Positions 1 to 64,000 of a stretch of DNA of 64,000 nucleotides are shown here, piece by piece (positions within the stretch are counted from its first letter, which is position 1; every line of letters starts with the position of its first letter). The DNA comes from Escherichia phage SP27. The notes under the pieces were generated by a model, which was not told the origin of the DNA, searched no databases, and was given only the letters and a program-made list of their open reading frames with translations. The position numbers and the translations under genes are program-made. The stretch lies in the sequence record LC494302.1, one strand, 5' to 3'.

Positions 1-976
1 TCTTATTGTTGATGAGTGTAGTATGATTTCAGATGAACTATTCCAGCACATACAAGACCAATTGTGGCGTGTCCGTAGAGCAGTTTTATTCATTGGTGAT
101 CGTTGTCAATTGCCTCCAGTTGAGTCAGAAGGAACAATGGGCGAGACTAAATTGTCTCCTACGTTTGATGTACCTGTTCAATATGAGTTAACTGAGGTTT
201 TACGACAAGCATTAGATAATCCGATTCTGGCAGTTGCAACTGCTATTCGTGAGTGTATTGGAACTAGTAAAAATCCATTTGATATTATGCACCAAACATA
301 TGGTTTAAGCACTATTACACCTATTGATGATGAAGATTTGTTTTTGAATGTTTATCGTGAATTTATTATGGAAAACAAGGGTTCATCTAAAAAAATATTT
401 GATTTCGTAAATGAAAATAAAATCTTAGCATATACTAACTATCGAGTTAATTTGGCTAATATTTACATTAGAAGTCAACTATTTGAAGTACCAGATGAAT
501 TTACTAAAGGTGAACCAATTGTTTTTGAAAGCATAACTGAGAATAGTCCATATGTAGTACAACAAATTATACAATGTCCTGAAGTGAAACGTGAAAGTTT
601 TATGGGGATTGATTGTTGGCAATTCCGTTTACCTAATGGTAGTTATATTTTAGGCGTAGGACCAGAAACAAGAATTGCAATGGACGAAAAACTAGATAAA
701 CTTGTTAAGGATATTGAGAAAAAAGAAATAAATCCATTGACAAAGAAACCATATATGTGGCAGGATTACTATGTAATTAAGAACAAATTACATATCATCA
801 ATTATCCTTATGCAACCACTGTTCATAAATCACAAGGAAGTACTTTTGATAACATTTGGTTTGATACTGATTTTATTGAACGTATTGGTACAAATGATAC
901 TAAGTGTAGAATTTTATACACTGCCATGACACGCCCACGCTATAGTGTTATGTTGAGGCAAAATGCACGATTCTAA
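1..976 (+). CDS. SF1 helicase, Dda/RecD-like, C-terminal part (5' end outside window)
   Basis: Translation ends ...TVHKSQGSTFDNIW...LYTAMTRPRYSV, matching SF1B helicase motifs V/VI; no Walker A in window, so the N-terminus lies upstream. Confidence 0.6.
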   Translation, partial: LIVDECSMISDELFQHIQDQLWRVRRAVLFIGDRCQLPPVESEGTMGETKLSPTFDVPVQYELTEVLRQALDNPILAVATAIRECIGTSKNPFDIMHQTYGLSTITPIDDEDLFLNVYREFIMENKGSSKKIFDFVNENKILAYTNYRVNLANIYIRSQLFEVPDEFTKGEPIVFESITENSPYVVQQIIQCPEVKRESFMGIDCWQFRLPNGSYILGVGPETRIAMDEKLDKLVKDIEKKEINPLTKKPYMWQDYYVIKNKLHIINYPYATTVHKSQGSTFDNIWFDTDFIERIGTNDTKCRILYTAMTRPRYSVMLRQNARF

Positions 977-1059
977 AAGACTAAATGTTATACGTAAATA
1001 TTTTTGATTTTTAATAATAAATAATCAAAAGTGTTTTGTATTATGGAGAAGAATATACA

Positions 1060-1626
1060 ATGAACAATTTACTACAAGTATTTAAAATTGAAGTTGCAGG
1101 GACGAACCTAGATAATATCCCATATTATATGTATGGTGATTATGATTCATCTTCCCCAACAACCGCACCGACTGACCAGCAAACTATTGATAAGTCAATT
1201 GCACTTTTGCGTTACCTACAACTTTCTCGTTTGCTTTCAACTTATTCAGTACCAGTTTATAGCAATGTTGAATTTGCTACACCAGGAACTGCAAAAACGA
1301 TCCCAACTGGTGCAACAATCACTGTTGGATATATTAGTTATCAACCTTTTCTTAGTACTTTGAGTGTTGCAGAGCAAGCAGCACTAACTAGTGAAGATAT
1401 GAAAACAGCAAAAGCTGCTGAGATTATCCAAACACTAATCAATGATTCATTGAAAGGTAATGGCACTAATGCACTAGAAAATGAAGAAATTACTGTACAA
1501 AAAACCATACAACGTATCAAGAATGCTCTTACTACGAGTACTGTTGATTTCATTGAGTATGAGAACGTGTATCTTAATGTTCCTTCTGTTTCTGATGCAT
1601 CTGTAGTATCTTACGTTAAATTATAA
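1060..1626 (+). CDS. hypothetical protein
   Basis: ORF with GGAG RBS before ATG at 1060 (MNNLLQVF...); no recognisable motif. Confidence 0.5.
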   Translation: MNNLLQVFKIEVAGTNLDNIPYYMYGDYDSSSPTTAPTDQQTIDKSIALLRYLQLSRLLSTYSVPVYSNVEFATPGTAKTIPTGATITVGYISYQPFLSTLSVAEQAALTSEDMKTAKAAEIIQTLINDSLKGNGTNALENEEITVQKTIQRIKNALTTSTVDFIEYENVYLNVPSVSDASVVSYVKL

Positions 1627-1649
1627 TTTTATAACATGGAGTTCTTGAC

Positions 1650-1844
1650 ATGACTGACAAAACATTTTATGATCGTATTATTGAAGACAAGGGAGTTTTT
1701 GATAAGGTAGTTTATGACCTAGAACTTATGATCAAAGACGCACCGAACCCCCGTGTGCGAACCCAAGCAGAATTTGCAAAAACTTATCTTGTTCAAGTTC
1801 AAGCAATCTGTGAAGCAATTAAAAAACACAATGATAGTGCTTGA
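1650..1844 (+). CDS. hypothetical protein (64 aa)
   Basis: Short ORF in operon spacing. Confidence 0.4.
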   Translation: MTDKTFYDRIIEDKGVFDKVVYDLELMIKDAPNPRVRTQAEFAKTYLVQVQAICEAIKKHNDSA

Positions 1845-1870
1845 CAGAACTAATGTTCTATCCTATAATT
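1841..1870 (+). promoter_or_regulatory. sigma70-like promoter (TTGACA-N18-TATAAT)
   Basis: ttgacagaactaatgttctatcctataat upstream of the IF-3 gene. Confidence 0.5.
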
Positions 1871-1913
1871 ACTATCGAACAAAACATTAAAATCATATTG
1901 GAGCTTTTATTAC

Positions 1914-2976
<1,063 letters not shown>

Positions 2977-2992
2977 AATATAGACTTAAAAA

Positions 2993-5153
<2,161 letters not shown>

Positions 5154-5154
<1 letters not shown>

Positions 5155-5945
5155 TGCCAAGTAAGAGTAAAAGTCAGGCTAAATTCTTCGCAGCCGCCGC
5201 ACACAATCCAGAATTTGCAAAGAAAGCTGGAATTTCACAAAGTGCTGCTAAAGAATGGAATGCCGCTGATGAAAAGGAAGGAAATCTTAAAAAAAGTTCT
5301 AAACTTCCTAATAAAGTAAAAGAAGCAAGTATGCGTAGTTTAGTCGATATTGTACAAGATGCAGAATTAGCTGATACAGACGACAGAACTTGTGATATAA
5401 TGGATTCATGTGAAGACGACAAAGATAAGTTGGATGAAATGCCACAACGTTTCGATAGTTTTCAAGGTCAAGACCGAGACGAGTTTGTCGATAAAACTGC
5501 CGAAATGACAGGTAAGCACAACATGGTTAAGTTCGCAGAACATAAAGACTATGATGTATATATGAACAAAAACGGTACTGGATTTATCGCTTACGATAAG
5601 TCTGGTAAACAGCTTGCTATAGTTAGTGGGCATTTATCCAATGATGCAGTACTTGGTGTTCAAAACGTTTTTGAAATTGCCGCAACTGCATCTAAAACTG
5701 GAACTAAAGGTATAATTTATAATATTTTTATGGATATGATATCACATGGTATTAAAGTTCTGAGTGATAGTCTGCATACTGATGATGCAATTAAATTCTG
5801 GACCCGTTTAATTGGTTCCCATCAAGTTTATATTGTTGGTGGTGGTGAAGTACTTGCAAAGGCGAGTCCAGATAAGGTTCATAAGTACTGGAGTGATGAT
5901 GAATCAAGTCCAAGTGCCGAACTTCAACTTATGTTAGTAAAATAA
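5154..5945 (+). CDS. hypothetical protein
   Basis: 263 aa ORF; ATGA overlap with upstream stop suggests translational coupling. Confidence 0.5.
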
Positions 5946-5949
5946 TAAT

Positions 5950-5981
5950 ATATCGGGACAAATTGTTCCGATATTTTTTTT
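5950..5981 (+). terminator. rho-independent terminator
   Basis: atatcggga / ttccgatat stem plus tttttttt. Confidence 0.55.
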
Positions 5982-6043
5982 GAGACAAACAAAACATTGG
6001 TGATACAATGTTTTATGACAAAGAGACATGATAAGGAATTCAA

Positions 6044-8008
6044 ATGGCTAAGAAAGAAAGTGCTGTTCTACAGGAACATGATGTTCAACGACTAAATGAT
6101 TATCAACATGCTCGTTTGCGTACCGAGATGTATCTTGGTTCTCGTTCAGTGCATGAAAGTCAAGTACTGATTTTTGGCGAATCAGGTTATGAGGTTAAGA
6201 ACGTAGAATGGGTTCCTGCAATTCTTACTGCTACACGTGAAATTATTGATAACAGCTTAGATGAATTTAAAAAAGCTGGAACCAAAGAACCTGTTTTGAA
6301 AGTTGATTTCAATGAAGAAGAACTATCATTTGAAATTAGTGACAATGGACGTGGTATTCCAATTGATTATGTTCCAGAGTATCAGAAAAACTTGTGTACT
6401 ATGGTAATGACTGAAACAAAAACAGGCCGTAACTTTGACGATTCAAAACGTGATGAAACGATTGGTCAGAATGGTTTAGGTGGTTCTGTTGCAATGATTG
6501 TCAGTTCTAAGGCAGAGTTAGAAATTCATCGCCAAGGTCGTCCGTATAAAACACAAAGTAGTAATGATGGTTATGATGGGTTTTATAAGTTCAATCAGAA
6601 GTTTGAGGAAGGAACTATTATGTTCCCTGAGCTTCATGTACACGAACCTACTATTAGAAAGGTACAAACCGATAAAACTGGAACAACAATTCGTTTTACT
6701 TTGAGTAAAGAAGTTTTTCCAAACAGAAAACTACCAACCGAATTACTTTATAGTATTCTTAAAGAAATGGCAGCAGCTAACCCAACTTATAAAATCTTTC
6801 TGAACGGGAAACGTATTGCTATTAAAGGAAACACTGAAAAAGCACTCTTCAATGCATCTAAATTAATGCAGTTGAATGTTAAAGATGATTCATTCAATTT
6901 TAACAGTACTTTTTATATTGTTCCTAATGCAGTAGCTGGCATGAACACGAATTTCCATATGCATGGGTTGGTTAACAATGCTCCTGCATTTGATGGTGGT
7001 ACACATCTTGATACATTCAAGAAATTCTTCTCACTCGGTGTAGGAACTGCACTAGAGAAAGAATCTAAGAAACGTAGGATGAAACCTAATCGTTCTGATA
7101 TTGAAGAAGGTTTGTTGATTTATAATGTCACAACTATGAAAGCACCTTCATTCAACTCACAGATTAAATCTAAACTAACTAATGAAAACGTAATCCGTCC
7201 AATTCAACAAGCTATGAGTACCGAATGGTTTGATGAATTAGTTAAGAAGAACAAAGAATGGGTTGATGAAATCTTCGAACGTTGTGCTGCCCGTACAAAT
7301 AAGAAAGATGCAGAAGAAGATCGTCGCCTAGCAAAGAAACTTCTAAAAGGTAAAGTTGCAAAACTATTGGATAGTACTGGAACAGACCGTTCACAGTGTA
7401 TTCTATTGATTGCAGAAGGTGACTCTGCAATTTCCAACATGGCTAGTGCTCGTATACCAAGTATTCATGGTATTCTACCATTGCGTGGGAAAATTATGAA
7501 CGTCAGTGGTACTGAGAAAACCAAAGAATTAATGGATTCAATGGCTTTACATGATATAATGGCTAGTATCAACTTAGTTCCAGGTGTTAAAGCAGAACGT
7601 TCTGAACTAAACTATGGTAAGCTTTACATCTGTGCTGATGAAGATGAAGATGGGAAGAACATTGGTGCTCTAGTGTGTAACTTCTTATTTAAATTCTGGC
7701 CTGAATTGTTTCAAGACCCAGAAAATCCATTTGTGTATGTATTCAAAACACCATTTATCATTCTTGAGAAAGGTAAAGAATCAAAATACTACTATGGTCA
7801 TAATGTGCATGAATATAACCCAGATGATTGGAAAGGCTGGAAAGCAACGCGTGCAAAAGGTTTAGGAACTTTAGAAAAAGCAAACTTCCGTGATGCATTC
7901 ACTAATAGTGTTGCAGTAGCGATCACCGATGATGGACGTCTTGGAGAAACTCTTGATTTGATTTTCAACAAGAAACGTGCAGATGATCGTAAGAACTGGA
8001 TGGAATAA
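6044..8008 (+). CDS. DNA topoisomerase II large subunit (T4 gp39/gp60-like, GyrB-type ATPase + Toprim)
   Basis: 654 aa; GHKL ATPase region (EISDNGRGIP, GQNGLGGS) and Toprim LLIAEGDSA motif; length fits a fused 39+60 arrangement. Confidence 0.85.
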   Translation: MAKKESAVLQEHDVQRLNDYQHARLRTEMYLGSRSVHESQVLIFGESGYEVKNVEWVPAILTATREIIDNSLDEFKKAGTKEPVLKVDFNEEELSFEISDNGRGIPIDYVPEYQKNLCTMVMTETKTGRNFDDSKRDETIGQNGLGGSVAMIVSSKAELEIHRQGRPYKTQSSNDGYDGFYKFNQKFEEGTIMFPELHVHEPTIRKVQTDKTGTTIRFTLSKEVFPNRKLPTELLYSILKEMAAANPTYKIFLNGKRIAIKGNTEKALFNASKLMQLNVKDDSFNFNSTFYIVPNAVAGMNTNFHMHGLVNNAPAFDGGTHLDTFKKFFSLGVGTALEKESKKRRMKPNRSDIEEGLLIYNVTTMKAPSFNSQIKSKLTNENVIRPIQQAMSTEWFDELVKKNKEWVDEIFERCAARTNKKDAEEDRRLAKKLLKGKVAKLLDSTGTDRSQCILLIAEGDSAISNMASARIPSIHGILPLRGKIMNVSGTEKTKELMDSMALHDIMASINLVPGVKAERSELNYGKLYICADEDEDGKNIGALVCNFLFKFWPELFQDPENPFVYVFKTPFIILEKGKESKYYYGHNVHEYNPDDWKGWKATRAKGLGTLEKANFRDAFTNSVAVAITDDGRLGETLDLIFNKKRADDRKNWME

Positions 8009-8020
8009 TATAGACTAATG

Positions 8021-8043
8021 GGGAACATGGTGTTCCCCTTTTA
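8021..8043 (+). terminator. rho-independent terminator
   Basis: ggggaaca...tgttcccc plus tttt. Confidence 0.6.
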
Positions 8044-8058
8044 CCAAGAGACAATGGA

Positions 8059-9471
8059 ATGGCTAAAAGTAAAAAAACAGAAAATCATAATATCGATAAC
8101 CAAACACTAACTCTACTAGATTATAACAGTTCTGATTATGTGAATACAACATCACTAGAATATTCGATGTATACACTAGACCGTGCTATTCCTGGAATTG
8201 ATGGTCTAAAGAGTTCACAACGTAAAGCAATCTTCACATTATCTAAAATTAGTGGGGAAATTAAAACAGTATCATGTGCTGGAAAAATGATTAGTGATGG
8301 TATCTATCTTCATGGGGACACGTCAGCATCAGGAACACTTCAAAATCTAGCATCTCCAGTAGCTAACAACTATCCTCTTATTGGAAAACGTGGTGGTTTT
8401 GGTACACAAGTAAACAGTACACCAGCATCTGCTCGTTACACTTATGTTAAAAAGAATAAGAGTACTGAGATGCTTGTTTTGCGTGATGCTGATATTATAC
8501 CAATGAAAGAGAACTATGACGGGACAACATATGAACCTGTTCATTTCTTGCCTATTATTCCATTATCATTGTTTGGTAATGATAGTATGTCAGTTGGTTA
8601 TAAGAGTACAATTCTACCACATAAAATTGAAGATATTATTGATAATTGCATTCGTGCTATTGATAAAAAACCACTAAAAGAAATGACCCCATATTATGTT
8701 TCATGTGGTGCAAGTGATGTTGTGACTAAGCTTGATGAAAATAAGTATGAATTCTATGGTAAAGCTGAGGTTATTGATGCAAGCACTGTTAAAGTAACAG
8801 GCTTACCACCTAATTACAGTATTGAGAAATTCATCGAAAAACTAATCAAAATGAGTGATGATGGTGAGATTCGTGATTATGACAATGATAGTACTGATGT
8901 AATTGATATTACCATTAAACTTCCACGTGGAACGTCAGCTAAATGGACAGAGATGGATGTTATTGAGTATTTTGGCATTAACAAAAAAATGACTCAACAT
9001 TTAACTGTTCTAGGTGAAAATGGCAAAGTGAAAGTTTACGATACTACGATGGATTTGATTAAAGACTTCGTTGATTTCCGTTTCAAATATTACATCAAGC
9101 GTTATGAAAAGAAACTTGATGATTGTGCTGCTGAAGTTCGTTATAAAATTCTAATTAAAGAATGTTTCGATAATGATATGATTGCTAAGGTAAAAGGATT
9201 TGCAAACCGTGCTGAAATGGTTGAATTCGTTAAATCGTTAAATACCGAAATTGAAGCAACGGAAGAGAATATTCAAAGCATTGTAAACTTCCCTTCATAT
9301 CGCTGGACGCAAGATAATTATCAATCAGTACTACAAGATATTCAAGATAATCTTGATTTGATGGATAAGTACAATGAACTGTTATCTAATCATGACTTAA
9401 TTTGGGACATTTATAAATCTGAACTAAAAGAACTAAGAAAGATTGACTTTACTCCTAAATCAGACAATTGA
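8059..9471 (+). CDS. DNA topoisomerase II medium subunit (T4 gp52-like, GyrA-type)
   Basis: N-terminus YSMYTLDRAIPGIDGLKSSQRKAIF matches the GyrA/ParC catalytic region (Y..Y...RA.P...DGLK...R..L); adjacent to the large subunit. Confidence 0.8.
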   Translation: MAKSKKTENHNIDNQTLTLLDYNSSDYVNTTSLEYSMYTLDRAIPGIDGLKSSQRKAIFTLSKISGEIKTVSCAGKMISDGIYLHGDTSASGTLQNLASPVANNYPLIGKRGGFGTQVNSTPASARYTYVKKNKSTEMLVLRDADIIPMKENYDGTTYEPVHFLPIIPLSLFGNDSMSVGYKSTILPHKIEDIIDNCIRAIDKKPLKEMTPYYVSCGASDVVTKLDENKYEFYGKAEVIDASTVKVTGLPPNYSIEKFIEKLIKMSDDGEIRDYDNDSTDVIDITIKLPRGTSAKWTEMDVIEYFGINKKMTQHLTVLGENGKVKVYDTTMDLIKDFVDFRFKYYIKRYEKKLDDCAAEVRYKILIKECFDNDMIAKVKGFANRAEMVEFVKSLNTEIEATEENIQSIVNFPSYRWTQDNYQSVLQDIQDNLDLMDKYNELLSNHDLIWDIYKSELKELRKIDFTPKSDN

Positions 9472-9481
9472 TATATTTAAT

Positions 9482-9512
9482 GGAAGACCTTATGGGTCTT
9501 CCTTGTCCTTTA
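9482..9512 (+). terminator. terminator-like hairpin
   Basis: ggaagacc ttat gggtcttcc followed by a T-rich tract. Confidence 0.45.
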
Positions 9513-9531
9513 TATAAATAATCTATAGATA

Positions 9532-11952
9532 ATGGCAGCTTGGCTATGGAGAATTATAATGACAACTTTTACCCCACGATGGGATATAAAAGCCGATGCT
9601 CGATATATACAAGAAGGACAAGACATTCTTGTGCGTTTGAGTATCAATAAAGAAAGCACAACGGATGATAGCTATGTATTAAATGAAGATGAATACTTAG
9701 AAATGATTCTTAACATACAATGCTTGGATAGTTCAGGTGCTGTATTTGATCCAGAACCACATTATACTTTTTATGTTGGTAATGACGAAAATACTTTTGT
9801 TCCTATTTCAGATGGTACAACTGGTAATAAATTAGTAAATGGTAAGCATAAGTGTAAAATCAGCAAAAATGAATTTAACTTATCTGCAAGTACTAATAGT
9901 GAAGATGTTTATTTTATAAAAATTCATTGTAAAAATGATGGAACCTATAATAATACAGAAATTATAAATTTTTATTTACAAGCAGTAAATGTTATGTATT
10001 TTGGAAATATTTCACCAAGTGGTGTTCTAGGATTAACTGATACATCAATAACATATGATAGTCAAGAAGTTTGGGTTACACCCGGAGTTGAGATTGGTGA
10101 TGACAAAAAGCTTTATTGTATTGGTGATGTTGAGTATGGCTCCAACAGTACATTGTTCGTTCAAGGATTTGGAAGAAGACGACCTTTCATTTTGGGTACT
10201 GACATGACTACTGATATTACACCTCGTGTCTTTTTTCCAGCATATCGTTTGATTGACATGGATATTTCTGAAGTTCCAGATAAACATATTACGAATGATT
10301 TCGCAGTATTCAAGCCAGCACAATCAACATGGCCTATTTCTGGTATAAACAAAGAAGTAAAAGTTAATATTCAAAATAGAAATGGTAATTTAATTGACAC
10401 TGGAATGGTGTTCAACCCAAATGGGCAATTATTGCAAACATTTTTATATGACTCAGATGCTTGTGATGCATATTTTAAAGTTGAGATTGTTGATATATTA
10501 AGTACATACACCGAAGAAAGTGAAAGGTTTGCTATCAATCAACGATATAAAGCATATCAAATGTGGGTTTGTCCTGAAGACATAGATACTATATATTCTA
10601 TTTCAGAAAAACCACTACCCAATCATTTATATCAATTAAAAGATAATGTTGTGTATCCATACGTAATTAGTGGTGAATACGATAATGGAACAATTAAGCC
10701 CGTTTATGATAGTAGTGATTGGATTGATTTAGGATATTATGACTCTACTCTTGGTGATAATATCATTGGTATGCAAAAAATGTTCAGGGTTTTGATAAAC
10801 GCAGAAGAAGGTAATAATATAAACTTTATTACTGATAGTGATTTAGGAACCATACATGTTGGTGAATATTTTGGAGACAGTATATATCCTAAAATTGAAA
10901 CTGATAGCTCTAATCAAGTTTCGTATGTTTTAGATGGTGGTGATGACATTAGAAAGTATGGGATAGATTTGACACCAGATGGATATCTTGTAGGAACTGC
11001 ATATGCCAAAAGTATTGATTTTAGTGAAAATGATGATATTAAATTATCGTTTTATGTTAAAGCATTTAGTACTGAAGGTGGTGAAGCAAGAAAAATATTT
11101 AACCTTAAGATTGTAAGAGGATTCGGACAGAATTATTTGAGTGCACATGTATTACCTTCGGTTGCATTTGAGAGAGAATGGTTTAAATGTATAAGTACTT
11201 CATCATTCACTAATCAACTATTTTTCCGACAATCTGACAATAGATATGGTCTTCAGAAAATACCGAAGATGTTATTGAAAGAAAACTTCCTAAGTCAAAC
11301 GTATCCATATACTAACCTTTCTGATATCAAGAAAGTATTGAGAAATAGTATAATTAACCCAAATGGAACTACTATTCCAAATGGAAAATTTAAAATGGTA
11401 ATGGGTAATTATAAAATAATATCAGCACTTGACAATCAAGGTAACTTACAATATGATCTATTATATAGAGAGGTTTTACCTGAAGGTTCTTTAGTATCTG
11501 TATCCAAAAATCCACGTCAATATACTCAAATCGACAACGGTCAGCTTGGTGAATTATTTGGTTTACGACAAAATATTTTTCAGGCTATTGGTGAAGACAC
11601 AACCAACTTAGTAAAAGACCCAACCGATTTACAAAATCGTGGTCTATACGTTGATGCGATACCAAGTATCAGTGATGAAATGCTTGATACGGTCCCAAGA
11701 TTTATGAATCACCCATACATTGAAGATGGTATACAGAAAAAATTCATGCCTATCATTCCAGTTGCATATTGTCAACCAGGCAAAGGTGAAGCATTTTTCA
11801 ACACTTTACTTCAGAACAATGAACATGGTACAATGGTAGGTGTAGAGTTCGAAATCACATCGGTTGAATTCGGATACTTTTCGCATGAATCAGTGAATTA
11901 TGTTTCAGATACATTTTTGATTACATTGCAAAACAATAACATAGGAGGTTAA
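9532..11952 (+). CDS. hypothetical large protein (806 aa)
   Basis: Long uninterrupted ORF; no motif recognised. Confidence 0.55.
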   Translation: MAAWLWRIIMTTFTPRWDIKADARYIQEGQDILVRLSINKESTTDDSYVLNEDEYLEMILNIQCLDSSGAVFDPEPHYTFYVGNDENTFVPISDGTTGNKLVNGKHKCKISKNEFNLSASTNSEDVYFIKIHCKNDGTYNNTEIINFYLQAVNVMYFGNISPSGVLGLTDTSITYDSQEVWVTPGVEIGDDKKLYCIGDVEYGSNSTLFVQGFGRRRPFILGTDMTTDITPRVFFPAYRLIDMDISEVPDKHITNDFAVFKPAQSTWPISGINKEVKVNIQNRNGNLIDTGMVFNPNGQLLQTFLYDSDACDAYFKVEIVDILSTYTEESERFAINQRYKAYQMWVCPEDIDTIYSISEKPLPNHLYQLKDNVVYPYVISGEYDNGTIKPVYDSSDWIDLGYYDSTLGDNIIGMQKMFRVLINAEEGNNINFITDSDLGTIHVGEYFGDSIYPKIETDSSNQVSYVLDGGDDIRKYGIDLTPDGYLVGTAYAKSIDFSENDDIKLSFYVKAFSTEGGEARKIFNLKIVRGFGQNYLSAHVLPSVAFEREWFKCISTSSFTNQLFFRQSDNRYGLQKIPKMLLKENFLSQTYPYTNLSDIKKVLRNSIINPNGTTIPNGKFKMVMGNYKIISALDNQGNLQYDLLYREVLPEGSLVSVSKNPRQYTQIDNGQLGELFGLRQNIFQAIGEDTTNLVKDPTDLQNRGLYVDAIPSISDEMLDTVPRFMNHPYIEDGIQKKFMPIIPVAYCQPGKGEAFFNTLLQNNEHGTMVGVEFEITSVEFGYFSHESVNYVSDTFLITLQNNNIGG

Positions 11953-11953
11953 T

Positions 11954-12265
11954 ATGTTTAATCCGTTTTTTGACCCGTCTGGAATGACGGAAAAAGAACT
12001 ACAGTTAAAAATTAATGAACAGTCAATGCGTTTAACTTCTGCTCGTGCTGCTGGCCTAAGCGACATGATTATTGGTAATATGCAAACTGTCTTAAATCAA
12101 TGTTATGCTGAACTAGAACTTCGCCAAGGACAAAAAGAAAAAACTGTTTATGACGAAGAAGATCCATGTATCTTCGATATGGATTCATATCTAACTGACA
12201 ACGAAGAGGCCCAGAAGAAGAAAAATGAAAGTACAAGGAAACAGATTTATAAGTCCCAATGGTGA
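11954..12265 (+). CDS. hypothetical protein
   Basis: 103 aa ORF following GGAGG RBS. Confidence 0.45.
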   Translation: MFNPFFDPSGMTEKELQLKINEQSMRLTSARAAGLSDMIIGNMQTVLNQCYAELELRQGQKEKTVYDEEDPCIFDMDSYLTDNEEAQKKKNESTRKQIYKSQW

Positions 12266-12743
12266 TGTGAAATGTAATCTTAACGCAGTTGTTTATGCAA
12301 TCAATTGCGGTGCAGATATCCAGTACTTACAATTGCAGGAAATTGATGAACCTGAAAGGTTGAAATTCAATGATAACTGTAAAAAATTTGGCTTAGAACA
12401 ACGTATGCTGGATTATACAATTGAGCATGATAAAAATCATGAACTGTGGCGATATGATCCAGTATACGACAATATAAATCTGCGTGACTTTTTCTTACAA
12501 AAATGCACATCCGATGAAGCACGAAAACGTGTTGAGTATGAACTTGATTTATATGAATATTATAATATGACAAAGCTACTAAGATGTATGATATGGCTTG
12601 TTGATTATATGGAAGAAAATGAGATCTTTTGGGGTCTAGGTCGTGGAAGCTCTGTTGCATCATACTGTTTGTTTTTGATTGGACTACATATGGTAGATTC
12701 ATTGAAGTACGAACTTGATGTTAACGAATTTTTGAAATGGTAG
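12225..12743 (+). CDS. hypothetical protein
   Basis: 172 aa ORF; 5' end overlaps the previous ORF, so the true start is uncertain. Confidence 0.45.
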   Translation: MKVQGNRFISPNGDVKCNLNAVVYAINCGADIQYLQLQEIDEPERLKFNDNCKKFGLEQRMLDYTIEHDKNHELWRYDPVYDNINLRDFFLQKCTSDEARKRVEYELDLYEYYNMTKLLRCMIWLVDYMEENEIFWGLGRGSSVASYCLFLIGLHMVDSLKYELDVNEFLKW

Positions 12744-12761
12744 AAAAACATGTGATATAAT
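12732..12761 (+). promoter_or_regulatory. sigma70-like promoter with extended -10 (TGnTATAAT)
   Basis: ttgaaa...tgtgatataat. Confidence 0.4.
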
Positions 12762-12806
12762 GTTTATTGTAGGCTTATATCACACATACAATAAAAGGAT
12801 TTTGAT

Positions 12807-13151
12807 ATGTCTAAACATACAACTTATCGTGGTACAACAATTGACATGGATATGCTCAAGTACCAAAATCAACATCAGGTAGCATTAGGTAATGCTAATT
12901 TAAACGCACGTGGTGATAAAATCGGTTCAGGTGGAACAATTATTAAAACTCGTGAAGAGTTGATTCAAGAAAAAGAACGAGAAATGCAAATTCCTGATTA
13001 TATCCCTGAACATCAACTTCATAGTACTGAACATGGTACGGATGAAGTATGGGATGATGAGAGTTTTGAAGTTAAGCCCGAAGAACAAGAAGCTGAGGTT
13101 TCTGAAGAGAAGAAAGCACCACGTCGAGCTAGAACCAAAGATCAGGAGTAA
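12807..13151 (+). CDS. hypothetical protein
   Basis: 114 aa, acidic C-terminus; RBS AAGGA before ATG. Confidence 0.45.
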   Translation: MSKHTTYRGTTIDMDMLKYQNQHQVALGNANLNARGDKIGSGGTIIKTREELIQEKEREMQIPDYIPEHQLHSTEHGTDEVWDDESFEVKPEEQEAEVSEEKKAPRRARTKDQE

Positions 13152-13159
13152 TATATTAA

Positions 13160-13486
13160 ATGACTAATAAAGTAATGACTGCATGTAAAGGTAAAGTACT
13201 GGTAACTGAACTGGAACATGGTGAACGCAAAACAGCAGGTGGTATCGTTTTAACAAACGATGACGGTAAAATTAGAGGTATTCGTTCTCGCTGGGCAAAA
13301 GTTTATTCTGTAGGCGAAGACATTACTGATATTAAAGAAGGTCAATGGATTTTAATTGATCATGGTCGATGGTCAAGAACTATTGAAGTTGATGGTATTG
13401 AATTAAACTTGGTTGATTATCCAGCCGCAGTTAGTTTAGTTTCAGATGAAGATCCACGAACTAAAATGCTAACCTTTGGTCGTTAA
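13160..13486 (+). CDS. GroES-like co-chaperonin (T4 gp31 analogue)
   Basis: 108 aa; ...GKVLVTELEHGERKTAGGIVLT... parallels GroES (VKRKEVETKSAGGIVLT). Confidence 0.5.
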   Translation: MTNKVMTACKGKVLVTELEHGERKTAGGIVLTNDDGKIRGIRSRWAKVYSVGEDITDIKEGQWILIDHGRWSRTIEVDGIELNLVDYPAAVSLVSDEDPRTKMLTFGR

Positions 13487-13539
13487 TAAAATATAATTAA
13501 AGCTCGGATGAATATCTGGGCTTTTTATTTGGACAGATT

Positions 13540-13812
13540 TTGATGATAACTGATGATGGAAAATTTAGTTTCAAGGATGTAACATTAGTATCTAAAAACG
13601 GAAGATTCATGTTTGAAGATAGAAAAAATACCAAATATGTATATGAAGTTTCACATGATATGTTTAAAGTTTTATTAGTTGCATCAGCCCAAGCTGAAAG
13701 TACTGGGATTAAAAATAAGGCAAATTCTTTTAATTTTTTATTAAATCAATTGGAAATGACAGAAGAACTTTTCACGGCTTTATTATATAATTCAGCCGAT
13801 TGGATTCTATAA
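13540..13812 (+). CDS. hypothetical protein
   Basis: 90 aa ORF. Confidence 0.4.
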   Translation: MMITDDGKFSFKDVTLVSKNGRFMFEDRKNTKYVYEVSHDMFKVLLVASAQAESTGIKNKANSFNFLLNQLEMTEELFTALLYNSADWIL

Positions 13813-13835
13813 CACGTACACATAAGGAAATACAA

Positions 13836-14789
13836 ATGACCACACTATGGACTGAAAAATATCGCCCACAATCAATGGAAGATTATGTATCAAAAAACGA
13901 TGCACTACGCCAGAAAATGGAAGAATGGATTAAGACTGGTGACATTCCACATATTGGGTTTTTTGGCCCAGCAGGAACTGGTAAAACATCTGCGATCAAA
14001 GTACTAATTAATGGACTAGTTCAAAATGGACACCTTGATCCAAGTGATGTGACCACGCTTAACATGTCCGATGAAGGCATTGATGCTGTTCGTGACAAAA
14101 TCGATGCCGCAGCAAAGCTATCATGTTTTGGTAGATATCGTATTTTTGTTCTTGAAGAAATGGAGCAGATGAACCACAAAGCACAAGGTAGTTTGAAACG
14201 TGTAATGGAAGACTATCATGAAAATGCTCGCTTTATTTTAACAAGTAACGAACCACATAAAATTCAAAAACCTATCATTTCTCGTGTTCAAGTTATTACA
14301 ATCGAAAAGCATGATATGGAACAATTCATGACTCGAATTTATAATATTCTTCTAGCAGAAGGTGTTGATTTGAGTAGTGATGATAGTGTTGAACAAGTTC
14401 AAAAGTACATCAATGCTTCCTATCCTGATTTCCGTAAAACACTAAACGTATTGCAAAGTTCAGTTGTTGATGGTAAGCTAGTAAAACTTGAAGATAGTAT
14501 TGAAAATTCAGCAGGGTATCGTACTGCAATTGTTGAAGCATTAAAGGCAGGCAACATTCGCCAAATGCGTGAACAAATTGTACAAAATATCCCTGATGAT
14601 GAGATGGATGCATTTTTCTCTTACTTGTACAGAAATGCTGAAATGTTCAGTACTGATGAAATCACACTGATGAAGATTAAAGTTAAAATTCGTGATGCAG
14701 TTGTTAAGCAAGCAACAGTATCAGACCGTGAAATGAATCTTAGTGCTTTACTGTGTGAGATTGACCTAATTTGTTCGGGGAACATGTAA
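13836..14789 (+). CDS. clamp-loader AAA+ ATPase subunit (RFC/T4 gp44-like)
   Basis: WTEKYRPQSMEDY...GFFGPAGTGKTS (Walker A)...LNMSDEGIDAVRDKI...FVLEEMEQM...LKRVMEDY...RFILTSNEPHKI..ISR: canonical RFC-box order; start at ATG 13836 after AAGGAAA RBS. Confidence 0.8.
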   Translation: MTTLWTEKYRPQSMEDYVSKNDALRQKMEEWIKTGDIPHIGFFGPAGTGKTSAIKVLINGLVQNGHLDPSDVTTLNMSDEGIDAVRDKIDAAAKLSCFGRYRIFVLEEMEQMNHKAQGSLKRVMEDYHENARFILTSNEPHKIQKPIISRVQVITIEKHDMEQFMTRIYNILLAEGVDLSSDDSVEQVQKYINASYPDFRKTLNVLQSSVVDGKLVKLEDSIENSAGYRTAIVEALKAGNIRQMREQIVQNIPDDEMDAFFSYLYRNAEMFSTDEITLMKIKVKIRDAVVKQATVSDREMNLSALLCEIDLICSGNM

Positions 14790-15415
14790 TGAAACCACGT
14801 TGTATAGTTTTTGATTGTGATGAAGTTCTATTGGACCATATGGGTATGCTTTCTGAGTTTGTAAAACAAACTTATAATATCACACCATCAACACCATACC
14901 CATTAGAATATGATTTATCAGACTGGTTGGGTGTTCCTCAACCTGAAGTTAAAAAGATTCTTGAACAGTTCAACCAACAATCATATTTGTTTGGGTTGTT
15001 AAAGCCAGTCGAACCAAATACAGTTGATATTGTACAAGAGCTACGTGATCGTTTTCATAAAGAAAAATTCGTAGTACTCACAAAATGTGGTAAAAAAGGC
15101 TATGGTGAAGTTTTACGAAATGTAAATCTAATGCGTGAATTTGGTGAAAACTGCTTTGATGAGATTATTATCATAGAAATGAATGAATCAAAGAAAGAAG
15201 CATTAGAGGATTTACAAACACGATATGATGTAAAACTAATGATTGATGATTATATCAATAATATTGAAACTGCTATGGGTCTTGGTATTCCATCAGTTAT
15301 GATGGGATGTTCTCATAATACTATGTATAAGAATCATAGTGGTTTTGAATATATCGAAAACTGGACAGAACTTAGACTGAAAATTTATTCAGTACTAGGT
15401 AAATATTACAAATAA
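14789..15415 (+). CDS. HAD-like hydrolase (putative phosphatase/nucleotidase)
   Basis: N-terminal CIVFDCDEVLLD resembles HAD motif I (hhhDxDxT/V); LMIDDYINN is a possible motif IV; start overlaps the upstream stop (TAATG). Confidence 0.4.
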   Translation: MKPRCIVFDCDEVLLDHMGMLSEFVKQTYNITPSTPYPLEYDLSDWLGVPQPEVKKILEQFNQQSYLFGLLKPVEPNTVDIVQELRDRFHKEKFVVLTKCGKKGYGEVLRNVNLMREFGENCFDEIIIIEMNESKKEALEDLQTRYDVKLMIDDYINNIETAMGLGIPSVMMGCSHNTMYKNHSGFEYIENWTELRLKIYSVLGKYYK

Positions 15416-15426
15416 AACTTTTAAAT

Positions 15427-15449
15427 TGGGGTTTGATTCAAACCCCTTT
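15427..15449 (+). terminator. rho-independent terminator
   Basis: ggggtttga...tcaaacccc plus tttt. Confidence 0.6.
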
Positions 15450-15511
15450 TGTTGTATTTTAAAAGTAGTAAATAGTATTATATGTGCTAGTTTTTAAGGA
15501 TAATATAAAAT

Positions 15512-16075
15512 ATGGACGATTTAGATTATACAGATAATGCTATTCAGCAGTTGTATGATAACAGTGGTATGTTAGATATACTTCTTGCTGTAGAGAAATA
15601 TTTCGATGATAATGATTTATATGCGTATAAAGGAATTATTGAGGGTGAGTTGGTAGAGGGGCCAATTGTAAGTAAGTATTGGTGTACTGTTACATTTAAA
15701 TACTATCGTGAAAATTTTCCCGATCCTACCGCATTCTCTATTTTAGAGAAACATGGAACTAAAGTATATGTTAAAGCTGATTATGAAATAACTCCTATTA
15801 AAGAACCAAATCGTCAAGCTGACATGAAAAGTGTAGCGACACAATCTGGCTCTGTACGTATACCAAAAAATGAAAGAATCCCAGTACTATTGGTTAGAGT
15901 GCAGATTCCACGAAACTTGATTAATCCAGAAAGTTTTGATGAATATAAACTAATGGCAGCAGAATTCAATAGTAATCCAATGAATTCTCCTGAGAATATT
16001 GAAGAACCTGTAACTGGTGATGATGTGGATTTAGATGAAGAAGTAACGGATGAGACACAAGAAGGTGGAATGTAA
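15512..16075 (+). CDS. hypothetical protein
   Basis: 187 aa, acidic C-terminal tail. Confidence 0.5.
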   Translation: MDDLDYTDNAIQQLYDNSGMLDILLAVEKYFDDNDLYAYKGIIEGELVEGPIVSKYWCTVTFKYYRENFPDPTAFSILEKHGTKVYVKADYEITPIKEPNRQADMKSVATQSGSVRIPKNERIPVLLVRVQIPRNLINPESFDEYKLMAAEFNSNPMNSPENIEEPVTGDDVDLDEEVTDETQEGGM

Positions 16076-16755
16076 TGAAAAAGAAATTAAATGAACAAGG
16101 CTTACGTCCGCAAGTTCTCAAAGATTTGATTCATCCTATCATTAGTGTTGATGAATATACTCCTAAAATTGAAGATAGTAATATTGTTATTATGTTTCAG
16201 GTACTTAACAATTTTGATGCAGCATATGATTTATCTTCTTTTATTGAAAAATCACCTATTGATGTAGCTGATACAGAAGCAGCAGAAACACCAAATTTAG
16301 ATGGTCGATATCAAGTTTATGTTGAAATGGAACGAAATGCTGAATTCCCTGAAAAACTTTTACGTTTAATTAAAACTATTGAAAATATTTGTCCAGACCC
16401 AGGTTGGAAAATACAACTATATGGTGTTAATGACCCAATCGATGTTGATTTTGAAGAAATACAGCAGAGAATTGATTTGGGTATTCCTAGTTCAATTAGT
16501 GAGTTCCTTGATTATGCTGGTGTTTCAGTAATCAAAGAAGGAAACATGTTGACATTAAAAACAGCATATGGTAAATTACATTACAGTACTGGAAGCGGTT
16601 TTGTTTCAGAAACATATGTGAAAAAGTTATTAAAGAATGATACACAATTAGACACTTCGCGTCTTAGTTCCATACTAGGGGAAAGCTATACAGTACTACG
16701 AAGTGGTGATCAATATGTAATTGGAAGAAACGGGAAATATTTGGTGTTGCGATGA
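16075..16755 (+). CDS. hypothetical protein
   Basis: 226 aa ORF with ATGA overlap coupling. Confidence 0.5.
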   Translation: MKKKLNEQGLRPQVLKDLIHPIISVDEYTPKIEDSNIVIMFQVLNNFDAAYDLSSFIEKSPIDVADTEAAETPNLDGRYQVYVEMERNAEFPEKLLRLIKTIENICPDPGWKIQLYGVNDPIDVDFEEIQQRIDLGIPSSISEFLDYAGVSVIKEGNMLTLKTAYGKLHYSTGSGFVSETYVKKLLKNDTQLDTSRLSSILGESYTVLRSGDQYVIGRNGKYLVLR

Positions 16756-17570
16756 GAATTTTAAATATGCTTAAATCTCTTCACGAAACAACCAAATTAC
16801 ATCAGGATGAAAAGTATCGTCGCAGCCTTACTAAAGATTTAGCATGTCGTATGTATATGCGTAGATTTGAAATTTCAAGAATTGGTAAAGGCTGGGATGA
16901 TGTAAATCGTGAAGACATTGATCCAGATGCAATTTTTAAAGCATACATGGCTAGAAAAGTTTTCATAAATGAAAAAACTTTTTATATTGATAGTGATAGA
17001 GAATTAGAAAATAAATTTACAAAAGGTTTATGGAAGATATGGTGTGTTGAAGTATTCGGTGAAGTATTACCTGAGCCACCTGTTCCAGAAACTTATAAAG
17101 ATTTAAAAAGTATTTTTGATAATGAACATATACATTCAAATTTCTCATTATATGATACTGTGTCAGAAGCTGTATTTTATGGTGAGTTACATGGTCATAA
17201 CAAATACTTTGATAGTATGGTTAGTTTTGATTTGTTTTGTCACTTGCCTGGTGTATCAAGTTGGACATGTGACCAACACAGAGCAAGTAAGATTGATAAG
17301 CGAAAATTCTCGGCCCAAAGATTTATGCAAGTTGCTATGAGTATGTATAAACTTGATTATCTTGGTTGTCCAGAACCATATAAACATTTTTGGAAAGAAA
17401 GAGCACAAAAATGTTTAAACTATTGTATAATCCGTTTAATGGACACATACATTCTTAAGTTTAGAAATGCAACTGTATACGACATGCCTGAACCACCAAA
17501 GAATGAAAAATATCCACCTGTCAAGACATTTGTATGGTACAAGGATAAAAGTAACAAAAGGATGCACTAA
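16752..17570 (+). CDS. hypothetical protein
   Basis: 272 aa ORF; terminator hairpin overlaps its stop. Confidence 0.5.
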   Translation: MRILNMLKSLHETTKLHQDEKYRRSLTKDLACRMYMRRFEISRIGKGWDDVNREDIDPDAIFKAYMARKVFINEKTFYIDSDRELENKFTKGLWKIWCVEVFGEVLPEPPVPETYKDLKSIFDNEHIHSNFSLYDTVSEAVFYGELHGHNKYFDSMVSFDLFCHLPGVSSWTCDQHRASKIDKRKFSAQRFMQVAMSMYKLDYLGCPEPYKHFWKERAQKCLNYCIIRLMDTYILKFRNATVYDMPEPPKNEKYPPVKTFVWYKDKSNKRMH

Positions 17571-17586
17571 GGTGCGTCCTTTTTTC
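17560..17586 (+). terminator. rho-independent terminator
   Basis: ggatgcac taag gtgcgtcc plus ttttttc. Confidence 0.55.
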
Positions 17587-17596
17587 TTTTCAGGTG

Positions 17597-17625
17597 TTGA
17601 CATGTGTAGTCGAAGTATGTACAAT
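17597..17625 (+). promoter_or_regulatory. sigma70-like promoter (TTGACA-N17-TACAAT)
   Basis: ttgacatgtgtagtcgaagtatgtacaat. Confidence 0.5.
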
Positions 17626-17666
17626 ATCACCATAGCGTAAATTTTAATTGATTATGAGGTTTTATA

Positions 17667-18794
17667 ATGAAAGGTAAATATTTTTTCATTGAAAATGGCA
17701 AAGAAGTTGAGATTCAAGAATTTAACTATAATTATGTACTGAACTCTTTATTGAAACAATATGACCGTTCATCAAACAAAAAATACATTTACAATGTAAT
17801 TGTACGTCGCACCTATGACTCGCTGGGTAATCCGTTATTTGATGTAAAAACTCTGTCATTAGATGAAATCTATTTTGATAATAAACGTCTGAAAGTTCTT
17901 GATTTAATGAAGGATAAAATTCATTTTAGTAATATTAGAATTGATCCTAACATGCCAGTACCGCCATTAGAGCGTGAATATCGTGAATGGAAAGACGGTC
18001 GTGCCAAACCACGTTTAGACTTGGTACAAACATCACCAGATGTACCTGCACCTATTGTTCTTAAGAAAAAACCTATCAACCCAGACGATAGCAGAATTGA
18101 TGACATTGAAAGATGGGTTGAATTCCCTAGTACTATTGAAAAGAATTCAGTAAAAGTACTAGACTGGTTTGTAAACTTACCAGTTTGTGCACAAGAAATT
18201 GGAACTAAGATTCAACAAATTTCAGAACGTCAATTGGATCTTAACTCAGCATTACAACAGCATAGTGATTATATTAGAATGCTTATGAATAACCTTACTG
18301 TTGCGTTGGAGACGTTGTTCCCATTGAAGCCGACCTTTACACAGAAATTGTTTGGTAAAACTGATATCAAAGTGCAACCATCAGATTTGCCAAAAGTGAT
18401 GAAAGCACTAAATGAAGCAGTTAAGTATGACACTAATAAGTTTAGTGGTCTTAGTACGATGTTTTCAGAACTTAGAAACGAAGTTAATGAAATCAAAAAT
18501 GAACTTGAATATGGTAAGTTGGGTTGTGAATACGCACTACGTTGTGTGGATGATGCGTTTGAATATGAATTAACATTAGAACGTATTATGAAAATGGGAA
18601 TCACCACCTCCATGACTGAAACGAGCATTATTGCAACAAGTAAGCAATATCAAGTTGATATGAATCGTATGGTAGATATTCAAACTATTACTATTCCTTT
18701 GATTATCAATCGTTTACAATCACAGACAGGTAAAGCTGTGGATGAGAGTACTGTAGAAATTATTCGTAATCTGGCATATGGTAACAAAGAGTAA
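17667..18794 (+). CDS. hypothetical protein
   Basis: 375 aa ORF downstream of promoter 17597-17625. Confidence 0.5.
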   Translation: MKGKYFFIENGKEVEIQEFNYNYVLNSLLKQYDRSSNKKYIYNVIVRRTYDSLGNPLFDVKTLSLDEIYFDNKRLKVLDLMKDKIHFSNIRIDPNMPVPPLEREYREWKDGRAKPRLDLVQTSPDVPAPIVLKKKPINPDDSRIDDIERWVEFPSTIEKNSVKVLDWFVNLPVCAQEIGTKIQQISERQLDLNSALQQHSDYIRMLMNNLTVALETLFPLKPTFTQKLFGKTDIKVQPSDLPKVMKALNEAVKYDTNKFSGLSTMFSELRNEVNEIKNELEYGKLGCEYALRCVDDAFEYELTLERIMKMGITTSMTETSIIATSKQYQVDMNRMVDIQTITIPLIINRLQSQTGKAVDESTVEIIRNLAYGNKE

Positions 18795-18802
18795 AAAAAT
18801 AC

Positions 18803-18831
18803 TTGACTATCATACGTGCTGCCCGTATAAT
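18803..18831 (+). promoter_or_regulatory. sigma70-like promoter (TTGACT-N17-TATAAT)
   Basis: ttgactatcatacgtgctgcccgtataat. Confidence 0.55.
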
Positions 18832-18879
18832 GTTTATCACAGAGCAGCACATCATATTAAATTAAACGAGGAATACTAA

Positions 18880-20016
18880 ATGTCCGAGAAAGAAATCAAT
18901 CCTAAAAAAGCATCCACCGCAGCTAAATCAGCAAAACGCACTACTAAAACTGCGTCTAAAGGTCATACAATTGATGCAAGTGATATTTTTAACCAAACTA
19001 CAAAATCACTACCAGTACTGAAAGATGTTAAGGGAAATACTATGTCTCTAACAGTTCAAAACATCAATACTGTTGGTACAACTGCTGGTGCTGCTGTTGG
19101 GCGTTTGGCTGATGAAATTATGTCTAAAGTTAATGTAACGGATGACAATACCGAGTTTGGTAAATCAATCACCACAATTCTTACGTTGACTCGTGCAGTT
19201 GATATTGACAGTCTTCAAGAAGATAAATCAATTGTTGGTCGTATTAAGAAATTCTTTGTTAATGCTCAACAGAAAGTAGGTGATCAGTACAAAAACAGTA
19301 AAGAGCAAATTGACGAAATTATGAAAACTCTTCAAACTGGTATTAATCGCCAGCACGGAGAATGTGAATGGCTTGATAAAGCATATAATGAAAACAAAGA
19401 ATATTTGTTTGAATTACGTGATACATTAGTTGGTTTAGAAGAAGTAACTAAAACACAAGATGCATTATTATTAGAAATGCAAGCAGACAAAAATGTAGAC
19501 TCTTTTGCTATTCAAGAGCAAAAGATGATTTGTGAAGCACTTTCTAAACAAGAAGATAAGATTCGTCGTCTTATCATGATGTGCGAGCTAAGTGGTCCAC
19601 GTTTGATGAGTATGAAAAAGGTAAACTTGAACACTGTTTCTAAGTTTGAAGATTTAAAATCTGTTGTTATTCCAGCATGGAAGTCTCAATTGGCTGAACA
19701 GTTAATTTCCGAGCGTCAACGTAAGGATAATGAACTAGGCAATCTAATTGATAATGAGACAAACCGTCTTTTGGAAACTAACTCTAAAATGGTTGCAGCA
19801 AATATGTTGGACGCAGCAAAGGCAAACAACCGTGGTATTGTGGATATTAAAACCTTGCGTAATGTACATAAAACGATGATTGACAGTATTGAAGCAGTTA
19901 TTGAAGAAGAGAAAAAAGGCAAATTGGAACGTGAACGTGCTAAACAGGAAATTGCACAACTTTCCTATGAACTGGAAGACACTCTTCGTGAAATTGCCGA
20001 AAAAGCTAACAAGTAA
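18880..20016 (+). CDS. hypothetical protein (basic N-terminus, coiled-coil-like)
   Basis: 378 aa; N-terminal KKASTAAKSAKRTTKTASKG, Lys/Glu-rich C-terminus. Confidence 0.5.
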   Translation: MSEKEINPKKASTAAKSAKRTTKTASKGHTIDASDIFNQTTKSLPVLKDVKGNTMSLTVQNINTVGTTAGAAVGRLADEIMSKVNVTDDNTEFGKSITTILTLTRAVDIDSLQEDKSIVGRIKKFFVNAQQKVGDQYKNSKEQIDEIMKTLQTGINRQHGECEWLDKAYNENKEYLFELRDTLVGLEEVTKTQDALLLEMQADKNVDSFAIQEQKMICEALSKQEDKIRRLIMMCELSGPRLMSMKKVNLNTVSKFEDLKSVVIPAWKSQLAEQLISERQRKDNELGNLIDNETNRLLETNSKMVAANMLDAAKANNRGIVDIKTLRNVHKTMIDSIEAVIEEEKKGKLERERAKQEIAQLSYELEDTLREIAEKANK

Positions 20017-20019
20017 TAG

Positions 20020-20048
20020 TTGACATATGAGTGCGTTTTTAATATAAT
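20020..20048 (+). promoter_or_regulatory. sigma70-like promoter (TTGACA-N17-TATAAT), embedded in terminator hairpin
   Basis: ttgacatatgagtgcgtttttaatataat. Confidence 0.45.
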
Positions 20049-20071
20049 CTTATTGAAAACGCACTCTTTTT
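20029..20071 (+). terminator. terminator hairpin enclosing a promoter -10
   Basis: gagtgcgtttt...aaaacgcactc plus ttttt. Confidence 0.45.
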
Positions 20072-20095
20072 AATGTACAGATAAGGAACTAACTT

Positions 20096-20785
20096 ATGAA
20101 ACGTCGTCATATTAGTGTTGATATTGAAGCTCTTGGAACACCTGAACTTTCCGGTTATGATATTATTATCCCAAATTACGCAGCAGTAGTAGTTCCAAGT
20201 AAACCTGAAAATGACATTCGTCAGTTCTTATATATTAAATTACCATACCAGGATCAAGTTGCTACTGGTTTAAAATCAGACGCAGGTGCAATGGATTTTT
20301 GGATGAATACATGTCAGAAAGAATACCCTAATGCATATGCTGAAGTTGCCAGTACTATGAAACTCAAAGCACCTGAACTGTATGGACCGAATGGTCAATC
20401 ACGACGATTTTTTGCATACAGTAGTATTGTTGATTTCTGGAAAGAATTACGTTACAATGATTATGGTGAAGAAGTTCCTCATTCAGTCTGGGGTAACGGA
20501 TGTAACTTCGATTGTAGCATTTTACAAGCAAACCATTTAAAACTAATGAACGCTGGTGAGTTGTGGAAGTATGATGCACCTGAAAATGCACGCACATTGA
20601 AACGTTTATTGAATGAAGAAGCTCGTATTGAAATGGATGAAATCGTTTCGGTACAGTTGGATAAATTTATCACATATGCAAATACGTGTGGGATTAATGG
20701 GTTGGAGTTACATCATCCACTATTTGATGCAGCACGTGAAGCAATCCAGATTTCATTCTGTCTAAACAAGCTTAAAATGGATTAA
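20096..20785 (+). CDS. DEDDh-type 3'-5' exonuclease (T4 DexA-like)
   Basis: 229 aa; ISVDIEALG (Exo I D-x-E) near N-terminus and HHPLFDAAREA (H-x4-D) near C-terminus. Confidence 0.45.
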   Translation: MKRRHISVDIEALGTPELSGYDIIIPNYAAVVVPSKPENDIRQFLYIKLPYQDQVATGLKSDAGAMDFWMNTCQKEYPNAYAEVASTMKLKAPELYGPNGQSRRFFAYSSIVDFWKELRYNDYGEEVPHSVWGNGCNFDCSILQANHLKLMNAGELWKYDAPENARTLKRLLNEEARIEMDEIVSVQLDKFITYANTCGINGLELHHPLFDAAREAIQISFCLNKLKMD

Positions 20786-20788
20786 TAC

Positions 20789-21883
20789 ATGAATTTCATT
20801 ATTCTGTTAATACCTGCTCTTATCGTTGTATTCGTTATGAAATACATGTACGATAAGCATATCAGTACTAAAGAACTATTGATTCATATTGGTTGTTGTC
20901 TGGTTGGTGCGGCTCTTGTTCTTGGTATTTCATACGCAATCAACTATAGCCAGCTTTATGATGTTGAGATTCTGAATGGTCAAGTAACTTCAAAATACAG
21001 CCACAAAGAATATTGCACACAATCTAGTTCATGTAAGCACTATACATGGCATGAGAAGTGCCATACGCGATATGATAGTAAAGGTAAATCACATCGTGAG
21101 TGTGAATCATATAAGGTTTTTGATTACTCATATGAAGTTGATTGGTATGTGAAAAGTACAGTAGGTGAGTTTGAGATTGAACGTGTGAACCGTCAAGGTA
21201 CAATGACACCACCACGTTGGCAGCAAGTTATTATTGGTGACTATGCCGCAGCAGAGAGTTCATATATCAACTATCTATTTGCTGATAAGAACTCATTGTT
21301 TAGTCCTGAAGAACTACACAACATGTATGATGAAAAGTATCTTAGTACTATTCCAGAATACCCAAGTGTAGTTGATTATTACAAAACACATCACGTAATT
21401 AACACTACAAATTACAACGTTGATGGTTACGATGAATACCTTCGTAATGAGCTAAAAACGATGGGTGCACGAAAGCAGGTAAACATCCAAGTACTAGTTT
21501 ATGATTACAAAGATGTTGATTTTGTTGATGCTACCCTTGCATCGTGGCGTGGTGGTAAGAAGAATGATGTTATTATGTTCTTTGGTATTGACAATGATGG
21601 TAACGTTGTAAAATTTTACAGTACATCATTTGCACAAGGAATGAAGAATGAAGAGTTACATGCAAAGATGCGTATTGATGCATTAAATGAAAAATTAACT
21701 CTTGACTTACTAGTTAAAGAAGTACATAATATTGACAAACATTTTGAGAGACTCTCTAATAAAGAGTTTGAGTACTTGTCAGTAAAAATGGAACCTAGAA
21801 AAGATGTTCTTATCGGTGCTTCCATTGTGTTGTTGATTCTGTCTATTTTCATTGGCCTTTATATGAGGGATAACGATTTATGA
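20789..21883 (+). CDS. membrane protein (N- and C-terminal TM segments)
   Basis: 364 aa; hydrophobic stretches ILLIPALIVVFVM and IGASIVLLILSIFIGL. Confidence 0.5.
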   Translation: MNFIILLIPALIVVFVMKYMYDKHISTKELLIHIGCCLVGAALVLGISYAINYSQLYDVEILNGQVTSKYSHKEYCTQSSSCKHYTWHEKCHTRYDSKGKSHRECESYKVFDYSYEVDWYVKSTVGEFEIERVNRQGTMTPPRWQQVIIGDYAAAESSYINYLFADKNSLFSPEELHNMYDEKYLSTIPEYPSVVDYYKTHHVINTTNYNVDGYDEYLRNELKTMGARKQVNIQVLVYDYKDVDFVDATLASWRGGKKNDVIMFFGIDNDGNVVKFYSTSFAQGMKNEELHAKMRIDALNEKLTLDLLVKEVHNIDKHFERLSNKEFEYLSVKMEPRKDVLIGASIVLLILSIFIGLYMRDNDL

Positions 21884-22434
21884 ATGGTAAACTCCTTGCG
21901 TTAATTGGTATTTTGGTAGTTATCGTACTAATGGTGTTTGGTTCTATTAGTATGTATGTTGGTGCACATGATCGTGCAGTTGAGTTTGAAGGAAACATTA
22001 AAAAGTATTATGATGCATCAGAAAGTCAACTTAGCAATTATACTCTTACTATTCAAGATAAGGTTCAAGTAGCCGATAAGTATAAAGATGCGTTGAAAGA
22101 AACGATTGAATCATACTTTAAAGGGCGTGAAGGTGTTGACCAGAAGTTTGTAATGTCACAGATTCAACAACAGGTTCCAAATCTTGATCCTAAAATTTAT
22201 CAGGAATTGATGGTGACAATTGAAACAGGACGTACAAAGTTCAACAATCTTCAGAAAATGAAAATTGACCAGTGTACTGATTATGCTAAGTTCCGCAAAG
22301 GCTTCTGGAATTCCAAAATTCTTGATTCGAATACGTTTCCAAGTGAAAATATTGAACACCTTTGTACAGTAGTATCTGATACACGTACCAAGAAAGCAAT
22401 GGATACTGGTATTCAAGAATCAATTAAACTATAA
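21880..22434 (+). CDS. membrane-anchored protein
   Basis: 184 aa; N-terminal LLALIGILVVIVLMVFG TM helix. Confidence 0.5.
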   Translation: MNGKLLALIGILVVIVLMVFGSISMYVGAHDRAVEFEGNIKKYYDASESQLSNYTLTIQDKVQVADKYKDALKETIESYFKGREGVDQKFVMSQIQQQVPNLDPKIYQELMVTIETGRTKFNNLQKMKIDQCTDYAKFRKGFWNSKILDSNTFPSENIEHLCTVVSDTRTKKAMDTGIQESIKL

Positions 22435-22443
22435 TTAAATGTT

Positions 22444-22468
22444 GGGAGTACTTTGTACTCCCCCTTTT
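22444..22468 (+). terminator. rho-independent terminator
   Basis: gggagta...tactccc plus cctttt. Confidence 0.6.
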
Positions 22469-22482
22469 CTATGGGGTGTACT

Positions 22483-23070
22483 ATGTTTTTAAAAAATACT
22501 TATGAATTAATTAAAATGCTTCAAAATATGAATTCCGGTGGCTTGTTTCCCTATTACTCTGAGGATGAAACTCATCGTTTAGTCCTTAAATTGGATGAAA
22601 CTGGACGTATTATATCACTAAGAACAACAGTCCCCAGTGTAGAACCAGTAATTACCAAATCAACTCAAAATTCAGGAACTGCTGTTAAAACACCACAAAC
22701 ATACAACTCTAATTACCAACAACCACAAATGTACACGATTAGCACTCCACCTATTAAACGAGTTGCTTGTATTGTGAATATAAAAGTATCTAAGGACTAT
22801 CGCGACTTAATATCAGTTGAATGGTCAGAACTAACATCATCATTAGCAACAAATGGATTTGTAGTAACAAATACAGGTCTAGCACAAAATGTGAAAGAAG
22901 GACAACAGATCATGAGTGCATTGTATCTTAGTAATGGTTGTGTTATCATCAATGGTAAGTTGTATAGCGATGCCGACCCCACTGCATTCACTGAAGATTT
23001 GATTGGTGATAAAGAATACAGCATTCTTGAAATTATGAATTTGAAAAAGGTATATGAAAACCATGACTAG
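22483..23070 (+). CDS. hypothetical protein
   Basis: ORF; ATG at 22483 chosen because the upstream in-frame codons lie inside the terminator hairpin. Confidence 0.45.
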   Translation: MFLKNTYELIKMLQNMNSGGLFPYYSEDETHRLVLKLDETGRIISLRTTVPSVEPVITKSTQNSGTAVKTPQTYNSNYQQPQMYTISTPPIKRVACIVNIKVSKDYRDLISVEWSELTSSLATNGFVVTNTGLAQNVKEGQQIMSALYLSNGCVIINGKLYSDADPTAFTEDLIGDKEYSILEIMNLKKVYENHD

Positions 23071-23635
23071 ATTTCATCAAGATGATTTGCCATTTATACA
23101 AGAACTAGAAGAACTGGTGATAAGTATTATGGATGAAATTAGTACTTGGGATATAACAGTTTTTCGAAATGTATATGATAAAGTGGTGAATTTTAAAAAT
23201 GTTAATATTGAAGTAAAACATAATAATTTTTACTTAACAAAACAATTCATTCTAACTCGACCAGGATCAAAGCCAGTTAAACGTAATTTATCATTCGGAC
23301 ACCTGATTGGTGCAGAAAATGTACATGATGAATGGGTTGATTCAATCTATTCGTATACAAAAGAACTTATTCCTGATATTGAGAAAAAATATTATCTTAG
23401 TATCACATTAGATGAAAACGGTAATCTTAATGCATATTCAATAAATTCTTCTTCAAATGTTCCATTACATTCAGTGACGATTGGTGATAAAAAAATGCTA
23501 ATAAATTCTGAAACATGGTATAATAGAGAAAATTTCGCAGCAGAATCATTTCAGTACTCAGTATCTGAACCAAAGTCACCTTTTGATTTAGTGTTTGTTA
23601 ATAATATTATTTTACGTTTTGGTGTAGGAGTGTAA
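23054..23635 (+). CDS. hypothetical protein
   Basis: 193 aa ORF. Confidence 0.5.
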   Translation: MKTMTRFHQDDLPFIQELEELVISIMDEISTWDITVFRNVYDKVVNFKNVNIEVKHNNFYLTKQFILTRPGSKPVKRNLSFGHLIGAENVHDEWVDSIYSYTKELIPDIEKKYYLSITLDENGNLNAYSINSSSNVPLHSVTIGDKKMLINSETWYNRENFAAESFQYSVSEPKSPFDLVFVNNIILRFGVGV

Positions 23636-23638
23636 TTT

Positions 23639-23992
23639 ATGCTAATTTATTTAAGTGTTATTGTAATTTCATTACTGGTATCATTCGCTGTTCTTAAAAT
23701 TGTTGCTATTTGTAGAAGTAAGATTGATAGTTCTGAAACTAGTTCAGTACTTGACTTGATTATGGACCATCCTAAAATCTGTGGTATTATTGTATTATTC
23801 GTTGTACTGATTAATACATATATTGTCAGGGAACATTTATATAATATGTATGATTGTAGTGTGCGTTCTATTTCACAAGGTGTTGAAACAGACTATAGTT
23901 GGTACTATGAGAAATGTCGATTTAAAAACCAGCATGGTATTTGGGTTGATTTTGATAAACTACGTGGAACACCTTCAGGAGAAGAAGAATAA
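23639..23992 (+). CDS. membrane protein
   Basis: 117 aa with two hydrophobic helices. Confidence 0.45.
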   Translation: MLIYLSVIVISLLVSFAVLKIVAICRSKIDSSETSSVLDLIMDHPKICGIIVLFVVLINTYIVREHLYNMYDCSVRSISQGVETDYSWYYEKCRFKNQHGIWVDFDKLRGTPSGEEE

Positions 23993-23994
23993 TT

Positions 23995-24486
23995 ATGTTT
24001 GAATTCCCAGAAGAGTCATTTAACTTCATTGACCCTACTGATGATGGATACCGACATATTAACATTTATAGTAAAGCCAGAACGAAGTTAGGTAGAGATC
24101 TATCTAACTTTTCTTCGCATAGCTTCACACTTGAACCATATGGTTGGTTCCCTTCAGTTGAAACATTTTACTTTTGGTTTTTAACTGGGCAAAAACATGA
24201 TGACCTTAGAAAAGTATCTGGTGCAGCAGCAAAAGCAGCCGCTAACAAATATATGCATGATCGAATTGAAATGACGGATGATTGTATTTCTATTATTCAA
24301 GATGCTATTTGTGCTAAAATAATTCAAAATCCAGAGTTAGCCGAAAGATTAAGAAAAAGCAAGTTGCCTTTTTACCATTACTATGTATATGGTGGTAAAG
24401 TTGTAGATGTATCCGACGAACATGATTGGTTTGTTAAAACATTCGAATATATAAGAACTGTGTTAAAGGAAAACTATGATGGGTAA
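23995..24486 (+). CDS. hypothetical protein
   Basis: 163 aa ORF. Confidence 0.5.
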   Translation: MFEFPEESFNFIDPTDDGYRHINIYSKARTKLGRDLSNFSSHSFTLEPYGWFPSVETFYFWFLTGQKHDDLRKVSGAAAKAAANKYMHDRIEMTDDCISIIQDAICAKIIQNPELAERLRKSKLPFYHYYVYGGKVVDVSDEHDWFVKTFEYIRTVLKENYDG

Positions 24487-24757
24487 ATGTTGGGTATGCT
24501 TCAAGGTGTTTGATGAAGAATATGAAATAATATTAGATGTATTGCCACAGCAGTACATGGTATGTAATGGAAAATACAAATTGGACACCTACCCGACCCC
24601 CAAGTACATGGGAATATGTCCTTTGTGTGATGCAAATGGCGTGTCCAATAGTGAGATTTCATTCACTAACCAAGCCACAACTAACTGTGTATCTGGGTAT
24701 ATAAGAGAGAATCGAGAATATTTTATTAGGAGATTATATGAACGACAAAATCTTTGA
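24476..24757 (+). CDS. small Cys-rich (zinc-ribbon-like) protein
   Basis: CWVCF...CNGKY...CPLCDANG cysteine pairs. Confidence 0.4.
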   Translation: MMGKCWVCFKVFDEEYEIILDVLPQQYMVCNGKYKLDTYPTPKYMGICPLCDANGVSNSEISFTNQATTNCVSGYIRENREYFIRRLYERQNL

Positions 24758-24968
24758 TACATATGACATCGATACTTTACTAACACCATCTGATAACAGT
24801 ACTGTTAAAATGGACATGTACTGGATTGTCGTTGATAAAAAAGTATTTAGACATAAAATTACTAAAGTTTGGCAATGTAATAAAAACAAATCTATTGTTG
24901 AAGGATTGGCACAATGCATTCCTAATGCAGAGGTTTTATTTTTACCATATGCATATACAAAGGAATAA
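24738..24968 (+). CDS. hypothetical protein
   Basis: 76 aa ORF. Confidence 0.4.
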   Translation: MNDKIFDTYDIDTLLTPSDNSTVKMDMYWIVVDKKVFRHKITKVWQCNKNKSIVEGLAQCIPNAEVLFLPYAYTKE

Positions 24969-24969
24969 A

Positions 24970-25131
24970 ATGAAAAAAACTTGGAAAATATTCACAATAC
25001 CTGCTATAATGTTGTTATTGGCACTTTTCACACCGCAGAGTCATGTATTGTCTCTTAATATTGTGGAAATAATTCTTCTTGTAATTCACTGTGTCGTGTG
25101 TTATAATTATGTAAAAGGTGATAAAGAATGA
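24970..25131 (+). CDS. small membrane protein
   Basis: AAGGAA RBS then ATG 24970; MKKTWKIFTIPAIMLLLALF hydrophobic. Confidence 0.4.
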   Translation: MKKTWKIFTIPAIMLLLALFTPQSHVLSLNIVEIILLVIHCVVCYNYVKGDKE

Positions 25132-25550
25132 AGTTCTTTAAAATTCGAATTGGTGTAAGTTCTGGTTTATCTCATTGGGTATTTTATGATTTACCTGATA
25201 GTTATACTATTGATGATGTAATTGATTTATATACCGAAGATCAACAATGGGTGTTAGATACCGAAACACATAGAATTGATTGTCAAGAGATTAGTGAAGA
25301 AGATTACAAGCACGGAAAGCAAGCCATGAAGTATTTTGAAACAAATATCAAAATGCTGTCTGAAAACGTATTTCCTGTAAAAGAATGGGCAATTTTACTT
25401 GCTAATCCTAAAAAACCTGTTAGAATTGGTTATCCAAATTTTCATATGGTGTATCGTATGAATGATAAGCGAGAGCTTAACTATCAATACGATTACGATT
25501 CATCTAAGTTTGGAGTTCTTAAACAATTTTTAAAGGCTTATCCAGTATGA
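25128..25550 (+). CDS. hypothetical protein
   Basis: 140 aa ORF. Confidence 0.45.
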   Translation: MKFFKIRIGVSSGLSHWVFYDLPDSYTIDDVIDLYTEDQQWVLDTETHRIDCQEISEEDYKHGKQAMKYFETNIKMLSENVFPVKEWAILLANPKKPVRIGYPNFHMVYRMNDKRELNYQYDYDSSKFGVLKQFLKAYPV

Positions 25551-25882
25551 GTGAAGATAGTAAAGAGTATATTTTACGTTGTTCTTGTGGCGATAAAATG
25601 GAGCATTGCGTTCACATTGCACAATTTGACTTGACAGAGGAATATGGAGATGATAAACTTGGTCAATGTCTGATAAGTATGCGTTTAAATCCTTTTTTAA
25701 AATGGTATAACCGTGTATGGGTTGCAGTAAAGTATGTTTTTGGTGTAAACGACTATCAATATGTAGAAGCAACAATTGATGTTGACATTCTAAAAGAAGT
25801 TGTGTTACAATTAGAAGATACTAGAACTGATGAGGTTAAAAAAGAACAAAGAGAAAAACGTACTGATGTGAAGGTTTTATGA
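25547..25882 (+). CDS. hypothetical protein
   Basis: 111 aa ORF. Confidence 0.45.
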   Translation: MSEDSKEYILRCSCGDKMEHCVHIAQFDLTEEYGDDKLGQCLISMRLNPFLKWYNRVWVAVKYVFGVNDYQYVEATIDVDILKEVVLQLEDTRTDEVKKEQREKRTDVKVL

Positions 25883-26073
25883 GTACTGAACTTTATGAAA
25901 AAAAGTACTGTACAAATTGCTCAACTGAGTATACAATACAAGGTATGTTGATTTGTACAATATGTCAGTCAAAGAAATCAGCAACTTTCATCGTTGATGA
26001 TAGATTTGGTGATTTGAAACAGTTTAAAGCAAACCGCAATCTTCGTATTTTTAGCAATCTAAATAAGGAATAA
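25879..26073 (+). CDS. small zinc-ribbon protein
   Basis: CTNCS...CTICQ two CxxC pairs. Confidence 0.4.
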   Translation: MSTELYEKKYCTNCSTEYTIQGMLICTICQSKKSATFIVDDRFGDLKQFKANRNLRIFSNLNKE

Positions 26074-26076
26074 TAT

Positions 26077-26505
26077 ATGAATATCGAACAAACTATCCGT
26101 GAACATTCTTTCTTCGCTCCAGAAACTGGTCGTGTTATTGAGAGCGTCAAAATCGAAGAACTAATGGTCAATGTTAAATACAAAGAACCAAATGATGAGA
26201 TTAGCAGTACTTTTTGTGCTCTACGTGCACCATTCCGTAATGAAAAAGCTAAGAAACCAGCATATGTTCTTGCCATTGCACTGGGTTGTGTTGTAAAACT
26301 TGCAGTTGATGAAAATCTTCTGAATATTAAAGTTGCACCAAGCAATGACGATGAAAACATTGATTTGAACTTTGATGGTTCTCTTGATGAAGATGTATTT
26401 TTCCAACAGTCACTTGTTTACGACTTCCGTACAGTGACACATTCTCACATCAAGTTCATTAATGAAATGGTTGGGATTGTTGCTGAATACGAAGAATCTC
26501 TCTAA
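26077..26505 (+). CDS. FQxS C-terminal-module family paralog (hypothetical)
   Basis: C-terminal DEDVFFQQSLVYDF motif shared with about 20 other ORFs in the window. Confidence 0.55.
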   Translation: MNIEQTIREHSFFAPETGRVIESVKIEELMVNVKYKEPNDEISSTFCALRAPFRNEKAKKPAYVLAIALGCVVKLAVDENLLNIKVAPSNDDENIDLNFDGSLDEDVFFQQSLVYDFRTVTHSHIKFINEMVGIVAEYEESL

Positions 26506-26516
26506 GTAAATACAAA

Positions 26517-26539
26517 AGCCTCCATAATGGAGGCTTTTA
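26517..26539 (+). terminator. rho-independent terminator
   Basis: agcctcca taat ggaggct plus ttt. Confidence 0.55.
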
Positions 26540-26558
26540 TCACATAAGGAAATGAAAT

Positions 26559-27110
26559 ATGATAGACCAAATTAAAATCCTTACAAAGCAAATCACTGAT
26601 TTTCTTTCTGATAAAGATGGATTTAATACAGAAGTAAAAATGCACGGTGTTAGTGTTGATGTAATTGCACCAAATGGTAATGTAACAAGTTACGACATGT
26701 ATGAATTACTTCTTTATACTCTAGCAGTACGTAAACTAGGTAGTGATATTGAACTCAATATCAATACTGATGAAAGTGGGAATAAAATTTTTGCAATCAA
26801 CACCAGTGCTAAATTCGATATCAGTACTGAAATTAAAAAAATAAATGAAAGTTTTATTGGCTTTAAGCATGAATCAATTCAAAGTGTTTTTATTGGAAAG
26901 CAAACTTCTAATAGTGAATGCCCATATTGTGTAATGACTTTATATAAAGATGGAAACTGGATGCGTCAAGATTTAGTATTTGCTGAACTTCTGTATGCAT
27001 TTACACATGAACTTAAAATCGAATTGGACGATAGTGTTTATTGCTTTAAGAAAATTCGAAATATAACTAAAGATATACAAACCCAACTTAAAGAATTAAA
27101 TGATAAATAA
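26559..27110 (+). CDS. hypothetical protein
   Basis: 183 aa ORF after terminator 26517-26539. Confidence 0.5.
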   Translation: MIDQIKILTKQITDFLSDKDGFNTEVKMHGVSVDVIAPNGNVTSYDMYELLLYTLAVRKLGSDIELNINTDESGNKIFAINTSAKFDISTEIKKINESFIGFKHESIQSVFIGKQTSNSECPYCVMTLYKDGNWMRQDLVFAELLYAFTHELKIELDDSVYCFKKIRNITKDIQTQLKELNDK

Positions 27111-27225
27111 ATATACCAGAAATGGTTAACATATCATGTTACTTTCCTCCCTTACATAATAATGATGCGTTATTATATTTTCATTTTGTTCTTATTCCCC
27201 TTTTGGTACAAAATCATTTTAGTAC

Positions 27226-27249
27226 TGCCCCGATCTTCGGGGCATTTTT
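27226..27249 (+). terminator. rho-independent terminator
   Basis: tgccccg atcttc ggggca plus ttttt. Confidence 0.6.
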
Positions 27250-27270
27250 CTTATCTAAAATTGAGGATAT

Positions 27271-27666
27271 ATGAAGAACAATATTGGAACTTCAATAATT
27301 AAACCACTTTCTTATTACCTTGAAAAATTTAGAAGCACAAATGGTAATAAATTTAATAATATATTTCAGTTCTCTCATAAAGAATATATTACAATTGATC
27401 ATTTTTCAAAGAAACTAATGTATGTAAATGATAATAGTCATATTATTAAATTATCATTCGATATTGAGTTAGATAAATTAACATTTACTGAATACATTAA
27501 TCAAAAAACTTCTTTTTTATGTCAATACAATAGGAAAGTATATAGTAATATTTCTATGTATCTAAATGATGAATATCACTTTCAACAATCTACAATAGAA
27601 GAAGTATTGTTCAGTACTGAAGAATTAAAAGAACTATATTACTGGTATAATTATTTCACATCTTGA
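27271..27666 (+). CDS. FQxS-module family paralog
   Basis: C-terminal NDEYHFQQSTIEEV. Confidence 0.5.
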   Translation: MKNNIGTSIIKPLSYYLEKFRSTNGNKFNNIFQFSHKEYITIDHFSKKLMYVNDNSHIIKLSFDIELDKLTFTEYINQKTSFLCQYNRKVYSNISMYLNDEYHFQQSTIEEVLFSTEELKELYYWYNYFTS

Positions 27667-27721
27667 CATTATTGTGGGTTTATCCTACAATACATGATGA
27701 TGCTGCATTGAGGATAAATTT

Positions 27722-28132
27722 ATGAGTTTAGATTTACACAATGAACTAAAATATTTTTTAGATTTGGATATATCAGAATTGAACCACCACGTCAATCATA
27801 TGACTAGTACTGTATGGTGGTCTAATGAACAAGACGACCCAATTATCCAACTAAGTGATGAATCGTCAATTATGCGATTTTATAAGATTAATTATAAAAA
27901 GAACATCAAGATCACATATGTACCATACAAAAACATACTACTAGTCGAAACACTTAATCCAAGTTCTTTATTAAAAATCACCGATTTAGATACATTACAA
28001 ACAAGTGAATCTTTATTCCAACGTTCATTAGTTGATGATCTTGGTGGTATTACTTTTGAAGATATATTACAATTGAAGAATATGTATAGTGAATTGTTGG
28101 AGATTAAAAACACTTTAGTAATGGGGAATTGA
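27722..28132 (+). CDS. FQxS-module family paralog
   Basis: C-terminal SESLFQRSLVDDLGGITFEDILQL. Confidence 0.55.
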   Translation: MSLDLHNELKYFLDLDISELNHHVNHMTSTVWWSNEQDDPIIQLSDESSIMRFYKINYKKNIKITYVPYKNILLVETLNPSSLLKITDLDTLQTSESLFQRSLVDDLGGITFEDILQLKNMYSELLEIKNTLVMGN

Positions 28133-28133
28133 T

Positions 28134-28538
28134 ATGGTAAGTTTACTAGATATTGATAATACCAGTTTAGTGCTGGTGAAAAAAGGTTTAATTCCAAATT
28201 CTAAAAAAATTGATTATGCTGTTATTGAAACAAATATTGGAAATATCTGGTACGACTCTGAAAGGGATATTGTGTTTAGCTGTGTAGACAGTGATCGTTC
28301 TGAATGTTGTAGAGTCGGTCATGACGGACAATTTGTTTTTGAATTTCGTTATTGGAAGGACGCAAAATTTCACCAAGAACTGGTTGCTTTGTCAAATGAA
28401 CTATATACAGAAGAATCGTTCTTCATGGCTAGTACTATTAATGATTTTGGTTCAGTTACATTTGAGTACTATAAAAAAATATACGCACTATCCAGAGAAG
28501 TTATGAAAATTATCAGAACTGCTGAAGGTAAAGAATAA
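28134..28538 (+). CDS. FQxS-module family paralog
   Basis: C-terminal TEESFFMASTINDFGSVTFE. Confidence 0.55.
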   Translation: MVSLLDIDNTSLVLVKKGLIPNSKKIDYAVIETNIGNIWYDSERDIVFSCVDSDRSECCRVGHDGQFVFEFRYWKDAKFHQELVALSNELYTEESFFMASTINDFGSVTFEYYKKIYALSREVMKIIRTAEGKE

Positions 28539-28539
28539 C

Positions 28540-28917
28540 ATGACTACTATATATGATATTTTGGGTGTTCTGAGTAGAAATATAGATGATGATTTTGTTA
28601 TTGTTCAAGATACTAGAAATACATTTCAACTACCAATAGGTTCACCAGATAGGTTAATTTTTAATAGATACTCAAATGAACTAACTTACATCCATGATGG
28701 AATTGCAATTGTATCAGTTTCTATAAACGACTATACAATACGATATGTATATGACTTCAACGATTATTGTACAAGAATCCACAGTATTGATATTTCCGAA
28801 GAGGAACTATTCCAATTGTCATTGATTGAGAAAAATGTAATAGGAATTACAGAAATTGGTATTATTAAAAAAGCATTAAACTATACAAATATAAGAATTA
28901 ATGGTGGGTGCAGATGA
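28540..28917 (+). CDS. FQxS-module family paralog
   Basis: C-terminal SEEELFQLSLIEKNVIGITE. Confidence 0.55.
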   Translation: MTTIYDILGVLSRNIDDDFVIVQDTRNTFQLPIGSPDRLIFNRYSNELTYIHDGIAIVSVSINDYTIRYVYDFNDYCTRIHSIDISEEELFQLSLIEKNVIGITEIGIIKKALNYTNIRINGGCR

Positions 28918-29369
28918 ATGTTGACGAAATAAAAAATCATTTTGAAATTGCAATGTCATGTGAATTTGACACACAACGTGTTCATGACCCGAAAGAACAT
29001 ATACGCATTTGTTGTGAATTGTCAGATGATTGTAATATTTTTATTGGAAAAACCTATGACATGATCGATCTTTCATGTATAGATCCATTGGAAAGAAAAA
29101 CAAAATATTTATATCTGTACAACACAACATCAGATACGATTGCAATACAACTAATATCAACCACAACATCCCAAAGTTATTATAACATAACTGAGGTTAG
29201 TAGTTTAACGTTAACCGAAGAAGGATTCTTTCAACAATCGCTTATTCGTGAAATTGGTGTTAGTTATGATGAGTTAAATGTATTAGTAGATTGTTTCGAA
29301 AAATTGAGTACTTTTGTATTATCCCTTTTTAATATACAGTCGCAAAATCCAATGGTGGTGAAATGCTAA
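28908..29369 (+). CDS. FQxS-module family paralog
   Basis: C-terminal TEEGFFQQSLIREIGVSYDE. Confidence 0.55.
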   Translation: MQMNVDEIKNHFEIAMSCEFDTQRVHDPKEHIRICCELSDDCNIFIGKTYDMIDLSCIDPLERKTKYLYLYNTTSDTIAIQLISTTTSQSYYNITEVSSLTLTEEGFFQQSLIREIGVSYDELNVLVDCFEKLSTFVLSLFNIQSQNPMVVKC

Positions 29370-29803
29370 ATCCAAGTAAATTTCTCCACTTACTTTCGAT
29401 AACATCAATACCGGATCTTACCAGTGAAACTAATGAATATCGTGAAGCTGGGGTGGTGTCTATGGAACTCGATACATTTGACCACAAATGCTATGTGACA
29501 TATGACCCACCCCGTTATGGTAAAGAACATTCTTCTTTTATTTTTGTATTCGTATACACTGTATATGATAATACAACACTTGATGATGTTTGTATTGACA
29601 CTTACGAAATTTGTGATAATATCATAACTGATGACAACAATAATTCATTTGATATGTCACTATATAACACAGAAGAATCGTTGTTTCAACTTAGTACTGT
29701 TATTGATGCACCATCATTAGAAGATATAAAACAATTTCAAGAACATCTTGACGCAGTTCGTGAGATGTTCTATAATCATTATCCAGAAGTAGAGTTCAAT
29801 TAA
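29363..29803 (+). CDS. FQxS-module family paralog
   Basis: C-terminal TEESLFQLSTVIDAPSLEDI. Confidence 0.55.
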   Translation: MLNPSKFLHLLSITSIPDLTSETNEYREAGVVSMELDTFDHKCYVTYDPPRYGKEHSSFIFVFVYTVYDNTTLDDVCIDTYEICDNIITDDNNNSFDMSLYNTEESLFQLSTVIDAPSLEDIKQFQEHLDAVREMFYNHYPEVEFN

Positions 29804-29817
29804 CTAAAGGTAATAAG

Positions 29818-30078
29818 ATGACTAAAGTAGTTCGTAAACGCCACATGATGAACATGGATGAATTTCGCACATTTGACAAATATCGTACTATGTTTCGTAT
29901 GCTTTCACAGGGCCGTCCAATCGTCATTGTAACAGAGAATTACATGTCACCTGAGATTATGTTTGGTAATTATGAAAAGGTCTTCATGATGTACGTGAAG
30001 CGTGGATTACTTACAATCAAGACATTAGCTGAAGCAACTGATGAAGATATGGATGGTGATAATACCTTTACCATGTGA
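29818..30078 (+). CDS. hypothetical protein
   Basis: 86 aa ORF. Confidence 0.45.
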   Translation: MTKVVRKRHMMNMDEFRTFDKYRTMFRMLSQGRPIVIVTENYMSPEIMFGNYEKVFMMYVKRGLLTIKTLAEATDEDMDGDNTFTM

Positions 30079-30156
30079 GGAAATATATGTCTGAAAAGCC
30101 AAAAGAACCATTAGATCGTGATGATGATTTTTATGACGAACGATATGGAGATGATG

Positions 30157-30408
30157 ATGAGTGAACATAGTGCTGTGCTTAAAAAGATTTTAAAGGAACT
30201 TGATGGTGAGTTTAATGTCACAGAAGAAGAATATCAGCATTGGAAGAAAGGTTTTGAACAACTAACCGAGTATGATAAAGTGTTCAATATGATTGGCGTA
30301 ATTAGCCAGTACTTACTCGGTGGAGGACGTGCAAGTGCTTCAATTCTGGCATCTGCAATCATCTGTACATCACGATGGTGTGATGAAAAAAGTTTGGAAG
30401 ATTTCTAA
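30157..30408 (+). CDS. hypothetical protein
   Basis: ORF in the 30118 frame; start placed at a later ATG (MSEHSAVLKK...); a 25-aa acidic mini-ORF (30087-30164) overlaps upstream. Confidence 0.4.
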   Translation: MSEHSAVLKKILKELDGEFNVTEEEYQHWKKGFEQLTEYDKVFNMIGVISQYLLGGGRASASILASAIICTSRWCDEKSLEDF

Positions 30409-30460
30409 ATAAGATGCTATAATATATTATAGTACCTTAACAATATAAAAAGGATTTTAT

Positions 30461-31321
30461 ATGAAACCTATCCGAGTACTTTCTCTTTTTAATGGAATGA
30501 GTGTGGGATATATGGCATTGCAAGATGCTGGTATCCCAGTTGAAAAATATTATTCATCCGAAATTGATAAGTACGCAATAGCTGAATCTCAATCTAACTT
30601 TCCTGATATTATCCAATTGGGTGATGTAACTAAGTGGAGAGAATGGGATATTGAGTGGGACAAAATAGATTTATTAATGGGTGGTTTCCCATGCCAAGCC
30701 TGGTCAGTTGCAGGTAAACAGGGTGGTTTAAATGATATACGTGGGCAGTTATTTTTAGTAATGGTTGAAATTTTTGATCATATCAAAAGTCTCAATCCTA
30801 ACTTGAAATTTCTGTTTGAAAATGTTAAAATGAAGGAAGATTTCAAAGAATACATTAATAGTATTTTAGGAATCACGCCAGTACTGATAAACTCCCAGCA
30901 TTATACGCCTCACTTCAGGCAGAGATATTACTGGTACAGTACTGATAAGCTTTTCATACCACCTGCATTATCCAATGCACCTAAACTTCAAGATATTATT
31001 GAAGATGGTTGGTACACTGACAGAACCGCTTCGTACTGTATAGATGCTAACTATTTTAAAGGTGGTGATTGTAACCAGTACTTTAATAAATCCAGACGAC
31101 AATTGGTGTTTCGTGACCCAGTGATCAGTCGTCAATATCTATTAGAGAATGGCAAAAGAAATATTGACTATAGACACTTAAGTGTAGTAGAATGTTGTAA
31201 ATTACAGGGTGTTCCTGAAGATTTCTTTAAAGTGTCTAGTAAGACACAAGCATACAAAATGCTTGGGAATGGATGGACTATGCCAGTTATATCACATTTA
31301 CTAAGAGAGATATTCTTTTGA
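30461..31321 (+). CDS. dcm: DNA (cytosine-5)-methyltransferase
   Basis: Motif I LSLFNGMSVG, catalytic motif IV GGFPCQAWSVAGK, motif VI ENV, C-terminal MLGNGWTMPV: canonical C5-MTase order. Confidence 0.85.
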   Translation: MKPIRVLSLFNGMSVGYMALQDAGIPVEKYYSSEIDKYAIAESQSNFPDIIQLGDVTKWREWDIEWDKIDLLMGGFPCQAWSVAGKQGGLNDIRGQLFLVMVEIFDHIKSLNPNLKFLFENVKMKEDFKEYINSILGITPVLINSQHYTPHFRQRYYWYSTDKLFIPPALSNAPKLQDIIEDGWYTDRTASYCIDANYFKGGDCNQYFNKSRRQLVFRDPVISRQYLLENGKRNIDYRHLSVVECCKLQGVPEDFFKVSSKTQAYKMLGNGWTMPVISHLLREIFF

Positions 31322-31803
31322 ACATAAACAAATACCAAACTTATATAAAACGTACAGAAAGTTTCAAACGGCTGGCTGTAAAATCTGAATTAGAATTTAA
31401 TTTGTATTATCCTAATATTGGTGATGAGGTATTTTATTGCTCTCATTCAAAGAATGGAACTTTACTTAAATCGGGTAAAGGAACTATTGTTGATATGACC
31501 GCAAATTTCAGAGGTAAACTTAATGTAATGTACAAAGTACAAGATTCAAGTACTGAGTGTATTCATGAAGTGATGCATAACATACCTGCATATCCAAAAG
31601 ATTTTGTTCAGCTAATATCTCGAAGGGAGAAACCTATGTTTTATTGTGGTTACGACAAATTAACCAAACAAATTATTCCTAATACTATGGGAAAATTTAA
31701 AAGTGATGTGAAATCTGAACTTGAAAAGAAATTTGGCACGTCATGGGAAACTGAAAACGAGTTTATCGAAATTCGTTTAATTGAAATTACTATACTTGAA
31801 TAA
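31273..31803 (+). CDS. hypothetical protein
   Basis: 176 aa ORF overlapping the MTase 3' end; an in-frame TTG at 31318 is an alternative start. Confidence 0.45.
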   Translation: MDYASYITFTKRDILLNINKYQTYIKRTESFKRLAVKSELEFNLYYPNIGDEVFYCSHSKNGTLLKSGKGTIVDMTANFRGKLNVMYKVQDSSTECIHEVMHNIPAYPKDFVQLISRREKPMFYCGYDKLTKQIIPNTMGKFKSDVKSELEKKFGTSWETENEFIEIRLIEITILE

Positions 31804-31808
31804 TTACA

Positions 31809-31833
31809 AATCCACGCATTGCGTGGATTTTTC
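31809..31833 (+). terminator. rho-independent terminator
   Basis: aatccacgc att gcgtggatt plus ttt. Confidence 0.6.
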
Positions 31834-31845
31834 ATAGGTGCATAT

Positions 31846-32361
31846 ATGCCAATTCCTTATGTTAAAATTATTAATAATATTCTCGATTCATGGGAAGATG
31901 TTATTACTGGTAAAAAGAAACCATCACCAGTACATGCTTTATCTGGGAAACTTCAATTCAGAATGTCAAACCAAACTGAAACATTTAATAATCATGATAT
32001 TTGCATTACATTAAAAACACCTGTTAGTATTGTAATTAAAAAAAATAAAGATGATGAATTGACATTATCTATTGGTCGTGATAAAATCATTTTAAGTAAT
32101 TTGTCTGAAGAAGAATTCTTTCAAAGAAGTACTATTATCGATATGAAAGATTTCACATATGAATCATTGGTTGAACTCAATACACGTTTTAACGATATTC
32201 AGGAACGATTGCGACCAATTCTTCGTATCGAAGAAGAAGCCTGGATTGAAAGTATTAGGAAGATGCAAGAAATGTTGAAAGAAAATATTAACAATCTGGG
32301 TAAAGCTACAATGGAATTTGGTAAAACTTTTAAACTGAACTTTTCAAAGGATCGTAAATGA
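31846..32361 (+). CDS. FQxS-module family paralog
   Basis: SEEEFFQRSTIIDMKDFTYESL; start set at ATG 31846 downstream of terminator 31809-31833. Confidence 0.5.
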   Translation: MPIPYVKIINNILDSWEDVITGKKKPSPVHALSGKLQFRMSNQTETFNNHDICITLKTPVSIVIKKNKDDELTLSIGRDKIILSNLSEEEFFQRSTIIDMKDFTYESLVELNTRFNDIQERLRPILRIEEEAWIESIRKMQEMLKENINNLGKATMEFGKTFKLNFSKDRK

Positions 32362-32813
32362 AAATTGATAATTTGATTCATGTTTTAGGATCTTTACATA
32401 AAATATTATCACATCTACATGAGATAAAGAAACTGGGATTTAACATCTCAAATTCAATTGAAACTACATTTAAATATCAATCAATTACTGGTGATGGTTA
32501 TTACATAATCGAATATACTTATGAAACCGATCCAGACTTCTATCCTCTTACGTTGAGAATTTATCCAACAAATCCGAGAGGAATTCACGACATATCATCA
32601 ATTTCACTTGATCCAGATGGTGAAACGAGTATTGAATACAATAATGATTCAAAACCAGAATTTTACATTGATGATATTAAAATGATGTTCAACGATGAAT
32701 ATGTTTTCCAACAAAGTACTGTGCATGATGTTGGAAGTACTAATGGACAATTTTGGAATACATGTTATTATCATATGATTGAAATTTGTAAATTATTAAA
32801 AGGCGATGATTAA
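32358..32813 (+). CDS. FQxS-module family paralog
   Basis: C-terminal NDEYVFQQSTVHDVGS. Confidence 0.5.
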   Translation: MKIDNLIHVLGSLHKILSHLHEIKKLGFNISNSIETTFKYQSITGDGYYIIEYTYETDPDFYPLTLRIYPTNPRGIHDISSISLDPDGETSIEYNNDSKPEFYIDDIKMMFNDEYVFQQSTVHDVGSTNGQFWNTCYYHMIEICKLLKGDD

Positions 32814-33196
32814 TGAAATACAGCATTGAAGTACATTACACTACAGGGGACACTGAAACTGAAGATTCAGTTACCAATACATTGGATGTTCAATGGGAAT
32901 CAAAGGATGAGGCAGTTGTAGCATTACAGTCTTTGAAAGAGCATTGGGTATTCTTTAAGAAACTCGATGATGCATATAGTAACGAACGTGCGACAATAAT
33001 CGATGAAGCCAAACATAAAGAATGGTTTGATCCAATGTCATGTGAATTCTCTTTCTTTGTAAAAATTGGAGATGAAAAAATTCCAGTACGTACACCGTGG
33101 AACGGCTACTTTGAAACTCTTCATAATGCACGAGTTGTCGCTGTTGATAATCCTGAACAAATCGATTTCGATTCATTGGACTGGAAAAAACTATGA
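32813..33196 (+). CDS. hypothetical protein
   Basis: 127 aa ORF. Confidence 0.45.
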   Translation: MKYSIEVHYTTGDTETEDSVTNTLDVQWESKDEAVVALQSLKEHWVFFKKLDDAYSNERATIIDEAKHKEWFDPMSCEFSFFVKIGDEKIPVRTPWNGYFETLHNARVVAVDNPEQIDFDSLDWKKL

Positions 33197-33636
33197 CAGT
33201 ACTGCACCAATTGAAGAAGGTTAAGCATCCAGTTGTATATGAGGACTGGAAACGTCAGAAGCTGATGGGTGATTTTTATTTCCCAAAATCTAAAGTACTA
33301 GCAACGTCAAAAGCTATATACTTGAAATATAAGGATGAAGATTGTTTGTGTATTCAAATGGGATTCCATCCTAAAGTTGGTTTGTTTACAACAAATCAAA
33401 CATTTTATAAATTTAGAATTCAAAAAGATACATTTAGTATTCATATCGAAAAGCATGATGTACAAGATACAATTTATCGTGTGGAAAGTGAGCCTTTGAA
33501 TCTTGTTGAGATTCCGTACAATAATTTAGAAGAAATGTACTTTCAGCAGTTGACAATACAAGAAGACTTTGGTATGATAGGACTTCAAGAGTTAGAGATG
33601 ATTAAACAAATTCGTGATATCTACTTTAAGGAGTAA
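33193..33636 (+). CDS. FQxS-module family paralog
   Basis: C-terminal LEEMYFQQLTIQEDFGMIGLQELE. Confidence 0.5.
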   Translation: MTVLHQLKKVKHPVVYEDWKRQKLMGDFYFPKSKVLATSKAIYLKYKDEDCLCIQMGFHPKVGLFTTNQTFYKFRIQKDTFSIHIEKHDVQDTIYRVESEPLNLVEIPYNNLEEMYFQQLTIQEDFGMIGLQELEMIKQIRDIYFKE

Positions 33637-33638
33637 CT

Positions 33639-33782
33639 ATGCCAGTACGTAACAGTACTTCACGCTTTACGCTTCAACAGAAAGCAGATCTTTTGAATAT
33701 GGCAAACAAAGATTCTAATTTTCACTATCTAGTACTCGGTGGTTCAGTTGAAAAGATTGACCTACGTGAGTGTATGAAATAA
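33639..33782 (+). CDS. small hypothetical protein (47 aa)
   Basis: ATG after AAGGAG RBS; below the ORF-track size cutoff. Confidence 0.3.
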   Translation: MPVRNSTSRFTLQQKADLLNMANKDSNFHYLVLGGSVEKIDLRECMK

Positions 33783-33796
33783 CAAAAGGGGCTAAA

Positions 33797-33967
33797 ATGA
33801 GTTTACGTGAATCATGGGAACAATTTAAAGAAGAGATTGGTTATCGTGGTGTTAAGATTGAACCAATCAATCGTACTGAAAGCATCAAAGCTAGTACTAA
33901 TGGTACTACCTATGATCGTTATGATGAAAAGTATGGTTTACATTCTAAACCAAAGGATACTGAGTAA
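33797..33967 (+). CDS. hypothetical protein
   Basis: AAGGGG RBS then ATG 33797 (MSLRESWEQF...). Confidence 0.4.
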   Translation: MSLRESWEQFKEEIGYRGVKIEPINRTESIKASTNGTTYDRYDEKYGLHSKPKDTE

Positions 33968-34110
33968 TGGTGTATACTAATATTTTTACTGGTATTATGC
34001 GTAAATTTATTAATGGTACTGGATACGTATCTAATGACAACGGTAGTACATGGGTAAAAAATAATACGTCTGAATCTTTAGTAAAAAGTCTTCCGTATTA
34101 TAAAGCTTGA
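33967..34110 (+). CDS. small hypothetical protein (47 aa)
   Basis: ATG overlapping the upstream stop; below the ORF-track cutoff. Confidence 0.25.
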   Translation: MVYTNIFTGIMRKFINGTGYVSNDNGSTWVKNNTSESLVKSLPYYKA

Positions 34111-34135
34111 CACATGAAAATGGAGTATGTATAAT
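34107..34135 (+). promoter_or_regulatory. sigma70-like promoter (TTGACA-N17-TATAAT)
   Basis: ttgacacatgaaaatggagtatgtataat. Confidence 0.55.
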
Positions 34136-34167
34136 ACTCCTATATTAATTAAACGAGGATATACGAA

Positions 34168-34740
34168 ATGGCTGGTGTTGATAAAATTTGTGAATTCAGT
34201 TCAGATTATGAAGGTTACGAAATGTACAAGTCCAAGCGTAATCACATCCAAGTACTGTCAAAGTACCGTAAAGAATTCAGAGGCCACAAAGCAACATTGT
34301 ATGTTTTTGAGAATGGATATTCTGAAGTTTTCACAAGTGGTGGGTACAGTACAGCTAACATGGCACATATCAACCCAAACCCAACTGAAGATGATTGGAA
34401 TAGTGGTAACGCTTTTCGTATTTCAATTTTGAATAAAATGAATCGTTACGACCGTTATTGTACATTCTTTGAAAATATTTCAGAATACAAGCAAGCATTA
34501 AAGAAATATAATCAACGCTTACTAATGAATTATGATTACATTCTTCATGTGCCAACTGTTCCAGGTCAGGTTAATGGTCTGTATACGAATAGTACACATG
34601 ATTTAACTGCGGTGAAGCGTCGCCTCAAACGTATGTTGGGTTGTCGTAATTTAACAATCAAGGTTGTGCGTAATGAATCAATGTATAACTTTTTAGATGT
34701 ACTACACTACACATTGAAGGATAATAATGGAAACGATTAA
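34168..34740 (+). CDS. hypothetical protein
   Basis: 190 aa ORF downstream of promoter 34107-34135, with AGGA RBS. Confidence 0.5.
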   Translation: MAGVDKICEFSSDYEGYEMYKSKRNHIQVLSKYRKEFRGHKATLYVFENGYSEVFTSGGYSTANMAHINPNPTEDDWNSGNAFRISILNKMNRYDRYCTFFENISEYKQALKKYNQRLLMNYDYILHVPTVPGQVNGLYTNSTHDLTAVKRRLKRMLGCRNLTIKVVRNESMYNFLDVLHYTLKDNNGND

Positions 34741-34924
34741 GTTTATGTTTGAGGTGTTTGTTGCATTCATCTTATGTGCTGTGTCTATTACTATTGCTTT
34801 AATCCCAGTAATCGTTTACCAAGTTAATGGTGGGACAGATCCAACAATTGATATTTTACTTCGTTGTTTCGGGTTTTTTATATGGTTGGCGATGTTTATG
34901 TACTACATGCATCTTGAGGATTGA
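34727..34924 (+). CDS. small membrane protein
   Basis: Two hydrophobic helices (FVAFILCAVSITIALIPVIV, FGFFIWLAMFMYY). Confidence 0.45.
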   Translation: METIKFMFEVFVAFILCAVSITIALIPVIVYQVNGGTDPTIDILLRCFGFFIWLAMFMYYMHLED

Positions 34925-35757
34925 TTATGTCATTAGAAAAAATAATCATTTCTGAATTCCGAAAGTATATCATGGATTGTGATAGAGATGTACAGCGTAA
35001 GTTCAATGAGTACCTTGACAAATATCCGTATTTGATGTTTAATCCGTTTGAAACTGATGATGATTTATATCTTGGTTTTTACATAGGATTTACTCAACGA
35101 ATTCTTCATAAAGATGAAATGAAACAATCTGAGATTTGGGTAGAAACTGACTCATCCGAGTCTAATGTTTTTTATCTTTATACATATTATGCCGAAATTG
35201 TTAGAGATACGACACCTGATGGTTGTCTATTTGTACAATCTTCTGATATTGAAAGAATATATATCGAACCTGTATCTTTAGATATGGTTGCACAGCTTCC
35301 AACTATCCAACAGTTAGGTGCAGACGAATTAACTTATTCTGTATTTGAATATCTAGGTAGAGATGATTTGACTCAAGAAATTGATAAAATGGTTTCTAAA
35401 TATACTTCATCACTTATTTCGAATGGTAAACTTAAATTAGAACTAATTTTTGAAGATACTAGTATTAATCCAGTAAGAGGGGTTACAATTGGAAAAGTTA
35501 CCATACGTGTTGTTTACGATAATGAAGTACTAGGATATATTTCAAAACGTGGACATGATTTATGTATAATTAGTACATTCGTTATTTCTCGTAAAAAATG
35601 GAATGATTTAATGCAAAAAATCGTGGACGGCAGTAAAATTCGTGATATAATATGTAATGACATGGTAATTATGAATCCTGATGTTGACTGTGATGTATAT
35701 TTTCCAGTTCCTGGATTTACACGAGAAAACTTTAGTAAATTGAAGGATACGAAATGA
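34921..35757 (+). CDS. hypothetical protein
   Basis: 278 aa ORF. Confidence 0.5.
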   Translation: MIMSLEKIIISEFRKYIMDCDRDVQRKFNEYLDKYPYLMFNPFETDDDLYLGFYIGFTQRILHKDEMKQSEIWVETDSSESNVFYLYTYYAEIVRDTTPDGCLFVQSSDIERIYIEPVSLDMVAQLPTIQQLGADELTYSVFEYLGRDDLTQEIDKMVSKYTSSLISNGKLKLELIFEDTSINPVRGVTIGKVTIRVVYDNEVLGYISKRGHDLCIISTFVISRKKWNDLMQKIVDGSKIRDIICNDMVIMNPDVDCDVYFPVPGFTRENFSKLKDTK

Positions 35758-36044
35758 AAATTTTAGAAGTCTTGCTAGAAAAAGATGCATCTGGTACTCT
35801 TTATGTTGGTAATGAGTTCAGTCCAGATCCAATTGATATGTTACAGAGAATCCAAACACTGACTCAAAACATCTCGGTTAAAAAACCGTTTCAGAAAGAA
35901 TTGGAAATCTTTTGTGATAAAGATATTGAACAGCATGATAATGTGATTTCAGATATTAAAAGTCTATTGACAAAAAATGGTTATGTAGAGTATAATCCTC
36001 CTATCGTAATCGTTATTCCAGACTTCATGAAAGGAACAATCTAA
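35754..36044 (+). CDS. hypothetical protein
   Basis: 96 aa ORF. Confidence 0.45.
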   Translation: MKILEVLLEKDASGTLYVGNEFSPDPIDMLQRIQTLTQNISVKKPFQKELEIFCDKDIEQHDNVISDIKSLLTKNGYVEYNPPIVIVIPDFMKGTI

Positions 36045-36313
36045 TGACTAAAGACGAAATGAAATCTCACTTAAGCGAACTGAAGAAAGAACGTAAACTA
36101 GTACGTTTAGACTGGGATATCCTTAACAGGAAAGATGAGCAATCATATGCTAACTGGAGTTCTGATAAAGTACGAAATGACCGTTCTAAAGAAGATGCAA
36201 AGCAATTCATGGCATTATCGAAGCGACTATCATCTTTGAACAGTGAAATTACTGGCCTTCAGAAAGAGATCATTTCCATTCTTAAAGCGGAGATTGAATC
36301 ACTCTATGAATAA
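36044..36313 (+). CDS. hypothetical protein (coiled-coil-like)
   Basis: 89 aa, Lys/Glu-rich. Confidence 0.45.
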   Translation: MTKDEMKSHLSELKKERKLVRLDWDILNRKDEQSYANWSSDKVRNDRSKEDAKQFMALSKRLSSLNSEITGLQKEIISILKAEIESLYE

Positions 36314-36602
36314 ACATGAAGTAATTCATTTTGATGATAAGATCTATATTCCAAATATTGATAGTACTGAAACATATTACCTAATCAATAAGATTATGGC
36401 TGAAACAAATACGTGTTGTCGTCAACAGCCAGGAAAATATGAGTTCAGTCAGACTATTGGTTATTACCGATATGATATGTTAGAATCATTTACAATTGAT
36501 AAGTCTAAAGTTATTGACATTCTTGTACAGAATGGATATAATGAAGAACGTGTAAATAATACAGATTTACCAGTTTCAAAAATTGTTCTTTCTAATAATT
36601 AA
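36306..36602 (+). CDS. hypothetical protein
   Basis: Start placed at ATG 36306 (MNKHEVIHF...) overlapping the upstream stop. Confidence 0.45.
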   Translation: MNKHEVIHFDDKIYIPNIDSTETYYLINKIMAETNTCCRQQPGKYEFSQTIGYYRYDMLESFTIDKSKVIDILVQNGYNEERVNNTDLPVSKIVLSNN

Positions 36603-36605
36603 ACA

Positions 36606-36634
36606 TTGGACAAGAACAGATATTGTGATATAAT
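36606..36634 (+). promoter_or_regulatory. sigma70-like promoter with extended -10
   Basis: ttggacaagaacagatattgtgatataat. Confidence 0.45.
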
Positions 36635-36717
36635 GTTTGTTATCGGCAGATATTAAAATGCAAACCATTCCTCAATGATGAGGGTTTTTCATAAAAAAGA
36701 AATAAAAGGGTATTAAA

Positions 36718-36927
36718 ATGGCTAAAGAAACTAACGCACAAGTACTAGATATCACCGACTTCGACCGCACTGTGAACTACATTCAATTCCAGATTCATCA
36801 AGCAGAAGAAGCTCTAGCAGTATTCCACGGTACTGGTGCAAGGCCAATCCGTTTTGCTCACTTGATTGCATGGAAGAAAAGTCTTCAAGAAGAACTATCT
36901 GAACTGCGTAAAGCAAATCGTAAGTAA
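36718..36927 (+). CDS. hypothetical protein
   Basis: 69 aa ORF between promoter 36606-36634 and terminator 36939-36966. Confidence 0.45.
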   Translation: MAKETNAQVLDITDFDRTVNYIQFQIHQAEEALAVFHGTGARPIRFAHLIAWKKSLQEELSELRKANRK

Positions 36928-36938
36928 TTTATCTTACC

Positions 36939-36966
36939 GCCTCATCATTTTTGATGGGGCATTTTA
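36939..36966 (+). terminator. terminator-like hairpin
   Basis: gcctcatc...gatggggc stem (one G-T) plus atttta. Confidence 0.4.
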
Positions 36967-36992
36967 ATCATATAAAGTAAGAGGATTTATAA

Positions 36993-37499
36993 ATGAGTGT
37001 TGAATATTGGTTTTTGTTTGTGTGTATTGGTACACTTGCATTAATCACCATTGGATTGATTTTCAATACCATGATTAGTGGAAGTAAGTACTTTAAGACA
37101 TTCCAACTTTTAATGTCTGCTATGCCATATAGTGCTGATGCCGAAAAAACAATTTCTCTAATTTTAGATAAGTTCGATGCAAATCTTTTGGTGGCTAAAA
37201 TTTCAGCATGTGATACAAATATTTCATTCTACTCGGTAGACACGGATCTAGATGGAATTGATACACAATACTCAAATCCAGTAGTTGCTGAAATTTTCAT
37301 TGGTTCAAAATATTATGCCTATGGATATGTAAGAAAATATTATTCAGAAGCAAAAGCTGAGTTGACGAAGAAGCGACCATCAATAAAAACTTTAAAACGC
37401 ATCATTGCGTTGGAAAAATCACTTCGTGGTCAAACAAGCGTTAATGAGCCACCATCAGTGATTAAATCCAAAAAAAGTAATGTTGTGGAGTTGGAGTAA
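36993..37499 (+). CDS. membrane-anchored protein
   Basis: N-terminal WFLFVCIGTLALITIGLIF TM helix. Confidence 0.5.
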   Translation: MSVEYWFLFVCIGTLALITIGLIFNTMISGSKYFKTFQLLMSAMPYSADAEKTISLILDKFDANLLVAKISACDTNISFYSVDTDLDGIDTQYSNPVVAEIFIGSKYYAYGYVRKYYSEAKAELTKKRPSIKTLKRIIALEKSLRGQTSVNEPPSVIKSKKSNVVELE

Positions 37500-37789
37500 T
37501 GGAACCAGAAAAATCAAGAAAAATTCTTATTGATGTCCAAACTAAATTACTAGATATTATGGAAATCATCAATGAGTTACCACAGGGTTATCAGTACAAA
37601 GTTCGTGAAATGTTATCTTGTGCCGAAACCGTTGTTTCTATGTACGATGATATTCAACATGGTATTATCCCTGATATTCTCAAAGATGACGTAAATATTA
37701 ACACTGAGGTAAAAGAAACTAAATTAGAATCAGAAACAGTATCTAATAAAAAAGTTCTAGACCTTAGTGGTATAAAAATTAATATCTAA
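37499..37789 (+). CDS. hypothetical protein
   Basis: 96 aa ORF. Confidence 0.45.
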   Translation: MEPEKSRKILIDVQTKLLDIMEIINELPQGYQYKVREMLSCAETVVSMYDDIQHGIIPDILKDDVNINTEVKETKLESETVSNKKVLDLSGIKINI

Positions 37790-37811
37790 AAAACATCCAA
37801 TAGGAGAAGTA

Positions 37812-37961
37812 ATGAGTAATCAAAAAATCGACTTAGTAGTAAAACTTCAAGAGATTCAAGCACTAGCTAAAGACCTTGATAACACACGTGCATCAGTAGT
37901 TGATTCACTATGTGCAACAATCCTGACTGTTTTTACAGATTACGAAAAGAAATCTGATTAA
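37812..37961 (+). CDS. small hypothetical protein (49 aa)
   Basis: TAGGAG RBS then ATG; followed by terminator 37976-38004. Confidence 0.35.
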   Translation: MSNQKIDLVVKLQEIQALAKDLDNTRASVVDSLCATILTVFTDYEKKSD

Positions 37962-37975
37962 ACGTTACTTTGTAA

Positions 37976-38004
37976 ATACCCAGTACTTGACTGGGTATTT
38001 TTTT
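37976..38004 (+). terminator. rho-independent terminator
   Basis: atacccagt acttg actgggtat plus tttttt. Confidence 0.6.
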
Positions 38005-38015
38005 AAGGAAATAAA

Positions 38016-38408
38016 ATGACTGAATCAGAACTACACGAAATGATAGATTTCATTTATGAAATGGTACAAGATAAAAATAACATCAATACAATTGCATCAG
38101 GCCCAAGACAAATTGGTAACCAAATAACATATTCTTTGTCCTTATGGTTACACCCGTGCATTAAGGTTGATTGTTTGTATTTCCGTCCTGATATTGATGC
38201 TTATTATTTTGTCAATCATGATGCATTAATGAAACCACATAATCGTCCAGTTGATGATACCTTTGTGACACACCCATTTTACCTGGCTGATTCCGAAGAA
38301 GATGAGTTTCAAAAGAACACAACGTTAAGCCCAGGTGAAATTTGCATCCCTTACGTACTTAAAGATAAAATGAATCACATCACAGAAGTTATGAAAACAT
38401 GCTGGTAG
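38016..38408 (+). CDS. FQxS-module family paralog (divergent)
   Basis: SEEDEFQKNTTL variant of the family motif. Confidence 0.45.
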   Translation: MTESELHEMIDFIYEMVQDKNNINTIASGPRQIGNQITYSLSLWLHPCIKVDCLYFRPDIDAYYFVNHDALMKPHNRPVDDTFVTHPFYLADSEEDEFQKNTTLSPGEICIPYVLKDKMNHITEVMKTCW

Positions 38409-38438
38409 ATGCAATGAAACTCTGATATAATACAAATA

Positions 38439-38675
38439 ATGATAATAAGAGGATATATGAAATTTATTGATTTTGATATTTCTAAGGCCAAAGAATTATT
38501 TGTAAGAAATGAAGTTTATGATATCATGTTACATAACGGCACTGTACAAGAAGATGTTGTGTTGTTTTCGTTTGATGGTGAAAATCTCGAAACTATATAT
38601 AAATTCAGCAACTTAGATGGTGACTTTTGGGAAACCAGTGCTGTTAAAATGTATAGAATTAAAAAGGAGCATTAA
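38439..38675 (+). CDS. hypothetical protein
   Basis: 78 aa ORF. Confidence 0.45.
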   Translation: MIIRGYMKFIDFDISKAKELFVRNEVYDIMLHNGTVQEDVVLFSFDGENLETIYKFSNLDGDFWETSAVKMYRIKKEH

Positions 38676-38676
38676 C

Positions 38677-39165
38677 ATGCCAATTCGTGGTGTACCAGAA
38701 CCATTAATGGAAGTTATTAAGCATGTTCGCATTGGAGATCGAGAAGTTAATCTTCGCCGTAATAACATTTATTACTTTAAAACTTCAGAAATGAGTTCTG
38801 TACAGATTGTCATTGGTACATCTATTAAGATTACTCGTGTACTTGATGGTAGTACTGATTTCGTTGAATATAATGTACTTACTAACAAAGTAATACACAC
38901 ATATAAATGGAGTGGGTATAAAACTATTAAGTATGAGTTTGATGTTGCTAGAACTGAAGAAGAACGATTTATGTTAAGTACTATCAATCCAGCAAACTAC
39001 CCTGACCTTGATACATTTTTGCTAATTTTAAAACTGTATAATGAAGCAAATGGGAAAGCGAAGGAGTATGATAGAATTATGTATGAACGCAAAAAAGAAC
39101 GTGCTCAGAAAAGTTATGATCTTTATGATAACCCATATGTAAAATATAATAAGGGGAGAAAATGA
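38677..39165 (+). CDS. FQxS-module family paralog
   Basis: AAGGAG RBS then ATG 38677; C-terminal TEEERFMLSTINPANYPDLD. Confidence 0.5.
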   Translation: MPIRGVPEPLMEVIKHVRIGDREVNLRRNNIYYFKTSEMSSVQIVIGTSIKITRVLDGSTDFVEYNVLTNKVIHTYKWSGYKTIKYEFDVARTEEERFMLSTINPANYPDLDTFLLILKLYNEANGKAKEYDRIMYERKKERAQKSYDLYDNPYVKYNKGRK

Positions 39166-39566
39166 ATAACGAAGTTCAAATTATCATAACTCCACCTATA
39201 CAAAGTCTTGATGTATCTATTAGTGATTTTTTAGAAAAATATTATGAATGGTTTAATAATGATAATACCATTTATAATCATTCATTACCAGATGGTTTCG
39301 TGGAGCTTATCGAATTAAATTCAAAATCACTATACTTCTGTGTTGAATACAATGATTATATGACAGATGAAGATTATCGCTTTCGTTGTACATTGTATCC
39401 GAATTATTTTTCAATAGGTTATAAAGATTACCAGTACTGTACCACTAACTATAGTGTTGAGGAAGAATTTCAGTACAATTTACTTTATCCTGATTTAGAT
39501 TATACGATTGCAGTACTGTTGACTAAAATCATGGATTTTTATAAAGATAAATATAATGCAGCCTAA
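39162..39566 (+). CDS. FQxS-module family paralog (divergent)
   Basis: C-terminal SVEEEFQYNLLYPDLDYT. Confidence 0.45.
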   Translation: MNNEVQIIITPPIQSLDVSISDFLEKYYEWFNNDNTIYNHSLPDGFVELIELNSKSLYFCVEYNDYMTDEDYRFRCTLYPNYFSIGYKDYQYCTTNYSVEEEFQYNLLYPDLDYTIAVLLTKIMDFYKDKYNAA

Positions 39567-39741
39567 GACATTTGATGAGTGGTTTAATCTACACTATAAT
39601 ATAAATGCAGCAGATATATACTATTTTAAGCTTGAATTGTATATATCATTGCGTAACCCAATTGAGTACTATAACAACATTATCAATTGTGATGATTTTG
39701 GTACATATTTTAGTATAGCCGTTATGGATATTAAGAGATGA
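39556..39741 (+). CDS. hypothetical protein
   Basis: 61 aa ORF. Confidence 0.4.
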   Translation: MQPKTFDEWFNLHYNINAADIYYFKLELYISLRNPIEYYNNIINCDDFGTYFSIAVMDIKR

Positions 39742-39917
39742 CACATGAAGAATGGATGGCAATGATGAAAAAACGTTATGACCAGTTTGGAAATGGATTT
39801 ATTGATGGTCATTTCGATATTTTACGAGACAAATATAAGTTCGAATCATATGTACTAGATGAGAATGGAAATCGTTGGTTCATCTATGAGCTTGCGGTTA
39901 GAGACAAAAAAATATAA
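39738..39917 (+). CDS. MTHEEW mini-protein paralog 1 (59 aa)
   Basis: MTHEEWMAMMKKRYDQFGNGFIDGHFDILRDKYKFESYVLDENGNRWFIYELAVRDKKI; one of five related copies. Confidence 0.5.
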   Translation: MTHEEWMAMMKKRYDQFGNGFIDGHFDILRDKYKFESYVLDENGNRWFIYELAVRDKKI

Positions 39918-39946
39918 TAACCTTTTCCATTGTCCATTGCAATGCT

Positions 39947-39995
39947 TTCTTTACAGAAGAATAAATGAAACACTTAATTGAACTGGATACATAAA
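39947..39995 (+). repeat. duplicated upstream segment preceding MTHEEW paralog 2 (copy of 40461-40514)
   Basis: ctttacagaagaa...acacttaattgaactggatacataaa versus ctttacaaaagaa...gcacttaattgtactggatacataaa. Confidence 0.55.
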
Positions 39996-40172
39996 ATGAC
40001 ACATGAAGAATGGATAGAGTCACTAAAATATAAACATGATCATTTTGGATTTGGTATACGCCAAGGCCATTATGATGTTTTGAACGATAAAAAAACGTTC
40101 GAATCATTGGTTTTGGACGAAGATTCCAACCACTGGTTCATCTACGAGCTTGCTATTAGAGATAAAAAATAG
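39996..40172 (+). CDS. MTHEEW mini-protein paralog 2
   Basis: MTHEEWIESLKYKHDHFGFGIRQGHYDVLNDKKTFESLVLDEDSNHWFIYELAIRDKK; conserved upstream repeat. Confidence 0.5.
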   Translation: MTHEEWIESLKYKHDHFGFGIRQGHYDVLNDKKTFESLVLDEDSNHWFIYELAIRDKK

Positions 40173-40177
40173 TAAGA

Positions 40178-40513
<336 letters not shown>

Positions 40514-40514
40514 A

Positions 40515-40697
40515 ATGACACACGAAGAATGGATGTCCAAACAGCATAAAGAACATGACTGCTTTGGGAATGGCATTCGTCAGGTACATTATGATATATT
40601 AAGAGATGAAAATCTTTTCAGGTCATATGTTTTGGATACCAGAAAACCCTGGTTTATATGCGAACTGGCATTTAGAAAGTCAAATAATCAAAACTAA
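40515..40697 (+). CDS. MTHEEW mini-protein paralog 3
   Basis: MTHEEWMSKQHKEHDCFGNGIRQVHYDILRDENLFRSYVLDTRKPWFICELAFRK. Confidence 0.5.
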   Translation: MTHEEWMSKQHKEHDCFGNGIRQVHYDILRDENLFRSYVLDTRKPWFICELAFRKSNNQN

Positions 40698-40713
40698 ACA
40701 AGGAATACAAAAA

Positions 40714-40932
40714 ATGGAAACAACTTTATTTGAAGTTATTCAATCATTAAAACCTGAAGATGAGGTTCAAGTACTACTACATGGTTATCGTGTAAAAGGT
40801 ACTGTGGTTTTAGTCAATGATACAACATTGGTTATTACAGAAACAAACCCATATGATAGTAATCAACTTGCCAATATCCATATCGATATCACTGGAATTA
40901 TTGGTGTCGGTGTATCTAAAACACTTGCATAA
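40714..40932 (+). CDS. hypothetical protein
   Basis: Start placed at METTLFEV (40714) to avoid overlap with paralog 3. Confidence 0.4.
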   Translation: METTLFEVIQSLKPEDEVQVLLHGYRVKGTVVLVNDTTLVITETNPYDSNQLANIHIDITGIIGVGVSKTLA

Positions 40933-40985
40933 ATCATTAATTCATTATATAATGATTATCACTGGTTCTAGATGAGGATAATATT

Positions 40986-41258
40986 ATGCATTTTGAAAAA
41001 TTCAACGTAAATCGTAACACACGCATTGAAGTTCTTTATGAAACTCAAGACACCATTAGTATTCGTACAAGTAGTGGGGATGTATATCATGACTGTACGA
41101 TTGGCTGGGAACAGGGAAGAACGCGTAGTGCAGTATTTGATAATTATCGCTTTTATCAAGGAGACACTACGATTTGGCCTGAATACGTAGAAGATATTGC
41201 GTTTGAAGATGAACATAAAGATGAATTTATCAAATTTAATCCTCAAACTGAATCATAA
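40986..41258 (+). CDS. hypothetical protein
   Basis: 90 aa ORF. Confidence 0.45.
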   Translation: MHFEKFNVNRNTRIEVLYETQDTISIRTSSGDVYHDCTIGWEQGRTRSAVFDNYRFYQGDTTIWPEYVEDIAFEDEHKDEFIKFNPQTES

Positions 41259-41275
41259 ATAATGGGACATCACAT

Positions 41276-41388
<113 letters not shown>

Positions 41389-41395
41389 CCAAAAT

Positions 41396-41497
<102 letters not shown>

Positions 41498-41502
41498 AAA
41501 CC

Positions 41503-41663
41503 ATGACGCATGAAGAATGGATGAATGACATTAATTTTAGATATGCAGGTTTCGGTAACTGGAGAAAGTATCATTGGGAAATCATGTCAGACCCAGCAGA
41601 ATACGATAAACTTATAAACCATGAAGCGTATCCGTGGTTCTTTATTGAAATAATGGTACGAAC

Positions 41664-41667
<4 letters not shown>
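41503..41667 (+). CDS. MTHEEW mini-protein paralog 4 (54 aa)
   Basis: MTHEEWMNDINFRYAGFGNWRKYHWEIMSDPAEYDKL...; below the ORF-track cutoff. Confidence 0.45.
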
Positions 41668-41829
<162 letters not shown>

Positions 41830-41837
41830 AAAAAAAG

Positions 41838-42251
<414 letters not shown>

Positions 42252-42308
42252 CTAAATAATTCAGTACTGAGGATATTAATATGTTTAAAGATGAACGTCC
42301 AGATTTGT

Positions 42309-42346
<38 letters not shown>

Positions 42347-42421
42347 GAATTCCACAATCAGACGTATATGGTGTAAGTTACGTCGATGCAATCCAGAACA
42401 AGATCTCTGGTACTCTAGGAA

Positions 42422-42631
42422 GTGGTGAATGTTAACCTAGACGGGTTTGATAATTGGACGATAGGCAATTATTACTTGACTAGCAGGTTGAAACTAGAGG
42501 TGACAGTCCTTCACCAAACTGGAAAACCGGATGGACTTTTATTTAAAAGGGTAAGGCGTGGAAATATGTTTACAGAAGTTGCTTTTAGTAGCCTGTACGC
42601 CCCACGTCAAGGTAGCCGAAAGGCAAGTTAA
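42422..42631 (+). CDS. hypothetical 69-aa ORF (alternatively part of a non-coding RNA)
   Basis: ORF lies in an unusually GC-rich segment between promoter 42318-42346 and terminator 42636-42692; coding status uncertain. Confidence 0.3.
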   Translation: MVNVNLDGFDNWTIGNYYLTSRLKLEVTVLHQTGKPDGLLFKRVRRGNMFTEVAFSSLYAPRQGSRKAS

Positions 42632-42635
42632 AACG

Positions 42636-42692
42636 GATGGTTATAAAGCTGAATTAACAGCGGCGTTTAAAAGCGTCACCATCCATTTTTTT
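42636..42692 (+). terminator. terminator-like long hairpin
   Basis: ggatggt...accatcc (7 bp closing a 35-nt interior) followed by attttttt. Confidence 0.4.
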
Positions 42693-42708
42693 AATTAAAG
42701 TTGGTGAT

Positions 42709-43473
<765 letters not shown>

Positions 43474-43488
43474 TTCACATGATATAGG

Positions 43489-44161
<673 letters not shown>

Positions 44162-44180
44162 AGAGGTACTTCGAGTATGC

Positions 44181-44304
<124 letters not shown>

Positions 44305-44307
44305 ATA

Positions 44308-44394
<87 letters not shown>

Positions 44395-44449
44395 GACTGC
44401 CAAACAGCTTGAAGTACTTTGTAGTGCTGCACCTATGCCGACACTTGGC

Positions 44450-44550
<101 letters not shown>

Positions 44551-44562
44551 TATCTTACTTCT

Positions 44563-44652
<90 letters not shown>

Positions 44653-44658
44653 TACACT

Positions 44659-45084
44659 ATGAAATACAACATTGTTAAAATGGTGAACTATGTATTAAAA
44701 AACAACGCATGGTCACTGCATGATGTACAATTAGAAGATATTGGTGAAGTTAGAGTATTTTGCTATGATCCAGATTTGAATCAAACCACAGATTTGAGTA
44801 AATGTTTTAATATTTTTCTTGGTTATGAATTCAATAATCATTTTTATTCATTTGATGTGTATTTTGAAAAAGTTATATTCAGAAGTTATGAATGTGATAA
44901 TGAAGATTATGATTATGATGATGAATCAATTGAATTGAATGTTAACGATATTGATACTGAAGAAAAATTCTTCCAGTACTGCCTCCTTAACGACATATTA
45001 GGATTAACATTTGAGGACATTAAAGCTATACTTAAAGTTCAAAAGTTGATTCCAGAAGAGGTACTAAATCCATTAAATGACTAG
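44659..45084 (+). CDS. FQxS-module family paralog
   Basis: C-terminal DTEEKFFQYCLLNDILGLTFEDIKAIL. Confidence 0.55.
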   Translation: MKYNIVKMVNYVLKNNAWSLHDVQLEDIGEVRVFCYDPDLNQTTDLSKCFNIFLGYEFNNHFYSFDVYFEKVIFRSYECDNEDYDYDDESIELNVNDIDTEEKFFQYCLLNDILGLTFEDIKAILKVQKLIPEEVLNPLND

Positions 45085-45442
45085 TCTAATAGTACGTATA
45101 ATGCAAGATGTTTGTAATAACCTTTATACAGGCAATTTTGACGATCCGAACATAAAAATATTATGTTATGATGGTTTTACAATGGTACATCCATCCTATT
45201 CAAATAATATCTACGTAGCATATACAGGTGAAAATCTATTATATCAATTTGATATATATAGTACAATGACAAAGATAATTTTGGATGCCTCTAAACCAGC
45301 AATCTTTATTGCTTCTCATGATTACCATTACACTGAAGAATCACTATTTCAGTACTCAATGATTAATGACATTGGTGGGTTGACATTGGATGAGGTTAAT
45401 GCTATACTAGCTGTCTCACGTTTGGTTAAAACCCACAATTAG
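45077..45442 (+). CDS. FQxS-module family paralog
   Basis: C-terminal YTEESLFQYSMINDIGGLTLDEVNAIL. Confidence 0.55.
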   Translation: MTSLIVRIMQDVCNNLYTGNFDDPNIKILCYDGFTMVHPSYSNNIYVAYTGENLLYQFDIYSTMTKIILDASKPAIFIASHDYHYTEESLFQYSMINDIGGLTLDEVNAILAVSRLVKTHN

Positions 45443-45451
45443 GAGATTCAT

Positions 45452-45643
45452 ATGTTCTGGAATTTATTATGCTTGTTTGGTCGTACATTGGTTCTTGCTA
45501 TTATTCATACACCTGGTATTCGTAATTATGTTTCTTATGAATTTAAGAAAAATTATCACAACAATACTGAAGTTCGTACAACTAAGATGTGCAAAGACTT
45601 CAAGGTAGATGTTCCACCATTCAAGAAGTACGAGGATGAATAA
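45452..45643 (+). CDS. hypothetical protein
   Basis: 63 aa ORF with hydrophobic N-terminus. Confidence 0.4.
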   Translation: MFWNLLCLFGRTLVLAIIHTPGIRNYVSYEFKKNYHNNTEVRTTKMCKDFKVDVPPFKKYEDE

Positions 45644-45927
45644 TGGAATTCATTGTTGCACCTGATGAACTTAAAACATTCACGTTCAGAGATAATAACA
45701 ATTATCCTTATACAAATCATTCATTGAATTCATTACATGTTATTGCAATCATTGCATCTGAATACAGGGATAATCCATGTATTGATTTTAAAACCACTGA
45801 TGGCGAATATACATGGGTGTTCCCAAAAGATAAATATAGTTATCAAGGGGCAGTAGAAATTCGTGACTCGATTCTAAAACAAATCGAAGATGGAAATACT
45901 CATCCTAAACTAAACACTCAGTACTGA
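45643..45927 (+). CDS. hypothetical protein
   Basis: 94 aa ORF; ATGA coupling. Confidence 0.45.
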   Translation: MEFIVAPDELKTFTFRDNNNYPYTNHSLNSLHVIAIIASEYRDNPCIDFKTTDGEYTWVFPKDKYSYQGAVEIRDSILKQIEDGNTHPKLNTQY

Positions 45928-45940
45928 AATCGTTTAACCC

Positions 45941-45996
45941 GATAGCTTCTAGTCAGTACTGATTCCTCCTTATGTATAGAAGCTATCACTTTTTTA
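45941..45996 (+). terminator. terminator hairpin with CAGTACTG in the loop
   Basis: gatagcttcta...tagaagctatc 11-bp stem then acttttttt. Confidence 0.5.
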
Positions 45997-46116
45997 CGTA
46001 TAATGATATTACCCTCAAATTCATTATATTCGTTACCCTCTAACAGTATCTTTTTATTCCTCTTGGATGCTGTAATTTAGAAGTTGACTTTTTAACTTCT
46101 ACTGTGTTATACTTAA

Positions 46117-46144
46117 GGCTGATTCGATGAATCGGCCTTTTTTC
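46117..46144 (+). terminator. rho-independent terminator
   Basis: ggctgattc gat gaatcggcc plus ttttttt. Confidence 0.55.
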
Positions 46145-46161
46145 TTATATAGGTGAATGCA

Positions 46162-46581
46162 ATGAGTTATTTGTTTACTTTAATTGATAAGTATGTTGAC
46201 ATTGTATACCGTCAAGTTTGTAGTGATACGTTTGAAACAAAAAACCCAATTAGAGATGGCATTTTTGATGTTGTCGTTGGATCATTTTTGAATGGATACA
46301 CAGAGACATTATACAACAGTAATAATATTTTTATTTCAGTTCAATCCAGACATACATCAGACTATGCTGTTAGCATTGATATTTGGGAAAATAATATAGA
46401 AATAGATATAACGGAACATACTAACATTCATGTTGATGATACATTTAATCAATTAACTGAAGAAATGTACTTGCAGTTGAATTTTGTACATGATCTTACA
46501 AATATCAGTTATGATACATTAAGGAAAATATGTTTTCTTAGTGGGGTGATCCGTAGTAATATGAGTAAGGATAGGAAGTGA
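46162..46581 (+). CDS. FQxS-module family paralog
   Basis: C-terminal TEEMYLQLNFVHDLTNISYDTL; AGGTG RBS. Confidence 0.5.
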   Translation: MSYLFTLIDKYVDIVYRQVCSDTFETKNPIRDGIFDVVVGSFLNGYTETLYNSNNIFISVQSRHTSDYAVSIDIWENNIEIDITEHTNIHVDDTFNQLTEEMYLQLNFVHDLTNISYDTLRKICFLSGVIRSNMSKDRK

Positions 46582-46582
46582 A

Positions 46583-46999
46583 ATGTTAAAAATTCCACCT
46601 AAGTCGTTAACACATCTTATTGAATGTGGTGTAATATTTTCCGAAGGTGATACCTCATCATACACATTGGTCGATGAACCTTATAATTTTTCATACCAAT
46701 CTTATAAAAATAATTCTAAAATTTCTTGTAGATATGCTGAAAACATATTAATAGATGTTTCGTTACATAATGTTCCGAAATTTTACATTGATATCTTTGG
46801 TGATTCTTTGACAATTCGAACATATGATTATTTTATTAATAAAGACCTCTTGAGTCTTCCAATTGAACATGATACTATAGATTCAGAGATGTTCTTTCAA
46901 CTATCAACAGTTTACGATTTACAGGGTTTAACTGTTGAGCAGTTGAATGGAATATTTGAGATTTCACGAAACATACGAAGCAGGAATAAAAATGTCTAA
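46583..46999 (+). CDS. FQxS-module family paralog
   Basis: C-terminal DSEMFFQLSTVYDLQGLTVEQLNGIF. Confidence 0.55.
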   Translation: MLKIPPKSLTHLIECGVIFSEGDTSSYTLVDEPYNFSYQSYKNNSKISCRYAENILIDVSLHNVPKFYIDIFGDSLTIRTYDYFINKDLLSLPIEHDTIDSEMFFQLSTVYDLQGLTVEQLNGIFEISRNIRSRNKNV

Positions 47000-47393
47000 T
47001 ATTTTAAATGAAAAAACAGTTGATGTTGTTATTGGTGTTCTTAACACCGCAACTTCATTTCAGAAGAAACACAGTGTTGTATACTTTGGTGAAGATTGTT
47101 GGCTGAACTATACTAATAATTCGTTTATAATTCGTGTAGAGGCTGATGATATTGGATTAACCGTTCAGGTAGGATGTGCCAAAACTGACAAACAAATCAC
47201 TGTCATTGTTGATAAACTTACGTCTTCTTTTTATGATAGTATAGATGATTGTGAACACTATAGTTCAACATTTTATGATACAGAAGAAGAACATTTTATG
47301 GAAAGTACTGTTCAAGAGTTAGCTATTCCATATAAGCTAATGAAAGCCGTGAGTGATTTAATTTTAAAATATAAAAAAAATAGGAGTTACTAA
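46992..47393 (+). CDS. FQxS-module family paralog
   Basis: C-terminal TEEEHFMESTVQELAIPY; start placed at ATG 46992. Confidence 0.5.
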   Translation: MSNILNEKTVDVVIGVLNTATSFQKKHSVVYFGEDCWLNYTNNSFIIRVEADDIGLTVQVGCAKTDKQITVIVDKLTSSFYDSIDDCEHYSSTFYDTEEEHFMESTVQELAIPYKLMKAVSDLILKYKKNRSY

Positions 47394-47839
47394 TGCAATT
47401 TAATGGTAAAGTTTCCAAAGTAGGTTTGGTTTTTGAAAACTGTGAATTTGTTGATATTGATGTAAAGAATGTTTTATGGATGCATATTGCTGATGAGAAG
47501 ACTCTTTGTAGCCGTTTTTCAAACGGACTGACAATTAGTACTGTTATCGGTGAGTTCGGTATTGCATTACGCAGCAATACACCATCGGATTTCATGGACA
47601 ACTCTACACTGTTAGACCGTTTAAAAATGCGTGACGTTACACACGTTTATCTATATGATACTAACGGTGTTGAACAGCGTTATGTAGTTGAATGGGCTAA
47701 TTATAACCTTAGTGATCAATATTCAGTAAACCAGCGTGTTCAAATCACCCCTGGTGGTAATATTGTGTTTGTTAGTTCAACTGGTAAATTAATCAGTGTA
47801 GATGATAAAAACATTGACCTATTCACAGCATATAACTAA
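47393..47839 (+). CDS. hypothetical protein
   Basis: 148 aa ORF. Confidence 0.5.
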   Translation: MQFNGKVSKVGLVFENCEFVDIDVKNVLWMHIADEKTLCSRFSNGLTISTVIGEFGIALRSNTPSDFMDNSTLLDRLKMRDVTHVYLYDTNGVEQRYVVEWANYNLSDQYSVNQRVQITPGGNIVFVSSTGKLISVDDKNIDLFTAYN

Positions 47840-47850
47840 TACGAGCTTCC

Positions 47851-48270
47851 ATGAAAACAATCAAAATTCATTTCAAAGACACTTGGACAGAAGTAAGTAC
47901 TGGTAATATTCAGGATATTTTATATAGTACTGAAACTATTCATGTTTATGATGAAGAGACTGCTTCCGAGCAGTTAAAAGTTTTGCATCGTAGTGTTGGT
48001 GTGCACACTGAATATGGCATTAAACATACTCGTGAATTACTTAATACTAATCACATTGAAACCCGTAAAGCAAACTTATCAAAAGAAGAAATGTTCGATT
48101 TCATCCTGAACCATAAAGTTCATATTGAGCCTGATGGGTCTATATGGGAGAACACTGCTGGACAAAAAGTGCTGAAAAAATATCATGTTTCAATTGATAA
48201 TGTAAAAATGTCAGGGTATGATTTGGAAGATGCAATTAATGAATATGTATCTAGGCAGAGGGCAAATTGA
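47851..48270 (+). CDS. hypothetical protein
   Basis: 139 aa ORF. Confidence 0.5.
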   Translation: MKTIKIHFKDTWTEVSTGNIQDILYSTETIHVYDEETASEQLKVLHRSVGVHTEYGIKHTRELLNTNHIETRKANLSKEEMFDFILNHKVHIEPDGSIWENTAGQKVLKKYHVSIDNVKMSGYDLEDAINEYVSRQRAN

Positions 48271-48641
48271 TGAGCTTGATAACATTTACAATTATTTGTT
48301 GCATTACTATTGTACTTTGTCGCCTGATTCATGTATACTCATATCATAAAGCGTTGCGAATCGAACAAGAGATTTACAACGAAAACCGAGAACCAGAACC
48401 AGTCAAGAAGCCACCATCACCTTATGGGTTGAAACGTGAGATGCATTCTCAAAGTAAAAAGTGGGGTTATGCAATTACTAAAAATGGCTACATCTATACT
48501 GCAAGTAATGGTTATTTTCAAATTCACCACGAATTAGAAGTGGCAGTTCAAATTTTGTGGGAGATGGAGGACATTGGTGGTTATGAGCGTACTAAGTTTG
48601 AATTCATATCAAATGATCCAGGAACTTCACGAGAAACATGA
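48267..48641 (+). CDS. membrane-anchored protein
   Basis: N-terminal LITFTIICCITIVLC TM helix. Confidence 0.5.
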   Translation: MMSLITFTIICCITIVLCRLIHVYSYHKALRIEQEIYNENREPEPVKKPPSPYGLKREMHSQSKKWGYAITKNGYIYTASNGYFQIHHELEVAVQILWEMEDIGGYERTKFEFISNDPGTSRET

Positions 48642-48675
48642 TATAATTGTTGATGTGGAGAAGAAGGAAGTCGTT

Positions 48676-48786
48676 ATGAAAAAGCAAGCATATAGAATTT
48701 TAGAAGACTTCCATCTAAAAGCATTTATAATGAAGTTCTGTACAGATGAACATCTTACCGGACGAGTAATACGTAAGGAGTTGTAA
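48676..48786 (+). CDS. small hypothetical protein
   Basis: AAGGAAG RBS then ATG 48676; the longer alternative (from 48574) overlaps the upstream gene. Confidence 0.3.
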   Translation: MKKQAYRILEDFHLKAFIMKFCTDEHLTGRVIRKEL

Positions 48787-49128
48787 ATGAACTTAAGTTC
48801 AACAATTCAGTACTTGAGCAGTAACTTCGAGAAAATTATTTCTCGCGGTGGGATGATTGTACACCCAGAAACAGAGGAAATGTACATCATTGGATTTGAT
48901 AAAAATTCTTATGATCAAGTACTTGTAATTTCCAAGTTAGAAAGTTATAATGAAGTTGTTCAGTTTTGCTGTACCGAATTTGGTATCTATATTAAAGACG
49001 CTGAAACTAATACAATTTCGCATTATTTTTACCACACACTGATGGGTACTAAAGACTTCGGCTTGAAGTTCGATGATTTAGTACAATGTCACTATATGTT
49101 TAAAACCTTCCCAGCTAGTGGGCATTAA
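48787..49128 (+). CDS. hypothetical protein
   Basis: 113 aa ORF. Confidence 0.5.
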   Translation: MNLSSTIQYLSSNFEKIISRGGMIVHPETEEMYIIGFDKNSYDQVLVISKLESYNEVVQFCCTEFGIYIKDAETNTISHYFYHTLMGTKDFGLKFDDLVQCHYMFKTFPASGH

Positions 49129-49141
49129 GGAGTATATCAAT

Positions 49142-49930
49142 ATGAGCAACATTTTCTTCAAAACTATTTCTTTCAAAAAAGCATCTTACTCCTACGCCTA
49201 CGTTGATGGTAAAGTGCTTAATATTGTACTGGATGGTGTTGACGTACCAGTTGAATTTAAAACACATGAAGAAGCAGTTGAAGGTGCTAAAGAATTGAAT
49301 TCAATTCTTAATGGTGAAGTAAGTCAAAAACAACATGTAAAATCTGATTTAGATGTACTTTTGGAAAAAATCAAAACTGGTGAAGTATTAGAAATTTTAG
49401 ACAACTGTAATGAAAAACTTCGTAATGTAGTTAATAATGTTCGTGACCAGATTCAAGAAAAAGCACTAGAGCAAGCATTCAAACATGTATCCAAGAATGC
49501 TGAATCTCGTATTGACGGTATGGTTAAAAATCTTGATGATGTACTATCTCATCTCTTTACTAAAGAATACGAACAAGAAGTTGAAGAAGAACCAGTAAAA
49601 GAAACTAAAAAAGAAAAACGTAGCTTTGGCTCAGGTGATGATGTGTTTGGTTTTACGAATGTCAGAACAAGTGCAGATGAACCAAAAGAAATTAGTGAGA
49701 TGCTCATTGGTGACATGACAACTAAGCAGCTTCGTAATGAAATTGACAAGTTTGTAACTAGTTGTATCAAATCAGAACGTGCACAAAGTATGTTTAAAAG
49801 CATTAGTGAGAACTTTGGTCCAGAAGCAACTGAGCAGGCACTAACTGCATTTAAAGAATTGATTTATAATGTAGCCATTAGCAATCCAGATAAAACACTT
49901 GAAGAAGTTCTACGTGACAATTTCAAATAA
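49142..49930 (+). CDS. hypothetical protein
   Basis: TAAGGAG RBS then ATG 49142; acidic, Lys/Glu-rich. Confidence 0.5.
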   Translation: MSNIFFKTISFKKASYSYAYVDGKVLNIVLDGVDVPVEFKTHEEAVEGAKELNSILNGEVSQKQHVKSDLDVLLEKIKTGEVLEILDNCNEKLRNVVNNVRDQIQEKALEQAFKHVSKNAESRIDGMVKNLDDVLSHLFTKEYEQEVEEEPVKETKKEKRSFGSGDDVFGFTNVRTSADEPKEISEMLIGDMTTKQLRNEIDKFVTSCIKSERAQSMFKSISENFGPEATEQALTAFKELIYNVAISNPDKTLEEVLRDNFK

Positions 49931-49942
49931 TTAGATAAAATT

Positions 49943-49972
49943 AAAGCCACTACAATGTAGTGGCTTTTTTTA
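49943..49972. terminator. bidirectional terminator between convergent genes
   Basis: aaagccacta caatg tagtggcttttttt; A-run on one side, T-run on the other. Confidence 0.6.
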
Positions 49973-51127
49973 TTATGCGTTGTAACCAACTATTACGACT
50001 GAGCAGTCAAGCGGTTCTACTACTTTAAGAATTACATTATCATCTTCATCCACTTGTATTTCACTATGAACTACATGATTGTCTGAAGAATATAATTGAA
50101 CTTGTGGTAGTGCTTTACCATGTTCAGTTACTGGAACTGAGATAGAGTACATAGAGTCTTCACCGAGAACCCACTCACTTAAAGTATATTCTTTATGGAA
50201 AGGAGTAGTATGCAGTGTTTTTCCGATTATACTCAAAGAAACAGGTAAATTATCAGTTTGATACACAGTAATATTACCTTCTGCGTCTACAGAAAGATCT
50301 ACACCAACTTGATATAAGTCACCACTGTATGCTTGAAGTGCTAAGTACTGTCCACGATCATGAACATCAAATGGAACAACCGCAGAAAATACACCTTCCG
50401 AAACAGGTTCAAATTGGGATAGAAGAACTGATGTAACAAAATCAATATCCTCACCACTTTCAAGAACATCAAATTCCACCACTTTAGTGTTATAATATGG
50501 AGAAGTGAGCGTAGCAGTACCTTTCCCTGATTGTGTGATAACATCAACTGGAATTGTAAATGCATCATTAACAAATTGGGTAGTAAAGTATTCTGTCCCG
50601 TCTGGTAATACGATTGTTATTACCATACCGTTAGTATCAATTTCTGAACCAGTGTTGAATAATTTACCACTAATTGAGTCATTACCAACAAATACTGGTG
50701 AAATGAGAATATTATCTATATCACGATCTATAATACCACATTCAGGTGTATACATATGATACAAGGTTTGTGAACTACCTAAAATTGTTTTATGTAGCAT
50801 AAATTTATATACAAATCCAGTATCAGTTTCTTGTGGCTCTTCAGAATATCCACGAACAAAGAAACAATTTTTATTAATTTCACTTAATAGTTGGTCATTA
50901 GTTTTATTGTAATTTAATATATAACCTTTATTATCTTTAGTTGTTATTTGTACTTTACGATATATTATATTAGTTCTTGGATCAACTAAATCATATAATC
51001 TATGGCTTCTTTGGCGATAGATTCTAATATTTTTTAGTCTAGTTCCATCGTTGAGGATTGCACCATCAACAACATAACCACATTCACCAAACTTATAGCG
51101 TCCAGCCGCAGCAATTGACCTTGACAT
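49973..51127 (-). CDS. hypothetical protein (384 aa); only minus-strand gene in the window
   Basis: Long minus-strand ORF converging on a bidirectional terminator at 49943-49972; rich in Thr/Ser/Val/Gly, beta-rich-looking. Confidence 0.55.
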   Translation of the reverse strand: MSRSIAAAGRYKFGECGYVVDGAILNDGTRLKNIRIYRQRSHRLYDLVDPRTNIIYRKVQITTKDNKGYILNYNKTNDQLLSEINKNCFFVRGYSEEPQETDTGFVYKFMLHKTILGSSQTLYHMYTPECGIIDRDIDNILISPVFVGNDSISGKLFNTGSEIDTNGMVITIVLPDGTEYFTTQFVNDAFTIPVDVITQSGKGTATLTSPYYNTKVVEFDVLESGEDIDFVTSVLLSQFEPVSEGVFSAVVPFDVHDRGQYLALQAYSGDLYQVGVDLSVDAEGNITVYQTDNLPVSLSIIGKTLHTTPFHKEYTLSEWVLGEDSMYSISVPVTEHGKALPQVQLYSSDNHVVHSEIQVDEDDNVILKVVEPLDCSVVIVGYNA

Positions 51128-51187
51128 TTATCCCTCCATTGGTATAATTATTATAACGTATTTATTATGCATATCCAAAAAATGAGC

Positions 51188-51216
51188 TTGACTGGTGTAT
51201 GATTTGGTGTTATCAT
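51188..51216 (+). promoter_or_regulatory. sigma70-like promoter (TTGACT-N17-TATCAT)
   Basis: ttgactggtgtatgatttggtgttatcat. Confidence 0.4.
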
Positions 51217-51243
51217 GTAGTGAATGAATAATGAGGTGTTTTT

Positions 51244-51828
51244 ATGAATGTTATTGATAATAGATTAGTACTGAAAAATGGAAAAATGACTGTTAAGTTA
51301 TATAAAGATGAAGCTGATTCTTTTATGGCAAAAGCGATTGAAAAATCAGAACGATATAAACTTTTGGCTCCAGCAAGTAAATCGCCATATGGTTTTAATC
51401 ATGCACATAGTCATTTTGTTGGTATGGTGTGTGAGCACGCATCTTTAGTACTTTTTAATGAAATTGAAAACAATACTGGTATTAAACTTAATATCGATCC
51501 AGCATTCCAAAATGAAGCACGTGACGGTGAATGTGATATTAAGGTAAACAACCTTCGTATTGAAGTAAAAGGTATCAAGTATAAATCATGGACTGACTTT
51601 GGACCATGTGTTAGTACTCGACAGTTAAAAAATATCCAGAAAAAAGCTGACGTAATACTATGGGTATTGTATAATGAGAAAAAACAAGAGTTCACGTTTG
51701 AGGGATTCAACTATGTAAAAGATATTAGTTCTATCCCAGTTATCCTCACTGGTGTACCAGGGCGACCAATGATTGAAAATCACCCAGTACTCGGTATTAT
51801 GAAACCACTACAGGAGTTACCATTGTGA
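51244..51828 (+). CDS. hypothetical protein
   Basis: 194 aa ORF after promoter 51188-51216. Confidence 0.5.
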   Translation: MNVIDNRLVLKNGKMTVKLYKDEADSFMAKAIEKSERYKLLAPASKSPYGFNHAHSHFVGMVCEHASLVLFNEIENNTGIKLNIDPAFQNEARDGECDIKVNNLRIEVKGIKYKSWTDFGPCVSTRQLKNIQKKADVILWVLYNEKKQEFTFEGFNYVKDISSIPVILTGVPGRPMIENHPVLGIMKPLQELPL

Positions 51829-52052
51829 TTACTGCAACTGTATATCAAGATATCAATGAAGAATTTCATTCTAAAATTGCGTTCTTATCATTTCCTGTAC
51901 TCCCAGTAGTTGGGTCAACGTTGAATCTTACCATTTGTGGGTTTGAGAAATATTATAAAGTTCTAGATATTGAGTACTGTGCTGATGTATATTCATGTAA
52001 TAGTGAAATTGCAATTCCAGTATCAATCGATATTATTGTAAAAGAGGTTTGA
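51825..52052 (+). CDS. hypothetical protein
   Basis: 75 aa ORF. Confidence 0.45.
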   Translation: MITATVYQDINEEFHSKIAFLSFPVLPVVGSTLNLTICGFEKYYKVLDIEYCADVYSCNSEIAIPVSIDIIVKEV

Positions 52053-52510
52053 TTATGTTTAAGAATTTTATGGTTATCGTAGCAGTACTGTTTGGTACAT
52101 CATGTTTTATTTCCCCAGTACACGCAGAAGAACAACGTCAAACTATTAAAACTATTGGGACTGGTAAAACTCCCCCTAAACGTACTGCTGACGAATACAT
52201 GCCTGAAATGCGTGAACGTTATCGTCAGACATACAGGGAAAAACATGCTAATGATAAACCCATCAAGAAGCATAAATGGGAAGTTGTTAAATCTCCTTCA
52301 TTTTGTGCTGGATATGCTAAAGTAAAGATTGAGCAGCACAAAAACCAGTACTATAAAGATATGTATTACTTCTATGACTCCAGAATTTCTGACACAGATA
52401 TGATGGCAGGGAAGGTTGATAAAGAAGAATTTCTACAAGGCTATGATATGATGGACGATGACAAAATCATGGAATGCGTTGAAGTGTATGAAAAATACAG
52501 AGGCTTCTGA
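52049..52510 (+). CDS. secreted/periplasmic protein (signal peptide)
   Basis: N-terminal MIMFKNFMVIVAVLFGTSCFISPVHA is signal-peptide-like. Confidence 0.5.
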   Translation: MIMFKNFMVIVAVLFGTSCFISPVHAEEQRQTIKTIGTGKTPPKRTADEYMPEMRERYRQTYREKHANDKPIKKHKWEVVKSPSFCAGYAKVKIEQHKNQYYKDMYYFYDSRISDTDMMAGKVDKEEFLQGYDMMDDDKIMECVEVYEKYRGF

Positions 52511-52986
52511 TGTTAACAATAGTGTTGTTGGTAAGTCCATTTGTGTATTTTGTGCTGTATAATATTTTTAGTAATGCTAATCATTTTAAATATGCACAAA
52601 CAATTGCAAAGCATGAAGGTTTTTGGAATTTTTTCCCAGCATTACTATGCTCATATCTATACCATGAACGCTATTTCATTTTTCCTGAATATAAAAATTA
52701 TGGTTATGATTCTAAAGTAAATGGTATAATTGAGTACTGTATAAGAAATTATCTTAATAATAATGATAACGTCCAAGTAAGAATAGGAAATGGTAATATA
52801 TCAAGAATAGTTTTCATACCTGATATACAAGATCCAATATACTTATATCCATATGATTATAGTATTAGTGTAGGTTGTTCGATACATGGTAGTAAATCTA
52901 TGTACGATTACTTTATCTTACCACCAACACAAATTAGATTAATAGAAAAATATTTGAGGGAAAAGTTTGACAACAAAGATTCTTAG
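52510..52986 (+). CDS. membrane-anchored protein
   Basis: N-terminal hydrophobic helix LTIVLLVSPFVYFVLY. Confidence 0.45.
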   Translation: MLTIVLLVSPFVYFVLYNIFSNANHFKYAQTIAKHEGFWNFFPALLCSYLYHERYFIFPEYKNYGYDSKVNGIIEYCIRNYLNNNDNVQVRIGNGNISRIVFIPDIQDPIYLYPYDYSISVGCSIHGSKSMYDYFILPPTQIRLIEKYLREKFDNKDS

Positions 52987-53027
52987 TATTATAATTAACA
53001 CACCAAGTAACCCAAGGGGGATGGAAA

Positions 53028-53486
53028 ATGGATGTATTAGCTACAAATTTCAAACGTAATGTTGAAGAGCGTGAAGGTTATTTTAGTATTAGTGAAGTTG
53101 TCGATGACAATTTTAAACAATACATTTTTAATAGTGCAATTAAATTAAAATGCACAAAAGATTCACCTGATCGTAGCTTTACTAAATGGATTGCGTATTG
53201 GGAAGATTCACCAGTTGCAATTGAAATGACTGTGATTACAACAGTACTTGAAACTGGTTACATCAAAGCCATTATAGTTGATAAGAAAGTCCGTACTCTT
53301 GATGAAATTAATCCATATCCAGCCCGAAATTCTAAAGTTTTTGGTGTATTGGTTGATGGTAAATTTATGATAGAAAAAGATGCAAAGGAATATGTAATTA
53401 ATAAACTTCAAACTACAGCAGAAAAAAAAGAAGTAGTGGATCAAAACTCAGTTGATGCAATCAAAAAAGCATGGGGACTAAAGTGA
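53028..53486 (+). CDS. hypothetical protein
   Basis: 152 aa ORF after GGGGGA RBS. Confidence 0.5.
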   Translation: MDVLATNFKRNVEEREGYFSISEVVDDNFKQYIFNSAIKLKCTKDSPDRSFTKWIAYWEDSPVAIEMTVITTVLETGYIKAIIVDKKVRTLDEINPYPARNSKVFGVLVDGKFMIEKDAKEYVINKLQTTAEKKEVVDQNSVDAIKKAWGLK

Positions 53487-53487
53487 T

Positions 53488-53910
53488 ATGTTCACACTAA
53501 GTAATGCAAAATATCTTTTTCTTATTGGTATTATTGGTTGGGTTATGGCTCCAGTGCTAAATGCACTGGGGTTTTCCGATGAACATAAACTTGTAAATGT
53601 TTCAGGTTTAATTCAGGGTATTTCATGGTATACATTAATTACATTTTCAGTGTGCATCAATACATTTGCCCGTGATTATCGACGTTTGTTATATCTGAAA
53701 GTATTTGGAACTACACGATATAGTTTTGTTTACACTTTCATTTTATTACCGTGCATGTTATATGCATTTGTATTTGATTACTATACATATCTATGGGTAT
53801 GTGGAACTATGTTTGTTATGTTGGAATACATCAGAACTGTTCAAAACTCATATGCCGATGAGTTTCATGATCTAGAAGTTAAACGAAAATTAACGGAGCT
53901 AAACAAATGA
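53488..53910 (+). CDS. multi-pass membrane protein
   Basis: Several hydrophobic helices. Confidence 0.5.
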   Translation: MFTLSNAKYLFLIGIIGWVMAPVLNALGFSDEHKLVNVSGLIQGISWYTLITFSVCINTFARDYRRLLYLKVFGTTRYSFVYTFILLPCMLYAFVFDYYTYLWVCGTMFVMLEYIRTVQNSYADEFHDLEVKRKLTELNK

Positions 53911-54332
53911 GAGGCTATAATAAGATTTGTATTTTTGTATTTTTAGTTTGTGCATTCAATTCGTTTGGTTACTACTGTACAGAAAATAATATTTCATATG
54001 GTTTAAATCCTTTGTGGTTTACAATTTCCAATGTAGCACAAATTGGTATTGCTCTTATGTCTGCACTTATGTTCTGTCCAATTGTCACTATGGATACGGA
54101 TCATGAAAGGCTTGGATTTCTCCGTGATACTGGAGACGAACCTTACAGTAGATTGATTGTGTTGTATCCATTTATTGTTATTTTAGGTACTAACATCCAA
54201 CTTGGGTCATTATCTAATAGTGTTACATCAGCAGCTATTGCTATATTTGCATTCACATTTTTTATGGTACACAAATCAGTACTTAATTGGTATATCACAA
54301 AAATGGCAGAAGAAGGTACTAAAAATACTTGA
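53907..54332 (+). CDS. multi-pass membrane protein
   Basis: Several hydrophobic helices. Confidence 0.5.
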   Translation: MRGYNKICIFVFLVCAFNSFGYYCTENNISYGLNPLWFTISNVAQIGIALMSALMFCPIVTMDTDHERLGFLRDTGDEPYSRLIVLYPFIVILGTNIQLGSLSNSVTSAAIAIFAFTFFMVHKSVLNWYITKMAEEGTKNT

Positions 54333-54358
54333 CATAATTTAGTATGTTATATATAATT
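54329..54358 (+). promoter_or_regulatory. sigma70-like promoter
   Basis: ttgacataatttagtatgttatatataat. Confidence 0.45.
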
Positions 54359-54391
54359 ATTTTGTTAAAAACAAATTAGAGTAAGGAACTT

Positions 54392-54643
54392 ATGAACATC
54401 GATACGGTCAAAGAACTTAGTGCTGCACTAATTAAGAATGAAGAAGTTTGTGAAGAACTTCGCAGTACTATCAAAGTTGAGTACGCACGACTCCAAGGTA
54501 TGCTTCAAGAATCAGAATGGGTAGTAACTAAATCTATCGAAGCAATCTATAAGGATATCGAATCCCTTTTCAACAAGAAAAGTAAGATTGAATCTGATTC
54601 ATATAACAAACGTAAAGAGTTATCTACTGCACTTGGTATCTAA
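54392..54643 (+). CDS. hypothetical protein
   Basis: 83 aa ORF after promoter 54329-54358. Confidence 0.45.
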   Translation: MNIDTVKELSAALIKNEEVCEELRSTIKVEYARLQGMLQESEWVVTKSIEAIYKDIESLFNKKSKIESDSYNKRKELSTALGI

Positions 54644-54649
54644 AAGTAT

Positions 54650-54678
54650 TTGACATAACAAATAATATGGAGTACAAT
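54650..54678 (+). promoter_or_regulatory. sigma70-like promoter (TTGACA-N17-TACAAT)
   Basis: ttgacataacaaataatatggagtacaat. Confidence 0.5.
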
Positions 54679-54717
54679 GTGCTCCTAATTTAATTATCAG
54701 CTAGAAAGGAAAACATT

Positions 54718-54978
54718 ATGAAATCTATTCTCGTTGCAGTTAACCTAGTTGCTTCCCCATCTTTCAACTTCAAACAAGTGGTTGCTGATAATCTGAAGAA
54801 GATCTGTCCAAACGCTGAATTAACTTTCTGTGTGTTTGATTCAGAAAAAGTAACTAAAGTTGATCTAAACTATCTTTTGAACGAAGTAAAAAGCGTTTCT
54901 GGTGAAAGTAACTTAAAAGTTCTTCATGATATTGCTGATGATTATGATGATACACTTGTAATTTCGGAGAAATTCTAA
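54718..54978 (+). CDS. hypothetical protein
   Basis: 86 aa ORF after promoter 54650-54678. Confidence 0.45.
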   Translation: MKSILVAVNLVASPSFNFKQVVADNLKKICPNAELTFCVFDSEKVTKVDLNYLLNEVKSVSGESNLKVLHDIADDYDDTLVISEKF

Positions 54979-54983
54979 ATAAA

Positions 54984-55403
54984 ATGTTTAGATTTCTTCA
55001 GTACTTAATCATTAAATTTTTTGGCTATTATACGATTGAAGGCAAAGCTACACTCGCACATAGAATCTTTGTAGCATTATGTACGGGTGATTATGACGTA
55101 TTGAATAAGTACTGTAAATCTAAAGCATGTATTGATATAATGGCACTTCGTATCTATGAGTGCCGTTCCAATAGATACAATTTTTACCAATACAGATTTG
55201 ATGAAAAAGAATTTGATAGCATCAAAATGCTTAAGAATTTATGTAACAATAAAAAGAATATGCATATATCAGAATTTGTTGCTTTGTATTTTTATTTAAA
55301 AAGTTCATTGTATATGAACACAATGCAAAGATTCGATACTAGAATTAATGTATTCACCGATAAAGAATTTTATATATACGATAAATTCTTAGATAAGGTT
55401 TAA
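54984..55403 (+). CDS. hypothetical protein
   Basis: 139 aa ORF. Confidence 0.45.
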   Translation: MFRFLQYLIIKFFGYYTIEGKATLAHRIFVALCTGDYDVLNKYCKSKACIDIMALRIYECRSNRYNFYQYRFDEKEFDSIKMLKNLCNNKKNMHISEFVALYFYLKSSLYMNTMQRFDTRINVFTDKEFYIYDKFLDKV

Positions 55404-55404
55404 T

Positions 55405-55902
55405 ATGACAACTGTTTATATTGATAAACGATTAAATTTATTGATTACCGATTCTAGAGTTACGTCAACTATACCACGAAACTTATTTGGTTTTTTCCCA
55501 CTAAGACCAAAATATCAATATGGAGTTGTTAATCAAAAAACTTTATATGTACATGACCGTTTATTCAGTGCTAGTGGGGTAGTAAGTGAAATTGATAAAG
55601 TACTGGATTGGTTAATTAATAAAGTACCAGTTATACCTGACAGAAAGTTAAGTTGCCATTGTGTGCTTCTTTCTAAAGATTATGTTATTCATATGATTTT
55701 AACTAAAGGAAAGTTTATTAAAAAACTTGAATATCTACATGAAGACTACACTTTCTTTATGGGAAGTGGTGGAGAATACATGCTAGATGCTGCTATTCAT
55801 GAAGAACATACAACTTTATATGATAAAGTGTTTAGTACTTTCATGGATGTGCACAACCATGATTGCTTCACAGATGATAATATTAATGTATATCGATTTT
55901 GA
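55405..55902 (+). CDS. hypothetical protein
   Basis: 165 aa ORF. Confidence 0.45.
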   Translation: MTTVYIDKRLNLLITDSRVTSTIPRNLFGFFPLRPKYQYGVVNQKTLYVHDRLFSASGVVSEIDKVLDWLINKVPVIPDRKLSCHCVLLSKDYVIHMILTKGKFIKKLEYLHEDYTFFMGSGGEYMLDAAIHEEHTTLYDKVFSTFMDVHNHDCFTDDNINVYRF

Positions 55903-55923
55903 TTTCGTCATTAGGAGATGTAA

Positions 55924-56889
55924 GTGAAAAAGCTTGATTTAAATACAATTGCCGAAGAAGTTCTGGATGAATGTTTTGCTAATGAAGAAGTCAACACACT
56001 AGAAGCCTTAGATTTCGTTGAAGATAAAGATGATAATGAAGGTAAAGTACAAAGCAGTTTCAAATATAATATTACACTTAAGCGACCACCAAATGTTTCC
56101 AATGAAGATCTAATTCGTGATATTCAAGCTGGTATCAATGTAAAGAAAAACACTGAACTGTTAGTTCGTTACAATTATGGACTGATTATTGATGTAGCAA
56201 GTAAATGTACTTGTTATATCCCATTTGAAGATAAGATTTCATATGGTGTTGAGGGGTTCATGAGAGCACTAAAAACCTTTGATCTTAATAAGAATGTTAA
56301 GTTCATTACCTATGCTTCTTCTAGTATTTACATGACAGTCTATAACGAAAGTTCTGACGCTAACTATATGGTACACTTCCCACGTTATATGAGTGTTCAT
56401 AAGATCAAAGTAAAAAGATTCTGCCAGGAATATATGCGTAAACATGGTGTTCGCCCAACACCTGAAATAATCTCAGAGGGTACTGGGATTGAGATTCAGC
56501 ATGTTAATAATTGTTTATTATTTCAAAGCGAATACACTTCACTGGATGCACCATTAGACGGTGTTACAGATGGTACATTAGGTGACATTATTCATTCACC
56601 TGCTTCTGATTTTAACCTCAATGTTGATAGTATCCGTGCACCTTTACGTTATGCTATCAATGAACTGACTAACGAATTGAGTACTAAAGAACGTGAGATT
56701 ATCCAGCGTGTTCATGGTCTAGGTGAATATGAACCTGAAACGCTTCGTGAGATTGCTGATAATGGTTTTGTTGATGATAATGGAAAATATGTTAAATCCC
56801 GTTCATCAATACACCGAAAGTACAGTGAAGCTATGCAAAAGCTTAAGAAGTTAGTACTTGCAAAAGGGTACGAATACGAAGATTTCTAA
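55924..56889 (+). CDS. sigma-70 family RNA polymerase sigma factor
   Basis: GTG start after AGGAGA RBS; region-2-like LLVRYNYGLIIDVASK...GVEGFMRALKTFD...FITYASSSIY and region-4-like HTH LSTKEREIIQRVHGLGEYEPETLREIADNGF...IHRKYSEAMQKLKKL. Confidence 0.6.
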   Translation: MKKLDLNTIAEEVLDECFANEEVNTLEALDFVEDKDDNEGKVQSSFKYNITLKRPPNVSNEDLIRDIQAGINVKKNTELLVRYNYGLIIDVASKCTCYIPFEDKISYGVEGFMRALKTFDLNKNVKFITYASSSIYMTVYNESSDANYMVHFPRYMSVHKIKVKRFCQEYMRKHGVRPTPEIISEGTGIEIQHVNNCLLFQSEYTSLDAPLDGVTDGTLGDIIHSPASDFNLNVDSIRAPLRYAINELTNELSTKEREIIQRVHGLGEYEPETLREIADNGFVDDNGKYVKSRSSIHRKYSEAMQKLKKLVLAKGYEYEDF

Positions 56890-56896
56890 AGAACAA

Positions 56897-56923
56897 GGGT
56901 TGGCTTATGCCAACCTTTTTTTT
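56897..56923 (+). terminator. rho-independent terminator after the sigma factor gene
   Basis: gggttggc ttat gccaacc plus tttttttt. Confidence 0.65.
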
Positions 56924-56943
56924 ATGGGATGAAGTAAAAGTTT

Positions 56944-56952
56944 GTGATATAA
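56944..56952 (+). promoter_or_regulatory. extended -10 promoter element reading into an ORF-free segment
   Basis: tgtgatataat immediately after terminator 56897-56923. Confidence 0.35.
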
Positions 56953-57447
56953 TTATCTTGTACAATTCTGTTGGCATGATATTCATGTACCTGATCCACT
57001 CGAAAACGTAGAGGGCAGTTGAGCAGTCCGACAGTGCGAACAGCAAAAGAAACCCGTTAGATGTGGGCATAGTTTGAACCCCTCACGGCAATGCGGCTGT
57101 ATAAAGAACCACGTTAGGATAGCTGGTGGTTCCTTGATAGACATATAAGGATAACACCTTACGAATTATCTAAGGGAGAGTTATCGAATTTTGTACAGGA
57201 AAGTTGCGTCCAAAATTTGAGTACTCACATTAAGTATTTGATTGCATAGATACTTAATGAAGATACACTATGTTTAAAAGTGTAGACCGTCATATGAAAC
57301 TGAAGTAGAGAGAAACAGGATGACCCGCTTTCGCACTCGTTATGAGTAATCTTCAATGCAATAGCTCTGATACCATCAGCGTCAAATTTCCCTCCTTGTG
57401 GGGGGAAGAAAAATCCCTTCCTCAAATCCCGTCAATATTAAAAGTCC

Positions 57448-57476
57448 TTGACAGTTATTAATCATTCGCGTAGAAT
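57448..57476 (+). promoter_or_regulatory. sigma70-like promoter (TTGACA-N17-TAGAAT)
   Basis: ttgacagttattaatcattcgcgtagaat. Confidence 0.45.
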
Positions 57477-57540
57477 ACGTAGTATTAGAAGCGAACAGAC
57501 ATCTCGAAGAGATGGATGATTAACCATTAAGGAATATCAA

Positions 57541-57750
57541 ATGAATTCAGTAATCTTTTTAGTAGTCGCTTTCTCTGTTAATTCCGGTGTACAAATAACC
57601 CCAATGAATTCCATGAATCAATGCATAGCAGTACGTGATAGTACATACGAACAAGTAAACAAAGATATTTGGATTACAGTTAGTAAAGAACAAATGTGGT
57701 GTTACAATAGTAATACTAACACAAAGCTTATTGTAGGACAAACTCAATGA
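57541..57750 (+). CDS. small secreted/membrane protein
   Basis: N-terminal MNSVIFLVVAFSVNSG signal-like. Confidence 0.4.
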   Translation: MNSVIFLVVAFSVNSGVQITPMNSMNQCIAVRDSTYEQVNKDIWITVSKEQMWCYNSNTNTKLIVGQTQ

Positions 57751-57977
57751 GTTATGGCGTTCGTTTTGAGATTCGTTCTATTGTCATCAATGCAGAGAAA
57801 CAAGTATCGTTGGATGGTGATATACGTGAAATTTATCTATCATGTATCCGTGCGAAATCTGAAGCAGATGCCTTAGTACAAATGTATAGTTTTAACTTTT
57901 CAAATGGATTCTATTTGGTACGAGTTATTGAAGTGAAAAAAGTACTTATTGGTTGTAGCATAGAAGGATTAATGTAA
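57747..57977 (+). CDS. hypothetical protein
   Basis: 76 aa ORF. Confidence 0.4.
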   Translation: MSYGVRFEIRSIVINAEKQVSLDGDIREIYLSCIRAKSEADALVQMYSFNFSNGFYLVRVIEVKKVLIGCSIEGLM

Positions 57978-57978
57978 A

Positions 57979-58767
57979 ATGAGCACTATAGATGAACTGA
58001 TTCGACGGAATTCAAAATATTACCAACCATCAGAAATTGTAGGTAACATTACCAAATCAGAGTTTGGTCCAAATACTCGAAAACTCATTCATGTAATGTC
58101 ACGTGATGGCTTTAAATGTGATTGTTGCGGTGAATCTAATGTAGTATTCACTTTACACAAGCACAGTACTAAAGATCGTTATAAATTCAGACCTTATGTA
58201 CTTAAAGGGAAACGCCTTGTACGCATGACGTTAGACCATAATGTACTGGACTGTCTTCAGGGCGGTAATGATAAAGAGAACATGACTGCACTGTGTGAAG
58301 ATTGTAACGCATTACGCCAGCATAAGTTTGCTGAATACAGTGAGTTTAAACACTGGTATCATAACGCGGATCGTTCAATCGAGCCTGACGTTAACTACTG
58401 CTTCATTGAGTACATTAAGAATGCCAAAGATACATACATTCTTAAATCAATGTCACCTATTACCGTGTTTCCTGAGAACCTATTCACTACATTAAAGAAT
58501 AGTTTTATTGTAGGTGATATTGATGCATTCAAGTATTTTGACAAAGGTGCAAAACATTTTGAAATTCAATGTCTTAGTACTGCACTATGTGAACTCATTA
58601 AAATTTACATAAAAGAGTATTTGGGTATTGACAATGTACGTGTACCAGAGTATACTTTTTCTATTGAATTCGATTGTGAATCAATCAAAGAGTTTGGAAT
58701 TCTTTTCAATAAACAAATAGAACTTGCAATTCAAAACGAAATCAAGTACTATACTACTAACATTTAA
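57979..58767 (+). CDS. HNH endonuclease (free-standing, homing-endonuclease-like)
   Basis: CDCCGES...HKH...RMTLDHNVLDCLQGGNDKENMTALCEDCNALRQHKF: CxxC / DH-N / CxxC spacing typical of the HNH beta-beta-alpha-metal fold. Confidence 0.55.
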   Translation: MSTIDELIRRNSKYYQPSEIVGNITKSEFGPNTRKLIHVMSRDGFKCDCCGESNVVFTLHKHSTKDRYKFRPYVLKGKRLVRMTLDHNVLDCLQGGNDKENMTALCEDCNALRQHKFAEYSEFKHWYHNADRSIEPDVNYCFIEYIKNAKDTYILKSMSPITVFPENLFTTLKNSFIVGDIDAFKYFDKGAKHFEIQCLSTALCELIKIYIKEYLGIDNVRVPEYTFSIEFDCESIKEFGILFNKQIELAIQNEIKYYTTNI

Positions 58768-58782
58768 TCAGAGGAAATTATC

Positions 58783-58965
58783 ATGCAAATTATCATTCTT
58801 ATCGTTGGCATCATGCTGGGTGTTTACGGTCACTCCTGGATGAACGAGAAGTTTCCTAATACGCGTCCTGAGTATTGCAGTTCTAATGTATTCCAGAATG
58901 GTGAGAAACCAAAGGAAAGCATTGGTAAAAAGCTGGATAAAGTACTTGATGTGATCAATGAATAA
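58783..58965 (+). CDS. small membrane protein
   Basis: MQIIILIVGIMLGVYG hydrophobic N-terminus. Confidence 0.4.
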   Translation: MQIIILIVGIMLGVYGHSWMNEKFPNTRPEYCSSNVFQNGEKPKESIGKKLDKVLDVINE

Positions 58966-59176
58966 GGGCCATAAAATGTTTAAACCGAATTCCAATGTTG
59001 GTAAGAAAGTTCAATTACTTGAAGATGTATCCACCATGAGTGGAATTTTCCCAAGAGGTCACATCATGACTATTATTGCCGAAACATCCCGTGGGTGGGA
59101 TTTGGAAGATGCTGATGGTAATCGCATCCTTGAGGCTGGATTCTATGGTCATCGTGAATATAAAATCGTTGATTAA
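58958..59176 (+). CDS. hypothetical protein
   Basis: 72 aa ORF; an alternative start exists at 58976. Confidence 0.4.
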   Translation: MNKGHKMFKPNSNVGKKVQLLEDVSTMSGIFPRGHIMTIIAETSRGWDLEDADGNRILEAGFYGHREYKIVD

Positions 59177-59272
59177 GGATACAACATGACTTTAGAGATT
59201 GTCTTTGGTATTGTTAGCTTAGTCGTCTGTGTGGGTTGGTTTGGGTATCTGATGATTTTTAGTGATTAATAC

Positions 59273-59300
59273 TTGACATAAGATATCAGTACTGTATAAT
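59273..59300 (+). promoter_or_regulatory. sigma70-like promoter with CAGTACTG spacer element
   Basis: ttgacataagatatcagtactgtataat. Confidence 0.55.
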
Positions 59301-59345
59301 GTTTATATCAAACGAAATCCACTTTAACAAATGATAGGAAATATT

Positions 59346-59624
59346 ATGTCTTTTTCTAAAGAAGAACGTGACCTTATTAAAAAAGCAATTTGGTTTTATG
59401 CTAATGAAGGGAAGTGCGATGAAGAAAAAGCACGTGAACTGTGTAATATTCTTGAGAAGAAACAAGAACTGAAAGTGTATCGTATCCGTGATTTGGATGA
59501 AGGGGATCGTATTGTCCTAGCTGAAACAAAAGAAGAAGCAGAACAAATCTTCACTGATAAAAACGAAAATCCACATTGGATGGAAGAAGTCTGTGATGTT
59601 AAAAAAGGTACTTATATCGATTGA
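59346..59624 (+). CDS. hypothetical protein
   Basis: TAGGAAA RBS then ATG 59346; downstream of promoter 59273-59300. Confidence 0.45.
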   Translation: MSFSKEERDLIKKAIWFYANEGKCDEEKARELCNILEKKQELKVYRIRDLDEGDRIVLAETKEEAEQIFTDKNENPHWMEEVCDVKKGTYID

Positions 59625-59662
59625 CAGTACTGAATAATAGCAGTATTATGTTTTATATAAAA

Positions 59663-59722
59663 GGGAATGCAGTGAAAGGAAAGACAGCATAATCGTACTC
59701 GTCACTGCGTTCCCGCCCTTTT
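59663..59722 (+). terminator. long stem-loop (13-bp stem), terminator or regulatory hairpin
   Basis: gggaatgcagtga (26-nt loop) tcactgcgttccc then gcccttttaaa. Confidence 0.4.
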
Positions 59723-59743
59723 AAATTAAATGAGGAATTAACT

Positions 59744-60052
59744 ATGTTTCAAACTAACACTCAAGGTTTTGTAATCATCGATTTGAATCAAAACAGCGGT
59801 TATTGGATGAAACCTACTGACGCATGTATGCAGTTTGATTTTTTAGGTTACAGGATTAGTGTAAGTACTGGTGCTTCTGTACTGAGAGGTGGTTGTATCG
59901 TTGAACATCTGGTAACTGATCCAGAAGGTCGTGAGTATGAAATCGCAGGTTCAGTACAAGATGCCATTATGTTTGTATGTCAGCGTGAAATGAATGGTTC
60001 GAATTCAAATGCACTGACTCATGCTCTTTCTCAAGAAGTGGAGGTTCGTTAA
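59744..60052 (+). CDS. hypothetical protein
   Basis: 102 aa ORF after GAGGAA RBS. Confidence 0.45.
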   Translation: MFQTNTQGFVIIDLNQNSGYWMKPTDACMQFDFLGYRISVSTGASVLRGGCIVEHLVTDPEGREYEIAGSVQDAIMFVCQREMNGSNSNALTHALSQEVEVR

Positions 60053-60297
60053 TGAAATACATTGTAGCAGTACTCGTCGCATTTCTACTCACTGCATGTG
60101 ATGCTTCTACCAAAGAACGTACAAGTGATTTTGTTCTACCTGCTGAATTAAAAGAAGCAGGGTGTAAGATTTATCGTATGCAACAAGATGGTGCTGGTGC
60201 AACTTTATACACTGTGTACTGTCCTAATGCAAATACAAGTACTGGATACACTAGCGGTAAAACACGAATCAACACTTCCGTAATTCATGGAGAATAA
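60052..60297 (+). CDS. lipoprotein
   Basis: Signal MKYIVAVLVAFLLTAC with lipobox L-T-A-C followed by Asp (+2). Confidence 0.55.
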   Translation: MKYIVAVLVAFLLTACDASTKERTSDFVLPAELKEAGCKIYRMQQDGAGATLYTVYCPNANTSTGYTSGKTRINTSVIHGE

Positions 60298-60299
60298 CA

Positions 60300-60668
60300 A
60301 TGAGCCTTGATACAACACGTGCAGCAGATTTATTAACTCGTCTGAATGATGAAGAATATCTTGCTGAGATAAAGTACAAGCTTGACAAACTTGTTCGAAG
60401 TGCTGAAGTAATTGAAGTTGAAGGTCACTTACCGATGGATCAATACCATAGGTTCAAGGAAGATATGGTTTATTATCCTAATGAAATTTGGATTGAGTGG
60501 CAACATTGGACTAACAAAACTCTTCGCATTGAAGGGTATTGTGTGAAGTATGAAAGTTCACCTGGTGATGTTACAAAAACTCTATCAATTTGGTGTACAA
60601 AAACAAATGAACTCGTTGAGGTGAATTTGAATTATATGAATGGATTCCGTTGGGGTGATGTTAAATGA
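60300..60668 (+). CDS. hypothetical protein
   Basis: 122 aa ORF. Confidence 0.45.
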   Translation: MSLDTTRAADLLTRLNDEEYLAEIKYKLDKLVRSAEVIEVEGHLPMDQYHRFKEDMVYYPNEIWIEWQHWTNKTLRIEGYCVKYESSPGDVTKTLSIWCTKTNELVEVNLNYMNGFRWGDVK

Positions 60669-60940
60669 TTAAAAAACTCTTGACTGGAATCATTGTGTGC
60701 AGTACAATGTTTCTTACAGCATGTAATGATGACGGCAGGTTTAGTGCAAAAGACTTAGTTCGTCAGGATTGTACATTCACAGGTAAGTCTTTTATTAACG
60801 AGTATGAAATATGTACACAATCAGGTCGTATCTGTGGTGGTTGGGAAAAACGTCAGGAGCGATTGTATGTATATGAATGCCCTGGACATCACAACAAAGT
60901 ACTAAGCACACACAAACTTGTTTATGATAAGGTTGAATAA
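60665..60940 (+). CDS. lipoprotein
   Basis: Signal MIKKLLTGIIVCSTMFLTAC with lipobox; Cys-rich mature part. Confidence 0.55.
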   Translation: MIKKLLTGIIVCSTMFLTACNDDGRFSAKDLVRQDCTFTGKSFINEYEICTQSGRICGGWEKRQERLYVYECPGHHNKVLSTHKLVYDKVE

Positions 60941-61155
60941 TGACTACCAATGAAATGATGCAGGTTATTTGGGATAAAGGTTGTGATATTAAAATCACTA
61001 GTACTGATGTTCGTGTATTCAAAACTGAATATATGGAGTACTTGGACCTTGATACTTATAATAATATTGTATCAATTGAACACAAAGGTGCAGTACTGGA
61101 AACCATTGACGTAGTACTCAAGAAAGCTACCGACCTATTAGGAGTGGCAGTGTGA
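60940..61155 (+). CDS. hypothetical protein
   Basis: 71 aa ORF. Confidence 0.4.
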   Translation: MTTNEMMQVIWDKGCDIKITSTDVRVFKTEYMEYLDLDTYNNIVSIEHKGAVLETIDVVLKKATDLLGVAV

Positions 61156-61299
61156 ATAACAAAGAGTGGGAAGATTACCGCAAGAAGTGCAGGGAGTTTG
61201 ATAAAGAACTTACTGGTACAGTGAATGCAGTAATGTGGGTATCTGTAATTATTGCAGTTCTTGCGTTGGGTGCTATTATTATTAATAAATTATTCTAAG
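61153..61299 (+). CDS. small membrane protein (GTG start, tentative)
   Basis: GTGA overlap with upstream stop; C-terminal VMWVSVIIAVLALGAIIINKLF TM helix; not in ORF track. Confidence 0.3.
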
Positions 61300-61308
61300 G
61301 CGAATATC

Positions 61309-61509
61309 ATGTTTACTTTATATCTCGCAGTAGTTCTCACCAATGGTGAAATCACTCGTACTATTGGTGAAGGTGTATATAAAACACCAGACCAGTGCTA
61401 CTCTGCCACTCATTGGCCTCGCGATAGTGGGGATGAAACTCGCACTGAATTCAAATGCATGAAAGTAAAAGGTGATTTTGTTAACCTTAAGGTTATCGAG
61501 GCGAAATAA
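61309..61509 (+). CDS. hypothetical protein
   Basis: Start placed at ATG 61309 (MFTLYLAVVL...) after AAGG RBS. Confidence 0.4.
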   Translation: MFTLYLAVVLTNGEITRTIGEGVYKTPDQCYSATHWPRDSGDETRTEFKCMKVKGDFVNLKVIEAK

Positions 61510-62027
61510 TGGATATTAATGAGTTGTTGAAATTAGTGTTTAATCGTGAACGCCGCGATACAAGACCAATTGAATATCAAGATGTGATACGCATTGAAAC
61601 TGATTTCTGTTATGGTAAAACAACTCATGACCTTTTGAATCTCTCTGGAAAACGCTATGCTGATGTTTGTTTTTCAGAGAGAAGTGATGGTTCAGAAATA
61701 ACGAGTACTGATATTGTTTGTTACGCACGCAGTGCTGATAAATCTTATGAAATAGAACTTATATATTCCCCTAGTTCTAAAACAAATCATCACCGCCATA
61801 TTTTATATGATGTTTATACACCACCTGGTATTGCTGAATATTTTGTTATTGATTATAGTACTGAAGAAAATGTGTTTCAACAAAGTTTGATTCATAACTT
61901 TGAGGTGAATGATCCATTAGTACCAAAGTTGTTCAAACTACTTGACACCATAGATGTTGATTTTGAATTTGTTATGTGCATTAGAACTTCTTTATTCAAT
62001 GAATTCATGGAACTTTTTAATATATGA
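61509..62027 (+). CDS. FQxS-module family paralog (distal copy)
   Basis: STEENVFQQSLIHNFEVNDPLV near C-terminus. Confidence 0.5.
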   Translation: MDINELLKLVFNRERRDTRPIEYQDVIRIETDFCYGKTTHDLLNLSGKRYADVCFSERSDGSEITSTDIVCYARSADKSYEIELIYSPSSKTNHHRHILYDVYTPPGIAEYFVIDYSTEENVFQQSLIHNFEVNDPLVPKLFKLLDTIDVDFEFVMCIRTSLFNEFMELFNI

Positions 62028-62245
62028 ATAGATACTATGTTGTGTATGAACACGTCTCTGAATTTAATAACATACGCGGGTTTTCCAGAGTAGTCACCAA
62101 GATGGATGTATTCATTCGTGCTCTTAGTGAAGTAGATGCACTGTTTAAATTGTTTGATGAAATTACAAAGTATAACACACCTAAAACACACCGCTATGTG
62201 GAAACTGTACATAGCATTATGCTAACTGAAAGTGATGAGGAATGA
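62024..62245 (+). CDS. hypothetical protein
   Basis: 73 aa ORF. Confidence 0.4.
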   Translation: MNRYYVVYEHVSEFNNIRGFSRVVTKMDVFIRALSEVDALFKLFDEITKYNTPKTHRYVETVHSIMLTESDEE

Positions 62246-62248
62246 TAA

Positions 62249-62467
62249 ATGAATTTATATCTAGTTGAAGGTTTAGTACAAGTCTATAAACCAGAAGGTG
62301 AAGGTCAACGTTTTTCACACGTAGAAGAATTTAAGTACGTTGTACAGGCTGATGGTCAGTACGATGCGGAAATTCAAGTAGATGAATCATTCCGTAAGAA
62401 AAATGAAATTGGTAAATTTCAATACCAGAACTTACAATATAAAGTATGGCCTAGTATAAATGACTAA
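62249..62467 (+). CDS. hypothetical protein
   Basis: 72 aa ORF. Confidence 0.4.
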   Translation: MNLYLVEGLVQVYKPEGEGQRFSHVEEFKYVVQADGQYDAEIQVDESFRKKNEIGKFQYQNLQYKVWPSIND

Positions 62468-62675
62468 GATGTGGTGGTGTCATGGTGTATATAACGTGTA
62501 TGTAAATGGTAGATATAAAATGTCTAGTACCTATGCAAGACGTGTTAATGCGAACAACCAAGTTGATGCTGCTTGTGAGATCATTGAGTGGTATGCTGAG
62601 TTCAATGCACCTGACTATATGTACGAAATAGTTACAATAAATGTTGTACAAATCGATACATCTTTGATACAATAA
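62460..62675 (+). CDS. hypothetical protein
   Basis: 71 aa ORF. Confidence 0.4.
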   Translation: MTKMWWCHGVYNVYVNGRYKMSSTYARRVNANNQVDAACEIIEWYAEFNAPDYMYEIVTINVVQIDTSLIQ

Positions 62676-62708
62676 CCACATCAAAAAAAATTGCATCTGA
62701 GGATACTT

Positions 62709-63371
62709 ATGTTAGTTAATCTTAATTTCATCACTTCACCTGACTGGGCATTACGTGGAGTTTCTTTAAACTTCAAGGAAACTATGTTTGACTACATTGG
62801 TGAGTGTACATTGGTAAATGCAACTTTTGATCCAAATCATCCGTTTTGGGCTGAAATTCATGATCCAAATGTAAACAACAATACATCTGTTATGACTATT
62901 GTCCAGACTAAACATGCAGGTATCCTTGCAGGTTATCGACCTGCACATGCAATTGAACACTTCACTGATTACGATGTCGTGGATGAATACCCAATGATCC
63001 ATGAAGATGGAAGTCTATACACATCTGAAGACTTCCGTGCTATCTTTAATAGTACTGATGATATTCTACCAAGTGGACGTCCACGTCCTGAGTCTTATCT
63101 TATGCATCCATCTTATGGTGTAGCAGATACGCTTGAACAGATTATGAATAAGTACAAGAACCTAATTGAAGGTCCAGAAGAAATTGTCCTGTGCTATCAC
63201 CCAGTACTGAAGTCTGAACAACCAAAGGATGGTGGATGGCGTTGGCATAAGAATGGTGAGTATATCGGTACTAAACGAAGTAAAGAACGTTTTGAGTACT
63301 TGTGTGATGAGCCAGATGTTGATGTGGTTTTGTGTTATAATTTTATTAAGGTGAAAAAGAAATGTATCTAG
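62709..63371 (+). CDS. hypothetical protein
   Basis: GAGGA RBS then ATG 62709. Confidence 0.5.
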   Translation: MLVNLNFITSPDWALRGVSLNFKETMFDYIGECTLVNATFDPNHPFWAEIHDPNVNNNTSVMTIVQTKHAGILAGYRPAHAIEHFTDYDVVDEYPMIHEDGSLYTSEDFRAIFNSTDDILPSGRPRPESYLMHPSYGVADTLEQIMNKYKNLIEGPEEIVLCYHPVLKSEQPKDGGWRWHKNGEYIGTKRSKERFEYLCDEPDVDVVLCYNFIKVKKKCI

Positions 63372-63604
63372 TACTAAGTTTTGTTGTTGCACTATTGTTT
63401 ATGTTCTATCCTACACTAGTGGCATTAGCCACTAGACGAACGATGGTAGATCTCACTACTGTATTCTTGCTAAACGTGGCATTAGTACTGGTGTCTATTA
63501 TCATTCCAGTGAGCTTTACAGTTATTGATATTATTTCGGTATTACTCTTCGTGTTAAGTTATCTTATGCTTATTGAAGAAACAAATGTTGACAAACGTTC
63601 GTAG
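63362..63604 (+). CDS. membrane protein
   Basis: Two or three hydrophobic helices. Confidence 0.45.
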   Translation: MYLVLSFVVALLFMFYPTLVALATRRTMVDLTTVFLLNVALVLVSIIIPVSFTVIDIISVLLFVLSYLMLIEETNVDKRS

Positions 63605-63615
63605 TACTGTATAAT
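63588..63615 (+). promoter_or_regulatory. sigma70-like promoter with GTACTG spacer element
   Basis: ttgacaaacgttcgtagtactgtataat. Confidence 0.55.
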
Positions 63616-63661
63616 GGTTCCTGTAGTCTGAAACTTAACACTTAAACTTGAGGTAAAAAAT

Positions 63662-63988
63662 ATGCTATCAGTACTAATTTCAATTCCGTCTTTAATTCTG
63701 ATTTGGCTTCTGGTTTACGAATGCTTTATTACTGATGATAATGATAAAAAAGAGTTCTCTGAGTTGTTTATGCTTGATTCGCCGATTGTGCGTATTTTCT
63801 ATACAGTCGTTGTGGTTTCAGTAATTGTATGGGTTTTGAGTTTTATCTTCCCACTCGGTGCAGTAGTTAAAACTTTGGATTTAGTTGAGAACTTTGTTGC
63901 AATTATGTGGCTAATCAAAGCACTATTTGCAGGAAATGTTAAAATTTGGATTGATATTATCAAATTCAAGTTCACGAATAAGATGTAA
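63662..63988 (+). CDS. membrane protein
   Basis: Hydrophobic helices; downstream of promoter 63588-63615. Confidence 0.45.
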   Translation: MLSVLISIPSLILIWLLVYECFITDDNDKKEFSELFMLDSPIVRIFYTVVVVSVIVWVLSFIFPLGAVVKTLDLVENFVAIMWLIKALFAGNVKIWIDIIKFKFTNKM

Positions 63989-64000
63989 CAGTGAAAATAT

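Follow-up and report, generated by a model that had tools for sequence, protein, structure and literature searches.

A tandemly arrayed, clade-restricted family of small proteins sharing a C-terminal helix motif in RaK2-like jumbo phages

Multigene families of large eukaryotic viruses, such as the MGF110/360/505 families of ASFV and the ankyrin and BTB-kelch families of poxviruses, lie in tandem arrays near one arm of the genome, change their copy number by birth and death and diverge fast; they are early, non-structural and host-directed, and roles in host range or immune evasion have been shown experimentally. Among bacterial viruses, Bacillus phage G contains a zinc-ribbon family of roughly 35 copies, considered a lineage-specific expansion (Iyer et al.). 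The family presented here is like that of phage G in that many diverged copies of a small domain are found in one giant genome and are restricted to a clade, and such families are read as regulators or conflict genes; it is unlike it in having another fold, which lacks a zinc ribbon and matches nothing in Pfam, in being individually undescribed as a family, and in bearing a near-invariant helix motif beside an N-terminal part that is unrecognisable between paralogues. It resembles the ASFV and poxvirus families in tandem arrangement, turnover of copies and pace of divergence, with no kinship of sequence or fold, and an early, host-directed role, established by experiment in those viruses as host-range or immune-evasion functions, is here one that we infer.

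The window is a stretch of 64,000 nucleotides from a jumbo coliphage of the PBECO4/121Q/phAPEC6 group (Asteriusvirus; 99.8% identity), in which 21 ORFs had been predicted to form a family with a common C-terminal module; all 21 are present on the + strand, with the coordinates listed below. A profile seeded with the protein at 45077 alone, and iterated to convergence over the 296 six-frame ORFs of the window, gathered 18 of them (E 2e-25 to 5e-10; next ORF 0.09), and the same profile enlarged by 187 relatives from outside the window returned the identical 18 and no others. The gap in E-value after the eighteenth member rules out low complexity or chance as the origin of the motif, and the result of the enlarged profile argues in the same direction. 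The other three ORFs (38016, 39162 and 42709), which neither profile recovered (E > 0.7), share a variant of the motif that is one residue shorter (EE-D/E-EFQ), and as a subgroup they aligned with the family in a profile-profile comparison by hhalign (62% probability, P = 8e-5, 40 columns); they are graded as probable divergent members, so that the predicted family of 21 was confirmed for 18. One further member, gp039c, lies outside the window. The proteins are small (117-180 aa) and mostly acidic, with a pI below 5 in 14 of the 18. The robust members, followed by the three probable ones, are:

26077..26505, + strand: member of 142 aa, phAPEC6 gp134c, with a full-length orthologue, RaK2 ORF184, at 47% identity (HMM E 1.4e-13)
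27271..27666, + strand: member of 131 aa, gp132c, which opens a six-gene tandem array (HMM E 3.4e-15)
27722..28132, + strand: member of 136 aa, gp131c, with a strong sigma-70-type promoter 30 nt upstream (HMM E 1.9e-17)
28134..28538, + strand: member of 134 aa, gp130c, motif variant FFMAS (HMM E 1.4e-20)
28540..28917, + strand: member of 125 aa, gp129c (HMM E 3.8e-14)
28908..29369, + strand: member of 153 aa, gp128c (HMM E 2.2e-17)
29363..29803, + strand: member of 146 aa, gp127c, the most acidic of the family, pI 4.1 (HMM E 7.4e-16)
31846..32361, + strand: member of 171 aa, gp121c, basic, with a C-terminal helical extension (HMM E 1.6e-16)
32358..32813, + strand: member of 151 aa, gp120c (HMM E 1.2e-13)
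33193..33636, + strand: member of 147 aa, without CDS annotation in the phAPEC6 record (HMM E 3.7e-20)
38677..39165, + strand: member of 162 aa, gp103c, basic, with a C-terminal extension (HMM E 1.3e-11)
41898..42251, + strand: member of 117 aa, gp093c, with a promoter 30 nt upstream (HMM E 1.2e-15)
44659..45084, + strand: member of 141 aa, gp088c (HMM E 2.8e-20)
45077..45442, + strand: member of 121 aa, gp087c, profile seed and AlphaFold model (pLDDT 89.9, pTM 0.83)
46162..46581, + strand: member of 139 aa, gp084c, motif variant YLQLN (HMM E 5.2e-18)
46583..46999, + strand: member of 138 aa, without CDS annotation in the phAPEC6 record (HMM E 4.1e-19)
46992..47393, + strand: member of 133 aa, gp083c, motif variant HFMES (HMM E 2.5e-18)
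61509..62027, + strand: distal member of 172 aa (HMM E 4.8e-10)
38016..38408, + strand: probable divergent member of 130 aa, SEEDEFQKNT (HMM E about 2, no match; hhalign 62% for the three-gene subgroup)
39162..39566, + strand: probable divergent member of 134 aa, VEEEFQYNL (hhalign 62% probability, P 8e-5, 40 columns)
42709..43098, + strand: probable divergent member of 129 aa, ADEADEFQKRT (AlphaFold pLDDT 74.8)

The shared C-terminal motif, [ST]-E-E-x-h-F-Q-x-S-[TL]-[VI]-x-D-h-G-x-h-T-h-E-[DE] (h, hydrophobic), is almost invariant: of 205 sequences, 90% have E87 and 90% E88, 99% F91, 87% Q92 (12% M), 92% S94 and 74% D98, and variability in the motif helix is confined to positions 89, 93 and 97. 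The conserved stretch is real, and it is somewhat longer than the 30-40 residues originally proposed, since it covers 56-67 profile positions and reaches into the last strands. The N-terminal parts, which had been described as unrelated-looking, are so at the level of sequence: once the motif is removed, those of the 18 window members fall into 16 groups without phmmer links, and 197 from the whole family fall into 94. When the N-part of 45077 was used as the seed of an iterated search, just 16 of the 197 were recruited, and the claim of a common fold therefore rests on predicted structures and not on sequence. Inside orthologue groups the N-part matches the C-part in conservation (72% vs 75% and 80% vs 61%, for instance); between paralogues the N-terminal helix and sheet have diverged past sequence recognition.

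The protein is predicted to be one compact domain, composed of an N-terminal helix, an antiparallel sheet and a helix-loop-helix that carries the motif. In the AlphaFold model of 45077, helix 4-15 is followed by the main strands (26-79), the motif helix (87-96) and a last helix (104-114), and the motif helix, in which the highest pLDDT is found, is packed against the N-terminal helix and the sheet. The model of 42709 (helix 7-17, four strands, an extra helix 72-80, strand 83-87, motif helix 92-101 and helix 108-126) resembles it in the order of the elements, with one helix added. Models of paralogues in BFVD (from PBECO4, CBB, fHe-Yen9-04, GAP32 and RaK2) can be aligned from end to end (120-140 columns, TM 0.42-0.76), and the predicted fold has no significant neighbour among solved structures.

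The genes lie in tandem arrays (27271-29803, with six genes; 31846-33636; 44659-45442; 46162-47393), within which they are translationally coupled and operon-like, the intergenic spacing being +1, +1, -10 and -7 nt. RaK2 has at least 10-11 members in a syntenic 40 kb, against 18 in the window, with the arrays in the same order, and a metagenomic relative has 11 within 20 kb. The divergence of the family is about twice that of the neighbouring genes, the median identity to RaK2 orthologues being 29.5% for 7 family genes vs 53.6% for 41 neighbours. Matches to the family consensus in tblastn are confined to RaK2-like jumbo phages, nearly all in records of 337-378 kb; among 1.84e9 representatives there are 176 family clusters, and those sampled belong to the RaK2-like clade or to metagenomic relatives. 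What characterises a lineage-specific expanded family was thus found: (i) paralogues; (ii) a tandem layout; (iii) clade limits with a varying copy number; (iv) and fast divergence.

That the family is large and undescribed, as the original prediction held, is upheld by the databases and the papers searched. Sequence searches of Pfam, NCBIfam, PADLOC and the PDB with single members and with profiles found no relative, and among the weak Pfam matches of 100 members no family recurred; ten members gave no match in PADLOC-DB or NCBIfam, which is a weak test as regards PADLOC, a collection of defence and not anti-defence proteins. In PHROGs each window member matches its own group (1e-56 to 1e-122), with weak cross-matches via the motif, and the corresponding groups (17453, 24941, 24510, 23719, 38573, 22160, 28118, 30841 and others) are all of “unknown function”; these are the same proteins, but split into separate groups in which the unity of the superfamily is unrecorded. 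The family is not described in the papers searched on phAPEC6, RaK2, CBB (whose supplement has no searchable paralogue table), JP4, Sharanji and fEgEco12, in the survey of Iyer et al. (2021) or in a 2026 review.

Several resemblances were set aside. The MAM33/p32/gC1qBP fold, of acidic doughnut-shaped trimers, reaches a TM of about 0.26, below significance, and the family proteins are some 50 residues shorter; MAM33 (PF02330) has no Pfam match in 20 window proteins (18 robust and 2 borderline), nor among the matches listed for 100 members at E <= 1. For an Im9-like colicin/pyocin DNase immunity protein the core profile gave E 0.25-1.4, the 100-sequence profile had no PDB match at E <= 5, and no Colicin_Pyocin match occurred among the members scanned with Pfam. 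The consensus of beta-clamp-binding peptides is QL[SD]LF, and such a peptide is judged unlikely here: some members have QLSLI or QYSLL, half have Q-x-S-T-V, and a packed helix is predicted with confidence for this stretch. The same packing, together with misfits at key positions, speaks against a TEV-like site (E-x-x-Y-x-Q followed by S).

On the + strand, 30 promoters match the consensus at 11 or all 12 of its 12 positions, vs 2 on the - strand and 3.1 expected; some of these strong sigma-70-type promoters stand 30 nt ahead of members, as in:

27663..27691, + strand: sigma-70-type promoter, TTGACA-17-TACAAT, upstream of member 27722
41839..41866, + strand: sigma-70-type promoter of a repeated promoter family (TTGACTAAATAGTTCAGTACTG...TATAAT), upstream of member 41898

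On the + strand the T4-type late box TATAAATA is found a single time, ahead of a virion-protein gene outside the family region. To judge by the promoter consensus, the arrays would be transcribed early, from host-type sigma-70 promoters.

The explanation that we favour, and hold to be somewhat probable, is that of an early, cytoplasmic, host-interaction multigene family of single-domain alpha/beta proteins, specific to the clade of RaK2-like jumbo phages. According to this, the proteins would be soluble and cytoplasmic, as their composition suggests, and would act early as factors of host take-over or counter-defence; the invariant hairpin could be the common core or an interface of the fold, and the lineage-specific surface of the sheet could assign to each paralogue a target of its own. 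An accessory, host-directed role had been anticipated, and the early-promoter context and the fast divergence make it plausible. Against it, the order of the arrays is stable between genera and they are about 97-99% identical across most Asteriusvirus genomes, a stability greater than that of classic anti-defence islands.

It is less probable, but deserves consideration, that the motif is a mere folding nucleus of a small, fast-evolving fold, whose paralogues would have unrelated or decaying roles and no common partner, as a by-product of duplication under little constraint on genome size. The fast divergence is in keeping with this, as is the high pLDDT of the motif helix, about three-quarters of whose circumference is conserved, including the N-cap ([ST] as the cap, E at N1 and N2) and the hydrophobic F91, [TL]95 and [VI]96; a helix largely buried in the fold also fits a variability limited to three positions, so that the conservation may be purely structural and a shared partner would not be required. 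However, the polar identities at E87, E88, Q92 and S94 are kept in 205 sequences from several genera, beyond the usual needs of a fold, and decay is unlikely since every paralogue has a full-length orthologue preserved in other genera, and constraint acts on its N-part.

More doubtful still is a reading in which the acidic helix-loop-helix would be a common handle docking all the paralogues on a single hub (a host machine, for example RNA polymerase, a protease or the ribosome, or a phage-encoded partner), while each sheet surface would capture a different host protein. If so, the array would amount to a set of adaptors or inhibitors encoded by the phage, their fold new to solved structures, and would parallel, in a bacterial virus, the substrate-adaptor multigene families of large eukaryotic viruses.

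The original prediction of modular shuffling, in which unrelated effector heads would have been recombined onto one mobile docking, targeting or oligomerisation module, is largely refuted and now appears very improbable. It could draw on the 16 unlinked groups of N-parts and on P0066, a family representative in which half of a RecQ-1-like HTH domain (3.7e-12) is joined to a C-terminus of the RaK2-ORF184 type; the contig of P0066, however, is 1 kb long with a coverage of 1.4x, and the protein, probably an artefact of chimeric assembly, was given no weight. The models of 45077 and 42709 are single-domain, the paralogues superpose full-length and some pairs can be aligned over 100-107 aa, the members being of similar length with the motif at an equal relative position. 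The DNA of the motif module has an average identity of about 53% (maximum 80% over 30 nt), and a search for long repeats found short ones only (31-39 nt, 64-81% identity), on which grounds the module is held not to have undergone recombination or gene conversion recently. This low identity, the coupled tandem arrays and the array order kept in RaK2 lead to the conclusion that the family arose by ancient tandem duplication, followed by divergence.

That the module would be a signal for capsid entry, of packaged or injected proteins, or a mark for the prohead protease, is scarcely credible despite the inner body and the many unassigned virion proteins of phAPEC6, because no member is among the 62 proteins identified in phAPEC6 virions by published mass spectrometry (Table 1), none is marked as virion structural in the RaK2 record, where several neighbours are, the promoters are of early type with late ones absent, and the motif is predicted to be a folded helix and not a terminal peptide. 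The family proteins are non-virion, on the basis of that proteome and that annotation, and the “packaged-protein targeting” once suggested for them is not supported.

The family has been kept across RaK2-like jumbo phages of Escherichia, Klebsiella, Salmonella, Cronobacter, Pectobacterium, Erwinia, Serratia and Yersinia. In phages under development for therapy, an early, non-structural gene set would be an obvious candidate source of functions in host take-over or counter-defence, and the motif offers a handle for mutagenesis and pull-down work. Uniting many “hypothetical proteins” and PHROGs under one diagnostic motif eases annotation. More than 80% of RaK2-like jumbo phage genomes is unannotated; in a phage of about 350 kb, the 20 or so members of this family account for about 4% of all genes.

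All 21 ORFs in which the original prediction had recognised a common C-terminal module are present at their places in the window, and the sharing of the module is confirmed, with 18 secure members by profile E-values and three probable ones by a profile-profile match. An all-against-all phmmer comparison linked 11 of the 21 directly; when a profile seeded with ORF 45077 alone (45077-45442, + strand, 121 aa; members are named by ORF start) was run iteratively against the window's 296 six-frame ORFs, it took three rounds to converge and recovered 18 ORFs, at E-values from 2e-25 to 5e-10 with the next ORF at 0.09, a set that remained unchanged after 187 outside relatives had been added. The other three, 38016, 39162 and 42709, were missed by both the seeded and the enlarged profile; their motif is one residue shorter (EE-[DE]-EFQ), and a profile of them and their orthologues aligned with the family profile along 40 columns around the motif, at a probability of 62% (P = 8e-5). 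The AlphaFold model of 42709 (pLDDT 74.8) begins with a helix and four strands, after which an additional helix and a further strand lead to the motif helix and the C-terminal one; the order resembles that of the main family, and all three are probable members. Two clear members, 33193-33636 and 46583-46999, have no CDS annotation in the GenBank record of Escherichia phage vB_EcoM_phAPEC6 (MK817115, at 27194-27637 and 40384-40800 of the L001 segment).

The members form a genuine and large family, clade-wide in its distribution and so far undescribed. The members searched had no matches in Pfam, NCBIfam or PADLOC, each falls into its own unknown-function group in PHROGs, and no solved structure was found by sequence with the family profiles. 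Paralogues make up ~10% of the RaK2 gene products according to the RaK2 paper, 22 ORFs are listed as paralogous in the CBB paper, and expansions of an analogous kind are on record from other jumbo phages (Iyer et al.); the present family is described in neither the RaK2 nor the CBB paper. Over an 8-kb piece of the region, identity is 99.8% with phAPEC6 and 97-99.6% with PBECO4, 121Q, UB, G17 and other Asteriusvirus genomes (~350 kb each). Every gene of the region is annotated as "hypothetical protein". Searched exhaustively with the profile, 1.84 billion cluster representatives yielded 176 clusters at E <= 0.001, all of them 60-220 aa long and carrying the motif close to the C-terminus; the divergent ones sampled came from metagenomes or from records of ~350 kb that bear an E. 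coli label and are evidently phage genomes. When the consensus module was compared by tblastn with 50,697 phage records, matches were confined to RaK2-like jumbo phages, nearly all of 337-378 kb, with Klebsiella, Salmonella, Pectobacterium, Cronobacter, Erwinia, Serratia, Yersinia and Escherichia as hosts and one record labelled Xanthomonas.

The original prediction saw variable heads shuffled onto a docking tail. At the sequence level its description of the N-terminal regions as unrelated-looking is right: without the motif, the 18 N-parts of the window form 16 unlinked groups, and the 197 of the whole family form 94. The shuffling itself is not supported, as a single domain is predicted and structural matches span the full length. 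In the AlphaFold model of 45077 (52 aligned paralogues and orthologues as input; pLDDT 89.9, pTM 0.83), helix 4-15 comes first, an antiparallel sheet follows (main strands 26-29, 44-51, 54-61, 64-68 and 76-79), helix 87-96 is the motif and helix 104-114 is the last. At E <= 0.05 it matched in BFVD only uncharacterised proteins of Escherichia phage UB, PBECO4, CBB, fHe-Yen9-04 and GAP32, with a RaK2 protein just past the cut-off (E 0.07); the TM-scores were 0.42-0.76, and most matches spanned 120-140 columns (13-29% identity). BLAST aligns some paralogues of the window along 100-107 residues, and the profile extends 35-40 residues upstream of the motif. Within orthologous lineages the N-part matches the C-part in conservation (72% against 75%, 80% against 61% and 44% against 38% identity), so that the N-parts are constrained, differently in each paralogue. 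In a 115-aa metagenomic protein (P0066, contig L003, 193-540), half a RecQ-1-like HTH domain (PF21220, E 3.7e-12) is joined to a C-terminal module like that of RaK2 ORF184; since its contig is of 1 kb with 1.4x coverage, the protein is a probable chimera of assembly.

In 205 sequences, the motif (45077 numbering) reads [ST]86 (T 65%, S 16%), E87 and E88 (90% each), x89, [FYL]90, F91 (99%), Q92 (87%, replaced by M in 12%), x93, S94 (92%), [TL]95, [VIL]96, x97 and D98 (74%), followed by h, G, x, h, T103, h, E105 and [DE]106. By general helix-capping rules, [ST]86 with E87/E88 and T103 with E105/[DE]106 look like helix N-caps. The variable positions of the motif helix are 89, 93 and 97 only, which form one narrow stripe, and the helix is therefore mostly engaged: it certainly packs on the sheet of its own domain, and may be part of an interface as well. 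The conservation of E87, E88, Q92 and S94 at the identity level across genera exceeds the usual needs of a fold, and for this reason a shared partner or an oligomer interface is possible.

As to its history, the family goes back to old tandem duplication, with birth-and-death changes in copy number and fast divergence. Members stand in tandem arrays with intergenic gaps of +1, +1, -10 and -7 nt. The 30 nt encoding the motif have a mean identity of 53% between paralogues (maximum 80%), with differing synonymous codons, and the sole DNA repeats are of 31-39 nt at 64-81% identity; in these comparisons among paralogues nothing points to recent recombination or gene conversion. Klebsiella phage RaK2 has at least 10 members in its syntenic 40 kb, in an order kept relative to common neighbours (topoisomerase, clamp loader, methyltransferase and tRNAs), and full-length positional orthologues include ORF184 for 26077 (47% identity). 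Between the window and RaK2, seven family orthologues have a median identity of 29.5%, and 41 neighbours one of 53.6%. In a metagenomic relative, 11 members lie within 20 kb, and phAPEC6 has the same 17 as the window in the portion compared and one further, gp039c, beyond the window. Other features of the region are:

30461-31321, DNA cytosine-C5 methyltransferase gene amid the family arrays; position kept in RaK2 (64% identity)
40200-44642, six tRNA genes among small ORFs: Gly-TCC, Ser-TGA, Ser (unusual ACT anticodon), Met-CAT, Asn-GTT and Thr-TGT; tRNAs also at the syntenic place in RaK2
39738-39917, 39978-40172, 40497-40697, 41503-41667 and 41664-41828, a second, smaller paralogue family of five ORFs (54-66 aa) beginning ...MTHEEW(I/M)

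The starts and upstream DNA of the MTHEEW ORFs share nucleotide repeats (closest pair 87-96% over 42-91 nt), and their duplication is therefore recent.

Of the readings considered, the best supported is a putative early role of the family in host interaction. At a threshold of 11 of 12 consensus matches, the window (G+C ~33%, almost all genes on the + strand) has 30 sigma-70 promoters on its + strand and 2 on its - strand, the expectation from first-order Markov simulations being 3.1 +/- 1.9; several lie 30 nt ahead of members (27722, 41898) and others ahead of arrays. The T4-type late box TATAAATA is absent from the family region and occurs once on the + strand, at 9513, directly ahead of ORF 9532-11952, whose orthologues, phAPEC6 gp158c and RaK2 ORF160, belong to the virion. 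For phAPEC6, the list of 62 virion proteins includes none of gp083c, 084c, 087c, 088c, 093c and 103c, nor gp120c, 121c, 127c-132c and 134c, and no member is marked virion structural in RaK2, whereas five neighbours are; the module as a packaging signal thus finds no support. The pI is below 5 in 14 of the 18 members. Taken together, these data suggest that the members would be expressed early and located in the cytoplasm.

ORF 9532-11952 itself is a structural gene of the late class that lies amid replication genes. One promoter unit, conserved past both hexamers (CTTGACTAAATAGTTCAGTACTGATATAATG), is repeated at 36505-36545, 41830-41870, 42239-42279, 42309-42349 and 43080-43120. Six palindromes, including CCATGG, CAGCTG and AGGCCT, have zero occurrences in the window. 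The palindrome AGTACT occurs 153 times in 1-64000 (for example at 41854, 42333, 43104 and 59288) against 16.2 +/- 4.3 expected, at 9.5-fold the sole outlier of all 64 palindromic hexamers (1.65-fold for the next), with a spacing of ~420 bp, between genes and in all three reading frames. The 8-mer CAGTACTG occurs 26 times against 0.68 expected, and is also found within the spacer of a repeated early promoter.

What the first reader, a model, noticed from the sequence alone, without database searches (positions are those of the whole stretch)
30461..31321. Orphan C5-cytosine methyltransferase with no adjacent restriction endonuclease
All canonical C5-MTase motifs are present, but neither neighbour looks like a restriction enzyme. 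It is likely an anti-restriction self-methylase. Its target specificity is unknown.
Basis: partly seen in the sequence, partly recalled or inferred. Interest (0 to 1): 0.5.

Follow-up and report, generated by a model that had tools for sequence, protein, structure and literature searches.

The report
Orphan cytosine methylase of jumbo phage
The gene is a real, intact DNA cytosine-C5 methyltransferase with no partner restriction enzyme. It is already annotated and discussed in the published genomes of this jumbo coliphage group, so it is ordinary apart from its close resemblance to the animal enzyme DNMT3.

Summary
The ORF at 30461-31321 (+, 286 aa) is real. It is a full-length C5-cytosine methyltransferase (Pfam PF00145, E=7.5e-38) and keeps the catalytic Cys78, the ENV motif and the RxR motif.

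The window is an Asteriusvirus jumbo coliphage (121Q/PBECO4/phAPEC6, 99.8% identity). The protein is 99.7% identical to 121Q gp91 and 100% identical in PBECO4, phAPEC6 and other records. These records already annotate it as a DNA cytosine methyltransferase, and published genome papers already interpret it as protective methylation.

No restriction enzyme was detectable among nine flanking ORFs or among the window's large ORFs. The neighbouring genes differ between phage genera. Relatives in bacterial genomes sit among prophage and mobile-element genes.

Nothing links the enzyme to AGTACT. That hexamer is nonetheless 7-fold over-represented and conserved across this phage clade, which remains unexplained.

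The parts
30394..30423 (+). Sigma-70-like promoter candidate, TTGGAA-18 nt-TATAAT with a TG extended -10. It lies 38 nt upstream of the ATG.
   Evidence: 10 of 12 matches, TG present. The number of such sites in this AT-rich region is not above the shuffled expectation, so this is only suggestive. The orthologous CBB gene lies in the predicted early region rich in RpoD-like promoters (PMC5259590).
30450..30454 (+). Shine-Dalgarno sequence AAGGA, 6 nt before the ATG.
   Evidence: Read directly from the sequence.
30461..31321 (+). Coding sequence of the C5-cytosine DNA methyltransferase, 286 aa. It is the orthologue of 121Q gp91 (AIT13988.1, 99.7% aa); PBECO4 and phAPEC6 encode the identical protein.
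30485..30508 (+). Motif I, LFNGMSVG (AdoMet-binding loop, in the FxGxSxG form seen in DNMT3).
   Evidence: F10, G12 and S14 are invariant in 40 homologues. The motif aligns to LFDGIATG of DNMT3.
30680..30706 (+). Motif IV, GGFPCQAWS. The catalytic nucleophile Cys78 is at nt 30692-30694.
   Evidence: G75, P77 and C78 are invariant.
30809..30826 (+). Motif VI, FLFENV (Glu120 protonates N3 of the cytosine).
   Evidence: The role of the Glu comes from established C5-MTase mechanism.
30911..30934 (+). Motif VIII, HFRQRYYW (R153 and R155).
   Evidence: Position 151 is Q in 30 of 40 homologues and H here, as in RaK2.
30938..31168 (+). Compact target-recognition domain, aa 160-236. Its family-invariant cores are DRxxSYCIDANYxKGG and QYxxKSRRQxV.
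   Evidence: C193, A196, Y198, K200, K210, R212 and R213 are invariant. K200 aligns with the DNMT3 TRD-loop position R836 (3A) / K777 (3B).
31169..31225 (+). Motif IX, YRHLSVVECCKLQGVPEDF.
   Evidence: R238, L240 and E244 are invariant.
31259..31303 (+). Motif X, MLGNGWTMPVISHLL.
   Evidence: G269, N270 and G271 are invariant.
31318..31803 (+). Downstream ORF, the 121Q gp92 homologue, 161 aa. Its TTG start overlaps the methyltransferase stop codon; some records use the ATG at 31273 instead. Function unknown. It is probably co-transcribed and is not shown to belong to the system.
   Evidence: Only four homologue clusters exist, all in Asteriusvirus-like phages. It has no Pfam or PADLOC hit. The AlphaFold2 model has pLDDT 52 and is uninformative.
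31808..31832 (+). Intrinsic-terminator-like hairpin, AAATCCACGC-ATT-GCGTGGATTT followed by a run of T. It lies right after the gp92 stop codon and would close a two-gene unit.
   Evidence: RNA folding gives -13.4 kcal/mol, z = -5.4. Two related GenBank records list a 'terminator' among the features under the 2.6-kb match (H8, H20); its exact position was not checked.

Best explanation
The gene encodes an active, solitary (orphan) AdoMet-dependent DNA cytosine-C5 methyltransferase of an Asteriusvirus jumbo phage.

Proposed mechanism:
- It is probably transcribed early by the host RNA polymerase, from a sigma-70-like promoter, as a short unit with one downstream ORFan.
- The enzyme binds AdoMet through motif I, E34 and D55.
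- It flips the target cytosine out of the helix. Cys78 attacks C6, Glu120 protonates N3, R153 and R155 hold the base, and the methyl group is transferred to C5.
- A compact, DNMT3-like target-recognition domain reads a short site. The most likely site is CpG or a short CpG-containing sequence.
- Replicating phage DNA is methylated before packaging. On the next infection the incoming genome resists restriction enzymes that are blocked by m5C.

What is shown here: the ORF, the motifs, the fold, the orphan context and the conservation. What is inferred: the enzymatic activity, the early timing, the protective role and the CpG target.
For: - Intact enzyme. Pfam 131 bits. All catalytic residues are invariant across 40 homologues. 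The protein is 99-100% identical in about 20 independent phage isolates and 75-78% identical in GAP32, CBB, XbC2 and Erwinia phages. The model is confident, pLDDT 93.
- Orphan status. Nine flanking ORFs have no Pfam, PADLOC or functional PHROG hit. No nuclease family was found among the window's 25 largest other ORFs. The neighbours differ in K64-1/RaK2, CBB and phi92. In 80 bacterial or MAG loci, the flanking genes of relatives include integrases, a terminase, other methyltransferases, Mom and antirepressors, with no type II restriction-enzyme family.
- Not host-derived. There is no match in 5,426 E. coli genomes.
- Early unit. A promoter-like site and a terminator-like hairpin flank the two genes. 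The CBB orthologue lies in the predicted early region.
- CpG. The RaK2 paper PMC3622015 reports, as data not shown, that bisulfite analysis found methylated CpG and that the DNA was cut only by methylation-insensitive enzymes. RaK2 gp194 is the full-length, 64%-identical orthologue with a conserved TRD core. The invariant K200 aligns with DNMT3A R836 / DNMT3B K777. CpG is depleted two-fold at synonymous sites.
- The same interpretation is published for phAPEC6, CBB and Sharanji.
Against: - There is no experimental methylation data for any Asteriusvirus. The RaK2 evidence is 'data not shown', the sentence is garbled in the paper, and it does not assign the mark to gp194.
- The polarised substitution spectrum (window, fEgEco12, with Turkey5 as outgroup) shows no clear CpG hypermutability: C>T at NCG is 0.085, against 0.092 at NCT.
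- The CBB locus shows no CpG depletion, with observed/expected of 0.99.
- CG-containing palindromes (GCGC 0, CCGG 0.18, CGCG 0.24) are the most strongly avoided tetramers. If all CpG were protected by methylation, such avoidance would seem unnecessary.
- Members of this genus were isolated on E. coli K-12 MG1655. From my own knowledge, that strain carries McrA, McrBC and Mrr, which restrict m5CpG DNA. Heavy CpG methylation would therefore require an unidentified inhibitor.
- phi92-like phages carry a homologue yet are 'exceptionally susceptible' to the restriction-modification systems tested (PMC8594841). None of those systems has a CG-containing site, however.
- The promoter call is not above chance in this AT-rich DNA.
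Confidence: 0.72

Rival explanations
1. The methyltransferase serves something other than escape from restriction. Possibilities include epigenetic control of phage transcription, replication or packaging, marking of phage against host DNA for a phage nuclease, or methylation of the host chromosome during takeover.
For: The phage already avoids most GC-containing palindromes: 19 of the 24 hexamer palindromes with four G/C are absent and GCGC is absent. Methylation therefore adds little against many type II enzymes. The gene sits in an early, host-takeover-type region. phi92-like phages carrying a homologue remain sensitive to restriction-modification systems.
Against: There is no positive evidence for any regulatory site. 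The family is spread across unrelated phages and prophages, which fits a generic portable defence-evasion gene better than lineage-specific regulation. The published view is protection.
Confidence: 0.15
2. The target is the cytosine of AGTACT or GTAC, the hexamer that is hugely over-represented in this genome.
For: AGTACT occurs 153 times against about 22 expected. It is found in all reading frames and in intergenic DNA, is evenly spread, and is conserved between related phages at 71% against 39% for control hexamers. A site that cannot be avoided would need protection.
Against: The TRD residues are invariant across a family present in phi92 and in 42 bacterial or MAG loci that show no AGTACT enrichment. 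The one experimental hint in the clade is CpG methylation, and the C of AGTACT is followed by T. An A-m5C site would also be a McrBC substrate (my own knowledge).
Confidence: 0.07
3. It is half of an unrecognised phage-borne restriction-modification or toxin-antidote pair, with the translationally coupled downstream ORF (31318-31803) as a novel nuclease.
For: The start of the downstream ORF overlaps the methyltransferase stop codon. The two genes are bracketed by a promoter-like site and a strong hairpin. The ORF has no detectable homology to anything known.
Against: The ORF is confined to Asteriusvirus-like phages, with only four clusters. The methyltransferase is conserved in RaK2, K64-1, CBB and GAP32, where the downstream genes are different. 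No nuclease motif or family was found. The structure prediction was uninformative, pLDDT 52.
Confidence: 0.04
4. It is an RNA (tRNA) m5C methyltransferase of the DNMT2 type that acts on the phage's many tRNAs, not on DNA.
For: One GenBank record (Turkey5) labels the orthologue 'DNMT2'. Related genomes carry tRNA genes nearby. The family-invariant C193-x4-Y198 loosely resembles the DNMT2 'CFTxxY' motif; this resemblance is recalled from memory and was not tested.
Confidence: 0.02

Closest known systems
Annotated orthologues in Rak2-like jumbo phages: 121Q gp91 (AIT13988.1), the PBECO4 and phAPEC6 C5-methyltransferases, RaK2 gp194 (AFA44467.1), K64-1 gp237, CBB_399 and its GAP32 homologue
   Same: It is the same gene. 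The protein is 99.7-100% identical to the 121Q, PBECO4 and phAPEC6 proteins, 75-78% to those of CBB, GAP32, XbC2 and Erwinia phages, and 64% to RaK2/K64-1. It has the same position in an array of small early genes. The published interpretation is the same, protective methylation.
   Different: Nothing of substance differs. In motif IV, RaK2 has PCT where this protein has PCQ, and RaK2 carries an 8-residue insertion after it.
Catalytic domain of eukaryotic de novo methyltransferases DNMT3A, 3B and 3C (for example PDB 6U8P, 5YX2, 8TCI)
   Same: These are the best sequence and structure matches among all solved structures, end to end and including the short target-recognition domain. Motif I has the same FxGxxxG form. 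The size is similar, about 285 aa. A basic residue, K200, occupies the aligned position of the CpG-reading TRD-loop residue. The target is possibly the same, CpG.
   Different: Identity is only 26-30%. The phage protein is a single domain without PWWP or ADD regulatory modules. Motif X is the bacterial GNG rather than GRS. There is no evidence for the DNMT3 dimer or tetramer interfaces. The CpG specificity is unproven.
M.HhaI (GCGC) and M.HaeIII (GGCC), the textbook bacterial type II C5-methyltransferases
   Different: The phage gene has no partner endonuclease. Its TRD is shorter and differs in sequence. GCGC is entirely absent from the phage DNA, so an HhaI-like specificity would have no target in the phage. 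The HaeIII label comes from an annotation pipeline and is not evidence of GGCC specificity.
CpG-specific prokaryotic methyltransferases M.SssI and M.MpeI (PDB 4DKJ, 8C56)
   Same: They may share the target dinucleotide, and they are also solitary enzymes without a cognate endonuclease (my own knowledge).

Membership tests
C5-cytosine DNA methyltransferase (Pfam PF00145; NCBIfam TIGR00675 dcm superfamily) | Profile score above the curated cut-off | tested here: met
   PF00145 scores 131.2 bits against 22. TIGR00675 scores 119.2 bits against 100.65.
C5-cytosine DNA methyltransferase (Pfam PF00145; NCBIfam TIGR00675 dcm superfamily) | Motif IV Pro-Cys dipeptide carrying the catalytic nucleophile | tested here: met
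   GGFPCQ, with Cys78 at nt 30692-30694. P77 and C78 are invariant in 40 homologues.
C5-cytosine DNA methyltransferase (Pfam PF00145; NCBIfam TIGR00675 dcm superfamily) | Motif VI ENV and motif VIII RxR | tested here: met
   E120-N121-V122, R153 and R155 are all invariant. The Q of QxRxR is H here.
C5-cytosine DNA methyltransferase (Pfam PF00145; NCBIfam TIGR00675 dcm superfamily) | Motif I AdoMet loop (FxGxG) plus the acidic motif II residue | tested here: met
   F10-N-G12-M-S14-V-G16, the DNMT3-type FxGxSxG variant, and E34.
C5-cytosine DNA methyltransferase (Pfam PF00145; NCBIfam TIGR00675 dcm superfamily) | Linear motif order I to X, with the variable target-recognition domain between VIII and IX | tested here: met
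   Motif coordinates. The fold matches DNMT3B over 263 residues at rmsd 2.3.
C5-cytosine DNA methyltransferase (Pfam PF00145; NCBIfam TIGR00675 dcm superfamily) | Forms 5-methylcytosine in DNA | not testable with these tools
   The only evidence is an indirect literature note on the related phage RaK2.
Orphan (solitary) phage methyltransferase | No cognate restriction endonuclease encoded next to it | tested here: met
   Nine flanking ORFs have no Pfam, PADLOC or functional PHROG hit. No nuclease family was found among the 25 largest other ORFs of the window. A completely novel nuclease cannot be excluded: the gp92 model was uninformative.
Orphan (solitary) phage methyltransferase | The methyltransferase is conserved while its neighbours change | tested here: met
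   The flanking genes differ in Asteriusvirus, RaK2/K64-1, CBB and phi92. The downstream ORF is limited to four clusters.
DNMT3 family (eukaryotic de novo DNA methyltransferases) | Catalytic domain closest to DNMT3 among known structures | tested here: met
DNMT3 family (eukaryotic de novo DNA methyltransferases) | N-terminal chromatin-reading modules (PWWP, ADD) and eukaryotic origin | tested here: not met
   The protein is a 286-aa single domain encoded by a phage. It therefore resembles the DNMT3 catalytic domain but is not a member of the family.
DNMT3 family (eukaryotic de novo DNA methyltransferases) | CpG specificity read by the TRD loop (R836 in 3A; N779 and K777 in 3B) | tested here: inconclusive
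   The invariant K200 aligns with R836/K777 in two HMMER alignments, but G202 aligns with N779. The TRD alignment is gapped and of low confidence. The roles of these residues are recalled from the DNMT3-DNA structure papers and were not tested here.
DNMT2 / TRDMT1 tRNA cytosine-38 methyltransferases | Closest similarity to DNMT2, and the CFT target-recognition motif | tested here: not met

The most novel reading that the evidence does not exclude
This phage protein represents a very large, TRD-invariant family of phage and prophage orphan methyltransferases that may be the closest non-eukaryotic relatives of the DNMT3 catalytic domain and may methylate CpG. If so, it would be a natural 286-aa minimal CpG methylase. 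It could bear on where the animal de novo methyltransferases came from, and it would mean that jumbo coliphages carry vertebrate-style m5CpG DNA while growing on McrBC-positive E. coli, which would imply an unknown inhibitor of type IV restriction.
Probability: 0.3. Interest if true: 0.55.

Novelty: already known. Interest (0 to 1): 0.2.

Why it matters
As it stands, it matters little. The gene is annotated in dozens of GenBank records, and its presumed protective role is stated in at least four genome papers.

Its residual value is as a lead. A compact DNMT3-like enzyme whose clade has a bisulfite report of m5CpG would be a convenient minimal CpG methylase. It would also be a handle on how these jumbo phages tolerate the methylation-dependent restriction systems of E. 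coli K-12.

The genome-wide sequence biases seen alongside it are the more unusual observations: AGTACT is 7-fold enriched and conserved, and GCGC is totally absent. These deserve their own follow-up.

Tried and rejected
1. Inferring the target from a deamination signature. I aligned the window to fEgEco12 and Turkey5 (37.5 kb pairwise, 21 kb three-way). Polarised C>T rates were not elevated at CpG relative to CpT. The raw unpolarised excess at YpG (0.36 against 0.18-0.24) is confounded by CpG depletion, and it disappears at synonymous sites. I rejected this as evidence either way. Only a two-fold synonymous CpG deficit remains, and it is absent in the CBB locus.

2. Inferring the target from site avoidance. 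ACGT is the only CG-containing palindrome not avoided. This is suggestive of nothing firm.

3. Guilt by association with restriction enzymes next to bacterial relatives. No restriction-enzyme families were found, only phage and mobile-element genes.

4. Source names for homologues and NCBIfam gave only generic or pipeline labels such as HaeIII, HpaII and DNMT2.

5. Structure of the downstream ORF as a test for a hidden nuclease. The alignment has only 5 sequences and the model has pLDDT 52, so I did not search with it.

6. The afdb50 fold library was unavailable. The BFVD viral library gave only generic methyltransferase hits.

7. Literature searches found nothing beyond RaK2 on methylomes of these phages, on the ICP1 homologue, or on AGTACT.

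8. A host origin was rejected: there is no match in E. coli genomes.

Full report
**Observation.** An AAGGA ribosome-binding site lies 6 nt upstream. The ORF matches Pfam PF00145 (C-5 cytosine DNA methylase) at 131 bits against a cut-off of 22, and the NCBIfam dcm superfamily model above its cut-off. I located every conserved block:

- Motif I, LFNGMSVG.
- Motif II, E34.
- Motif III, D55.
- Motif IV, GGFPCQ, with the catalytic Cys78 at nt 30692-30694.
- Motif VI, ENV (aa 120-122).
- Motif VIII, with R153 and R155.
- Motif IX (aa 237-255).
- Motif X, GNG (aa 269-271).

In an alignment of 40 homologues of 50-86% identity, these catalytic residues are all invariant. There are two small departures from the textbook bacterial pattern. 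Motif I is FxGxSxG, the form found in DNMT3, and the Q of QxRxR is H. The AlphaFold2 model is confident (pLDDT 93.2, pTM 0.90).

**What the window is.** The 2.6 kb around the gene is 99.8% identical to Escherichia phages IA-38, SHEFM2K and phAPEC6, and 99.1-99.7% identical to slurp01, 121Q, G17, Sharanji and PBECO4. These are Asteriusvirus jumbo myoviruses of about 350 kb. The protein is 99.7% identical to 121Q gp91 (AIT13988.1) and 100% identical in PBECO4, phAPEC6 and about ten other records. Most annotated records already call it a DNA (cytosine) methyltransferase. It is 75-78% identical in Cronobacter phage GAP32, Pectobacterium phage CBB, Xanthomonas phage XbC2 and Erwinia phages. It is 64% identical over its full length to K64-1 gp237, which equals RaK2 gp194. 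It has no counterpart in 5,426 complete E. coli genomes.

**What is already published.** The phAPEC6 paper states that the N6-adenine and C5-cytosine methyltransferases suggest 'protective DNA methylation' (PMC7247149). The CBB, RaK2 and Sharanji papers say the same. The finding and its interpretation are therefore already in the literature.

**Is it an orphan?** Nine ORFs flanking the gene gave no Pfam hit above noise, no PADLOC defence-system hit, and only PHROGs of unknown function. The 25 other ORFs of at least 190 aa in the window encode replication and takeover functions: type II topoisomerase subunits, a clamp loader, a sigma factor, a UvrD-like helicase, TelA and a nucleotidase. None is a nuclease family.

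The immediate neighbours are not conserved with the methyltransferase. Asteriusvirus, RaK2/K64-1, CBB/GAP32 and phi92 each have different small genes on either side.

The downstream ORF (31318-31803) starts inside the methyltransferase stop codon, so it is probably translationally coupled. It exists only in Asteriusvirus-like phages, with four protein clusters in a database of 5.8 billion. A shallow-alignment structure prediction was too poor to use (pLDDT 52).

Relatives of the methyltransferase in 80 bacterial or MAG loci are flanked by integrases, a terminase, N6/N4 methyltransferases, Mom, antirepressors, replication-organiser proteins and helicases. No type II restriction-enzyme family appeared among the families found. 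Orphan status is therefore well supported at the level of the gene, the clade and the family. The usual caveat applies: a wholly novel nuclease would not be seen.

**Expression.** A TTGGAA-18-TATAAT promoter-like site with a TG extended -10 lies at 30394-30423. A strong hairpin followed by a run of T lies at 31808-31832, immediately after the downstream ORF (-13.4 kcal/mol, z = -5.4). The two genes thus look like one short unit. The promoter call alone is not above chance in this AT-rich DNA. However, the orthologous CBB gene lies in the region that its authors predict to be early on the basis of RpoD-like promoters. Early expression is inferred, not shown.

**What it resembles.** The nearest solved structures are not the bacterial type II enzymes but the catalytic domains of eukaryotic DNMT3C, 3A and 3B.

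| Comparison | DNMT3 | Bacterial enzymes |
|---|---|---|
| phmmer E-value, single sequence | about 3e-23, aligned end to end (residues 2-282) | about 7e-18 for M.HaeIII and M.HhaI |
| Family profile, bits | 127 (3B), 123 (3A) | 112 M.HhaI, 99 M.HaeIII, 50 M.MpeI (CpG-specific) |
| Foldseek against PDB | top 50 all DNMT3, TM about 0.8 | none in the top 50 |

The resemblance includes the short target-recognition domain (TRD). It is a resemblance and not membership. The phage protein is a single domain without PWWP or ADD modules, and identity is only 26-30%.

**Target specificity.** The TRD contains residues that are invariant across the whole 50%-identity family: C193, A196, Y198, K200, K210, R212 and R213, within SYCIDANYxKGG and KSRRQ. 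The family probably shares one short target.

The only experimental clue is in the RaK2 paper. [quoted passage not shown] Both results are data not shown. RaK2 encodes two putative methyltransferases, gp194 and gp447. gp194 is the orthologue of the protein studied here.

In two independent HMMER alignments, the invariant K200 falls on the DNMT3 TRD-loop position R836 (3A) / K777 (3B). From my memory of the DNMT3-DNA structures, that position contacts the CpG guanine or its flank. The alignment there is gapped, so I count this as weak support.

Sequence statistics do not settle the matter. At synonymous sites CpG is about two-fold depleted: the C fraction of third-position pyrimidines is 0.13 before G and about 0.25 otherwise. 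But a polarised three-genome comparison shows no CpG-specific excess of C>T, and the CBB locus has no CpG deficit.

I put the probability of a CpG or CG-containing target at about 0.45-0.5. One caveat comes from my own knowledge. E. coli K-12 carries McrA, McrBC and Mrr, which attack m5CpG DNA, yet slurp01 and Sharanji were isolated on MG1655. Heavy methylation would need an inhibitor or a site context that escapes these enzymes.

- AGTACT occurs 153 times in the window against about 22 expected, making it among the two most enriched hexamers (7.0-fold; its overlap CAGTAC/GTACTG is 7.9-fold).
- It is biased toward CAGTACTG.
- It occurs in all three reading frames (59, 23 and 45 copies) and in intergenic DNA (25 copies).
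- It is evenly spread along genes.
- It is 6- to 10-fold enriched in every Rak2-like phage stretch examined: 121Q, fEgEco12, Turkey5, K64-1, RaK2 and CBB.
- Individual sites are conserved far more than composition-matched hexamers: 71% against 39%, and 61% against 26%.
- In the same genomes GCGC is completely absent: 0 copies in about 184 kb, against about 150 expected.
- 19 of the 24 hexamer palindromes with four G/C are missing from the window.

None of this tracks the methyltransferase family. phi92 and 42 bacterial or MAG loci with family members show no AGTACT excess and have normal GCGC counts. I therefore see no evidence that AGTACT is the target. The signature is recorded as a separate open observation.

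**Verdict.** The gene is a genuine, intact, orphan C5-cytosine DNA methyltransferase. It most likely methylates phage DNA before packaging, so that the next host's m5C-sensitive restriction enzymes cannot cut it. What is added here is:

- the DNMT3-like architecture;
- the family-wide invariance of the recognition domain;
- the link to the RaK2 CpG report;
- the family-level orphan, mobile-element context;
- a probable two-gene transcription unit.

Interest is low (0.2). The most novel reading still open is a DNMT3-like minimal CpG methylase carried by phages that grow on Mcr-positive hosts. I give it about a 0.3 probability, and it would be of moderate interest if true.

Noticed in passing
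Whole window 1-64000; also L001, L002, L003, L004, L085, L086: AGTACT is about 7-fold over-represented (153 copies against about 22 expected), with a bias toward CAGTACTG. It occurs in all reading frames and in intergenic DNA, and is evenly spread. It is 6- to 10-fold enriched in every Rak2-like jumbo phage checked. Sites are conserved at 71% against 39% for same-composition control hexamers. It is not enriched in phi92 or in bacterial loci carrying the same methyltransferase family. Its function is unknown.
   Followed up: partly
Whole window; also L001-L004, L085, L086: GCGC is totally absent: 0 copies in the window against about 49 expected, and 0 in about 120 kb of related phage sequence. 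CCGG and CGCG are 4- to 5-fold depleted. Of the 24 hexamer palindromes with four G/C, 19 are absent. ACGT, CATG and TGCA are not avoided. This is a very strong palindrome-avoidance signature.
   Followed up: partly
26077-26505, 27722-29803, 31846-33636, 61509-62027: At least ten tandem ORFs of 125-172 aa share a motif in the C-terminal third, (E/D)(E/S)x(F/L/V)F(Q/M)x(S/L)(T/L/S)(I/V), for example EEGFFQQSLI. This is a paralogous family of unknown function, and the methyltransferase gene is embedded in it. It has no Pfam or PADLOC hits.
   Followed up: partly
31318-31803 (alternative ATG at 31273): The ORFan downstream of the methyltransferase has a start that overlaps the methyltransferase stop codon. 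It is found only in Asteriusvirus-like phages (four clusters). The structure prediction was uninformative (pLDDT 52). GenBank records disagree on its start codon.
   Followed up: partly
31808-31832: A perfect 10-bp hairpin, AAATCCACGC-ATT-GCGTGGATTT, is followed by a run of T (-13.4 kcal/mol, z = -5.4). It is likely an intrinsic terminator closing the methyltransferase-gp92 unit. The pattern scan listed it only on the minus strand.
   Followed up: yes
Window coding regions, about 10.5-50.6 kb: CpG is about two-fold depleted at synonymous positions. The C fraction of third-position pyrimidines is 0.13 before G and about 0.25 otherwise. The G fraction of third-position purines is 0.11 after C and 0.21-0.27 otherwise. 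There is no matching excess of C>T at CpG in a three-genome polarised comparison.
   Followed up: yes
23-23635 and 49118-63371: The large ORFs in the window encode type II topoisomerase subunits (GyrA-like and GyrB/Toprim-like), a clamp-loader AAA+ protein, a sigma-70-family factor, a UvrD-like helicase fragment, TelA, an NT5C nucleotidase and a 3'-5' exonuclease. 112 of 115 called genes are on the plus strand.
   Followed up: no
29748-29776: This is the best sigma-70-like promoter match in the local region: TTGACG-17-TATAAT, 11 of 12. It lies just upstream of the 86-aa ORF at 29818-30078.
   Followed up: no

Follow-up and report, generated by a model that had tools for sequence, protein, structure and literature searches.

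Two adjacent structured RNA modules in the tRNA cluster of Escherichia phage SP27, one from an uncatalogued family in the tRNA clusters of unrelated large phages

Introduction

The small stable RNAs of the T4 and T5 tRNA regions have been known for some fifty years and, to our knowledge, none of them has an assigned function. In T4 these are RNAC (species 1) and RNAD (species 2), which lie inside the tRNA cluster, on the tRNA strand, and are co-transcribed with the tRNAs. Both are transcribed from the tRNA region, and their roles are described as unknown (PMC3014915, PMC9697503). The T5 record lists eight RNAs among the tRNA genes (RNAI, RNAIII, RNAIV, RNA1, RNA2, RNA2H, RNA3 and RNAX), seven annotated as 'stable RNA with unknown functions' and one as 'putative tRNA-like RNA'; some of them have their own promoters. 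In the jumbo phage PA5oct, which is related to 121Q and RaK2, four non-coding RNAs (ncRNA001-004) were found by RNA-seq as gene-free regions, and ncRNA001 and ncRNA002 were highly transcribed, reaching up to ~5% of phage reads (PMC7318152). Related jumbo phages thus express abundant non-coding RNAs.

The segment considered here, 42347-42692, lies in a stretch of 64,000 nt of Escherichia phage SP27 (record LC494302.1), referred to below as the window. A preliminary description, made from the sequence alone, had proposed that this segment encodes a single structured non-coding RNA of about 340 nt between a promoter and a terminator. Comparison with other phages suggests a different arrangement: very probably the segment holds two adjacent small structured RNA genes, RNA1 and RNA2, of which RNA1 represents a new conserved family.

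Results

The locus

The window belongs to a jumbo phage of the Asteriusvirus type (121Q/PBECO4), and the region is 98-99% identical to the corresponding region of other Asteriusvirus jumbo phages (121Q, PBECO4, JP4 and others). The segment had been described as GC-richer than its surroundings and this was confirmed: its G+C content is 41.3%, compared with a window mean of 33.3% and 28-30% in the flanking ORFs, which places it at the 99th percentile among windows of the same size. The nearest tRNA genes, at 41302-41391 and 43128-43219, are both on the + strand, so that its assignment to a tRNA cluster was correct. The features of the locus are as follows.

42318-42346, + strand: sigma-70-type promoter; TTGACT (42318-42323), 17-nt spacer, TG-n-TATAAT (42338-42346)
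42348-42542, + strand: RNA1, ~195 nt, six helices and a probable pseudoknot; 226 bits with covariance model R1
42422-42631, + strand: spurious 69-aa ORF with a GTG start, spanning the RNA1/RNA2 boundary
42536-42552, + strand: A+U-rich stretch separating RNA1 from RNA2, a spacer or weak hairpin and a likely processing site; site of an inserted promoter in RaK2 and locus L014
42548-42627, + strand: RNA2, a long hairpin (42555-42608, 54 nt) and a GCC-GAAA-GGC hairpin (42615-42624)
42636-42692, + strand: predicted branched intrinsic terminator, a 7-bp stem around two small hairpins, then T7

The promoter, already recognised in the preliminary description, matches the consensus at 11 of 12 positions and has an extended -10 element (TG); from its position, transcription is expected to start near 42352-42354. 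It is one of a group of phage promoters that share their spacer sequence (..TTCAGTACTG..); the window holds five copies, 0.13 being expected by chance. Promoters of this type precede RNA1 in 121Q, L012, EJP2 and L013, and precede RNA2 alone in JNE01.

The long hairpin and U run noted previously at the other end of the segment are also real. GGATGGT (42636-42642) pairs with ACCATCC (42678-42684) and T7 occupies 42686-42692, giving a G+C-containing stem directly before the U run. The 35-nt branched interior is unusual for a terminator, and a simple terminator scan missed the structure because the enclosed 'loop' is long. Compensatory changes were found in the outer stem and in one inner hairpin in RaK2 and L013. 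In SP27, RNA1 and RNA2 probably share this one promoter, which is of an early type, and this one terminator, and would be transcribed rightwards from the former to the latter.

Fold of RNA1

The following elements were recognised in RNA1.

42357-42387, + strand: P1 hairpin, 42357-42366 with 42379-42387; loop motif W-G-G-Y-G-Y-A (here UAUGGUGUAAGU)
42393-42410, + strand: P2 hairpin, CCAGA/UCUGG, differing in length and sequence among lineages
42414-42441, + strand: P3 hairpin, UCUAGG/CCUAGA; on its 3' side the conserved junction CGGG (42442-42445)
42449-42473, + strand: P4 hairpin, 42449-42456 with 42466-42473; conserved loop GACGAUA (42457-42463)
42474-42497, + strand: near-invariant core, the S1 hairpin and a possible S2 pseudoknot
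42499-42515, + strand: P6 hairpin, 5 bp, with a 7-nt loop ending in YCCU
42527-42534, + strand: 3' tail CCGGAUGG, in which AUGG is invariant; RNA1 ends at the tail or a few nt beyond it

The folding and covariation analysis against homologous phages suggested in the preliminary description gave many compensatory changes in a conserved structure. In a hand alignment of the whole of RNA1, 47 pairs were 99% paired and 30 of the 47 showed compensatory changes; none of 500 shuffles reached the observed value and slid controls gave 42% at most. P1 to P3 of three divergent lineages were fitted to the helices by hand, so that their counts lean towards the model, namely 10 pairs in P1 (100% paired, nine compensatory) and eight aligned pairs in P3 (100% paired, six compensatory). 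P2 is pairable in all lineages in spite of its variation (CCG/CGG, CCCACA/UGUGGG, CCAAUA/UGUUGG, CCAG/CUGG). For the 3' half, a model-based alignment had 97.9% of cells paired and compensatory changes in 11 of 22 pairs, with no shuffle out of 500 reaching the observed value and slid controls at 24-51%. For covariation as a whole, the homologues are mostly very similar, and the ~8 independent lineages make a small effective sample. The model-based alignment also showed changes on both sides in six of the seven pairs of P4. In P6, one G-C pair is replaced by U-A, A-U or C-G and an A-U pair by U-A.

The sequence of the core is UUGACUAGCAG-NNNN-AAACUAGAGGU. Its 5-bp hairpin S1 (42474-42478 with 42484-42488) covaries, with A-U changing to C-G and C-G to A-U or G-C. 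Pairing of the S1 loop CUAG (42480-42483) with a second CUAG (42494-42497) would form S2 and give an H-type pseudoknot. In KP13-16 CUAG/CUAG becomes CUGG/CCAG, which is one compensatory change, and RaK2 has a G.U wobble. A 3-bp alternative, P7, formed by UAG (42495-42497) and CUG (42519-42521), accounts for the data just as well. We regard the core as probably an H-type pseudoknot.

Compact H-type pseudoknots with an A-rich third loop are found in preQ1-I aptamers and in tmRNA. With S2 formed, the RNA1 core would have the topology of these RNAs, with a 5-bp stem, four loop bases pairing to the downstream CUAG and an NNAAA linker. It differs from the preQ1-I and tmRNA pseudoknots in having no second loop between the strands and in being embedded in a much larger RNA, and a preQ1-I-like pseudoknot was discarded as an identification since no Rfam model of these families matched, even in a search of 106 nt alone at E <= 10.

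Strict conservation is found in the loops and junctions WGGYG, CGGG, GACGAUA, AGAGGU and CCGGAUGG. Conserved G.U pairs at position 1 of P4 and position 3 of S1 can form only on the tRNA strand, and the fold is thus strand-specific. Long-range pairings of the tail GGAUGG with AUCC in J1/2, of the leader UUCCA with UGGAA, and of CGGG with the P6 loop or the tail CCG were also considered; these were invariant or inconsistent across lineages and were not adopted.

Distribution and genomic context of RNA1

Covariance model R1, built from 13 sequences, scored 126-228 bits on sixteen loci, this one included, and gave no other significant match among the loci searched. RNA1 was found in jumbo phages (Asteriusvirus, Alcyoneusvirus), T4-like phages (Bragavirus, Ishigurovirus), a T5-like phage genus (Novosibvirus) and one phage of the Stephanstirmvirinae. 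It is an uncatalogued family in the tRNA clusters of unrelated large virulent phages of enterobacteria and Aeromonas. By blastn, its first ~190 nt are 85-92% identical to unannotated gaps between tRNA genes in Bragavirus (PM2, Pm5461, SdyM_006), Morganella phage Mm5 and Novosibvirus (Proteus phage 1), and partial matches were obtained to Aeromonas phages 65 and avDM6 and to Klebsiella phage KP13-16. A pattern scan of IMG/VR added one new lineage (L007), and a scan of metagenomes yielded the contig L013 and close relatives. In GTDB the pattern matched only in Cohnella and WWE3, and these matches were not confirmed by R1. A looser pattern scan gave just one chance match, in a coding region, and no paralogue was found within the window.

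At all loci found with R1, RNA1 is inside a tRNA array and on the tRNA strand. It has its own promoter in the jumbo phages, and is found between tRNA genes in PM2, SdyM_006, Mm5, Proteus phage 1, KP13-16, avDM6 and Aeromonas phage 65. In T4-like, T5-like and Stephanstirmvirinae phages 0-3 nt separate the start of RNA1 from the encoded CCA of the preceding tRNA, as seen in PM2, SdyM_006, Proteus phage 1, KP13-16 and avDM6. The aligned stretch extends 8 nt past the GG of CCGGAUGG, and the next tRNA begins 1-9 nt beyond it in the Bragavirus, Morganella and Novosibvirus phages. RNA1 lies between tRNA-Leu and tRNA-Ser in the T5-like Proteus phage 1; in T5 itself the gene hegC is located between tRNA-Ser and tRNA-Leu, the same tRNA types. 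In SdyM_006 RNA1 follows a tRNA-Gly, and immediately upstream of this tRNA is a segD-like gene. RNA1 is absent from the close relatives JNE01 and G17/phAPEC6, so that at least some hosts must allow growth without it.

RNA2 and the two-module organisation

RNA2 consists of ~80 nt of hairpins, or ~140 nt with the terminator, and is a second, separable small RNA. With its covariance model, R2, the SP27 locus scored 104 bits, and scores of 83-105 bits were obtained in L012, JNE01, RaK2, L014, L013 and Kuravirus XT32/1-6af. RNA2 was found with R2 in Asteriusvirus, Alcyoneusvirus and L013; in Kuravirus an RNA2-related hairpin, matched by blastn over a piece of 54 nt, lies in a gene-free region of 650 nt in which R1 found no match. 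RNA2 with its terminator folds with z = -3.1. Its 20 pairs are 97.5% paired and three show compensatory changes, in an alignment of only six or seven sequences that is weaker than that of RNA1; L013 adds further compensatory changes (C-G to U-A and U.G to A-U).

The segment was divided by blastn into two parts with different relatives. In the Klebsiella jumbo phages RaK2 and K64-1 the whole segment is present at 81% identity, with an insertion of ~40 nt between the halves. This insertion is a promoter (TTGAAC, 17 nt, TATAAT), and both RaK2 and L014 carry a promoter between the two RNAs. Within Asteriusvirus, JNE01 lacks RNA1, its promoter leading straight into RNA2 and the terminator, and EJP2 lacks RNA2, its RNA1 being followed by tRNA-Ser. 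In L013 the promoter occurs four times in series, ahead of RNA1, another RNA of 164 nt that is different, tRNA-Arg and RNA2 respectively.

Searches for known families

The Rfam search suggested in the preliminary description identified no family. With Rfam 15 at gathering thresholds, no match was obtained in RNA1 or RNA2; at E <= 10, the region and a 106-nt core gave chance-level matches only (<=17 bits), and RNA1 homologues from five other loci had none within RNA1. The families covered include tmRNA, RNase P RNA, 6S, Y RNA/YrlA, group I and II introns, riboswitches and small ribozymes. ARAGORN and the Rfam tRNA models found nothing in 42347-42692. A tmRNA- or tRNA-like reading, prompted by 'GACGGG' and ..CACCA, was rejected: neither ARAGORN nor Rfam gave a match, and the loop of P6 is not of the T type. 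An RNase P-like motif, 'GAGG..AGUCC', is absent as a conserved feature from the homologues. As no match was obtained by blastn against 5,426 E. coli genomes or the PLSDB plasmids, an origin from the host or a plasmid was rejected. A full-text literature search found no description of RNA1.

Discussion

Comparison with the described phage RNAs

The preliminary description had drawn an analogy with the small stable RNAs of T4-type tRNA regions. This has been strengthened, as the T4-like Bragavirus carries RNA1 between two tRNAs, in a place equivalent to that of RNAC and RNAD, and RNA1 is likewise on the tRNA strand. It is longer (195 nt, compared with 120-140 nt for RNAC and RNAD) and has no detectable homology to either: neither R1 nor R2 matched positions 69000-75000 of T4, which contain rnaC and rnaD, at E <= 10. 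RNAC ends in a tRNA-like T arm (..CCGGGTTCGAATCCCGG..), whereas RNA1 has a multi-hairpin fold with no tRNA-like part. RNA1 is common to unrelated phage families, and nothing comparable was found here for the T4 RNAs.

Several of the T5 RNAs are described as tRNA-like, which RNA1 and RNA2 of SP27 are not. The SP27 RNAs have no significant similarity to the RNAs of the T5 tRNA region, the best matches in T5 20000-55000 (8.4 bits with R1, 11.8 bits with R2) both being inside coding genes. In PA5oct, ncRNA001 and ncRNA002 are in the terminal repeat, in contrast to the tRNA-cluster location of RNA1 and RNA2. A 16-kb stretch containing both gave no significant match with R1 or R2, the best R2 hit (13 bits, E = 0.55) lying outside both ncRNAs. 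The likeness to the T4 and T5 stable RNAs, drawn by analogy, is thus one of context and not of homology. RNA1 is a new, unusually widespread family inside the long-known class of phage tRNA-region RNAs.

Alternative explanations

The region could contain a small protein gene, since two ORFs exist, the 69-aa ORF and a 27-aa ORF (42345-42428) inside the RNA1 region that is annotated as the CDS gp129 in 121Q, and several GenBank records have hypothetical proteins over RNA1. As had been noted previously, the 69-aa ORF has no convincing family; there is no Pfam match and the best PHROG match has only E = 0.011. Conservation at the protein level, named in the preliminary description as evidence against an RNA, was not found. 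The frame is intact only in Asteriusvirus, and outside it is broken by stops or frameshifts in nine of 11 homologues (RaK2, L014, L013, PM2, Pm5461, SdyM_006, Mm5, Aeromonas phage 65 and L007) despite conservation of the nucleotide sequence. The early stop is absent only in Proteus phage 1 and KP13-16, where the frame continues into neighbouring sequence. The substitutions are compensatory in stems and not at synonymous sites, and in Bragavirus the region is bounded by tRNAs. A conserved protein gene is refuted by these data, and the probability that either ORF is a gene at all is negligible. The preference for a non-coding RNA over the ORF therefore held, as the fold is kept by compensatory changes and the ORF is not conserved, and the preliminary interpretation is essentially right; the proposal of a single 340-nt unit calls for refinement. 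For the latter, it can be said that the window and 121Q-type phages have no promoter or strong terminator between the halves, and that the whole segment is more stably folded than its shuffles (z = -2.5). Against this, JNE01, EJP2, Bragavirus, Novosibvirus and Kuravirus have one half without the other, the halves have separate promoters in RaK2, L014 and L013, and no conserved pairing between them was seen. It is unlikely, then, that one promoter-to-terminator RNA is the functional unit, the parts of ~195 nt and ~140 nt being separable; a primary transcript of ~340 nt may still be made.

RNA1 directly abuts tRNAs in four lineages and is thus part of tRNA precursors there, which raises the question of a cis-acting element of the precursor: a processing scaffold, a spacer or a riboswitch-like regulator of its neighbours. 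Such a role is improbable, as the downstream neighbour differs from lineage to lineage (tRNA-Asp, -Ser, -Thr or -Glu, RNA2, or another promoter), RNA1 of the jumbo phages is a unit by itself, under its own promoter and separated by 580 nt and one terminator from the tRNA that comes next, and there is no conserved expression platform. A compact, probably pseudoknotted core with near-invariant unpaired nucleotides, together with a conserved leader and tail exactly at the transcript junctions, might also be expected of a catalytic RNA, by self-cleavage or otherwise freeing itself or adjacent RNAs from polycistronic tRNA transcripts. This is very unlikely, since none of the ribozyme models in Rfam gave a match at E <= 10 and the tRNA-processing enzymes would already account for the ends of RNA1. 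Still less probable is conservation at the level of the DNA, as a homing target, recombination hotspot or origin retained through recent horizontal transfer. It would fit the 85-92% identity between unrelated phage families and the presence of homing endonuclease genes in tRNA regions (segD-like in SdyM_006, hegC in T5), and these genes are a plausible route for the horizontal spread of RNA1. Homing may explain spread but not retention of the fold, and neither equal conservation in the flanks nor equal constraint on both strands was seen. In KP13-16, the Aeromonas phages and L007 the helices are preserved by compensatory substitutions and by G.U pairs specific to one strand, a pattern characteristic of selection acting on the fold of a single-stranded RNA.

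Proposed mechanism

The non-coding status, conserved structure, modularity, distribution and tRNA-strand context of the RNA modules are established by the comparisons above. By analogy with T4 RNAC and RNAD and the stable RNAs of T5, we infer that RNA1 and RNA2 would be stable, trans-acting RNAs. In SP27 they would be separated by cleavage in the A+U-rich spacer (42536-42552); in phages where RNA1 is flanked by tRNAs, 3' maturation of the tRNA before it and RNase P acting on the tRNA after it would generate its two ends.

It is tentatively suggested, as a possibility well short of a likelihood, that the conserved unpaired motifs of RNA1 bind a conserved partner (protein or RNA) of host or phage tied to tRNA or translation, RNA1 being perhaps a decoy or sponge. 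The sequence UGGYG in the P1 loop could base-pair with C-R-C-C-A, with which tRNAs usually end, and RNA1 might, speculatively, capture tRNA 3' ends through this loop. The tRNA 3' terminus is recognised in a comparable way by the T-box and by RNase P. RNA1 might alternatively be a ribozyme, or serve as a decoy for defence proteins that bind tRNA, such as an anticodon nuclease. More broadly, RNA1 could be a new functional class of RNA that is exchanged with tRNA arrays and acts on tRNA metabolism or on tRNA-targeting immunity, a proposal that we likewise put forward with low confidence. If true, the near-invariant core, kept across at least four unrelated phage families, would mark a conserved host target.

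Conclusions

The 'hypothetical proteins' annotated over RNA1 in GenBank are spurious, and Rfam has no model for this RNA. With its broad sharing (up to 92% identity), its defined fold with invariant unpaired motifs and the existence of natural variants without it, RNA1 offers a handle on the RNAs of phage tRNA regions. Phage tRNA arrays are now regarded as counter-defence cargo, and the association of RNA1 with these arrays suggests that it takes part in the contest for translation that phages wage with their hosts.

Promoters and small genes of the tRNA region

The tRNA region of the window holds a family of promoters that share a conserved spacer, together with small ORFs, tRNA genes and a possible tRNA-like RNA.

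Features of the window
41396-41474, weak match to the tRNA model (29.3 bits, at threshold)
41503-41667 and 41664-41828, tandem, overlapping pair of ORFs, 54 aa each (ORF listing)
41839-41867, 42248-42276, 42318-42346, 43089-43117 and 43985-44013, promoter-family copies with the conserved spacer (..TTCAGTACTG..)
43128-43219, tRNA-Ser, its anticodon ACT having A at position 34 (ARAGORN call; identically annotated in 121Q)

These promoters would drive tRNA genes, small ORFs and the structured RNA RNA1. In the metagenome contig L013 each unit likewise stands behind a promoter of this type, including a further candidate RNA, termed RNA-X.

JACCDR011713278.1 (L013), 767-604, minus strand, RNA-X, 164 nt

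RNA-X lies between RNA1 on one side and tRNA-Arg on the other and is predicted to fold with a long closing stem (MFE -52 kcal/mol); no homologue was found in the window or the other comparison loci.

Both 54-aa ORFs of the window start with MTHEEWM at the N-terminus, and from sequence they appear to be paralogous small genes within the tRNA region. The anticodon ACT of the tRNA-Ser is unusual among bacterial-type tRNAs. The weak match at 41396-41474 lies directly 3' of tRNA-Ser(UGA) (41302-41391) and ARAGORN called no tRNA there; it may be a degenerate tRNA or a tRNA-like RNA.

Related tRNA arrays

Features of the comparison loci
RaK2, about 2944-2998, branched terminator-like element in a second copy, upstream of RNA1
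Kuravirus XT32, 1227-1875, and phage 1-6af, 655-1302, gene-free region of ~650 nt
Klebsiella phage KP13-16, 1622-1680, truncated tRNA-like piece (..GAGTTCGAATCTC..ACCA), directly 3' of RNA1
KP13-16, 656-731, sub-threshold tmRNA-model match (31.6 bits), elsewhere in the tRNA array
SdyM_006, 2335-2940, segD-like homing endonuclease gene
T5, 11023-11607, hegC homing endonuclease gene

In RaK2 the RNA1 promoter (TTGACA, 17 nt, TATTAT) lies inside the hairpin of the upstream terminator-like element, so that terminator and promoter form a single fused element. The gene-free region of XT32 and 1-6af contains a hairpin resembling RNA2, the hairpin RNA of the window, followed ~55 nt downstream by a 147-nt tRNA-like RNA. 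The acceptor stem of the latter is 8 bp long, its T arm reads GTAGG-TTCGAAT-CCTAC, its 3' end is ACCA, and it carries a ~100-nt insert of multiple hairpins; it was called neither by ARAGORN (XT32 searched) nor by Rfam (1-6af searched).

Homing endonuclease genes (segD-like, hegC) adjoin RNA1 or occupy its place in related tRNA arrays, which may be the route by which RNA1 is transferred among phage families.

Follow-up and report, generated by a model that had tools for sequence, protein, structure and literature searches.

We analysed a 64 000-nt window (the term is used below for this whole stretch of DNA) from Escherichia phage SP27 (LC494302.1), with emphasis on the one gene at 49973..51127 that runs against its surroundings. 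Over 3.5 kb round this gene, the sequence agrees at 99.9% identity with Escherichia phages vB_EcoM_E9.1 and JP4, and at 99.1–99.8% with 121Q, PBECO4, phAPEC6, G17 and other members of Asteriusvirus, the genus of 121Q/PBECO4-type jumbo coliphages, which are myoviruses with genomes of ~350 kb. The window has a G+C content of 33% and a GC skew that is positive all along, being flattened solely in the 50–52 kb bin, which is the bin that holds the inverted gene.

Gene layout at the locus

The inverted gene (49973..51127, minus strand; ATG at 51127, TAA at 49973–49975) encodes a virion protein of 384 aa and is preceded on its own strand by a Shine–Dalgarno sequence, GGAGG, 5 nt before the ATG (51133..51137). 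It corresponds to 121Q gp155, labelled 'virion structural protein, Ig-domain' in RefSeq, and to phAPEC6 gp077, with CBB_496 as orthologue in phage CBB; the product matches phrog_10468 with E = 1e-183. A six-frame scan for ORFs of at least 80 aa returned 99 on the plus strand, covering 82% of the window, and 19 on the minus strand, of which the 18 besides this gene are all 131 aa or shorter. The deposited annotation of phAPEC6 agrees independently, gp077 being the sole gene on the opposite strand between gp011c and gp171c (~85 kb). An earlier sequence-only reading of this DNA, which called the gene the only convincing minus-strand ORF in 64 kb, was thus correct.

The convergent neighbour (49142..49930, plus strand) is the homologue of 121Q gp154 and phAPEC6 gp078c, a virion protein by mass spectrometry (MS) that belongs to phrog_14991, and is the final gene of the upstream plus-strand unit. 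Across 45900–49200, a span reaching >3 kb upstream of this neighbour, its strand holds no TAAATA that could serve as a late motif; that an MS-detected virion protein ends an early-type unit may reflect early synthesis followed by packaging, or read-through transcription. On the other side, the divergent neighbour (51244..51828, plus strand; 121Q gp156, 194 aa) opens the downstream early unit and is a partner kept in all relatives. The early region also carries, probably at about 55.9–56.9 kb of the window (plus strand), a gene for an RpoD-type sigma factor of the sigma-70 family (121Q gene 167, L001 10925–11501; phAPEC6 gp066c), additional to the gp55-like late sigma factor described below.

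Virion presence and domain architecture of the protein

The phAPEC6 protein gp077 (42.88 kDa) was detected in purified virions with 10 unique peptides and 37.8% coverage (PMC7247149), and CBB_496 was likewise found in purified virions with four peptides and 17.5% coverage. The suggestion that the protein could be structural, for which virion proteomics had been proposed as a check, is therefore borne out by published MS data on particles from two genera. The product was also described as beta-rich-looking, and its AlphaFold2 model is indeed essentially all-beta (mean pLDDT 79.7). Residues 1–135 (50723..51127, minus strand) form an N-terminal domain, the best conserved part of the protein, which we propose to be a virion-attachment module. 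The remainder (49976..50719, minus strand) is modelled as three tandem Ig-like beta-sandwich domains (residues ~137–225, 226–305 and 306–384), mostly with pLDDT values of 85–96.

Searches of Pfam, NCBIfam and PDB sequences with the single sequence and with profiles gave nothing significant. Foldseek placed Bap, filamin Ig 3–5, NCAM and DIP Ig arrays at the top of the PDB matches, all of them generic Ig arrays, while the top non-orthologous matches among viral models were Yersinia jumbo-phage proteins named 'possible surface protein … cell adhesion domain'. Ig-like domains 2 and 3 align to one another (second HSP). Three beta-sandwiches with pLDDT >85, Foldseek matches to Ig arrays and detection in virions by MS together describe a virion protein with tandem Ig-like domains. 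Identity to six distant homologues falls from 0.51 in the N-domain to 0.41, 0.36 and 0.27 in Ig-like domains 1, 2 and 3 respectively, the pattern expected if a fixed anchor carries an exposed, fast-evolving tip. The Ig-like region (residues 219–338) also gave a tblastn match (E = 1.4e-6) to phAPEC6 188371–188766 (L007 ~38371–38766), a place without an annotated gene between gp253 and gp256 that may hold an unannotated or degraded Ig-domain gene.

A probable late-promoter element upstream of the gene

The element AATAAATA (51159..51166, minus strand, read 51166->51159) precedes the ATG by 38 nt and is of the T4 late-promoter type, matching the T4 sequence TATAAATA at 7/8 positions. Besides the ATAAATA in this element, the window has just one other on its minus strand. 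Transcription from the element is predicted to start at ~51152–51154.

Motif statistics were obtained from phAPEC6, for which 250 kb (later 285 kb) were assembled and 62 virion proteins have been identified by ESI-MS/MS (PMC7247149). ATAAATA occurred in sense at −70 to −20 in 19/58 MS-detected virion genes versus 11 of the 290 remaining gene-like ORFs (odds ratio 12.4, Fisher p = 1.4e-9), and several of the latter 11 sit within or beside morphogenesis modules; no antisense copy was found at −70 to −20 of phAPEC6 genes. The 19 include the genes of the major head protein (at −52), the tail sheath (at −57) and gp077 itself (at −38). Both strands of the 250 kb together contain just 49 copies. A profile of the 19 virion-gene sites shows seven invariant bases and no preference at the base that precedes them; since the phage's own consensus is N-ATAAATA, AATAAATA fits it in full rather than as a degenerate version. 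An A present ~5 nt downstream in 15/19 sites is probably the transcription start point.

Within the window the motif is depleted, with 12 copies observed against 43.6 +/- 6.9 expected from dinucleotide shuffles. Four of the 12 lie 36–45 nt ahead of a Shine–Dalgarno sequence and ATG, and three of these four genes encode MS-detected virion proteins. The homologues of gp158c and gp167c are virion genes that carry the late motif in the same orientation as the early genes, so inversion is no general requirement for such genes.

Buttimer et al. predicted an ATAAATA late promoter ahead of 35 structural genes in CBB, and their Table S7 lists Porf_496, the predicted late promoter of this gene's orthologue; ATAAATA is also the 'promoter 3' predicted for the Rak2-like phages CBB and GAP32. 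The papers on phAPEC6, the 121Q capsid, Sharanji, fEgEco12 and G17 report neither promoters nor transcripts for Asteriusvirus, and no RNA-seq or 5'-end data for the genus were found in the literature searched. The sequence-only reading had pointed to a T4-late-promoter-like element upstream of the gene and proposed a motif search across the genome. The element is present, and its reading as a late promoter is supported by the enrichment at virion genes in phAPEC6, the depletion elsewhere in the window, the TAAATA core conserved in relatives, Porf_496 and a sigma factor of the gp55 family.

Three of the ATAAATA copies in the window, without a downstream ORF, directly precede tRNA genes on the plus strand (40177–44642), at 40177 (tRNA-Gly 40200), 41255 (tRNA-Ser 41302) and 44491 (tRNA-Thr 44569), so late-type promoters may drive this tRNA cluster of six genes, which includes an unusual tRNA-Ser with anticodon ACT. 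A different upstream block, nearly identical between copies, precedes the RCC1-repeat virion genes gp005, gp006, gp007 and gp010 of phAPEC6 (L004 ~8050–13020) and consists of a GCCAGTAC hairpin followed by GTATTAAATATAGTATAATGAATAAAGGAGG, which suggests a separate promoter class or duplicated cassettes.

A candidate late sigma factor

phAPEC6 gp237c (279 aa) is annotated as 'sigma factor for late transcription' and matches phrog_234, 'late sigma transcription factor', with E = 8e-18. A tblastn search matched it to gp55 genes from several hundred (>450) T4-like cyanophages, the best at ~4e-8, the resemblance being confined to the C-terminal half. A Pfam scan gave no match and phmmer matched no PDB chain, hence not T4 gp55 itself, so the link to gp55 is remote. 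The PHROG profile and the cyanophage matches nevertheless point to gp237c as a distant member of the gp55 family. The authors of the CBB study found no gp33 or gp45 homologues in CBB.

A two-sided hairpin between the convergent genes

The 42-nt gap between the convergent genes is filled by a hairpin common to both, predicted to be a bidirectional intrinsic terminator (49943..49971, both strands) and composed of an A-run, GCCACTAC, an AAT loop, GTAGTGGC and T7. The hairpin proper (49943–49967) has an 11-bp stem and a 3-nt loop, with a GC core at 49946–49953/49957–49964, and folds with −18.3 kcal/mol on the plus strand (z = −5.0) and −16.6 kcal/mol on the minus strand (z = −5.5); none of 200 shuffled sequences folded equally well. 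Downstream of the hairpin come T7 on the plus strand and TTTAATTTT (six T in eight) on the minus strand. Termination of the late transcript may be leaky because of this interruption of the gene-strand T-run. The annotation of G17 marks the hairpin as a terminator. The gene had been described as flanked by a bidirectional terminator; the two-sided hairpin is present, but 'flanked' overstates the case, as only the 3' end of the gene has it.

A hairpin counted as two-sided if at least six of the 8 nt preceding the GC core were A and at least six of the 8 nt following it were T. Such hairpins were found at 5/7 convergent versus 2/39 co-directional junctions in 285 kb of phAPEC6 (p = 3e-4), co-directional terminators having a run on one side only. 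The two-sided design is thus specific to places where transcription units meet head-on.

Predicted early promoters on the divergent side

On the opposite strand, the predicted early promoter P1 (51121..51148, plus strand) is a perfect TTGACA-N16-TG-n-TATAAT consensus match; codons 1–2 (ATG TCA A) of the minus-strand gene, read in reverse complement, supply its −35 hexamer. A second sigma-70-like site, P2 (TTGACT-N17-TATCAT, with TG; 51188..51216, plus strand), lies before the divergent gene. Perfect TTGACA-N16–18-TATAAT sites number 11 in the window against 0.19 expected, all on the plus strand and spanning 1841 to 63615, an unusually dense set of full-consensus host promoters that marks the region as one of early genes read by the host polymerase. 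The predicted starts of P1 (~51155, rightwards) and of the late promoter (~51153, leftwards) nearly coincide, so the two polymerase footprints must overlap. From this overlap we infer a mutually exclusive early/late switch.

Conservation in relatives

Among 5.8 billion proteins, just ~15 clusters are homologous to the gene product. Five metagenomic or genomic lineages (L009–L013; 38–52% identity) keep the three-gene layout, in which the lone inverted gene stands between a convergent gene of 274–326 aa and a divergent one of ~190 aa. The inverted orientation is also kept in CBB, which belongs to another genus (orthologue identity 38%) and in which the gene sits within what the CBB authors call the early region.

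The flanking signals follow the genes. A TAAATA core occurs at −36 to −41 in six lineages, as ATAAATA in three and with G or C before TAAATA in the other three, forms that match the published variants of CBB; CBB itself has ATAAATA at −31 and an equivalent hairpin. The convergent gap measures 31–46 nt in six lineages and in all of them contains a GC hairpin with an A-run on one side and a T-run on the other, the stem sequence varying among most lineages while the structure is kept (L010 and L013 share GGCGACC). Sigma-70-like promoters in the relatives point the opposite way from the inverted gene, with a P1-like site at the same position in L011 and L012 and a second site similar to P2 in L011. 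The proposal that the gene is a separately regulated unit agrees with this conserved layout, in which a promoter-like element and a terminator of its own lie between two plus-strand early units.

A family of proteins sharing the N-terminal domain

The N-domain alone constitutes phAPEC6 gp347 (125 aa, 33% identity, E = 1e-15), encoded at 260.7 kb of that genome (L016 10690–11067, flanks 10465–11110); no second copy of the domain was found in the first 250 kb. gp347 is an abundant virion protein (eight peptides, 75% coverage; PMC7247149). Combined with one Big_2 domain, the N-domain forms RaK2 gp496 (F403_gp039), for which the RaK2 authors suggested a role in host interaction, and CBB_112, for which the CBB paper predicts an ATAAATA promoter, Porf_112. 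The genes for gp347 and RaK2 gp496 each stand alone in inverted orientation, with a hairpin between A- and T-runs downstream. That of gp347 lies among gp308c–gp395c and has the terminator A6-GGAGCC-TTGT-GGCTCC-T7; upstream, its nearest perfect TATAAATA is ~195 nt before the ATG, with only CAAATATA at ~−41.

In RaK2, K64-1 and CBB, the N-domain paralogues bear the label 'major tail protein', which would make the protein studied here a tail-tube component. This reading draws on the RefSeq product names of RaK2 F403_gp039, K64-1 and CBB_112, and we regard it as quite improbable. The N-domain showed neither a structural relative among solved structures nor a tail-tube (gp19/Hcp-like) fold, so the inherited label is unsupported.

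A proposed self-contained late unit within the early region

Taken together, the data favour a reading to which we assign a probability of roughly 0.78, namely that the gene is a self-contained late transcription unit placed in reverse between two early units of Asteriusvirus that are driven by host sigma-70. Early in infection, host RNA polymerase would start rightwards from P1 and P2, and early transcription arriving from the left would halt at the hairpin, so that the gene would stay silent and would not be run over. In the late phase, polymerase with the gp55-like sigma factor of the phage would start leftwards at ~51153 and produce a monocistronic mRNA of ~1.2 kb ending at the same hairpin. 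With P1 and the late promoter on the same DNA, occupancy of the two would be mutually exclusive, which could sharpen the early-to-late switch. In the particle, the N-domain would anchor the protein while the Ig-like domains project outward as an accessory adhesion or decoration arm on head or tail.

The chief competing account holds that host sigma-70 polymerase transcribes the gene early or constitutively from a minus-strand TGGATA-N16-TATAAT (51177->51150), with AATAAATA merely AT-rich. That site matches the consensus at 10/12 positions with a perfect −10 hexamer, and CBB too has TATAAT 3 nt past its ATAAATA; yet sigma-70 matches of at least 9/12 are at background in this AT-rich DNA (24 found versus 19.2 +/- 3.7 expected), and all 11 perfect sites of the window are on the other strand. 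We rejected this account as unlikely, given the background count and the hexamers: L009–L013 keep TAAATA but not the −35 or the TATAAT. The rarity of ATAAATA, its strong tie to virion genes and the nature of the product as a virion protein also speak against it.

A gene standing alone between oppositely oriented neighbours, with a promoter and a terminator of its own, also has the look of a moron, or mobile insertion, acquired recently and inverted by accident, without regulatory meaning. This is very improbable and was likewise rejected, since the three-gene arrangement is kept in the five lineages at 38–52% identity (and the inversion in CBB) and the GC content is that of the surroundings, the flattened skew being expected for any inverted gene. 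The paralogue family, moreover, is inverted in the same manner at a second locus, and we saw no clean empty site in close relatives, no flanking repeats and no recombinase.

Beyond the late-unit reading itself, a wider proposal can be made, which we offer tentatively as possible rather than probable. The N-domain would be a new virion-attachment module of Rak2-like jumbo phages (~125–135 aa; bare, with one Big_2 or with three Ig-like domains), whose genes are consistently lone inverted late cassettes in early arrays. At the present locus, the superposition of the late promoter on a consensus early sigma-70 promoter would then act as a hard-wired, mutually exclusive toggle.

Comparison with known systems

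Part of this picture was already in databases and papers, namely the Ig-domain virion protein, the terminator and the late promoter (predicted in CBB). New are the statistical case for ATAAATA as a late motif of Asteriusvirus, the association of two-sided terminators with convergent junctions, the overlapping early and late promoters, and the N-domain family with its recurring inverted-cassette layout. For annotation, the work yields a rule for late promoters in Asteriusvirus (N-ATAAATA 35–60 nt ahead of the ATG) and one for recognizing two-way terminators, and shows the 'major tail protein' label on the paralogues to be unsupported. The locus also illustrates neatly how a phage of 350 kb keeps a late virion gene insulated within an early region.

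Like the gp55-dependent late units of T4, the unit described here has a lone AT-rich element of the −10 type, without a −35, some tens of nucleotides before late or virion genes, in a phage that encodes a gp55-family sigma factor. It differs in that the first base is free (N-ATAAATA), some relatives having C or G before TAAATA, and in that the sigma factor is a protein of 279 aa that is gp55-like only in its C-terminal half. Known bidirectional rho-independent terminators share the GC-rich hairpin between an A-run and a T-run and the short convergent gap; here the T-run of the gene strand is interrupted (TTTAATTTT), while several relatives have symmetrical runs.

RaK2 gp496, CBB_112 and gp347 resemble the present protein in their N-domain, their presence in virions, their lone inverted genes and the A/T-run hairpin downstream. 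They differ in having zero Ig-like domains or one Big_2 domain in place of three Ig-like domains, and in residing at another conserved site, near a ClpP-like protease gene.

Among decoration proteins, T4 Hoc (~40 kDa) consists of three Ig-like domains and a capsid-binding domain, and T5 pb10 of an N-terminal capsid-binding domain and a C-terminal Ig-like domain. The present protein is similar in size and appears to share with them a conserved attachment domain with an outward, variable Ig-like array (the Ig domains being predicted here), presence in the virion and, as we infer, late expression; with pb10 it also shares the N-terminal polarity of the anchor. Neither in sequence nor in fold does the anchor domain itself detectably resemble Hoc, pb10 or any solved protein, and homology of the anchors is not supported. 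Maps of the 121Q and phAPEC6 capsid and tail contain decoration densities and fibres without an assigned protein, and the small family of Ig-bearing surface proteins provides candidates for the head and tail decorations and 'hairs' on 121Q, phAPEC6 and CBB. Overall, the organization is tidy but ordinary for a phage and leaves current understanding in place: a virion-protein gene set backwards among early genes, with a T4-style late promoter and a two-way terminator.
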